The notes beneath the pieces were generated by a model. The model ran no database searches, was not told where the DNA came from, and saw only the letters and a list, made by a program, of their open reading frames with translations. 25,350 nucleotides of DNA from a virus. Taxonomy: Duplodnaviria; Heunggongvirae; Uroviricota; Caudoviricetes. The position numbers were made by a program, and so were the translations under genes. The stretch lies in IMG/VR virus record IMGVR_UViG_3300026286_000004. One strand, written 5' to 3'. How positions within the stretch are numbered: the stretch's first letter is position 1; each line of letters opens with the position of its first letter. Below, piece after piece: positions 1-25,350 of this stretch.

Positions 1-439
1 TGCGCGGGGTCCGGACCAGTGGCGCCCCGCGCCGTGCCCCCTGCCCCGTACCGGAGCAGCGGGCGTGCCTGGCGCCGAGGCTGCGCGGCACGGGGTTGCG
101 GTCACAGAAGCCTCGGAGGAACAGGTAGTCGAACAGCGCGGAGAGGGTCGCCAGCCGCCGCTTGATCGTCGAGGCGGCCAGCCCCACCTCGCCGTCGGCC
201 AGGCGCACCACGTTGCCACCGCGGCACGGGGCCCGCTGGGCCTCGATGAAGGCGAGCACGTCCGTCACGCTCACCTGCTGCGGCGGCTTCCTCACGACCG
301 CGAAGAACACCTTCAGGTCGAACGCCTGCGCGATGAGCGTGTTGGGCCGCACCCTAGCGGCGGTGAACCGTAGGTACTCATCCAGCAGCGGATCACCCAG
401 GCTTGGCACGCTTCCCGCCGAGCGCACCAAACACGGCAT
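1..439 (-). CDS. Tyrosine recombinase/integrase, N-terminal SAM-like part (runs off the window edge; resembles RIT-element recombinases)
   Basis: Manual translation (absent from the ORF track because its stop lies outside the window): MPCLVRSAGSVPSLGDPLLDEYLRFTAARVRPNTLIAQAFDLKVFF...GNVVRLADGEVGLAASTIKRRLATLSALFDYL...NPVP. This matches the core-binding domain pattern of XerC/D-type recombinases. Alternative in-frame ATG at 544. Confidence 0.75.
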   Translation of the reverse strand, partial: MPCLVRSAGSVPSLGDPLLDEYLRFTAARVRPNTLIAQAFDLKVFFAVVRKPPQQVSVTDVLAFIEAQRAPCRGGNVVRLADGEVGLAASTIKRRLATLSALFDYLFLRGFCDRNPVPRSLGARHARCSGTGQGARRGAPLVRTPR

Positions 440-545
440 GAACGACCCGATCCCAGACGTCCGAACCTCCTCGACGGATGCCTCACCATCAGCCTCCACC
501 CACCCCCACCGGAAGCCCGGAACCGACGCGCCGATCACCTGCATA

Positions 546-821
546 TCAAGCCGCAGCCTTGAGGATCTCGTTGGCCTTGCGAAGTTCGGCGTTCTCCTTC
601 TGCAACCGCTTGATCTCCGCCGCCGCATCCGTCGTCAGACCGGGCTTCACACCTGCGTCGACCTCGTAGCGGCGTTGCCACAATCGCAACGTCTCCGGGC
701 TCATCCCCAGCAGCCCTGCCACATGGCGGACCGCGCTCATCATGTTCGGGTGCGACGGCCGCGTCTCCGCGAGCATCCGCAACGCCCGCTCACGCATCTC
801 CGGTGAATACTTCCTGTTCAT
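546..821 (-). pseudogene. IS3-family transposase OrfA, truncated just before the usual frameshift window
   Basis: MNRKYSPEMRERALRM...VAGLLGMSPETLRLW...EIKRLQKENAELRKANEILKAAA* is a typical IS3/IS6110-like OrfA HTH plus coiled coil, but lacks the usual ..FFAxELD tail and orfB. Confidence 0.85.
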
Positions 822-869
822 CGTGTTCCATCCTTACTTGAAGAACGGAACGAAAGTCAGGCCGATTCA
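546..869 (-). mobile_element. IS3-family element remnant (left end plus truncated orfA)
   Basis: IS3-type terminus TGAATCGGCC... starts at 869 on the minus strand, 48 bp before orfA. No orfB and no right end follow; the sequence switches to the recombinase region at about 545. Confidence 0.8.
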
Positions 870-1218
870 AGATCCCGTGCGCTCGGGTCAGGCTCGTTTA
901 AGGTCATGCCCGAAGGGCGGGTGCCTCTACGACGCGAAGGCCGGACGGATCGATCCCATCGGCAAGCCAGCAGGGCGCCAGTCACATAAAGGGTCACGAC
1001 CCGGGCGAAGCCACACCAGCATGTAAGTCGGGCTACGGCCGGTCGCGCCAGGGTTGGTCGCGCCCCGCCATGGCTCAGGGAGATGCCGCAGCGGTTGCAG
1101 GTCGTTTACACCTTTTGCTCGGGGTCATGTTTAGCCAAACCAGTTCAGCGCTGAGACCCATCCCGCGCAATCACAACGGGCGCACGCACAAAGAGGCGCG
1201 TCCGGGCAGGGTGCTCCA

Positions 1219-1986
1219 TCAGTCCCGCCAAGTGAGGGGCGCTTGATTCACGTCGTGGAAGGTGGCGGAGCGTGAATGCTTCGGCGTTGTCGCGAAGAAA
1301 TTGCGGAGCTGTGTCCGCGTCAAGCCGGCGAGGCGCGCGCGCAGGTAGGGACGTTGCGCTGAGGTGTGAAGGGGCTCTCCTTGACCGACGACCCCGCCGT
1401 CATACGCGGCCGTGGCCTCGGGGGAAACCACTCGCCATCGCGGATTGCTATCGGAAACGTCCAAGCCGGCCTCAGCGGGATTCCACAACTGGAAGGCGAC
1501 TAGGTAGTCGTGTCCGACGACGAACCATGGGTCGGCATCTTGTTTGAACGCGGTGCGCTGATCGCCATCCTGGATCCAGCCGTTGCCTCCCAGCGTTCCC
1601 TGGCGGGGCAGCGCAGGAGCACCGTCGGCCGACCAGACGTCGTCAACCACGGAGTAGGTCACTTGCCGAATGACCATGCCATAGCCGTCGGCTATCTCAG
1701 CGGCGCTCATCGGCAACTCGCTTTCGCGTTCGATGTGAATGCGCACGAGGTGGTCTGTGTAACTTACAAGGTCCTCGACAGTGCTTGCCGGGGGGACAGC
1801 GTAGTCGTACATGAGGATTTGGGTGAACTTTGCAGGCATGTCGATGCCGGGTGCCGGGGCTTTTGGAATCGCCTCGGTCACCGTTGCCAGAGTCGGTGTG
1901 GCATCCGCCCCGGCCCGAACACCGAGCACGGACACACACATTGCGGTGCCGCCCAAGAAAAGCACTACAGCACTTCGGCGAAACAT
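1219..1986 (-). CDS. Secreted hypothetical protein (255 aa)
   Basis: N-terminal basic plus hydrophobic signal-like segment ending in AGA-DA. Lies 21 bp downstream of the metalloprotease gene on the same strand. Confidence 0.65.
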   Translation of the reverse strand: MFRRSAVVLFLGGTAMCVSVLGVRAGADATPTLATVTEAIPKAPAPGIDMPAKFTQILMYDYAVPPASTVEDLVSYTDHLVRIHIERESELPMSAAEIADGYGMVIRQVTYSVVDDVWSADGAPALPRQGTLGGNGWIQDGDQRTAFKQDADPWFVVGHDYLVAFQLWNPAEAGLDVSDSNPRWRVVSPEATAAYDGGVVGQGEPLHTSAQRPYLRARLAGLTRTQLRNFFATTPKHSRSATFHDVNQAPLTWRD

Positions 1987-2007
1987 TTATGTCTACCTCC
2001 CGACGTG

Positions 2008-2649
2008 TCAATATGCCGAATTGATATTTGCGATGTTCATCGGCCCAAGAAGTGCGGGCGTGCCAGGGTAGTAGGGCGTCCGCATACAACCCAGTAAGGA
2101 ACTTGAGTTTGATACTTTGGGATAGGCTTCTTGCCCATGAGTTAGTCCTACGGCGTGCCCCGTCTCATGGCAAGTCACATACTGATTGATAGTGTAGTCG
2201 TTGGAGAACCTTACGTAATGCTGCCCACAGACTCTAGTAGACGTTGCATCTCGGCACCACGTTATGCCGATCACGTCGCCATTTCCTGGAGTGACCCCAT
2301 CCTGATATACGATATCGGTTGATGTGTACTGAGTATAGTGAACGGAGCGCTGCAGATCAGTTGCGGCGTAGTTGTTCGTCCAGGTTAGATTTATTGCCGT
2401 TGCGGTACTGGATCGAACGTTGTCCTGATTGTGCGTCGATACATAATAGTCATCCGTTCGACAAAAAACCCCAATCGACATGGATCCATCCACACAAGTC
2501 CAATTTGCGTTGACCGTCGGGTACATGTTGTCCACCCCTTCAAGGGGGGGAGCCTCGTTCGGATCGTCGGTGTCTGACCAGACAGGCGTTGCAGTCCCAC
2601 AGGCAATAACTGCAGCTGTTGCTAGAATTCTCAACAATGAGGTCTTCAT
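2008..2649 (-). CDS. Secreted matrixin/metzincin-type zinc metalloprotease (213 aa)
   Basis: Signal peptide MKTSLLRILATAAVIACG, zinc motif HETGHAVGLTH (HExxHxxGxxH), downstream Met-turn GCM and several Cys. Start set to the ATG at 2649 rather than 2682. Confidence 0.85.
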   Translation of the reverse strand: MKTSLLRILATAAVIACGTATPVWSDTDDPNEAPPLEGVDNMYPTVNANWTCVDGSMSIGVFCRTDDYYVSTHNQDNVRSSTATAINLTWTNNYAATDLQRSVHYTQYTSTDIVYQDGVTPGNGDVIGITWCRDATSTRVCGQHYVRFSNDYTINQYVTCHETGHAVGLTHGQEAYPKVSNSSSLLGCMRTPYYPGTPALLGPMNIANINSAY

Positions 2650-2694
2650 GGATGGATGATATCCGGAAGCCCAGCCCCACACAAGAGGACTCTC

Positions 2695-2703
2695 GAGTGG
2701 AGT
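2695..2703 (+). repeat. IS256 target-site duplication, left copy (gagtggagt)
   Basis: Directly abuts the terminal IR; 8/9 identical to 4146-4154. Confidence 0.8.
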
Positions 2704-4145
2704 GAGGAATAGTCAAGACCTGTGGATCGGCGTGTCATGCGACTTGCTGATCGCCTCCTGATTCGTCGGGTCGTTCGACGAGGACGCCGTTCTCGAACGT
2801 GGCGCCGGCTCGGACTAGCGCGACGAGGTGGGGTGCGTTGACGGCACGCCATCTGGCTTGTGCGGACTCGATGAGCTTGAACGCCATCGCGACGCCGGCC
2901 GCTCTCGAGCCGGGGCCCTTGGTGACTCGCTGCCGCAGTCGGACGGTGGCGAAGGTCGACTCGATCGGGTTGGTGGTCCGCAGGTGGATCCGGTGTTCGG
3001 CGGGGTAGTCGTAGAACTCCAACAGGACGTCGAGGTCGTCGGTGATCTTCGCCGCGGCCTTGGGCCACTTGGGGCCGTAGTCGGCGGCGAACGCCTTCGC
3101 CGCAGCGTGCGCGTGCTCCTTGTCTTCGGCGTTCCAGATCTCAGCCAGCGCGGCCTTCGCACCCGGCTGGGCGGACTTCGGGAGCGCGTTGAGGACGTTG
3201 GCGATCTTGTGGAACCAGCAGCGCTGCTCGCGGGTCTCGGGGAACACCTCACGCACCGCAGCCCAGAACCCCAACGCCCCGTCACCGATGGCGAGCACCG
3301 GTGCTCGCATCCCGCGGCGCTTGCACGAACGGAGCAGGTCAGCCCACGACTCGGTTGATTCGCGGTGTCCGTCGTCGAGGGCACCAGCTCCTTGGTGCCG
3401 TCGGCACGCACCCCGATGATCACCAGCAGGCACACCTTGTCCTGCTCGAGCCGGACCTTGAGGTGGATCCCGTCGACCCAGCAGTAGACGTAGTCGGTGC
3501 CCTTCAACGGCCGCTTGTTGAACGCAACCGCCTCCTCTTGCCACTGCGTGGTGAGCCGGGTGATCGTCGAGGCTGACAGGCCGGCGCCGGAGCCCAGGAA
3601 CTGCTCCAGCGCCGGACCGAAGTCGCCGCTGGACAGCCCGTGCAGATACAGCAGCGGCAACACCTCCGCGACCTTCGGCGACTTCCTCGCCCAGGCCGGC
3701 AGAATCGCCGAAGAGAACCGCTGCCGCTTGCCGGTCACCTCATCGGTGCGCTTGTCGTTGACCCGCGGAGCCCGCACCGGGATCGCGCCCGCAGCCGTCA
3801 TCACCTCCCGCGGTTCGTGATGGCCATTGCGGACCACCAGCCGACGACCGCGCTCGTCGAGCTGGTCGGCGAACGCCTCGATGTACGCGGCGACCTCGGC
3901 CTGTAACGCCGCCGCCAACATCTGCCGGGCACCATCGCGGACGATCTCATCCAGCACCGACCCACCGGCCGGCTCGCCTGCCTCTTCGGCATCGTGGACT
4001 ACCTTGAGCATGGGCGTACCTTCCCGAGCCGGCGCGCCAACGCCGACCCTGATCAGAACCTTGTGATTGCTTCGATCCTGCTCGGGAGGTGCACCTACTT
4101 CACGTCACCTCACCGAGCGCCATCCACAGGTTCTGATCATTGCTC
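2704..4145 (-). mobile_element. IS256-family insertion sequence, 1442 bp
   Basis: Imperfect 24-bp terminal inverted repeats (gaggaatagtcaagacctgtggat at 2704-2727 vs atccacaggttctgatcattgctc at 4122-4145, 19/24) and a 9-bp flanking direct repeat gagtggagt / gagtggact. Confidence 0.9.
2735..4011 (-). pseudogene. IS256/Mutator-family DDE transposase with a 1-bp frameshift near 3382
   Basis: The N-half (RNG, WVDGIHLKVR, GVRADG) is in one frame and the C-half (ESWADLL, GDGALGFW, QRCWFHK, RTTNPIES) in another. GTGCCCTC stands where GTGGCCCTC (V-A-L) would restore the frame. Confidence 0.85.
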
Positions 4146-4154
4146 GAGTGGACT
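4146..4154 (+). repeat. IS256 target-site duplication, right copy (gagtggact)
   Basis: Directly abuts the terminal IR; 8/9 identical to 2695-2703. Confidence 0.8.
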
Positions 4155-4405
4155 CACGCGAATGCCCAGTGTCCCAGCGCGTTGTGGGTCCTGAACGAAC
4201 TTTGAACGTGTCTGCCACGTAAGGCTTGCCCCGTCCCCAGCCCAAATCCCGGCAACTTTGAAGTGTTGAACGCCAGCACCCGCGAGGGTCAGGGCGTGAT
4301 CCCAAAGCTTGGCCTATCAGCGGCGCCAGCGTTGCGGTAGCCACCGCCGATCCACCACCCGAGCTGCTGCCCAGTGCGCGCTGCCGGATCTTCACGTAGG
4401 TCGCC

Positions 4406-4816
4406 TCACCGAACGCGGCCAACAACATCACTCGGGCCCGCTTCGCCAACCTCGCCGCGACTATCGTCGAACGCAGCATCGCTGCCCGCGCTAAGGCACT
4501 CCGGGCAGTAGCCGGTGTCCTCGTCGGCCTCGGCGGCACCGATCGTGCTCCGGCACTTGATGCAGACGACCAGCTCGCCGGCGAGCAGCCCTTTGGCGGT
4601 CGCCACCTGGTCTGCGGACGCCTGTCCGTTCACTCCCGACTGTTTCAGGGCGGCGTCCACCCACACGGGTTCGTGCCCGGCGGCGATCAGATCACTCCGC
4701 AGGGCGTCCCGGCCGGACGTGGCGGTCAGCGGCTGCTCCTGTTCGGAGTGCGTCTTCGCACTGAACCGGCCGTTGCCGGACCGCGGATGCTTGGAGACGT
4801 CGAAGGGGATGCCCAT
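4406..4816 (-). CDS. Hypothetical protein with N-terminal FDxSKHPRxxxGRF motif and C-terminal CxxC...CxxC zinc ribbon (136 aa)
   Basis: MGIPFDVSKHPRSGNGRFSAK; CIKC and CPEC; AGGA SD-like sequence before the ATG; last gene of the leftward run. Confidence 0.7.
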   Translation of the reverse strand: MGIPFDVSKHPRSGNGRFSAKTHSEQEQPLTATSGRDALRSDLIAAGHEPVWVDAALKQSGVNGQASADQVATAKGLLAGELVVCIKCRSTIGAAEADEDTGYCPECLSAGSDAAFDDSRGEVGEAGPSDVVGRVR

Positions 4817-4840
4817 GTCCTGGATGTGCGCGGGGAGGGT

Positions 4841-5356
4841 TCACGCCCGCTCGAAGGTGAACACCTTCCAGCCTTTCCCGGGCGTGAAGATCGTCTTGAT
4901 CCGGATCCGCTGGCCCTTCTCGAACGTCACCACGCTCGTCGCGACCGGCTCGGACGGGTCGGTCACCTCGACCTTCGTCACCTTCCCCGTGACCGGCACG
5001 TTCTCGATGTCGATGAACTCGAACTTCTTCGCCAGCGAGTCGACCGCGTGCCGGCGCACCTTCTTCACCCACACCTTCGCATCCTCCGTCGGCGTCGACC
5101 AGTCGGTCGCGAACGCGCGCGAGACCTCGATGATCTCCTGCTGCGCCGCCTCGTCGACGGCATGCTCGATGTCATCTCGCCCGCCGTCCGTCGGGATCGG
5201 CAGCGGGGTCTTCGACGCCGACGGCGTGACCGTGACGGTCGTCGTCGGCAAGACCGGTGGCGGCTCGTTCGCCTGCCGGTACTGAGCGATGAATATCGCG
5301 ACGAGCAACGCCACCACGGCGGCGACACCGGCGATCTTCCAGCGAGTGAACTCCAT
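4841..5356 (-). CDS. Single-pass membrane protein, probable conjugation channel component (VirB8/TcpC-like, NTF2-type fold predicted)
   Basis: N-terminal TM (IAGVAAVVALLVAIFIAQY), Pro/Thr linker, then an alpha-beta domain (AFATDWS...WVKKV, GWKVFTFE) directly downstream of the wall hydrolase. Fold assignment is inference. Confidence 0.55.
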   Translation of the reverse strand: MEFTRWKIAGVAAVVALLVAIFIAQYRQANEPPPVLPTTTVTVTPSASKTPLPIPTDGGRDDIEHAVDEAAQQEIIEVSRAFATDWSTPTEDAKVWVKKVRRHAVDSLAKKFEFIDIENVPVTGKVTKVEVTDPSEPVATSVVTFEKGQRIRIKTIFTPGKGWKVFTFERA

Positions 5357-5363
5357 GCTCTTC

Positions 5364-5391
5364 CTTTGCCTCACAAGGTGATTCCGGCGGC
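5364..5391 (-). promoter_or_regulatory. Class A motif GCCGCC-N15-GGCAAAG, 7 nt before the ATG at 5356
   Basis: One mismatch to the four exact copies, with the same 15-nt spacer. Confidence 0.6.
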
Positions 5392-8300
5392 GGCCATGAT
5401 CGGCACCGGATCCTGCGGGACGTCATTGACCCGGATCTCGAAGTGCAGGTGGTTGCCCGAGGATGTCCCGGTCGTCCCCACGACCCCGATCTGCTGGCCG
5501 ACCGTGACGGTCTGCCCGGTCGTGACCATGACCCGGGACTGATGGCCGTAGTACATCTCCATCGAGTCGCCCACCTTGATCGACACGAGCAGGCCATACC
5601 CGCATCCGCAGTCGCCGGCGAACGAGACCGTCCCGGCCGCCGCAGCGAAGATCGGGGGAGTGCCACCATCGTTCGGGGCCATGTCGACACCCTTGTGATC
5701 GGTCGACCCGCCCGGCGTCGGCGACGGCCGCGGACCGAACGGGCTGGAGATGAAGTAGCTGCCCGCAGGCAACGGCAGCGCCGCGTCGCCGTTGATCGTC
5801 GCACCAGACCCGCCCGTCGACCACTGGGCGGCGTTCGCGGCCATCCCGGTCGCAGCGGAACTGATCGCCTCCGCCGACGGGTTCTGGCTCTGCCACCCGT
5901 TCGGCAGCTCGATCGCCATGACGCCGTACTCGACGGCCCACTCGAAGATGTTCTCCAGCGACCCGAGGCCGTGCGAGCCGTGCCCGCCGTCGATCGAACG
6001 GGTCTGCAACGTGATCGGGTGGTTGTTCGTCGTGATGTGCTCGTAGATCGCGAACGCGCCCGACTTCGTGTCGATCGTGTGCTCGTCCAGTCCGGTGTGC
6101 CCGAAACTGAACCGCGGACTGAGCGCGCTGATCTCGTCGATCCAGTCGAACGTCGCCGACGTGGAAACACCGCCGTCCAGGCTGAAGTACGGGTGCGCCC
6201 ACACCGTGATCGGTGTCGTCGGCCACGCCGCCAGCATCCCGGCGGCATCCGCCCGGACCGCGGCACCCCGATCCTCCTCGGTGAACCCAGCGTCCTGCAT
6301 GTTCTGCAGGTTCGTCTTGCCGTTGTCGGCTCGCTCGGATGAGAACAGCAGCATCCATTCGGCGGTCATCGGCGAGAACGCGCTGACGTTCACCTCGCCG
6401 ACCTGGGTGTACGAGTCATACTTCGCGCCGAGCGCCGTCATCATCGCCTGCCACGCCGACACGTAGTCCGGGTCGTACAGGTACGGCAGGTCGGAGTGCT
6501 TGTTCTCGTCATGGTCGAAGAACCGCGGCAGCGGGCGGCCGTGCGCGGACAGCTCTTTCGCCCACTGCGGGGCGTGGATACCCGGCCGGATCCGCAGCCG
6601 GAAGCGCATGTTGTGCGACGACGCGTACGTGATCGCCGCGTCGATCCGCGAGGTGTCGTAGACGCCCTGCTCCTTCTCGATCTGGTCCCAGTCGAGTTGC
6701 AGCACGAACCCTTGCAGCTCGTCGGTCCGGTCGCCGCCCTTGCCTTGCGACAGGTCGGTGCGCGCGAGCAGACCCGACAGGAACGGCTTGCCGATCCCGC
6801 AGGACGTCGAGCCGACATCGGTCGGGGTGCCGGTGCCACCCTCCGGGTTGACCGTGATGTGGACGTGGTCCATGTGGTTCGCGGTCACGCCGCCGCGGTC
6901 TTCCATCGGACGCCACTGCCCCACCGGCCAGCCGGCCTGCCAGTAGCGCTGGTACCAGATCATGTATTTGATCCCGTACGCGGACGCGTTCTCCTGCGCG
7001 TACTTCGCCAGCGCGTCACCGTTCGCCCGGTCCTCGAACACCATGAAGTCGGCGGCCAGACCGGACGGGTGGTCCGGGTACGGGTCGAACTCGCGCCAGC
7101 CGTAGATCGTCTCGATGCTGAACTTCGTGCCCAGATCGTCGGCCATGTACTGCGTCGGCGCCTGCACCGGGCCGATGTCGTAGCCGGCCCGCGGCGCGAA
7201 CGCCACGATCGGGGCGAACTTACCGCCGGACATCGCGAGCACCGTCCGGCCGGACGGCGGCGGCACCTTCCCGGTGATCTGCGCGACCAGGAGCGCCGCA
7301 TCCGGCTCCCATTTCCCGTACGCGTCCGGGAACGCCGAGCGCTGCACCGCCTGCGCGGCCTCCCCGAGCGGCATCGACTGCCAGTTCGTGATGTCGACCA
7401 GGCCCGGGTTCGACGTGTGGTCGGCCATCCCGTAGAACCCCTTCGACGACTTCACCGGGTCGAGGATCTCGTCCGGGCTACCCCAGCCGGTGCTCGGCCG
7501 CTGCTGGAACAACCCCAGGCTGTCCCGGTCGCCATACGTCAGGTTCCGCAACGTCGACTCCTGCAACGCCGTCATCAACGCGATGACCAGGCCCCGCTCC
7601 GGGATTCCCAGGCTCTGCCCGGTCTGGACGATGATGACGGCGTTGCCCATCTGCTCCGGGGTGATCTCGAAGCTCAGGTTGTCCGGGAGGGTGCCGGAGT
7701 ACGTGCTCGTGCACGGCACCGGACCGGCCGCCAGGCCGAACCGCCAGTGGATCGCCGTGTCCACGATCGTGTCAGCCCACGACGTCGACGCACCGGCCAA
7801 CGGCATCGCGGACAGAGCGCTGCGAAACGGGGCCCGCACGAGCGTCTCGGAGGCGTCCTCGTCGAACCAGACCAACTGGCCGGCCTCGAGCTTCCCGCCG
7901 ATCCCGATATCCGTCGAGGCCATCCACCGGTCCTGCTCACCGAGCAGATCACGCAGTTGCTCCGACACCCACCGGGTGGCCTTCTTCGGGTCGGCCGCAT
8001 CCTCTTCGGTGAACTCGTCGTCCAGCGCATCCTCGGTGATCTGATACGGACCGACCCCGCCCGTCCCGGACCGCTGCGTCAAGAACAGGGCGGCGACCAC
8101 GTGCCATGGCAGCCCGGCGTTGTACACCGGGTTCGACAGGATCGTGATCTCCTCCTCCGACAGCCCGGCGGTGACCGCCTGCTCGACCGATGCAACCTGC
8201 TGGTTTCCGGAGGTGCCGGTGATCCCGCTCGGGCTCATGAAGACGGAAAACAGCATCAGCAGCGGGACGAGCGTCATGACCAGGCCGGCCGCCACGAATC

Positions 8301-8469
8301 TGCGGAGCCGCTTCGACTTGACCGCGGACTTCCCGGCCGCGGCGATCCCACCGGCCAGGCCGCCTGCCGCGGCACCCTTAGCGATGCTCGTGACGGCAGC
8401 AGCAGCCTCTTCCCGGCCGGACGGTCCGTCGTCCGGGATCTCGAGGTTGTCGTTCGGCTGCTCGCTCAC
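5371..8469 (-). CDS. Membrane-anchored multi-domain cell-wall hydrolase: degenerate SLT-like, lytic-transglycosylase-like, M15-like, GH-A TIM-barrel-like and M23 peptidase domains (1032 aa)
   Basis: TM at aa 58-78; ALQES...DSLGLFQQRP..GWG; DHPSGLAADFM...NHMDHVHIT; LDWDQIEKEQGVYD...APQW; HKGVD...YGH...HLHFEIR (M23 HxxxD plus HxH). Confidence 0.85.
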   Translation of the reverse strand: MSEQPNDNLEIPDDGPSGREEAAAAVTSIAKGAAAGGLAGGIAAAGKSAVKSKRLRRFVAAGLVMTLVPLLMLFSVFMSPSGITGTSGNQQVASVEQAVTAGLSEEEITILSNPVYNAGLPWHVVAALFLTQRSGTGGVGPYQITEDALDDEFTEEDAADPKKATRWVSEQLRDLLGEQDRWMASTDIGIGGKLEAGQLVWFDEDASETLVRAPFRSALSAMPLAGASTSWADTIVDTAIHWRFGLAAGPVPCTSTYSGTLPDNLSFEITPEQMGNAVIIVQTGQSLGIPERGLVIALMTALQESTLRNLTYGDRDSLGLFQQRPSTGWGSPDEILDPVKSSKGFYGMADHTSNPGLVDITNWQSMPLGEAAQAVQRSAFPDAYGKWEPDAALLVAQITGKVPPPSGRTVLAMSGGKFAPIVAFAPRAGYDIGPVQAPTQYMADDLGTKFSIETIYGWREFDPYPDHPSGLAADFMVFEDRANGDALAKYAQENASAYGIKYMIWYQRYWQAGWPVGQWRPMEDRGGVTANHMDHVHITVNPEGGTGTPTDVGSTSCGIGKPFLSGLLARTDLSQGKGGDRTDELQGFVLQLDWDQIEKEQGVYDTSRIDAAITYASSHNMRFRLRIRPGIHAPQWAKELSAHGRPLPRFFDHDENKHSDLPYLYDPDYVSAWQAMMTALGAKYDSYTQVGEVNVSAFSPMTAEWMLLFSSERADNGKTNLQNMQDAGFTEEDRGAAVRADAAGMLAAWPTTPITVWAHPYFSLDGGVSTSATFDWIDEISALSPRFSFGHTGLDEHTIDTKSGAFAIYEHITTNNHPITLQTRSIDGGHGSHGLGSLENIFEWAVEYGVMAIELPNGWQSQNPSAEAISSAATGMAANAAQWSTGGSGATINGDAALPLPAGSYFISSPFGPRPSPTPGGSTDHKGVDMAPNDGGTPPIFAAAAGTVSFAGDCGCGYGLLVSIKVGDSMEMYYGHQSRVMVTTGQTVTVGQQIGVVGTTGTSSGNHLHFEIRVNDVPQDPVPIMAAAGITL

Positions 8470-8508
8470 ACCCTGATGTATGCGGCAGAAGCCCTACCGG
8501 AACCGGCG
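8466..8508 (-). promoter_or_regulatory. Class B motif CGCCGG-N15-TGCCGCATACAT-N6-GTG
   Basis: 22 bp at 8466-8487 are 20/22 identical to 9584-9605; the motif ends 6 nt before the hydrolase start codon. Confidence 0.65.
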
Positions 8509-8940
8509 CCCGGGCTTGCGGGAGACGTCCGGCGGGAAGTACCGCAGCCGGCGCCGGGCAACCCGCCACGTCGCATACCGGGACGGCATCCGCGCCGACT
8601 TGCGCAGATTGTGCGGGGCGCACGCCCACACCAGGTTGTCGTCGCTGGACGCCCCGCCGCGGGTGTGCGGGATCCAATGGTCGGCGTGCGCACCCGGGCG
8701 CCGGCACCGCCGTCCGAACGCTCCGGTGAACTCGCACTGGCCGCCAGCGAGCATGGACGCCGCGGACGACTGGAACGTCGTGAATGCCCGGATCGGATCT
8801 TTCGGGCTGCGCCGCTCCCGGATCATCTGGATCACCTGCCAGATGATCGTCGCCCCGGAGATGACGGCGACGACCATCCGTCCACGCCCGTCCAGGTGGT
8901 CCTGGGCCAGCTCCAGCCAGCGTTCCGGCTCTACCCGCAT
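8494..8940 (-). CDS. HNH-family endonuclease with an N-terminal hydrophobic segment (148 aa)
   Basis: GQCE...RC...HADHWIPHTRGGASSDDNLVWACAPHNLRK is a beta-beta-alpha HNH motif with Zn ligands. TM-like stretch MVVAVISGATIIWQVIQMI. Start set to the ATG overlapping the upstream stop. Confidence 0.8.
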   Translation of the reverse strand: MRVEPERWLELAQDHLDGRGRMVVAVISGATIIWQVIQMIRERRSPKDPIRAFTTFQSSAASMLAGGQCEFTGAFGRRCRRPGAHADHWIPHTRGGASSDDNLVWACAPHNLRKSARMPSRYATWRVARRRLRYFPPDVSRKPGRRFR

Positions 8941-9587
8941 TTCGACCCGGACGACGTCCACGACATGTGCGGGTCACCGCCGGAGTCGGTCACCGACAAC
9001 GTGTACGACCCGGCCGGGCCGGACACCGTCACGGACCGGCCACCGGCCCCGGACGCCGCACCGGTGATCGACGTCGAAACCGACCCCGACCCCGACCCGG
9101 ACACCGTCAGCGTGACCGGGCGGGAGCACGTCACGGTCTGACGGTACGTCTGCGGCTGCGCCGGGGGCTTCTTCGTCGTCGGCGGCGGGGTGTACGGCTT
9201 CGTCGTCGTCACCGGAGGCGGCGTGTACTGCTTGGTCGGAGGGGGTGTGTACTGCTTGGTCGTCGGCGGGGTGTACTCCTTCGTCGGACGGGACGTGGAC
9301 ACCGCTTTCGACGAGGACGAGGTCGCCTTCGGGGTGTAGGTCTTGGTGAGCGTGTTGATCCGGGTCGCCGTCACGGTCTCCGGGGTGATCGTCACCCGGG
9401 TCGTCGTCAGCGTTCCCGTCGGCGACGGGGTGGCTTGCAGCCGCTCGATCAGGTCCGGCGCGGCCTGAGCGGACAGCGCGAACAGCCCGACGAAGACGGC
9501 GATGCATGCGCCGATCACCGAGTTGCGATGCCCGAGCCACCAGCGGACCGTGTCCCACCGGCCCCGGGTCAGCCTGAACCTGTTCAC
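8931..9587 (-). CDS. Membrane-anchored Pro/Thr-rich surface protein (218 aa)
   Basis: TM VIGACIAVFVGLFALSAQA, TK(E/Q)YTPP repeats and a Ser/Gly/Thr-rich beta domain bracketed by two Cys. GTG start chosen from the class B motif spacing (in-frame ATG at 9593 is the alternative). Confidence 0.7.
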   Translation of the reverse strand: MNRFRLTRGRWDTVRWWLGHRNSVIGACIAVFVGLFALSAQAAPDLIERLQATPSPTGTLTTTRVTITPETVTATRINTLTKTYTPKATSSSSKAVSTSRPTKEYTPPTTKQYTPPPTKQYTPPPVTTTKPYTPPPTTKKPPAQPQTYRQTVTCSRPVTLTVSGSGSGSVSTSITGAASGAGGRSVTVSGPAGSYTLSVTDSGGDPHMSWTSSGSKCG

Positions 9588-9625
9588 ACCCATATGTATG
9601 CGGCAACAAACCGGAACCCCCGGCG
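9584..9625 (-). promoter_or_regulatory. Class B motif CGCCGG-N14-TGCCGCATACAT-N6-GTG
   Basis: Near-identical to the 8466-8487 copy; overlaps the ssb terminator stem. Confidence 0.65.
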
Positions 9626-9648
9626 ATTTCTCGCCGGGGGTTCCGGTT
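9609..9648 (-). terminator. Intrinsic terminator-like hairpin downstream of ssb
   Basis: Perfect 18-bp stem aaccggaacccccggcga / tcgccgggggttccggtt with a 4-nt loop, running into TTTGTT on the minus strand, about 90 nt after the ssb stop. Confidence 0.75.
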
Positions 9649-9738
9649 GACCTCTGCGCCGGAGCCTTCGGTCGAAACCTCTCAGAGGTTTCCGGGTGCC
9701 TTCGTATTAGCGGGCGTCCTTGCGGGCGCGCCACCAAA

Positions 9739-10212
9739 TCAGAAGTCGTTCGGGTCGCCAGCCGGAGCGGCTGCGGCCGGAGCCTGGGCCGGGGCGGCCT
9801 GCGTGGGCGCGGAAGCGGCCTGGCCGCTGTTGCCATTTCCCTCGTAGATCGCCTTGGTGAGCTGGGCGGTGACGAACCGCAGGGACGCGCCGACCTCCCA
9901 CGCGTTGACGGACATGCGTCCGATCTTCTTGGTCTCGCCGCCCTCGGCGACGACCTCCGTGGTGAAGCTGTTCAGCTCACCGACGATCATCACCTTGTTG
10001 CCCTTGCGCAGGGACGCCACGACGTTGCGGGCCAGGTATTCCTGGAAAACCGTCACGTCGACGTAGGTCGGGTCCTGCTTCTGCCCGTCACGGTCGGGCT
10101 TGTCGATCGCGATCGAGAACGTCGCGCGGAACTTCCCGCTGTTCTCGTTGATCCGCGACTGCGGGTCGGCGGTCAGGTTGCCGATGAGCTGGACGTAGTT
10201 GCCGTTCGACAT
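9739..10212 (-). CDS. ssb: Single-stranded DNA-binding protein (157 aa)
   Basis: VQLIGNLTADP...FSIA...VTVF...LARNVVASLRKGNKVMIVGEL...EVGASLRF, Ala/Pro linker and acidic tip DPNDF. AGGAAG SD before the ATG at 10212. Confidence 0.95.
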   Translation of the reverse strand: MSNGNYVQLIGNLTADPQSRINENSGKFRATFSIAIDKPDRDGQKQDPTYVDVTVFQEYLARNVVASLRKGNKVMIVGELNSFTTEVVAEGGETKKIGRMSVNAWEVGASLRFVTAQLTKAIYEGNGNSGQAASAPTQAAPAQAPAAAAPAGDPNDF

Positions 10213-10286
10213 GGAGATGTCGTCTCTTCCTGTGTGTGCGAGGCCGGGTCGTTTCCCGGCCGCAGGCTCTTTCGCCTGCACTACTC

Positions 10287-10314
10287 CTTTGCCGCTGACC
10301 CCCGGTTTCGCGGC
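10287..10314 (-). promoter_or_regulatory. Class A motif GCCGCG-N15-GGCAAAG upstream of ssb
   Basis: Exact copy in the dnaE-ssb gap, 74 nt before the likely ATG and 5 nt before an in-frame GTG at 10281. Confidence 0.7.
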
Positions 10315-10321
10315 GCGAGCA

Positions 10322-13300
10322 TCACGCGGCGAGAACGGGGCGGATCATCGCGACCGGGTCGCCGGCATCGTCCGCACCGACCAGGACAAGCGCCGGCCCG
10401 CCGCCGGCGTGCGGGAACGGGTCGGATGACTGGCCGTCATCCAGGATCAGTGCCCAGTCGAACGTCGGGTAGTGCCGGGTGATCTGGTCCAGCACGTTCC
10501 GCAGCTGGGAGAACGCCGGCAACCCTGGAGCGATCTTGACCGTGTACACCGCCGGTCCCGGCTCCGGTTCCGGTTCGGGATCCGCCCAGACATCTTCATC
10601 CGGCATGTCGTTGGGCACGGACTCCCAATATGGGTCCTCTTCGGACGCAGGCGTCGCCTCAACCTCAACTACAGGTTCAGAAGCCTGGCCGGACGCCGGC
10701 GGGTCCGGAACCAGGCTCAGGACCGGCTGCGCCGGCTCGGCCACCACCGGATCGGCGACCTCGGTGACCACCGGGCCGGCAGGCTTCAGTTCCGGGGCGT
10801 CCGGGATAGCCACCTCCCGCGGCAGGCTCCCGAGCGCGCAGATCGGGGTCGGGCGGCGAGGTCCGTCCCGCAGGTCGCCCGTCCAGATGTTCGAGATCCG
10901 CAACTCAGGGGTGACATCGCCCTCGTCGTCGCTGCCCCACGGCGCCGTCGTCACCCCGCTCACACCGATAATCTGACCCACGACCGGCTCGAGCCCGCTG
11001 TCCGTCAGGCGTTCCAGCACGTTGTTCCAGGCGATCCCCTCGATCCGGCCGGTCGCATCCTCGATCACGACCCGGGCATACCGGCCCTTGGTGTAGCTAC
11101 GGATGTTGACCGACACCACCTGTCCGACCACGGACACGCTCACCCCGGACGCCGCGGACACCCGGCCGATCGGTCCGGTCCGGGCGCCCGTGGCCGGGTT
11201 CACCCAGGCGTCCAGCTGGTCGGCCAGCAACGCCGTCGGCGGCGGCCCGAGCACCACCCCGAGCAGGCGGCGCTGACGCTCCGAGCGCTCGATGACACCC
11301 CATTCGGCGTCCGGGATCACGACATCGTCGCTGCCGGACGCGGCGCGGACCGCCATCACCTGACCCATCCGCGGCCCGAATCCGTCCATCGCGCCCGCCT
11401 CGATCAGCGCGATCACCGCAGACGTCGGCAGTTTCGACATCCCTTCGCCGCGCGGCACGTGCACGCGGTTCATCAGGTCGGCCAGGGAGGTGAACGGGCC
11501 GTTCTTGTCCCGCTCCACCACGATCCATTGCGCGTTGCCGGACACGCCCTTGACCTCGCCCAGCCCGAGACGGACCGTGCCGTCCGGGTAGGCCGCGGTC
11601 GACACCGCGCCGACGTTCACGTCCGGTGGGAGGACATCGACCCCTTCGGCGCGCAACGCTGCGATCGTGCCCTGCCGCTTGCCGGCCTTCGACTTGTCAG
11701 TCGGGACCACCGACAGCAGCGCCGCGCCGTACGGCCCCGGCCAGTTCGCCTTCAGCCAGGCGGTCATCCACGCCAGCTGGCCGTACGCCGCCGAGTGGCT
11801 GTTGTGCGAGACCATCCCGTTCGCGACGAAGTTGTGGTCGGTGCCGTCGGCCATCTCGAGGTCGAACGTCGGCATCGACCCGTCCCGTTCGATGCTCTCG
11901 ATCGGCACCAGCCGGGCGAGACCGTCGTCGGTGACGATCAGGTCGCCCACGGACAACTCGGACAGCTCCCGGTACCTCGGGACCGGGTCGCCGTCGACAC
12001 CGAGCCGGTCGGTCGGATCGACGCAAAGCCACCGGTGGTTGCCGGTGCACCGGGCGGTCCGGCCGTTCGCCAGCGTCATCCGGTACACCTCGGCGGTCCC
12101 GTTGTCGTGGACGGTCAGCAGCGCCTGGTTCGTGAAGGTGTTGCTCCGGTGGTCGAACGCGCGCAGCGTCTCCGGCAGGTCCGTGCCCGCCCCGGCCATC
12201 CCGAACAGTTCGGATATCGTCCACGGCGCGCCGTTCCCGTCGACCACCATCGTGTCGCCGGTCAGGCACCGGTTGAACAGGTAGGACGCGGACGCGGTGA
12301 ACGTGCGCCACAACTCATCCAGGGTCGCGGTCCGGAACGACACCTTCGCGCTGCCGTCGGAGCGGACCGACCGCTGGCCGCCGGAGAGGAACGTCTCGTA
12401 GAGGGCGTCCATCTCGGGCTTGATCTTCTTGCTGAACGCCTTCTGCAGCCGGAACTTCTCGTCCTTGCTGAAGTCGGCGACCACCTCCGCCAGCTGCATC
12501 AGCTGTTCCTGGTAGACGCAGTTGTGGACCACGACCCCTTCGGCGACGAAGTTGTGGTCACCGGGAACGGTCAGGTCGTACACACGGGCCGCGCCATCCG
12601 GTTTGACCGACAGGACGTGCCACCACTGGGCGGGGCTGTCTTCGTCGGCGTTCCGCAGCAACCGGACCGGGGAGGCGACCCGGCTCTCGGCTTTGAGGTC
12701 GCCCGCCTGCGTCCACCCCTGGCGGGTCAGCAGCAGGTGGTCGGCGGTGACACGGATGGAGCGGCCGGAGTCGAACGTGACCTTGACGACGCTCTTGATG
12801 CCGTTGTCGTGGACGTGGCTGACGGGGCTGAGCCGGTACTGCCCGTCGTCGCCGACGCTCTGGACCAGGTCCCCGGCCCTGATCTGCTCGATCGGTACAT
12901 ACCCGCCCCAGGTGGAGGAGTAGACCTGCTCGCCTTCCGCGACGCACGTCCCCATCGTGTTCCCGAGCACCGTGGCGATCTCGGCCTGCTCCGCCGGCAC
13001 AGGCGTGAAGATGCCGTAGTCGACCTTGGCGCCGTTCTTGCGGTGCGCGTACTCGTGGTGCATCCCGGCGCCCATCGGGCCCGGCCGGTAGAGCGCCACC
13101 AGCGCGGACAGGTCCGCGAGGCTGGTCGGCTTGACGGCCTTGCACAGCTCGGTCATCCCGGAACTGGAGAGCTGGAAGACGCCGGCGGTCTTGCCGGCGG
13201 CCAGCATCGCGTACGCCCGTGCCGCCCGCTCGTCGGACGGGTCGTGGGTGGCGTTGTCCGGGTCGATCTTCTCGCCGGTCAGCTCCTCGATCATCTCGAC

Positions 13301-15103
13301 GGCACGCTGGACCACGGTCAGGTCGTCGATCGCGAGGAAGTCGAACTTGACCAGGCCGAACTTCTCGATGTCCCGCCCGTCCCATTCGGTGACCGGGGGA
13401 GCCCCGGGAGCCTTGATCTGCTGCCGCATCGGGACCAGGTCGGTCAGCGGCTGGTCGCCGATGACGAACCCGCACGCGTGGATCCCGGACGACGAGGTGA
13501 CGCCCTCGATCGCCTGCGCATCCGCGACGAGCGCGGCGACGGCGGGATCTTCTTGCATCATCGCGCGCAGCGGCGCACCCAACGGCTCGTCCTCGTCGAG
13601 CAGGACGTGGAAGGATGAGTTCGCGGCAGTGCCCATGTTGGGGACCAGCCGGGCGACGGTGTCGGCAAGCTCGTCCCGTCCGGTGACCCGGCCGATGTCG
13701 CGGATCGCCTTCTTCGCCCACGACATGCCGGGGGCACCGATCCGGGCGACGAAGTTCGGCCCGTACTTCTGCGCCGCATATTCGTACATCTCGTCGCGCC
13801 GGTCCGACTGGAAGTCGATGTCGACGTCCGGCATGGACGGACGGTCCGGGTTCAGGAACCGTTCGAACAGCAACCCGTTCCCGAGCGGCTCGACGTTGGT
13901 GACCTCGAGCGCGTACAGGCAGATGGATCCCGGACCGGAACCGCGGCCCGGCCCGACCCGGATGCCGCGCCGGCGGGCTTCGGAGACGATGTCGTGGACG
14001 GCCAGCAGGTAGCCGGCGAACCCGGCGCCGACGATCGTGTCCATCTCGAGGCGGGCCTGGTTCTTGACCTGCTCGGTCAGGACCGGCCCGTACCGGGCGA
14101 TCAGCCCGTCCTTGACCAGCTTGTACAGCCAGCTCTGCTCGGTGTGTCCGTCCGGGACGGGCACATGCGGCAGCCGGAAGCCGACCGCGGGGATGACGTT
14201 CTTCTCGATCCGGGAAGCGATCAGCAGGCTGTTGGAGACGGCGCGTTCCGTGCCCGGCTGGGTGTCGAACAGGGCGTGCATCTCCGCGGCGGTGCGGAGG
14301 TGGTAGCCGGTCCCGTTGAACCGGAATCGCTTCTCGTCCGTCACCAGGGTCGTCTTGCTGCCCTTGGATGACCCGATCGCGAGCCACGCGTCATGGGCGG
14401 GGGCGTCGCATGCGCCTGCGTAGTGGGAGTCGTTCGTGGCAACCAGGGGCAGGTTGAATTCGCGGGCCAGGTCGACCAGGCCCGGTATGACCTTCCGTTC
14501 CGCGGGGATGTCGTGGTCCATCACCTCGACGAACAGGTTCGCTTCGCCGAAGATGTCCCGGAGCCGGGCCAGGTTCGTCCGCGCGGTGTCCATGTCGCCG
14601 CGGATCAGCGGTCCGGCGACCGGCCCGCCGAGGCACCCGGAGCCGACGATCAGGCCGGCGGAGTGCGCGGCGAGCAGGTCGTAGTCCCAGCGCGGCTTGT
14701 AGAAGAAGTTCGCCGCGTCCCAGGACGCATTGTGTCCGGCGATCAGGTTTCGCCATCCGGTCGGGTTCGCGGCCAGCAGCGTCAGATGCTCGTAGCGCTT
14801 CTCCTTGGTTGCGCCGTCACTGTCGCCGCCGCCGTCGAAGTCGTCTTCGGCGGGCACCCGGACCACGTTGCGCTCGGTCCGCGGGCCGATCGACAGGTAC
14901 GCCTCGAGCCCGAGGATCGGGGTCAGGCCGGCCGCGAGAGCGGACTTGTTCACATCGAAGTGGGCGCCGCAATCGCCGTGGTCGGTGATCGTGACCGCTC
15001 GCTGGCCGTCGGCGAGGGCGGCCTCGATCTGCTGGCTGGTACGGGTCAGGCCGTCGAGTTCGGAGCGCTGGCCGTGGACGTGCAGGTTGACGAAGTCGCT
15101 CAC
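10322..15103 (-). CDS. dnaE: DNA polymerase III alpha subunit (DnaE-type family C), precursor 1593 aa with two inteins
   Basis: PHP motifs (LHVH, TDHG, GLEAY, HLTLLA, TNDSHY), GRGSG, catalytic PDVDIDF, GIHACG, KFDFL, YRPGP, YQEQ, FN(R)SH, HhH and OB fold. GGAGG SD and GTGA overlap with the upstream gene. Confidence 0.97.
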   Translation of the reverse strand: MSDFVNLHVHGQRSELDGLTRTSQQIEAALADGQRAVTITDHGDCGAHFDVNKSALAAGLTPILGLEAYLSIGPRTERNVVRVPAEDDFDGGGDSDGATKEKRYEHLTLLAANPTGWRNLIAGHNASWDAANFFYKPRWDYDLLAAHSAGLIVGSGCLGGPVAGPLIRGDMDTARTNLARLRDIFGEANLFVEVMDHDIPAERKVIPGLVDLAREFNLPLVATNDSHYAGACDAPAHDAWLAIGSSKGSKTTLVTDEKRFRFNGTGYHLRTAAEMHALFDTQPGTERAVSNSLLIASRIEKNVIPAVGFRLPHVPVPDGHTEQSWLYKLVKDGLIARYGPVLTEQVKNQARLEMDTIVGAGFAGYLLAVHDIVSEARRRGIRVGPGRGSGPGSICLYALEVTNVEPLGNGLLFERFLNPDRPSMPDVDIDFQSDRRDEMYEYAAQKYGPNFVARIGAPGMSWAKKAIRDIGRVTGRDELADTVARLVPNMGTAANSSFHVLLDEDEPLGAPLRAMMQEDPAVAALVADAQAIEGVTSSSGIHACGFVIGDQPLTDLVPMRQQIKAPGAPPVTEWDGRDIEKFGLVKFDFLAIDDLTVVQRAVEMIEELTGEKIDPDNATHDPSDERAARAYAMLAAGKTAGVFQLSSSGMTELCKAVKPTSLADLSALVALYRPGPMGAGMHHEYAHRKNGAKVDYGIFTPVPAEQAEIATVLGNTMGTCVAEGEQVYSSTWGGYVPIEQIRAGDLVQSVGDDGQYRLSPVSHVHDNGIKSVVKVTFDSGRSIRVTADHLLLTRQGWTQAGDLKAESRVASPVRLLRNADEDSPAQWWHVLSVKPDGAARVYDLTVPGDHNFVAEGVVVHNCVYQEQLMQLAEVVADFSKDEKFRLQKAFSKKIKPEMDALYETFLSGGQRSVRSDGSAKVSFRTATLDELWRTFTASASYLFNRCLTGDTMVVDGNGAPWTISELFGMAGAGTDLPETLRAFDHRSNTFTNQALLTVHDNGTAEVYRMTLANGRTARCTGNHRWLCVDPTDRLGVDGDPVPRYRELSELSVGDLIVTDDGLARLVPIESIERDGSMPTFDLEMADGTDHNFVANGMVSHNSHSAAYGQLAWMTAWLKANWPGPYGAALLSVVPTDKSKAGKRQGTIAALRAEGVDVLPPDVNVGAVSTAAYPDGTVRLGLGEVKGVSGNAQWIVVERDKNGPFTSLADLMNRVHVPRGEGMSKLPTSAVIALIEAGAMDGFGPRMGQVMAVRAASGSDDVVIPDAEWGVIERSERQRRLLGVVLGPPPTALLADQLDAWVNPATGARTGPIGRVSAASGVSVSVVGQVVSVNIRSYTKGRYARVVIEDATGRIEGIAWNNVLERLTDSGLEPVVGQIIGVSGVTTAPWGSDDEGDVTPELRISNIWTGDLRDGPRRPTPICALGSLPREVAIPDAPELKPAGPVVTEVADPVVAEPAQPVLSLVPDPPASGQASEPVVEVEATPASEEDPYWESVPNDMPDEDVWADPEPEPEPGPAVYTVKIAPGLPAFSQLRNVLDQITRHYPTFDWALILDDGQSSDPFPHAGGGPALVLVGADDAGDPVAMIRPVLAA
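11801..12268 (-). other. Mini-intein 2 in DnaE (156 aa, no homing endonuclease)
   Basis: LFNR|CLTGDTMV...CTGNHRWL...TFDLEMADGTDHNFVANGMVSHN|SHSAAY: Cys1, TxxH, terminal HN, +1 Ser. Confidence 0.93.
12521..12946 (-). other. Mini-intein 1 in DnaE (142 aa, no homing endonuclease)
   Basis: MGT|CVAEGEQV...VTADHLLLT...VYDLTVPGDHNFVAEGVVVHN|CVYQEQ: Cys1, block B TxxH, blocks F and G, +1 Cys. Confidence 0.93.
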
Positions 15104-15663
15104 GCGACACCTCCGGTGAGAACGTCGAGGATGTCGGCGAAGCTCGGGCCGCGGTGGATCCGGTATGCCGCGACCCACGCTTCGGTGGTGCCGATGTAGA
15201 AGTCGGGTGTCCCGGCACGCCGGACCAATGCGATCCGCCGGTTCCGGGGGATTCCGCCCCGGTCGTTGCGGACGTGCTCGACGGCCTTCGACGGGATACC
15301 GAAGACGGGCCGGGCGTCATCCGGGACCGGAGCCGGCCAGGTGGTTGCGGCCATCAGCCAGTTGACGCTGGTCGCCTTGGCGTTCATCACCGGCACCATG
15401 CCCAGGTGCAGTGCGACGCCGGCGTTCGCCTGCTGCCGGAAGGCGCCGTCAACGGCCTGCCACAGGGCCCGGTTGGTGTCGTTGAGCGCCTTGACCTGGA
15501 CGGCGACGTCGGGGAAGACGTGAAGGTCGCCCTTGTCCTCCTTGCGTCCGGCGCCGAGGAGGCGTTCGGGCCGGTCGACGGTCAGGCCGGGGCACCACGC
15601 AGCCAGGTGGGCGACGGCTTTGCGCTCGAACCGGTCGCCCTTGTTTTTGGGTGCGTTCGCCAT
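15100..15663 (-). CDS. Hjc-like Holliday junction resolvase, PD-(D/E)XK nuclease (187 aa)
   Basis: KNKGDRFERK...GAGRKEDKGDL...VQVK is the KG..xE / GD / QxK pattern of archaeal- and actinophage-type resolvases. Translationally coupled to dnaE. Confidence 0.75.
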   Translation of the reverse strand: MANAPKNKGDRFERKAVAHLAAWCPGLTVDRPERLLGAGRKEDKGDLHVFPDVAVQVKALNDTNRALWQAVDGAFRQQANAGVALHLGMVPVMNAKATSVNWLMAATTWPAPVPDDARPVFGIPSKAVEHVRNDRGGIPRNRRIALVRRAGTPDFYIGTTEAWVAAYRIHRGPSFADILDVLTGGVA

Positions 15664-15670
15664 GTAAGCC

Positions 15671-15698
15671 CTTTGCCGGCGGGGGCCGGACTCGCGGC
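15671..15698 (-). promoter_or_regulatory. Class A motif GCCGCG-N15-GGCAAAG, 7 nt before the resolvase ATG
   Basis: Exact copy heading the resolvase-dnaE unit. Confidence 0.75.
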
Positions 15699-15743
15699 GC
15701 GGGCTCGAAGTTTGCGTGCAGTTTCGGAAGATGTGCCACGCTC

Positions 15744-15799
15744 ATACCCGTCGGGCGCGCGTACGCGCGCGCGTGTGCCCGCGCGCGCCCGACGGGTAT
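15744..15799. repeat. 18-bp perfect inverted repeat enclosing an alternating purine-pyrimidine tract
   Basis: atacccgtcgggcgcgcg (15744-15761) / cgcgcgcccgacgggtat (15782-15799); 15755-15777 is an unbroken 23-nt RY alternation. Confidence 0.85.
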
Positions 15800-15877
15800 T
15801 GGAGGTCCGACTCTCCGCGGAACGTGCGCAAACTGGAGCCCCTGGAGGCGCTGTCCGGGCCAGAACGTGGTGGGAAC

Positions 15878-16245
15878 GGCCCGATCTTGACTGCAGAATC
15901 GCGATCTTGACTACGCTGTAGTCAAGACGTTTTTGCAGGTCAGACCCCGTTTTGGGGCCTCTTGACTGCATTGACCACATTCACACAGTAGTTATATAGG
16001 GAGGGACTGCGTTACACACAGTTTTGGTGTGATGTAAGACCCCTCTCCCCATATATATATATATGTTTGTAGTCAATGTAGTCAATTGATGATAAAAGGG
16101 CCTCTGACCTGCGGAAACGTCTTGACTACAGCGTAGTCAATTTCGCGATTCTGCAGTCAAGATCGGGCCCCAGACCCTCCCAGACCCCCTCTAAACCCCC
16201 TCTGACCTGCGAAAACGTCATTGACCTCGTGTAGTCAAGATCGGG
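15878..16245. other. Dyad-symmetric repeat complex with AT-rich core; candidate replication origin
   Basis: 67-bp inverted arms 15878-15944 / 16103-16169 (63/67), inner inverted pairs about the same centre, (AT)7 at 16051-16064, 12 TTGAC/GTCAA units, and a partial third arm at 16201-16245. The structure is certain; the origin function is inferred. Confidence 0.6.
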
Positions 16246-16386
16246 GATCCACGCACAGACCTCCTCGCAGGTCCTCCCGGGCGCCAGCCGGCCCGGCACA
16301 CGCCGCTCGAGGCCCTCCGAACCCCGCTCCCGGGGTAACCGGCTGGACCCGCCCGCACACATGGCTAGCGTGGACGAACAGAGCGC

Positions 16387-16414
16387 GCCGCGTCGGCGAC
16401 CTCTTCCGGCAAAG
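16387..16414 (+). promoter_or_regulatory. Class A motif GCCGCG-N15-GGCAAAG, 8 nt before the GTG at 16423
   Basis: Exact copy heading the rightward gene run. Confidence 0.75.
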
Positions 16415-16422
16415 GGACCGAT

Positions 16423-18183
16423 GTGCAGACCTTCATCGCAGTCGTCAACTTGCCCGGGCTGGTCCCCGCCCTCCGGTCAGCCGGCTACCAGCTGGCGAGC
16501 GAGGACACCCAGCCCCGGGCGGTCAACGCATCCCTGCGTTCCGCCCCCACCGACGCCAAGGTCGTCGTCATCGCGGCTCACCCGAACGGCGACGCGAAGA
16601 TGCGCGACTGGATCGCGGTGCAATCCGAGTCGCGCCGCCCGGTTCTGCTGCTGGCCGCCGACCCCGATGCACAGCCGCTCCCGAAGACCCGGGTGGTCCA
16701 CCTGCCGGCGACCTTCGACGACATCATGGCGAGCTTCAACGCTCCGGCCCGCGGCGACGATGTCGGGTCCTCGGTCCTCGAGCCGGACGGCACCCTGACC
16801 TCCCCGGGATCCGAGCCCATCACGGATGACGGCGACATCTGGGGTGACGACTTCGGGTTCTCCGCCGATCCCAGCCCGGACGCGGACGACGATGCCGACC
16901 CACCAGCCCCTGATGACGACGACCTCGACTCGTCCGACGACCCACCGGTCCCGGGCGACGACGACGACGAAGAAGAAGACCTCGACGACCTCGACCCGTC
17001 GGTCCCCGATGACGACGACCTCGATCCGTCCGACGATCCGCAGGTCCCTGATGACGATCTCGACTATCTCGACGATCTCGACCCGCCGGTCCCCGATGAC
17101 GACGACGACGATCCCGGTTACCGCCCGCCGCCGGTCCCGAGCTTCGGGATGGACGACACCCCGCCCCCTGCTCCGGCCGAGGCTGTCGCCCCGGAGCGGC
17201 CCGGTGGGTTGATCGACCCCGACGAGACCGAGGAGATCCTCGGCGTCTTCGACCGCAGACCCGACACCATGCTGGTCCGGTCCGCGACCCTCGGCGGTCA
17301 GTCCGACATCATCGTCTGCTGGGCAGCGAAGGGTGGCGTCGGGAAGACCTCGTTCGCGATCGCTCTCGCCGAACGGGCAGCCGTTATCGGCGGCTTCAAG
17401 CGGATCGTGCTGGTCGATGCGAACCGCGGTCAGGACGGAGTCCGCAAGGTGCTGCGCCTGACCGGTGCGGTCGACCGGCTGCCGTCGATGTACAGCGCGG
17501 CGATCACCGGCGACCCGGAGCAGGCCATCTCCACCCCGGCCCAGATCGTCCAGCTCCGGCATCAGAACCTGCCGCCGGTGCACTTCGCGACCGCTCTTGC
17601 CCCGCGAGCCGGCCAGGCCGACCCGGAGGTCGTCTCCGATCAGGTGTACGGCGCGGTGATCGACTGGGCCCGCCGCAACGCCGACCTGGTCATCGTCGAC
17701 ACACAGATCAAGGAATCGCATGACACGTCCGGGCTGTTCGACCGGCTTCTCGAGCCGATCCTGACGGCTGCGGCCGGGTCGTTCTCGGTGGCGATGGCGG
17801 ACACCTCCGTCGAAGGCGTGCTGAACCTCATCGAACGGCTGAAGGCGTTCGGTGCCGGCGACATCCCGCCCGAGCGGACCCTCGCGGTGATCAACCGGGT
17901 CGAGGCGAATTCACCGCTCGACATCCCGGCGACCGTGCGCTACCTCGAGGGCAAGATGCACTTCGTTGGATCGGTCATGCAATCCCCGGATGTCCTGAAC
18001 GCCTTCTCGACCGGGCGTATCCCGCACGACGACCCGGCCCTGGCCCGCGTCTTGGACGACATCCTCTTCAAGGTGACCGGGGCCTCCCAGTTCGACTCCG
18101 ACCGTCACTGCGACCGGTATGCCGACCCATCGTCCCTGGCGAAGGGCCGATCGCGGTGGTCCCGGTTTGGAAGGAGGGGCTGA
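16423..18183 (+). CDS. MinD/ParA-family ATPase with N-terminal receiver-like domain and acidic repeat linker (CpaE/TadZ-like architecture, 586 aa)
   Basis: Deviant Walker A AKGGVGKT, LVDAN, Walker B LVIVDT and VINRV. Asp/Pro-rich repeats at about aa 140-250. Confidence 0.8.
   Translation: MQTFIAVVNLPGLVPALRSAGYQLASEDTQPRAVNASLRSAPTDAKVVVIAAHPNGDAKMRDWIAVQSESRRPVLLLAADPDAQPLPKTRVVHLPATFDDIMASFNAPARGDDVGSSVLEPDGTLTSPGSEPITDDGDIWGDDFGFSADPSPDADDDADPPAPDDDDLDSSDDPPVPGDDDDEEEDLDDLDPSVPDDDDLDPSDDPQVPDDDLDYLDDLDPPVPDDDDDDPGYRPPPVPSFGMDDTPPPAPAEAVAPERPGGLIDPDETEEILGVFDRRPDTMLVRSATLGGQSDIIVCWAAKGGVGKTSFAIALAERAAVIGGFKRIVLVDANRGQDGVRKVLRLTGAVDRLPSMYSAAITGDPEQAISTPAQIVQLRHQNLPPVHFATALAPRAGQADPEVVSDQVYGAVIDWARRNADLVIVDTQIKESHDTSGLFDRLLEPILTAAAGSFSVAMADTSVEGVLNLIERLKAFGAGDIPPERTLAVINRVEANSPLDIPATVRYLEGKMHFVGSVMQSPDVLNAFSTGRIPHDDPALARVLDDILFKVTGASQFDSDRHCDRYADPSSLAKGRSRWSRFGRRG
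16884..17115 (+). repeat. Imperfect coding tandem repeats encoding PDDDDLD.SDDP.VP / LDDLDP.V
   Basis: e.g. cctgatgacgacgacctcgactcgtccgacgacccaccggtcccg vs cccgatgacgacgacctcgatccgtccgacgatccgcaggtccct. Confidence 0.8.
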
Positions 18184-18851
18184 TGGGTTTCGACGACTGG
18201 CCTCCGAAGCCCGCGCCGGAACGCGTCGACGGGTCCGACCCTTCGGACGTGATCTTCGGTGGTCATCACGGCAGTTCCGTGGTCACTCCGGAACGACCCG
18301 ACGACGAGCCGGACCTCACCGACGACGACGACGAGCCGGATCTGTTCATGGCACCGGGACCGAAGCCGGCGGAGCCGAGCCTCTCGGACGACCTCTTCGG
18401 GCCGGCGCCCGCGCCGGCGGCACCGGCCAGGCCGGGTCCGACCGTGGACGCGGTGTCCACGTCCCGCGCGCGCACTCCGCGCCTGCCGAGGGCCCGCCGG
18501 TCAATGCCGAAGCTGTCGAAGCCGTCCCTGGGCGCTGCCGGCGCCGGGCTTTCTTCGGCCGGAATGCAGGACGTGGTGCGGATCGTTGCTGCCGTCGCGG
18601 TCGCCGGCCTGGTGTGGCTGGTGGTCGACCGGGCCGCGGACGTCACCGGTGTCGGCCAGTTCATCGTCACGGCGACGGCGGCTGCCGTCACGATGGCGGT
18701 CATGTACGCGCGCGGCCCGAAGCTGGGGCTGGCGGTGGCCGCCGTGTGCGCCGTGGTTGCCGTGGTGTCCGCGCATTGGTGGTGGGCCGCGGCAGCGGTC
18801 CTGATGGTGCTGGGAGGAATCCTCACAGCGGGGTGGAGGAAGGATCCATGA
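18183..18851 (+). CDS. Membrane protein with Pro/acidic N-terminus and 3-4 C-terminal TM helices (222 aa)
   Basis: GGAGG SD, TGATG overlap with the ATPase gene, and hydrophobic stretches in the C-terminal 100 aa. Confidence 0.75.
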   Translation: MGFDDWPPKPAPERVDGSDPSDVIFGGHHGSSVVTPERPDDEPDLTDDDDEPDLFMAPGPKPAEPSLSDDLFGPAPAPAAPARPGPTVDAVSTSRARTPRLPRARRSMPKLSKPSLGAAGAGLSSAGMQDVVRIVAAVAVAGLVWLVVDRAADVTGVGQFIVTATAAAVTMAVMYARGPKLGLAVAAVCAVVAVVSAHWWWAAAAVLMVLGGILTAGWRKDP

Positions 18852-19804
18852 CGCTGATGTCGCCTCGTGACCGGCTGCGGACCTGGTGTTCGCTGCTGGA
18901 CCGGATCGTTGTCGGGCGGGCCGCCGCGGCTGCTCTCGACGAGGGCCGTGATCTCGAGCCCGGGTTGCTGTTCATCCTCCCGACGTGGCTTTGGGTCGAG
19001 CCCGGTATCGACGTCGGACGCAAGGGTGTCGCCGACGACGGCTCCTTGCTGCCGATGCCGATCCGGGTCAGCTCGCCCGGATCGCCCGTCCAGGTGCTCT
19101 CCGACCCGTCCGACCTGGCGTTCACCGCGGCCGGCCTGGGCATCTCCACGGCCGGTGTCGTCACCGTGCGTGCCGGTTACTCCGACGCCTGCCATCCGGC
19201 GCATGTCGCCGACCAGGACATCTTCTCCGTCCGGATGCGCACCCCCGCCGAGCTGCGGGTCGAGCTGCGCAGGCTGGACGTCGACGGGCACAACGCTTGG
19301 TGCGAGGCGCTGATGTGGCCCGAGGAGCAGGTGCGCACCGCCATCGAGAAGGCGCACACGTTCCTCGCGCATGACGTCGCGAAAATGCACGGCGGCACCC
19401 CGACCCGGCTGATCGACCGGACCGCGGTCGAGGAAATCCTGACGTCGATGACGATCGGTTCCCTTGACGCGACCAAGCCGTCTGCGCTGGCGCGCATCAT
19501 CGAGCGGTCGCTGCTGCCGCTGACGTTCCTGAAGGTCGATCCGCTGTACTACCTGGAGCAGTCCCTGCGCCGCGATGCGCATGTGGCGTTGCGTCAGCAC
19601 ATGGGTGACCCGGAGTCCGGCCCCCGGATCCGCAAGTCTGCTCTCGAGGCCGGCGGCGTCGATGCCGACCCGGACGAGATCCTCGCGTGGCACAACAGGA
19701 AGTACCCCTTGGACAACCTCGGGATGGGCCGGCTCATGGCTGCACTGTCGGTGGCCCCCACGGTCACCGCCCGGGCAACAGGGCTGCAGTCGTGGGCGTC
19801 GTAG
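18848..19804 (+). CDS. Hypothetical protein; C-terminal helical region weakly sigma-factor region 2-3-like (318 aa)
   Basis: ATGA overlap and GGAGG SD. FLKVDPLYYLEQSLRRDAHVALRQHMGDPESGPRIRK...DPDEIL. The CDS is solid; the function is speculative. Confidence 0.65.
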   Translation: MTLMSPRDRLRTWCSLLDRIVVGRAAAAALDEGRDLEPGLLFILPTWLWVEPGIDVGRKGVADDGSLLPMPIRVSSPGSPVQVLSDPSDLAFTAAGLGISTAGVVTVRAGYSDACHPAHVADQDIFSVRMRTPAELRVELRRLDVDGHNAWCEALMWPEEQVRTAIEKAHTFLAHDVAKMHGGTPTRLIDRTAVEEILTSMTIGSLDATKPSALARIIERSLLPLTFLKVDPLYYLEQSLRRDAHVALRQHMGDPESGPRIRKSALEAGGVDADPDEILAWHNRKYPLDNLGMGRLMAALSVAPTVTARATGLQSWAS

Positions 19805-20223
19805 CACCGAGCGTCGGTGCACATACGTCGGCCGCCGGGGTCGCCGGACGGCTGAGCAAGGACGCTGTCAGAGCACGGTGTTTGACTGCTGTGACACAGG
19901 GAAGGTCGTCGATCTTCGATGTGATTCTGGAGGCCGCGGACACGAATGAGCGCCGGGCCCCGTTGCGGTTGATCAGGTTGTGGATGTTGTTGGAAGCGCA
20001 GGCCGGCTGGGGTGAGGCCCGCACCGGTGTCGTCATGGACCGGCTGGCCCGGTTCGCGGGTGTGCCGAACGATGTCCCGGTCCGGTCGTTGACGATCGGG
20101 TGGCTGCTGGACAACCGGTCCAAGCACCGGTTGGTCGCGTTCGCGGATGCTCTCGGCGACCGGGCCGTGCCGTGGCCGGGGTTCCCGTACGCGCCGGTAC
20201 CGGATGGTGTGTCGTGGACCTGA
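19792..20223 (+). CDS. Actinobacterial IHF (mIHF/sIHF)-like nucleoid-associated protein (about 143 aa; start uncertain)
   Basis: VTQGRSSIFDVILEAA...LRLIRLWMLLEAQAGWGEARTGVVMDRL follows the mIHF H2TH pattern (G..l.dVl..a...l.k+.v..LLEA.p..G..+a..+M..l), judged by eye. Confidence 0.55.
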   Translation: MGVVAPSVGAHTSAAGVAGRLSKDAVRARCLTAVTQGRSSIFDVILEAADTNERRAPLRLIRLWMLLEAQAGWGEARTGVVMDRLARFAGVPNDVPVRSLTIGWLLDNRSKHRLVAFADALGDRAVPWPGFPYAPVPDGVSWT

Positions 20224-21032
20224 CCTGGGAGGGTGTGGAGTCGTTTATCGGAGGCCGGACGGTCCGTTCCGACGCTCCCGTCCTGAACGACTTCCTGCGG
20301 CAGCAACCGGTGCGCCGGCTGGTCGATGTCACGGTGCGGACGCTGTGCAAGCGCAACGGGATCAGTTTCGCCCGGTACGGCGACGACTTCACCGCCGAGG
20401 TGAACGCGATCATCTTCTTGATCCTGACGAACGAGCAGTGGTCGGACCGGGCACACCTGCTCTCGGATTTCCCGCGTGGGTTGTTCCAGCTGTCGCGGAA
20501 CAAGTTCGCCTCGATCACGGAGTCCGCGGCGTGGATCGGGTCGTCCGGGATGTCCACGCAGGTGCGCCGGCGCCGGGCGCTCGGGATGCACCGGGCCCGG
20601 ATGATCAAGGACTTGGAGCGGGAACCGTCGAACCGTGAGCTGATCGACTCCTACAACGAGGCGATCCGGGCGAGCCGCAAGGACGCCGCCCGGCAGGGCA
20701 TGATCGCCACCGAAGGCGACCTGGCCCCGCTGGAGCCGGCATCTTTGGACGTGTCGGCCGGCCGGGAGGCGGCCAGCGACGACGTCTACCCGTTGCTCAC
20801 CCCGCAGGCGGGGCCGCTGGCCGAGGAGATCATCCGCCGGTCCGCCATGGAGGACCCGCTGCTCGGCATCGTGGCCCGGGCGTGGCTGGGCACCTATCAG
20901 GACGAGGTGTTCGCGACGTCCGCGGCGATCGCGGCAGAGCTGGGGATCGACCTCGACGACGTCATCGAGGCGCAGCGCGCGATCCAGGCGGTCACCGTCC
21001 TGGTGCTTCGGGACTGGGGCATGCCGGAGTAG
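20214..21032 (+). CDS. Divergent sigma-70-like (FliA/WhiG-like) protein (about 272 aa)
   Basis: SAAWIGSS...RRRRAL...IKDLEREPSNRELID resembles sigma regions 2.4-3.0 (DW.PRS...L..ELGR.PT..E). C-terminal HTH TSAAIAAELGIDLDDV resembles region 4. The CDS is solid; the sigma call is moderate. Confidence 0.55.
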   Translation: MDLTWEGVESFIGGRTVRSDAPVLNDFLRQQPVRRLVDVTVRTLCKRNGISFARYGDDFTAEVNAIIFLILTNEQWSDRAHLLSDFPRGLFQLSRNKFASITESAAWIGSSGMSTQVRRRRALGMHRARMIKDLEREPSNRELIDSYNEAIRASRKDAARQGMIATEGDLAPLEPASLDVSAGREAASDDVYPLLTPQAGPLAEEIIRRSAMEDPLLGIVARAWLGTYQDEVFATSAAIAAELGIDLDDVIEAQRAIQAVTVLVLRDWGMPE

Positions 21033-21039
21033 CTTTCCC

Positions 21040-21067
21040 GCCGCGAAACCGGGGTCGGGCGGCAAAG
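21040..21067 (+). promoter_or_regulatory. Class A motif GCCGCG-N15-GGCAAAG, 7 nt before the ATG at 21075
   Basis: Exact copy in the 42-bp intergenic gap; its spacer (aaaccggggtcgggc) resembles that of the ssb copy (aaaccgggggtcagc). Confidence 0.75.
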
Positions 21068-21074
21068 AGATCAT

Positions 21075-23570
21075 ATGGCCCCGACTGACGAAACTCTGCG
21101 CGCTGGACTTGTCCTGCACCCGCAGTCGCTGGCTGTCTCCGACCCTCGCTTGATCTCCAAGCTGGACCGGGCGGCGTGGTCGCCGTCGTCGTCGTCGTCC
21201 TTCCTGGGGTGCCCTGGACGGTGGGCGACCTCGCGCCTGCTGCCGTCGGTCCCGGACCCGTTCGGGGCGGCGGAGACCGGCTCGGCTGGGCACCTGGCGC
21301 TAGAGATCCTGTTCGCCCTGCCTGCTCAGGAGCGCACCTTGGACCGGGCGGCGCAGATCATCGAGACGCTGCACGACCCGCAGGCGCATGGCCGTGCCCG
21401 CGGCGAGATCGACGCGCCGGCGACGCCGGCGGACTTGCTGCGGTGGCGGGCGGCCGTCATCGACAAGATCTCCGGGCTGTGGCGTATCGAAGACCCGCGC
21501 TCGGTCCATGTGCTCGGCCTGGAGCGGTCCCTGTCCGGTGCGGACATCGACGGTGTCCCGTTCGTCGGGTTCATGGACCGGACGTCGGCGATCACGAACA
21601 CGGCCGGCGAGGTGATCGGCTCCCGCGTCGAGGACTATAAGGGGCTGGACCGGAACACCCCGCTGCCGACGCCGACCGGCTGGACGACGATGGGGGCCGT
21701 CCAGGTGGGCGACCAGCTGTTCGGTTCGGACGGCAAGCCGTGCACGGTCACCGCGAAGTCGGGCATTCACGACCGCCCGTGCTACCGGGTCAGTTTCGAC
21801 GACGGCACGCACCTGATCGCCGACAACGTCCACTTGTGGGAGGTGCACCGCGACAGCGGTGTGCAGGTGCTGTCCACGCAGGACATGATCCCGCTGCTGC
21901 GTGCCGGCCGGGGCGGGCAGCGCGACCTGCGCATCCCGAACACGCGTGCCCTTGACCTGCCGGACGCCGACCTGCCGTTGGACCCGTACGTGCTCGGGGT
22001 GTGGCTCGGTGACGGCAAGGCCAGCTCCGGCGAGGTGTCCAGGCCGGACCAGGACCTGTTCGACGAATGCGCCCGCCGCGGTTTCCCCAGCGGCCCGGGC
22101 GAGATGACGCGCACCCTTTACGGTCTGCGGACCCGGCTGCGCGAGATGGGGTTGCTCAACAACAAGCACATCCCTGCGGCCTATCTGCGGGCCTCGCGTG
22201 CGCAGCGGCTGGACCTGCTGCGCGGCCTGATGGACACCGACGGCTCGTTCACCGTCGCACGCAAGCAGGCGGTCTTCGTCGGCACGGACAAGCAGCTGTG
22301 CCAGGACGTCTTCGAACTTGCCGCGTCTCTGGGCTGGCGCCCGTACATCTGCGAGACCGTGCGGTCCGGGTTCGGCGTTACGACCACCTGCTGGGATGTG
22401 AAGTTCACGCCGTTCGACGATGTCCCGTTCCTGCTGCCGCGCAAGGCGAACCTGGTCGTGGTGCCCGAGTCCGCCCGGTCTCGCCGTCGCCTGATCACGG
22501 CGATCACGCCGGTACCGTCGGTGCCGACCCAGTGCATCCAGGTGGACTCGGCGAACAGCTTGTACCTGGCCGGCCATCAGATGGTCCCGACGCACAACAC
22601 CGGGAAGCCGTCCCCGCCGTACAAGCGGGCCAAGTACGGCGACGAGAAGGCCGACCAGATGGTCGCGTACGGCCTGGCTGTTGAGTCTCTCGACGGCCGC
22701 CGTCCGGACGAGCTGGTTCTGCTGTTCACGGCGGAGCAGCACGCGGAGTCCTACAGCCCGGTGATGACGCCCAAGACTGTCGGCGGGGTGCGCCAGCGGT
22801 TCACGACCTCGTGGACGGGCATGAAGGCGGCGGCGGCTTCCGGCAGCTACGAGCTGAAGCCGTCCCCGTTGTGCGGCTGGTGCCCGTTGGCGACGGTTTG
22901 CCCGGCGGCGGATTCGGCGGGCAAGTCGGAGGCGAAGATCCCGGACGCCCGCACCGGTGAGCGGATCGGGATTCCGCTGGCCGGTCTGACCGTCGCCGTA
23001 CCGGAGCTGTTCGGGGTTCCGGACGTTCCGGCCGTCCCGGTGCGTACCGACCCGGTGCTACCGGCGTCATCTGAGTCGACATCAACCGAAGGAGTCACCA
23101 TGTCCAACCTGTTCGCTGCTGCCGAAGTGCAGCCGTGGATCGAAACCGACCCGGCGACGGGCCTGCTGAACCCGGCGGCGTATGCCGCGACGGCAGCGTT
23201 CTCGCTCGTGTCGATGGCTACCGAGGCGCTTTTCGACGCGGGCGTCCCGGTCACAAAGGATGCGGTTCCCGCGTTGGCGACCGTGTTCGCAGACGTGATC
23301 GCGTCCGCCCAGTCCGAGGTGTTCGGACGGACCTCGATGCAGGAGAACAGCCACACCCGGCTGCGTGGCGTCCTGCACACGGCGATCAAGACGATCCCGA
23401 TCCCGTTCGGTCAGCCGGAGGAGCAGTGGGTCGCGTGGAAGGCCCGCGTGGTCAAGCGCTTGATCTCCACGGCCCGCGCTGCCGGCGAGCTGTACGTCGC
23501 CGGCCCGCAGGACGGCGCCTGGGGCCCGTTGACCACTCTGACCCCGGCCAAGCCGTCCGTAGCGGCCTGA
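21075..23570 (+). CDS. Cas4/AddB/RecB-like PD-(D/E)XK nuclease with 4-Cys Fe-S signature, interrupted by an intein and carrying a C-terminal extra domain (precursor 831 aa)
   Basis: SPSSSSSFLGCPGRW, GSAGHLALE, GFMDR, DYK|TG (after intein removal), QMVAYG, CGWCPLATVC. Confidence 0.88.
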   Translation: MAPTDETLRAGLVLHPQSLAVSDPRLISKLDRAAWSPSSSSSFLGCPGRWATSRLLPSVPDPFGAAETGSAGHLALEILFALPAQERTLDRAAQIIETLHDPQAHGRARGEIDAPATPADLLRWRAAVIDKISGLWRIEDPRSVHVLGLERSLSGADIDGVPFVGFMDRTSAITNTAGEVIGSRVEDYKGLDRNTPLPTPTGWTTMGAVQVGDQLFGSDGKPCTVTAKSGIHDRPCYRVSFDDGTHLIADNVHLWEVHRDSGVQVLSTQDMIPLLRAGRGGQRDLRIPNTRALDLPDADLPLDPYVLGVWLGDGKASSGEVSRPDQDLFDECARRGFPSGPGEMTRTLYGLRTRLREMGLLNNKHIPAAYLRASRAQRLDLLRGLMDTDGSFTVARKQAVFVGTDKQLCQDVFELAASLGWRPYICETVRSGFGVTTTCWDVKFTPFDDVPFLLPRKANLVVVPESARSRRRLITAITPVPSVPTQCIQVDSANSLYLAGHQMVPTHNTGKPSPPYKRAKYGDEKADQMVAYGLAVESLDGRRPDELVLLFTAEQHAESYSPVMTPKTVGGVRQRFTTSWTGMKAAAASGSYELKPSPLCGWCPLATVCPAADSAGKSEAKIPDARTGERIGIPLAGLTVAVPELFGVPDVPAVPVRTDPVLPASSESTSTEGVTMSNLFAAAEVQPWIETDPATGLLNPAAYAATAAFSLVSMATEALFDAGVPVTKDAVPALATVFADVIASAQSEVFGRTSMQENSHTRLRGVLHTAIKTIPIPFGQPEEQWVAWKARVVKRLISTARAAGELYVAGPQDGAWGPLTTLTPAKPSVAA
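21642..22598 (+). mobile_element. Class 3 intein with LAGLIDADG homing endonuclease (319 aa)
   Basis: DYK|GLDRNTPLPTPTGWTTMG...ADNVHLW...LGVWLGDG...LRGLMDTDG...TQCIQVD...VPTHN|TG: W/C/T triad, no N-terminal Cys or Ser, two LAGLIDADG blocks. Confidence 0.9.
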
Positions 23571-23608
23571 CCCATTCCAACAACCCGATTCCCGCAGGAG
23601 CAATTCAC

Positions 23609-24109
23609 ATGACCGAAAACCCCGCGCAGCTAGAGGGCGCCCCGCTGACCGAGACGACCGCGATCATTGCGGCGGCCGTCGTGTCGGTCGGCCCGATGTC
23701 CGACCAGAACGCCTGGGAACAGGCTGTCACCGACCGTGCGAAGGCGATCGCTCAGTTCGCGTCGCCGAAGTCTCCCGTCGCGCAGGTCGTGCAGGCGATG
23801 CTGTCCCCGTCGACGAAGGTCTTCACCGGCACCATCGTCGGTGGGCAGATGGAGCAATCGTCCAAGCGTCTGTTCGTCATCCTCGACACCGACTCGTCCC
23901 GGAAGAACAACGGCTTGGGCGGCGCCCAGCTGCCGATGGGCCAGGAGGGCGTCCGGACCGACCGCACCGACACGCCCGCCGGGGCGGCGATGGCGCACAA
24001 GGTGCGCACCATGAAGGGCCAAAAGGTGCGTGTGTGGGTGTACATGGAGCCCACCGGTAACCCGGAACGCCCGACCTCGCGTGTGCTCAAGCACATCGAG
24101 CTGGTGTAA
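23609..24109 (+). CDS. Hypothetical protein (166 aa), C-terminal beta-rich region possibly OB-like
   Basis: AGGAG SD before the ATG at 23609, in frame with track ORF 23135-24109; globular composition. Confidence 0.75.
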   Translation: MTENPAQLEGAPLTETTAIIAAAVVSVGPMSDQNAWEQAVTDRAKAIAQFASPKSPVAQVVQAMLSPSTKVFTGTIVGGQMEQSSKRLFVILDTDSSRKNNGLGGAQLPMGQEGVRTDRTDTPAGAAMAHKVRTMKGQKVRVWVYMEPTGNPERPTSRVLKHIELV

Positions 24110-24116
24110 CCCCCTG

Positions 24117-24235
24117 ATCGGGGCGCCCGGTTCCTACCCCCCCACTCAGGGAACCGGTGCCCTCGGCGGGCGCACTGCCGCCCGCTCATCGGGGCACCCC
24201 CGGCCTTTTCACCCCCCAGGCCGGGGGTGTCCTCG
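24117..24235 (+). other. Three consecutive stem-loops; outer two are related repeats with C-rich loops (terminator or structured RNA)
   Basis: atcggggcgcccggttcc-...ccccccc...-ggaaccggtgccctcg and atcggggcacccccggcct-tttcacccccc-aggccgggggtgtcctcg flank a 7-bp stem gcgggcg/cgcccgc. Confidence 0.6.
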
Positions 24236-24360
24236 TTGGTCCGGCGGGAAATTCCTTCCCCGTTTTGCGTGCCGACGTCACCGCCCCGCACTCATACATG
24301 GCAAGACCCCCGGTCCGAGGCTGAGATTGGCTCCCTTGGACCGGGGGTTAGCCAATTCTG

Positions 24361-24398
24361 CGCCGGGGACCCCGCGAATCTGCCGCATCAGTAGAGGT
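24361..24398 (+). promoter_or_regulatory. Class B motif CGCCGG-N14-TGCCGCATCAGT-N6-ATG
   Basis: Same geometry as the 8466 and 9584 copies; the 6-nt gap also ends in GGT. Confidence 0.55.
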
Positions 24399-24953
24399 AT
24401 GAGCGAACCCATCCCGGAGAACCCGTTCGACGACGACGAGATCGTCTCCCTCGCCGAGGCCGACGTCCCTGCCGATCCGGCGCCGGAGGCCCCGGCCCCG
24501 CCGCGGGCGAAGAGGCCGCCCGCCGGCCGGAAGCGGAACCCGGTGGACCGTGCCCTCGCGCGCCGGGTCATCGAGAAGTTCCAGGCGCTGTCGTCCGCGT
24601 CGCCCTCGCAGCGCGAGGCGCTCGGGGTGATGCTCGACGTCGCCCCGGACAACGTCGTGGAGATGACCTGCCGCGCTCTCGAGGGTGCCCGGAATGCCTC
24701 GCGCGCCCTGGACGACATCCGGTCGTTGCGGAACATGGAGCCGGTGGCCCGCGGTGCGGAGGCGACCGTGATGGTGATGCAGTACCGGGACCGGGTGCGG
24801 GCGGCATGGATGCTGCTGGTGCCGATCGCCGGCCTGCCGAAGGATCCGCCGGCCCACCCGAGCAAGGCTGGCATCGCGTTCGCCGAGGCTGTCTCCCGGC
24901 TCTCGGATGAGCAGCTGGCCGATCTGTCTGCGCCGCTGGGGTTCATCGACTGA
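24399..24953 (+). CDS. Hypothetical helical protein with acidic/Pro-rich N-terminus (184 aa)
   Basis: ATG at 24399 in frame with track ORF 24030-24953; TGATG overlap with the next gene. Confidence 0.7.
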   Translation: MSEPIPENPFDDDEIVSLAEADVPADPAPEAPAPPRAKRPPAGRKRNPVDRALARRVIEKFQALSSASPSQREALGVMLDVAPDNVVEMTCRALEGARNASRALDDIRSLRNMEPVARGAEATVMVMQYRDRVRAAWMLLVPIAGLPKDPPAHPSKAGIAFAEAVSRLSDEQLADLSAPLGFID

Positions 24954-25300
24954 TGCCGCGTTGCCAGACCTGGCGACCCGTCCTCAAGGTCACTGCAGAG
25001 CACCGTGACCACGAGCCGGGTCGATGCCACACGTGCTGGCGCCCGTGCCGGGAGAAGGTCGAACCGGGCGTGACGATGTGCGCCACATGCGAGTCGTTGC
25101 TGGCGCAGCATCCGGCGCCGCGGGTTCGTGCAGAGCTGGCCCGGCAGTCGGACACCTCTGAGGAGACCTTGCGGTACCTGGTGTCCGACGGTGACTTCTC
25201 CGTCGCTCTCGCGGCGACTAACGCGCTACGGGACCGGGACGGGACGCACCTGTTCAACTCGACGGCCGGCGCCGTCATGATCAATGAAGGGCGACGCTGA
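24953..25300 (+). CDS. Small Cys-rich (CxxC x2) protein with an LRV/HEAT-like helical repeat (115 aa)
   Basis: CHTC...CATC, then LAQHPAPRVRAELA...LRYLVSDGDFSVALAA. Overlapping stop/start at both ends. Confidence 0.6.
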   Translation: MPRCQTWRPVLKVTAEHRDHEPGRCHTCWRPCREKVEPGVTMCATCESLLAQHPAPRVRAELARQSDTSEETLRYLVSDGDFSVALAATNALRDRDGTHLFNSTAGAVMINEGRR

Positions 25301-25350
25301 TGGCGCGCACCAAGAAGTCCGGCGCGACCAGCGTCGATGTGTGGGACCTG
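25300..25350 (+). CDS. Start of the next gene (partial, MARTKKSGATSVDVWDL...)
   Basis: TGATG overlap with GAAGG upstream; open to the window end. Confidence 0.55.
   Translation, partial: MARTKKSGATSVDVWDL

Follow-up and report, generated by a model that had tools for sequence, protein, structure and literature searches.

A Probable Sigma-70-Type Promoter Class Private to a Lineage of Actinobacterial Conjugative Elements

Class A, a pair of short conserved boxes held apart by a 15-nt spacer, recurs along the element studied here, is placed in front of genes, and is conserved in a relative. We consider it likely (probability about 0.7), judging from the sequence, that class A is an element-specific promoter with sigma-70-family architecture, private to a lineage of actinobacterial conjugative, megaplasmid-like elements. 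Binding by an RNA polymerase holoenzyme, the position of the transcription start, and the nature of the reading factor are what we infer from the motif and its placement; the corresponding mRNAs would most likely begin at the start codon and thus be mostly leaderless.

Class A in the window, along the element, and in relatives

The window (the whole 25,350-nt stretch of DNA analyzed) contains five copies of GCCGCG-N15-GGCAAAG, four of them exact and one with a single mismatch, at the coordinates and on the strands given in a preliminary description of this DNA. The expectation is 0.09 copies vs. the 5 observed (100 dinucleotide shuffles; 0/100 gave 5), and the chance figure of ∼0.005 offered earlier for the exact copies has the right order of magnitude. 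GGCAAAG occurs five times on the two strands of the window, every time as part of a class A site, and the spacer is 15 nt in 5/5, as had been claimed. An invariant C extends the upstream box to CGCCG.

Two of the copies point away from each other across a divergent intergenic region (15700..16385), in agreement with the preliminary description, and promoters must lie in this 690-bp region, which also carries a 102-nt inverted repeat with a TA-rich core. The leftward copy (15671..15699, minus strand) is followed by the ATG of a gene for a 187-aa RusA-like resolvase (15100-15663, minus strand), and heads an array in which the DnaE gene comes next (10322-15103, minus strand; own GGAGG site). The rightward copy (C-GCCGCG, 15 nt, GGCAAAG; 16386..16414, plus strand) is followed by the GTG of a 586-aa ParA-like gene (16423-18183, plus strand), the first gene of a rightward array. 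A third copy (21039..21067, plus strand) begins 8 nt past the stop codon of a sigma-like gene and precedes the ATG of an 831-aa PD-(D/E)XK nuclease gene (21075-23570, plus strand). The copy with the variant upstream box, GCCGCC (5364..5392, minus strand), precedes the ATG of a 171-aa gene (4841-5356, minus strand); its upstream box and part of its spacer overlap the 3′ end of an M23 hydrolase gene, the TGA stop of which falls in the spacer. The remaining copy (10287..10315, minus strand) is upstream of SSB. The start codon comes 7 nt past the final G at 5364(-), 15671(-), and 21040(+) and 8 nt past it at 16387(+), which bears out the four start-adjacent copies reported earlier; among the five genes fronted by the motif, SSB is the exception, with a probable leader. 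A consensus scan of positions 4300-24200, including the divergent region, returned no sigma-70 consensus promoter.

A walk along the element yielded non-redundant DNA totaling 75.6 kb, in which GGCAAAG occurs 15 times. CGCCG lies exactly 17 nt upstream in 13/15 (∼0.04 such pairs are expected in 75.6 kb from base composition, by hand arithmetic), and 13/15 precede genes in the sense orientation. The copies extend across more than 60 kb; seven of them lie on an adjacent stretch of the same genome, where the GGCAAAGAG class is the same as class A. The full form is CGCCG(C/T/G)(G/C), a non-conserved 15-nt spacer, and (C)GGCAAAG(A/G)G. In the alignment of the 13 copies the spacer columns hold little information, and three copies have AAACCG(G/C)GG in common within the spacer. 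Conserved blocks with a spacer of fixed length, the pattern of a two-box promoter, are present in 13/13 copies. Their placement is promoter-like too: sense orientation, upstream of transcription units, and, for two of them, in the divergent region. An ATG or GTG of a long ORF follows 11/13 copies at 7 nt (n = 10) or 8 nt (n = 1), with seven ATG and four GTG. The transcription units concerned encode RusA and DnaE, SSB, the ParA-like protein, the nuclease, RNR, ThyA (with DHFR), a DinG-like helicase, and a DnaQ-like exonuclease. A variant form of the element, in which the left arm differs, has a further class A copy, before an unrelated 983-aa gene. As a control, viral contigs were scanned for CGCCGCG-N15-GGCAAAG; matches were single within each contig, and a long-ORF start at +7/+8 was found for only 4/116 of these unrelated occurrences.

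Conservation extends to a distant relative (L169/L170/L171; helicase 48% and nuclease 33-37% identical), in which GGCAAAG-N7-start is found at three genes, including the orthologous nuclease gene, where it is kept in L169 amid otherwise unalignable DNA. The upstream box of this relative is CGCC(G/A), at a spacing of 16 nt, 1 nt below that of the element, and AAAG is followed in L169 by AAC or ACA, with no Shine-Dalgarno (SD)-like G run. No class A copy was found in L167, the closest helicase relative. Start-associated GGCAAAG is also absent from 32 genome loci with a ParA-like gene (30-45% identity) and from L165/L166 (sigma 39-41% identical), and for this reason class A is not general in the wider family. 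The whole window and the origin region had no match in a phage collection, and the window matched plasmids only at an IS256 copy and another transposase. The ParA-like alignment recovered one weak locus from metagenomes, and Rfam gave no match in the window, L162, or L164.

Promoter geometry, gene starts, and competing readings

If the first base of the start codon is taken as +1, the upstream box falls at -35..-30 and the downstream box at -14..-8, as is classical for the sigma-70 family; GG lies at -14/-13 and CAAAGR at -12..-7. RNA polymerase would then initiate on the first base of the start codon, A or G, yielding a leaderless mRNA. Leaderless mRNAs are common in Actinobacteria (∼33% in Corynebacterium glutamicum, with AUG and GUG starts), and the sigma A promoters that produce them place a TANNNT -10 element a few nt ahead of a start codon at which transcription also begins (PMC3890552). 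As in these promoters, the AUG or GUG behind class A stands where transcription would be expected to start, the last conserved base lies 6-8 nt before it, the start-adjacent copies have no space for either a leader or an SD site, and a pyrimidine at -1 is joined to a purine at +1 (11/11 start-adjacent copies vs. 40/63 other genes; Fisher p 0.014). Unlike them, class A has (C)GGCAAAG(R)G rather than TANNNT at -10, with CAAAGR at -12..-7 and no T at -7, a departure from the actinobacterial housekeeping promoter that had been pointed out from the outset. At -35 it also has CGCCG, strongly conserved, where the sigma A promoters have a weak ttgnca, and it is limited to a single lineage of mobile elements and, within that, to a functional subset of the genes.

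Other sigma classes provide a partial likeness. Group 3 (FliA/WhiG) promoters have the form TAAA-N15-GCCGATAA, and ECF promoters are exemplified by that of E. coli sigma-E, GGAACTT-N16-TCAAA. Class A shares with both the two short, specific boxes, the rigid spacer, and the definition of a regulon, and the CAAA at the core of its -10 region is reminiscent of the TCAAA of sigma-E. In contrast to both, it lacks AAC at -35 and CGT or GCCGATAA at -10, and the 13-copy alignment fits neither the FliA (sigma-28) nor the ECF pattern. To our knowledge, the -10-like box matches no known sigma consensus; literature searches on the box sequence and on sigma-dependent leaderless promoters of actinobacterial conjugative elements turned up no account of the signal.

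Protein evidence is in line with the proposed starts. Residue 1 of the ThyA that starts 7 nt past a class A box aligns with residue 1 of E. coli ThyA, which verifies this start, and no more than 10 residues separate the proposed starts from the beginning of the RusA, YAcAr, and RNase_T domains. For SSB, a GTG lies 5 nt from the box at 10287(-), but the gene probably starts instead at the ATG at 10212: a reading from the GTG does not reach the Pfam SSB domain until residue 28, the 23 extra codons have a GC3 of ∼65% (hand count) vs. 86% in the SSB stop-to-stop frame, and the metagenome gene call is the ATG at 10212. The 74 nt between box and ATG (10213-10286) lie inside a stretch that folds as two hairpins (z -3.4). 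At RNR, the start codons close to the box open frames of just 3-5 codons; the gene itself begins 82 nt downstream. In these two cases, unlike at the 11 start-adjacent copies, the class A promoter would feed a leader of ∼70-80 nt with its own ribosome-binding site.

These leaders bear on the reading of GGCAAAG(A/G)G as an unusual ribosome-binding or translation-enhancer sequence in polycistronic mRNAs, with the upstream box incidental. AAAGG and AAAGAGG do pair with the 3′ end of 16S rRNA (the complementarity of AAAG(A/G)G to the anti-SD is partial and the pairing weak to moderate, with duplexes of -2.5 to -8.9 kcal/mol), and several copies lie inside same-strand arrays, directly past the stop of the preceding gene. 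But 70-80 nt separate the RNR and SSB copies from their start codons, and for this reason the class A signal is not a ribosome-binding site; such a site would also account for neither the invariant GGC nor the fixed 17-nt distance to CGCCG. SD sites lie 4-12 nt from the start (PMC3890552), and class A, far more rigid in its spacing, does not show the 16S pairing at about this distance in every carrier gene. Genuine operon-internal genes on the element have GGAGG or AGGAG 5-8 nt from the start, and L169 is without the G run. We regard the translational reading as highly unlikely; AAAG(A/G)G may still have a secondary ribosome-binding role on read-through transcripts. The earlier view of a promoter-like two-box signal, rather than merely an SD sequence, is supported by the fixed spacing, the placement of nearly every copy before a gene, and the two copies far from starts, and gains from the further copies on the element and in the distant relative, from the lack of RNA structure at the motif, and from the canonical SD sites inside operons.

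The two boxes could instead be the site of a dedicated transcription factor, an activator or repressor, that overlaps the promoters, rather than sigma contacts. Their centers are about two helical turns apart, the AAACCG(G/C)GG of three spacers could be an operator, and part of another box class, class B, has CGCCG in common with class A, as expected of a shared activator site. Against this, the boxes lack symmetry and share the orientation of the gene in every copy, their geometry is exactly that of -35 and -10, the spacer contains no TANNNT, and the 7 nt from box to start leave no space for a separate -10 element downstream, and we therefore think a factor site unlikely. An RNA or DNA structure (a hairpin, an intergenic terminator or processing site, or an iteron or centromere site for replication or partition near the candidate origin) is a very remote prospect. 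The end sequences GCCG and CGGC are able to pair, and two copies flank the origin-like inverted repeat and the ParA-like gene; yet six 61-nt motif regions fold like their shuffles (z -0.08 to +0.32) into differing structures, no T-run follows the motif, and copies that extend across more than 60 kb, each in the sense orientation and at a set distance from a start codon, do not resemble an iteron or parS arrangement. A hairpin of the motif itself was rejected on a folding z of ∼0.

The element's sigma-like protein and its other box classes

On the promoter reading, class A would be read by an alternative sigma factor. The element encodes a 272-aa protein (20214-21032, plus strand) that is, by remote homology, a divergent sigma-70-family factor, and a candidate reader of one of the promoter classes of the element. 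It has the sigma-2, sigma-3, and sigma-4 domains in order; the profile of its family has a colinear match to FliA (E 9e-4) and also matches region 3 of SigA; and Pfam matches among family members comprise Sigma70_r3 (10/65), r4, r4_2, and r2. All of the best 50 Foldseek matches to its AF2 model (pLDDT 92), with E-values of only ∼1e-2, and all 50 VIA-align entries listed are sigma factors or sigma-containing RNA polymerase complexes (Z up to 9.7; region 4 alone, 8.1).

That this sigma reads class A, as the preliminary description had implied, is possible but not favored. The distribution among relatives lends the link no support, given that most relatives with this sigma family are without GGCAAAG at gene starts, and it fits the other, CGCATA-type, box class better than class A. 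The ∼76 kb of the element and the examined parts of L167-L171 yielded no second member of the sigma family, and atlas look-ups for a 166-aa and a 184-aa protein produced no sigma-like lead.

The transfer genes have box classes other than class A, and the CGCCG upstream box also occurs at part of the sites of class B (box class TGCCGCATACAT). One tentative and rather doubtful proposal is a modular promoter code, in which class A and this part of class B share CGCCG and differ only downstream. If true, one element-encoded -35 reader would be combined with two different -10 readers, the candidate -35 reader being the sigma-4 of the divergent sigma or an appropriator-like factor. Such a code would provide a switch between replication (class A) and transfer (class B: transfer and wall genes) independent of host sigmas, and would have been kept, with drift, across large actinobacterial conjugative elements.

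Implications for the biology of the element

Phages with sigma-like factors of their own provide a frame for such a system: Bacillus phage SPO1 has gp28 and gp33/34, and the late promoters of T4, TATAAATA, are read by gp55. Like SPO1 and T4, this mobile element has promoter classes of its own that split its genes into modules, and it encodes a divergent sigma-family protein, the assignment of which to a promoter class is only a candidate one. Unlike these lytic phages, the bearer of class A is a conjugative, plasmid-like element, and class A, unlike the T4 late promoters, has two boxes. A class A promoter is an extension of known biology and no new principle.

If class A is a promoter, it would provide a route from sequence alone to true gene starts and transcription units in a large, uncultured actinobacterial mobile element, and would correct at least two gene-caller starts on the element plus one in a relative. 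It would also provide compact, leaderless promoter parts for high-GC hosts. The replication and nucleotide-supply genes would form a regulon of their own, separate from the transfer genes, and class A probably serves to time or coordinate these functions apart from transfer. Together with the divergent sigma and at least two other box classes, this would suggest phage-like transcriptional programming in a conjugative element.

Class A signals along the element

The preliminary description placed five copies of the two-box class A signal, GCCGCG-N15-GGCAAAG, at 10287-10314 (-), 15671-15698 (-), 16387-16414 (+), 21040-21067 (+) and 5364-5391 (-), and this holds: four are exact and one has a single mismatch, against a chance expectation of 0.09 matches, and none of 100 shuffles reached five. 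The four copies said to end 7-8 nt before a start codon do so at 7, 7, 7, and 8 nt. The two strands of the 25-kb window together contain just five GGCAAAG words, each of them part of a class A site, and this word is the top-ranked 7-mer in an unbiased count 4-9 nt before long ORFs. The genes downstream encode a 171-aa unknown protein, SSB, a RusA-like resolvase (followed by DnaE with an intein), a ParA-like ATPase, and an intein-containing PD-(D/E)XK nuclease. Three copies (window 10294-10308, -; window 21046-21060, +; and L164:19535-19549, in element DNA rightward of the window) share AAACCG(G/C)GG at the spacer start, which could mark a sub-class of class A or an operator within the spacer.

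The element is uncultured and high in GC, and near-identical DNA is present on numerous metagenome contigs and on a single MAG contig of 161 kb. Phage and plasmid collections held no counterpart of the window except for an IS256 copy and another transposase; the IS256-family transposase gene (2815-4011, -) is set in DNA of lower GC towards the left of the window and has ∼77% DNA identity to Rhodococcus and Mycolicibacterium plasmid copies. Variant contigs of the same element (L001, L003, L159, and L160) are 99.98% identical rightward of a breakpoint at 15882, within the left arm of an origin-like inverted repeat, and have a wholly different left arm, in which a 251-aa gene, a 983-aa gene, and a methyltransferase replace the RusA-DnaE-SSB-hydrolase genes. 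An independent class A copy (GCCGCG-N15-GGCAAAG-N7-ATG) precedes the 983-aa gene in this variant.

Rightward along the element, further copies precede genes for class II ribonucleotide reductase (RNR), ThyA (followed by a DHFR-domain gene), a DinG-like helicase, a YAcAr/SLOG protein, a DnaQ-like RNase_T exonuclease, and two unknowns. There are 15 GGCAAAG in 75.6 kb of non-redundant element DNA, and 13 have GCCGNN exactly 15 nt upstream; the base preceding it is C in every case, so the upstream box is CGCCG and the full spacing CGCCG-N17-GGCAAAG. In 11 of these 13 copies a long ORF opens with ATG or GTG shortly past the box (ten at +7, one at +8), and an in-frame GTG lies exactly 7 nt past the box at two genes called from other starts (L163:15577 and L164:19570). 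Of 116 unrelated matches to this 14-base pattern in viral contigs, taken as a control, only four have a start at +7/+8 that opens at least 60 codons. The two GGCAAAG of the element without an upstream box are both intragenic, with no start codon near.

Proposed promoter geometry and alternative readings

Counted from the start codon, whose first base is taken as +1, GCCGCG occupies -35 to -30, GG -14/-13, and CAAAGR -12 to -7, giving a hexamer-to-hexamer spacer of 17 nt and an A at -11. Judged by sequence, this is a canonical sigma-70-family layout, with a putative transcription start on the start codon itself. Actinobacteria commonly have leaderless mRNAs with an AUG or GUG start (PMC3890552). 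Position -1 is a pyrimidine and +1 a purine in all 11 start-adjacent copies, as compared with 40 of 63 among other genes (p = 0.014). Two copies face outwards, as previously described, across a 690-bp divergent region that calls for promoters, and a scan for sigma-70 consensus promoters found none in 20 kb around the class A sites.

Several results argue against class A being a ribosome-binding site. Internal genes of the arrays (222-aa, 318-aa, 166-aa, and DnaE) have a textbook GGAGG or AGGAG 5-8 nt from the start, whereas class A genes are preceded by no more than AAAG(A/G)G, whose anti-SD pairing is weak to moderate. Residue 1 of ThyA, as read from the start 7 nt past the box, aligns to residue 1 of E. 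coli ThyA, which makes that start certain. At RNR, start codons by the box open only 3-5 codons, and the gene starts 82 nt downstream. For SSB, the Pfam domain begins at residue 28 of the long reading, the N-terminal extension has ∼65% GC3 (hand count) vs. 86% for the gene's stop-to-stop frame, and a metagenome gene call uses a downstream ATG (10212), which is probably the start. The 74 nt between box and ATG (10213-10286, -) may be a stabilizing or regulatory 5′ leader; they lie within a 96-nt piece (10205-10300) whose predicted fold is a pair of adjacent GC-rich hairpins (z = -3.4) and which matched no Rfam family. Translation offers no explanation for an invariant GGC and a CGCCG box at fixed distance, in agreement with the earlier argument that an SD cannot account for the upstream box and spacer. 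An RNA structure is made unlikely by the folding of six motif regions, which is no better than that of shuffles (z = -0.08 to +0.32) and differs among them; an Rfam search of the window, L162, and L164 gave no match. Seven lines of indirect evidence support the reading of class A as a putative promoter: statistics, placement, geometry, start-codon independence, contrast with true SDs, regulon coherence, and conservation.

A sigma-like protein and related loci

Just upstream of the nuclease copy, the window encodes a 272-aa protein (20214-21032, +) that is a divergent sigma-70-family member, on the basis of profile alignment, Pfam, and structure. Its family profile is colinear with FliA (E = 9e-4) and aligns with SigA region 3, family members match Pfam Sigma70_r3, r4, and r2, and the AlphaFold model is confident (pLDDT 92). 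The best 50 Foldseek matches listed, and the 50 VIA-align entries listed, are all sigma factors or sigma-containing RNA polymerase complexes, with Z up to 9.7 among the structural matches listed. TTGACT is conserved upstream of the operon of a small protein and the sigma (window 19882-19887, +; about 1052-1057 in the related locus L165, with 41% identity between the sigmas). This hexamer may serve as a host-type -35 box for early sigma expression; a TANNNT at the appropriate distance from it was not seen.

Relatives of the ParA-like gene occur in Micrococcales, Propionibacteriales, and other Actinomycetota genomes. The sigma family lies ∼2-2.7 kb downstream of this gene in 22 of 33 loci (L010-L042) and in L165. 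Nearly all relatives bearing the ParA-like gene have the sigma family and class-B-type boxes and no class A, and no member of the family turned up in those parts of the class-A-bearing L169 lineage that were fetched; by co-occurrence the 272-aa sigma therefore pairs better with class B, the second start-proximal box class of the element. A search of the ∼76 kb of element DNA read gave no further sigma. Candidates for the class A reader are another protein of the element, an alternative sigma of the host, and the 272-aa sigma with a co-factor.

Class A is absent from most relatives (the ParA-like loci L010-L042, and L165, L166, and L167). Several of these have CGCATAG-, GTACACATC- or CGCACAC-type boxes 5-9 nt before starts, resembling the window's class B boxes TGCCGCATACAT. 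In L167 (helicase 59% identical), GTACACATC lies exactly 6 nt before the start in 10 of 11 occurrences and is a very regular class-B-like box. At three window class B sites, a TGCCGCATACAT or TGCCGCATCAGT box lies 0-6 nt ahead of a gene start: that of the M23 hydrolase gene (8476-8508, -), of a 220-aa gene (9594-9625, -), and of the gene that opens the VirB4-containing array (24361-24392, +). All three have CGCCGG 14-15 nt upstream, with the core of the class A upstream box. Among looser class-B-like sites on the rest of the element, only about half share it. Just downstream of SSB, a perfect palindrome with a 17-bp stem followed by TTTGTT (9609-9648, -) looks like an intrinsic terminator, its 3′ arm providing CGCCGG for the class B site that follows. 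A third class of start-proximal box, GTAAC...ACCGGnnTCATC-N6-ATG, is abundant in L162-L164, rightward of the window (e.g., ahead of a DNA ligase gene), and is analogous to CTGCGCTCAnn-N6-start at five genes of L169.

The L169/L170/L171 lineage keeps class A (helicase 48% and nuclease 33-37% identical): GGCAAAG-N7-start occurs at three genes, the orthologous nuclease among them, in otherwise unalignable DNA; the upstream box is CGCC(G/A) and the spacing one base shorter than in the window's element. GGCAAAG-N6-GTG precedes a methyltransferase gene in L168, as it does in L169, with no good upstream box in L168. Class A would represent a variant of leaderless promoters of the alternative-sigma type, rather than a new mechanism.

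What the first reader, a model, noticed from the sequence alone, without database searches (positions are those of the whole stretch)
20214..21032. Highly divergent FliA/WhiG-like sigma candidate
The ordered cues fit a group-3 sigma-70 layout: W-containing 2.4-like segment (ITESAAWIGSS), basic helix (VRRRRAL), region 3-like LEREPSNREL, acidic linker, and a terminal HTH (TSAAIAAELGIDLDDV). Canonical region 2.1-2.2 core-binding motifs are not clearly recognisable, so it may be a remote family that standard HMMs miss. It is the best candidate reader of the class A or B motifs.
Basis: inference. Interest (0 to 1): 0.7.

Follow-up and report, generated by a model that had tools for sequence, protein, structure and literature searches.

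The report
Cryptic sigma factor of actinobacterial megaplasmids
The gene encodes a real but very diverged, unannotated relative of bacterial sigma factors that is a single-copy backbone gene of large plasmid-like elements of high-GC Gram-positive bacteria, and it probably lets the element run its own promoters on the host RNA polymerase.

Summary
Observation confirmed; the sigma reading is supported. Window 20214-21032 (+) is a real 272-aa gene. Curated HMMs miss it: Sigma70_r3 scores 16.4 bits against a 25.3-bit cut-off, FliA_WhiG 11.9 against 189.6.

A full HMMER scan found about 185 related clusters. A profile of 87 members aligns colinearly with canonical sigma factors from region 2.1 to 4.2 (hhalign 97.1%, E 5.4e-11). 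The AlphaFold model (pLDDT 91.8) returns almost only sigma factors in two independent structure searches, with separate sigma-2 and sigma-4 matches.

It is not a FliA/WhiG member. It is a separate branch with a group-3-like layout.

The gene closes a cassette conserved in five other elements: ParA-like ATPase, a weakly sigma-2-like protein without sigma-4, an mIHF/sIHF-like protein, then this sigma. Hosts include Micrococcales megaplasmids, Cellulosimicrobium and Aeromicrobium.

The cassette is headed by a bipartite promoter-like box. The same box class precedes replication and maintenance genes here and on a Pseudarthrobacter plasmid. A second, more abundant -10-only box class also exists.

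Which class this sigma reads, and RNA polymerase binding itself, remain untested.

This scan reached the same reading on other DNA (e1-5440063, e1-5326259, e1-5430847). I found no paper describing the family.

The parts
20214..21032 (+). Gene for the divergent sigma-70-family protein (272 aa)
   Evidence: ORF. Start supported by GC3. Family of about 185 clusters. hhalign against canonical sigmas 97.1%, E 5.4e-11. AF2 pLDDT 91.8. Sigma-only hit lists.
20214..20543 (+). Sigma-2 domain (aa 1-110), including the region 2.2 equivalent YGDDFTAEV (aa 55-63, nt 20376-20402)
   Evidence: VIA-align: SigI6 8i24_F Z 8.0 (96 aligned), SigK 4nqw Z 7.5 rmsd 2.7, sigmaE region 2 2mao Z 7.0. Profile alignment to FliA residues 18-133. 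D57/D58 conserved.
20547..20723 (+). Region 2.4/3.0-3.1 segment (aa 112-170). This is the most conserved part of the family: G112, R118, R119, LGREP-like 134-138, E142, N148, R155, Q161, G162, D169
   Evidence: Conservation counts. Pfam Sigma70_r3 hits at the equivalent position in members P0030, P0035 and P0045. Aligned to canonical ...LGRxPTPEE....
20724..20807 (+). Acidic, disordered linker (aa 171-198), the equivalent of region 3.2
   Evidence: pLDDT below 50 at 182-194. It lies between the sigma-3-like and sigma-4 matches.
20808..21023 (+). Sigma-4 domain with the terminal helix-turn-helix (aa 199-270)
   Evidence: SigR region 4 5fgm_A Z 8.5, rmsd 2.0, 65 of 65 residues. sigmaE region 4 on -35 DNA 2h27 Z 8.0. 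Aligned to canonical region 4.1-4.2.
16387..16414 (+). Class A bipartite box GCCGCG-N15-GGCAAAG, 8 nt before the first gene of the cassette that ends in the sigma gene
   Evidence: Four exact copies in the window against 0 expected. Positions relative to start codons.
16423..18183 (+). ParA-like ATPase, first gene of the cassette
   Evidence: Pfam CbiA/ParA-type hits. Orthologues in L001-L005.
18156..18851 (+). Predicted membrane protein, not conserved in the related cassettes
   Evidence: Coding-type GC3 of 0.84. No tblastn hit in L001-L005.
18854..19804 (+). Conserved 316-aa protein with a weak structural resemblance to sigma domain 2(+3), a beta insertion and no sigma-4
   Evidence: Orthologues in all five loci. 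AF2 pLDDT 72.8. VIA top hit Mtb SigA domain 2 4x8k_A Z 8.4, 119 of 122 residues. No sequence-profile signal.
19792..20223 (+). mIHF/sIHF-like DNA-binding protein
   Evidence: Profile of six orthologues hits sIHF 4itq E 4.9e-6 and mIHF 6tob E 4.4e-5.
21040..21067 (+). Second class A box, 8 nt after the sigma stop codon, heading the nuclease gene
21075..23570 (+). PD-(D/E)XK nuclease interrupted by an intein. It is the downstream neighbour in the conserved neighbourhood
   Evidence: Pfam PDDEXK_1 and LAGLIDADG_3. Orthologues in L001, L002 and L005.

Best explanation
The gene encodes an alternative sigma factor of the sigma-70 family that belongs to the mobile element, not to the host.

Shown: it is homologous to sigma factors over regions 2.1 to 4.2. 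It folds into sigma-2, a reduced sigma-3, a disordered acidic linker and sigma-4. It is a single-copy backbone gene at the end of a conserved ParA / sigma-2-like / IHF-like / sigma cassette.

Inferred: it binds the host core RNA polymerase through the region 2.2 helix (DDFTAEV) and sigma-4, and directs the polymerase to the element's own promoters.

My preferred target is the bipartite class A box, GCCGCG-N16-GCAAAG(G/A), which ends 6-8 nt before the start codon. If transcription starts at the start codon, this puts the two boxes near -35 and -10 and yields leaderless mRNAs. Class A heads the sigma's own cassette, which would make it positively autoregulated. It also heads the SSB/DnaE, nuclease and other replication and maintenance genes.

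The more abundant -10-only class (TG-CCGCAyAyA) would then be read by another element factor. Alternatively this sigma is the switch to that class.
For: Homology:
- hhalign of the family profile against canonical sigmas gives 97.1%, E 5.4e-11, 232 colinear columns.
- A profile search of PDB sequences gives FliA first (E 5.4e-4, colinear in two blocks), then SigB, ECF SigE and SigA.
- Sub-threshold Sigma70_r3, r4, r4_2 and r2 hits occur in 16, 3, 2 and 1 of 87 members, at the correct positions.

Fold:
- AF2 pLDDT 91.8.
- All 50 top Foldseek rows are sigma factors, probability up to 1.0.
- A VIA-align search independent of Foldseek gives S. aureus SigB Z 9.6 (224 aligned) and SigR region 4 Z 8.5 at 2.0 A. 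Sigma-2 domains score Z 7-8. The top 25 rows are all sigma factors.
- ESM Atlas neighbours are sigma-70 clusters.

Genuine gene:
- 185 clusters.
- One copy per element.
- Conserved cassette in five loci.

Promoter link:
- Class A occurs four times against 0 expected, 7-8 nt before start codons, including the cassette's first gene.
- On plasmid NZ_CP061722.1 the analogous CGTC-N12-GCATAGA box (19 copies, reversed control 0) precedes dnaE, SSB, helicases, a methyltransferase, the nuclease and the ParA-sigma cassette. This is the same gene set as class A here.
- There it works with or without a leader, as a promoter would.

Precedent: plasmid sigma SigN with a plasmid-wide, autoregulated regulon (PMC6751061), and Tn916 Sig7-8 (bioRxiv 10.64898/2026.10.01.756105).
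Against: - No experiment or complex prediction shows binding to core RNA polymerase.
- All curated sigma HMMs are below threshold.
- The aromatic region 2.3 residues of canonical sigmas (YATWW) have no conserved counterpart.
- The third sigma-3 helix is replaced by a family-specific loop.
- The sigma-to-promoter assignment is open. The cassette has a second sigma-2-like protein. Related plasmids carry two more Pfam-detectable sigma genes. The Cellulosimicrobium element has weak further candidates.
- Box spacing differs between elements: 16 nt here and 11-12 nt on the Pseudarthrobacter plasmid.
- The class A downstream box contains a Shine-Dalgarno-like AAAGG, and the two boxes are partly complementary (GCCGC...GCGGC). 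It could therefore be a ribosome-binding or operator element instead of a -10 box.
Confidence: 0.62

Rival explanations
1. It is a functional sigma factor, but it reads the abundant -10-only class (TG-CCGCAyAyA, class B here) and not class A. It would be the early-to-late switch: made from a class A promoter, it turns on the bulk (transfer and other) genes.
For: - The best conserved part of the family is region 2.4/3.0 (G112, R118, R119). This is the part that reads -10 and extended -10 elements in known sigmas (established knowledge).
- The bulk box is strongly conserved between elements and carries an upstream TG. CGCACAT occurs 126 times on the Cellulosimicrobium contig, 80 of them start-proximal, with the start exactly 9 nt away in 68. 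CCGCACAC occurs about 180 times on NZ_CP061722.1. CCGCATACA occurs here.
- The putative DNA-reading face of the sigma-4 recognition helix shows no conserved polar residues.
- The Cellulosimicrobium genome has no Pfam-detectable extra sigma with region 3.
Against: - A -10-only promoter fits the sigma-4-less neighbour at least as well.
- This protein keeps a complete, well-folded sigma-4.
- Class A has canonical -35/-10 geometry and needs a reader with sigma-4.
Confidence: 0.22
2. It has the sigma fold but does not act as an initiation factor. It would be a DNA-binding regulator or a partner of the ParA-like ATPase (a centromere- or operator-binding protein of the maintenance module) that uses its sigma-4-type helix-turn-helix.
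For: - It always sits in an operon that starts with a ParA-like ATPase.
- KorA and KorB helix-turn-helix domains also appear among the structural matches to the C-terminal domain (Z 6.2-6.3).
- NCBI annotators call orthologues only 'HTH domain-containing protein'.
- Class A boxes are partly dyad-symmetric.
Against: - Homology covers the whole length, including the core-binding region 2.2 and the 3.2-type linker. A plain DNA-binding protein would have no reason to keep these.
- Sigma factors fill the structural hit lists for both domains, in the right order.
Confidence: 0.12
3. It is a sigma mimic that titrates a host or element partner (an anti-sigma-type or PhyR-type decoy) and does not recruit polymerase.
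For: PhyR's sigma-like domain appears among the weaker structural matches (3t0y, Z 6.0). Region 2.3 lacks the usual aromatic residues.
Against: - There is no receiver or other partner-switch domain.
- No anti-sigma-like neighbour is conserved. The only membrane protein in the operon is not conserved.
- The element has dense private promoter-like boxes that need a reader.
Confidence: 0.04

Closest known systems
Group 3 sigma-70-family factors (FliA/sigma-28, SigB/SigF type; PDB 9wsm, 1rp3, 8x6g)
   Same: About 270 aa with no region 1.1. The order is sigma-2, region 3.0/3.1 with an LGREP-type motif, acidic linker, sigma-4 helix-turn-helix. These are the best sequence-profile hit (FliA) and the best structural hit (S. 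aureus SigB, Z 9.6).
   Different: It fails every curated model (FliA_WhiG 11.9 bits against 189.6). It has no conserved aromatic cluster in region 2.3. The third sigma-3 helix is replaced by a conserved R-x-D-P-x-R-Q-G-x-L-A-T-x-x-D-L loop. It is encoded on a mobile element in a ParA cassette, not in a flagellar, sporulation or stress operon.
SigN (ZpdN) of Bacillus subtilis plasmid pBS32 (PMC6751061)
   Same: [quoted passage not shown] Its plasmid-wide regulon includes DNA polymerase III, exonuclease and nucleotide-metabolism genes. This is the same logic as proposed here.
   Different: SigN is described as weakly ECF-like and is LexA-controlled in a Firmicute. This protein has a region 3 and an actinobacterial host. 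Its promoter boxes are GC-rich and directly abut start codons. Sequence relatedness to SigN was not tested.
Tn916 Sig7-8 split sigma factor (bioRxiv 10.64898/2026.10.01.756105)
   Same: A conjugative element encodes its own autoactivating sigma activity, which drives element genes. A two-gene arrangement of sigma-like parts recalls the sigma-2-like neighbour plus this sigma.
   Different: Here the protein is a complete single-chain sigma with both sigma-2 and sigma-4. Whether the neighbour cooperates with it is unknown.
Phage sigma cascades (T4 gp55 with -10-only late promoters; SPO1 gp28, gp33/34). Own knowledge.
   Same: An invading element redirects host RNA polymerase with its own diverged sigma factors. 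It uses distinct promoter classes, one of them -10-only.
   Different: No homologue was found in 50,697 phage records or in IMG/VR. The carrier is a plasmid or integrative element with partition and conjugation-type genes.

Membership tests
Sigma-70 family (RNA polymerase sigma factors) | Detectable homology across conserved regions 2 and 4 in the canonical order | tested here: met
   hhalign of the 87-member profile against five canonical sigmas: 97.1%, E 5.4e-11, columns 24-276 against 90-325. FliA is colinear in the PDB profile search.
Sigma-70 family (RNA polymerase sigma factors) | Sigma-2 domain fold | tested here: met
   Model aa 1-110 against SigI6 (Z 8.0), SigK (Z 7.5, 2.7 A), sigmaE region 2 (Z 7.0) and SigC sigma-2 (Z 5.9).
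Sigma-70 family (RNA polymerase sigma factors) | Region 2.2 acidic core-binding motif (D/E-D-L-x-Q-E type) | tested here: met
   DDFTAEV aligns to FliA VEDLMQAG. Positions 57 and 58 are D/E in 75 and 85 of 87 members.
Sigma-70 family (RNA polymerase sigma factors) | Conserved aromatic and basic residues of region 2.3/2.4 used for -10 melting and recognition | tested here: inconclusive
   No conserved aromatic cluster lies opposite canonical YATWW. W107 is not conserved. ECF sigmas also lack this cluster, so its absence does not exclude membership.
Sigma-70 family (RNA polymerase sigma factors) | Sigma-4 domain with the region 4.2 helix-turn-helix | tested here: met
   SigR region 4 5fgm Z 8.5, rmsd 2.0, 65 of 65 residues. 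sigmaE region 4 on DNA Z 8.0. Aligned to canonical 4.1-4.2.
Sigma-70 family (RNA polymerase sigma factors) | Score above the curated cut-offs of the Pfam and NCBIfam sigma models | tested here: not met
   Sigma70_r3 16.4 bits against 25.3, and in this protein the hit is misplaced on the C-terminal HTH. No NCBIfam sigma model passes. This is why it is unannotated.
Sigma-70 family (RNA polymerase sigma factors) | Binds core RNA polymerase and confers promoter-specific initiation | not testable with these tools
   No complex prediction or experiment was available.
FliA/WhiG subfamily (TIGR02479) | Match to the subfamily model above its cut-off | tested here: not met
   E 0.14, 11.9 bits against a cut-off of 189.6, and only over aa 234-268.
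FliA/WhiG subfamily (TIGR02479) | Flagellar, motility or sporulation regulon and a TAAA-N15-GCCGATAA-type promoter (own knowledge) | tested here: not met
   Neighbours are ParA-like, IHF-like, nuclease, SSB and DnaE genes. The local boxes are GCCGCG-N16-GCAAAG and CCGCATACA.
ECF (group 4) sigma factors | Only sigma-2 and sigma-4 joined by a short linker, with no region 3 | tested here: not met
   A conserved 60-residue region 3.0/3.1-like segment with an LGREP-type motif lies between sigma-2 and the linker.
Retron-type reverse transcriptases | Palm domain with a conserved YxDD motif C, preceded by motifs A and B | tested here: not met
   The weak hits (E 0.02-0.1) rest on ISFARYGDDFT. Y and G are not conserved in the family. 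No upstream palm motifs exist. The segment is sigma region 2.1-2.2.

The most novel reading that the evidence does not exclude
This sigma, the sigma-4-less sigma-2-like neighbour and the IHF-like protein form a self-contained transcription-initiation module. It would be conserved across a large family of actinobacterial megaplasmids and integrative elements. The module would split host RNA polymerase between two private, largely leaderless promoter classes: a bipartite replication and maintenance class, and a -10-only bulk class. That would be a phage-style sigma programme run by plasmids.
Probability: 0.35. Interest if true: 0.75.

Novelty: new variant of a known kind. Interest (0 to 1): 0.6.

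Why it matters
Sigma factors carried by plasmids and conjugative elements are known from only a few Firmicute cases (SigN, Sig7-8). Here a deep, unannotated branch of the sigma-70 family (about 185 clusters at 50% identity) is a single-copy backbone gene of large actinobacterial elements. It travels with dense, element-specific promoter-like boxes whose target genes are conserved between distant elements.

If it works as proposed, three things follow:
- These elements insulate their gene expression from the host and can time replication against transfer.
- Dozens of start-adjacent boxes and leaderless genes on such plasmids are explained.
- Annotation pipelines gain a missing sigma family.

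Cultured carriers exist, for example Pseudarthrobacter sp. BIM B-2242 and P. chlorophenolicus A6, so the idea is directly testable.

Tried and rejected
- **Retron reverse-transcriptase reading.** The weak NCBIfam and PDB hits on YGDD were rejected. The motif is not conserved, and the segment aligns to sigma region 2.1-2.2.
- **Word-indexed protein search.** It found only the protein's own 90% cluster. The same was true for the upstream 316-aa protein.
- **Phage origin.** There was no protein match in 50,697 phage records or in IMG/VR. The DNA matches to phages are confined to the intein of the nuclease.
- **Near-identical plasmids.** None found.
- **The search for related loci with alignments A2 and A3.** It failed for lack of a conserved 7-10-column stretch.
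- **Single-protein scans.** These gave three genome loci and only a near-identical 3.3-kb metagenome contig. Footprinting of class A among 40-90% relatives was therefore not possible.
- **The 316-aa neighbour against sigma profiles.** Nothing by sequence. Only the fold hints at sigma-2.
- **Assigning a promoter class by elimination.** This failed because related elements carry further sigma-like genes.
Full report
**The object.** Window 20214-21032 (+) is an open frame of 272 codons. It starts at a GTG that overlaps the stop codon of the upstream gene by 10 nt. Third-position GC is 0.93 inside the frame and 0.53 in the possible 5' extension 20100-20213, so 20214 is the start. Public gene calls give the same 272-aa product. 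It has 13 variants at 90% identity or more, on contigs up to 161 kb.

**What curated libraries say.**
- Pfam gives only Sigma70_r3 at E 0.0099 (16.4 bits, cut-off 25.3), placed on the C-terminal helix-turn-helix.
- PHROGs gives nothing useful.
- NCBIfam gives FliA_WhiG at E 0.14, plus two retron reverse-transcriptase models at E 0.02 around ISFARYGDDFT.
- PDB sequences give a retron RT at E 0.11.

None of this would lead to an annotation. Orthologues in RefSeq plasmids are called 'hypothetical' or 'HTH domain-containing protein'.

**The family.** A full HMMER scan of 1.84 billion representatives found 185 clusters at E 0.001 or better, nearly all 270-300 aa. I aligned 87 of them with the query (A2).
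- Scanned one by one, 16 of the 87 touch Sigma70_r3, 3 touch r4, 2 touch r4_2 and 1 touches r2. All are below threshold.
- In members P0030, P0035 and P0045 the r3 hit lies at residues 132-172, the expected place.
- The A2 profile against PDB sequences puts FliA first among real proteins (E 5.4e-4). It aligns in two colinear blocks: regions 2.1-3.1 and region 4.2. SigB, ECF SigE, SigA and RpoS follow.
- For a profile-profile test I built a small canonical sigma alignment (A7). It contains two host SigA, one SigB-like protein and two plasmid group-3-like sigmas.
- hhalign of A2 against A7 gives 97.1% probability, E 5.4e-11, 232 aligned columns, from region 2.1 to region 4.2 without rearrangement.

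The YGDD string is not conserved in the family. It falls in regions 2.1-2.2, so the retron hits are spurious.

**The fold.** AlphaFold2 with A2 gives pLDDT 91.8, with a disordered stretch at 182-194.
- Foldseek against the PDB returns only sigma factors in its first 50 rows. The E-values are weak (0.003 upward) because the free model is compact and the solved sigmas are extended on polymerase, but probabilities reach 1.0.
- VIA-align against 48,161 representative chains does not depend on Foldseek. Its first 25 rows are all sigma factors.
  - Whole chain: S. aureus SigB, Z 9.6 over 224 residues.
  - Sigma-4 (model 194-270): SigR region 4, Z 8.5 at 2.0 A over 65 of 65 residues.
  - Sigma-2 (model 1-110): SigI6, SigK, sigmaE and SigC, Z 6-8.
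- ESM Atlas neighbours are actinobacterial hypothetical proteins, then sigma-70 clusters.

**Anatomy.**

| Residues | Assignment |
|---|---|
| 24-49 | Region 2.1 |
| 55-76 | Region 2.2; DDFTAEV aligns opposite the FliA VEDLMQAG (D/E at positions 57 and 58 in 75 and 85 of 87 members) |
| 86-111 | Regions 2.3/2.4 |
| 112-170 | Region 3.0/3.1 |
| 171-198 | Acidic linker (region 3.2 equivalent) |
| 199-270 | Sigma-4 |

- Region 3.0/3.1 is the most conserved block: G112, R118, R119, the LGREP-type motif, E142, N148, R155, Q161, G162 and D169.
- Two things differ from textbook sigmas. There is no conserved aromatic cluster in region 2.3. The third sigma-3 helix is replaced by a conserved loop, R-x-D-P-x-R-Q-G-x-L-A-T-x-x-D-L.
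- The layout is group-3-like, but the protein is not a FliA/WhiG member.

**Context.** The window belongs to a large high-GC mobile element. It carries:
- an intein-bearing DnaE;
- an M23 peptidase of 1032 aa;
- a Mutator-family transposase and an integrase fragment;
- a ParA-like ATPase;
- an intein-bearing PD-(D/E)XK nuclease.

tblastn finds orthologues at 26-30% identity on eight Micrococcales plasmids of 375-608 kb. The same gene order occurs on two of these plasmids and in three genome loci: Cellulosimicrobium, Aeromicrobium and a metagenome bin. That order is ParA-like, a protein of 316-360 aa, a protein of about 140 aa, then this sigma. The family profile finds exactly one copy per element and no host sigma.

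The neighbours:
- The 140-aa protein is mIHF/sIHF-like (profile against 4itq E 4.9e-6, 6tob E 4.4e-5).
- The 316-aa protein has no sequence signal.
- Its moderate-quality model (pLDDT 72.8) has Mtb SigA domain 2 as top structural match (Z 8.4, 119 of 122 residues). SigA sigma-2/3 from other species follow. It has a beta insertion and no sigma-4. I treat this as a lead only.

**Promoter-like boxes.** GCCGCG-N15-GGCAAAG occurs four times exactly (0 expected), each 7-8 nt before a start codon. The four genes are the first gene of the cassette, the nuclease directly after the sigma gene, SSB, and the gene starting at 10281. A one-mismatch copy lies before the gene at about 5355. If transcription begins at the start codon, the boxes sit near -35 and -10 with a 16-nt spacer.

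A second box, TG-CCGCATACA, lies 6 nt before two GTG starts.

On Pseudarthrobacter plasmid NZ_CP061722.1:
- CGTC-N12-GCATAGA occurs 19 times, with a reversed control of 0. On the Arthrobacter plasmid it occurs 15 times against 0.
- It precedes dnaE, SSB, two helicases, a methyltransferase, the nuclease, the gene after sigma and the ParA-sigma cassette. Some are leaderless and some have leaders of 70-100 nt.
- Promoters behave like this, and the target set matches class A here.
- The same plasmid has about 180 copies of CCGCACAC, 70 of them start-proximal.

The 215-kb Cellulosimicrobium contig has 126 copies of CGCACAT. Eighty precede long ORFs, and in 68 the start codon lies exactly 9 nt away. 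There is an upstream TG and no -35 conservation.

So two box classes are conserved across the element family: a bipartite replication and maintenance class, and a -10-only bulk class.

**Mechanism.** Shown: sigma-70-family homology, fold, family size, single-copy backbone status, the conserved cassette, and the box classes with their targets. Inferred: core binding, and which class this sigma reads.

The alternative is that this sigma is the switch to the bulk class. Its most conserved segment is region 2.4/3.0, and the bulk box has an extended -10-like TG.

Caveats:
- The class A downstream box contains AAAGG at Shine-Dalgarno distance.
- The two class A boxes are partly complementary.
- Related plasmids carry two further Pfam-detectable sigma genes.
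- The Cellulosimicrobium element has weak extra candidates.

**Novelty.** Two literature searches found no description of this family. The closest functional precedents are SigN of pBS32 and Sig7-8 of Tn916.

Earlier reports of this scan on other genomes reached the same reading of the same cassette (e1-5440063, e1-5326259, e1-5430847). I used them as leads and re-derived the evidence here.

It is a new, unannotated branch of a known family in a known kind of role, with an unusual genomic setting.

Noticed in passing
window 18854-19804 (+): This conserved 316-aa protein has no sequence similarity to anything. Its AF2 model (pLDDT 72.8) best matches Mtb SigA domain 2 (Z 8.4, 119 of 122 residues). 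It has a beta insertion at aa 37-105 and no sigma-4, so it may be a second, sigma-4-less sigma-like factor.
   Followed up: partly
window 19792-20223 (+): A profile of six orthologues matches Streptomyces sIHF (4itq, E 4.9e-6) and mycobacterial mIHF (6tob, E 4.4e-5). There is an extra conserved C-terminal tail (GWLLD...WPGFPY).
   Followed up: yes
window 18156-18851 (+): A predicted multi-pass membrane protein with coding-type GC3 lies inside the cassette. It has no counterpart in the five related cassettes.
   Followed up: partly
window 16387-16414, 21040-21067, 15671-15698 (-), 10287-10314 (-): The two class A boxes are partly complementary (GCCGC...GCGGC or CGGC). The downstream box ends in AAAGG at Shine-Dalgarno distance. 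An operator or ribosome-binding reading is therefore not excluded.
   Followed up: partly
G001 contig 9 (loci L013-L023), 215 kb, Cellulosimicrobium: CGCACAT occurs 126 times. Eighty copies precede long ORFs, and in 68 the start codon lies exactly 9 nt downstream. TG sits 2-3 nt upstream, and there is no -35 conservation.
   Followed up: partly
NZ_CP061722.1 (loci L026-L046): Two box classes coexist. One has about 180 CCGCACAC/CCGTACAC sites (bulk). The other has 29 GCATAGA sites, most with CCGTCR 11 nt upstream. The second class precedes dnaE, SSB, helicases, a methyltransferase, the nuclease and the ParA-sigma cassette.
   Followed up: partly
L006-L009 (NZ_CP099467.1 and NZ_CP061722.1): Each of the two Micrococcaceae megaplasmids carries two further sigma genes that Pfam Sigma70_r3 does detect. 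One is group-3-like (269-291 aa) and one is longer (383-435 aa). One of them lies about 105 nt downstream of a GCATAGA box.
   Followed up: partly
window 10322-15178 (-) and 21075-23570 (+): Both the DnaE-type polymerase and the PD-(D/E)XK nuclease are interrupted by inteins. The only DNA similarity to phages in this region is within the nuclease intein.
   Followed up: no
window 2-628 (-), 2815-4011 (-): An integrase N-terminal SAM-like fragment lies at the window edge, and a Mutator-family transposase lies in a lower-GC patch (0.555 at 2001-3000).
   Followed up: no
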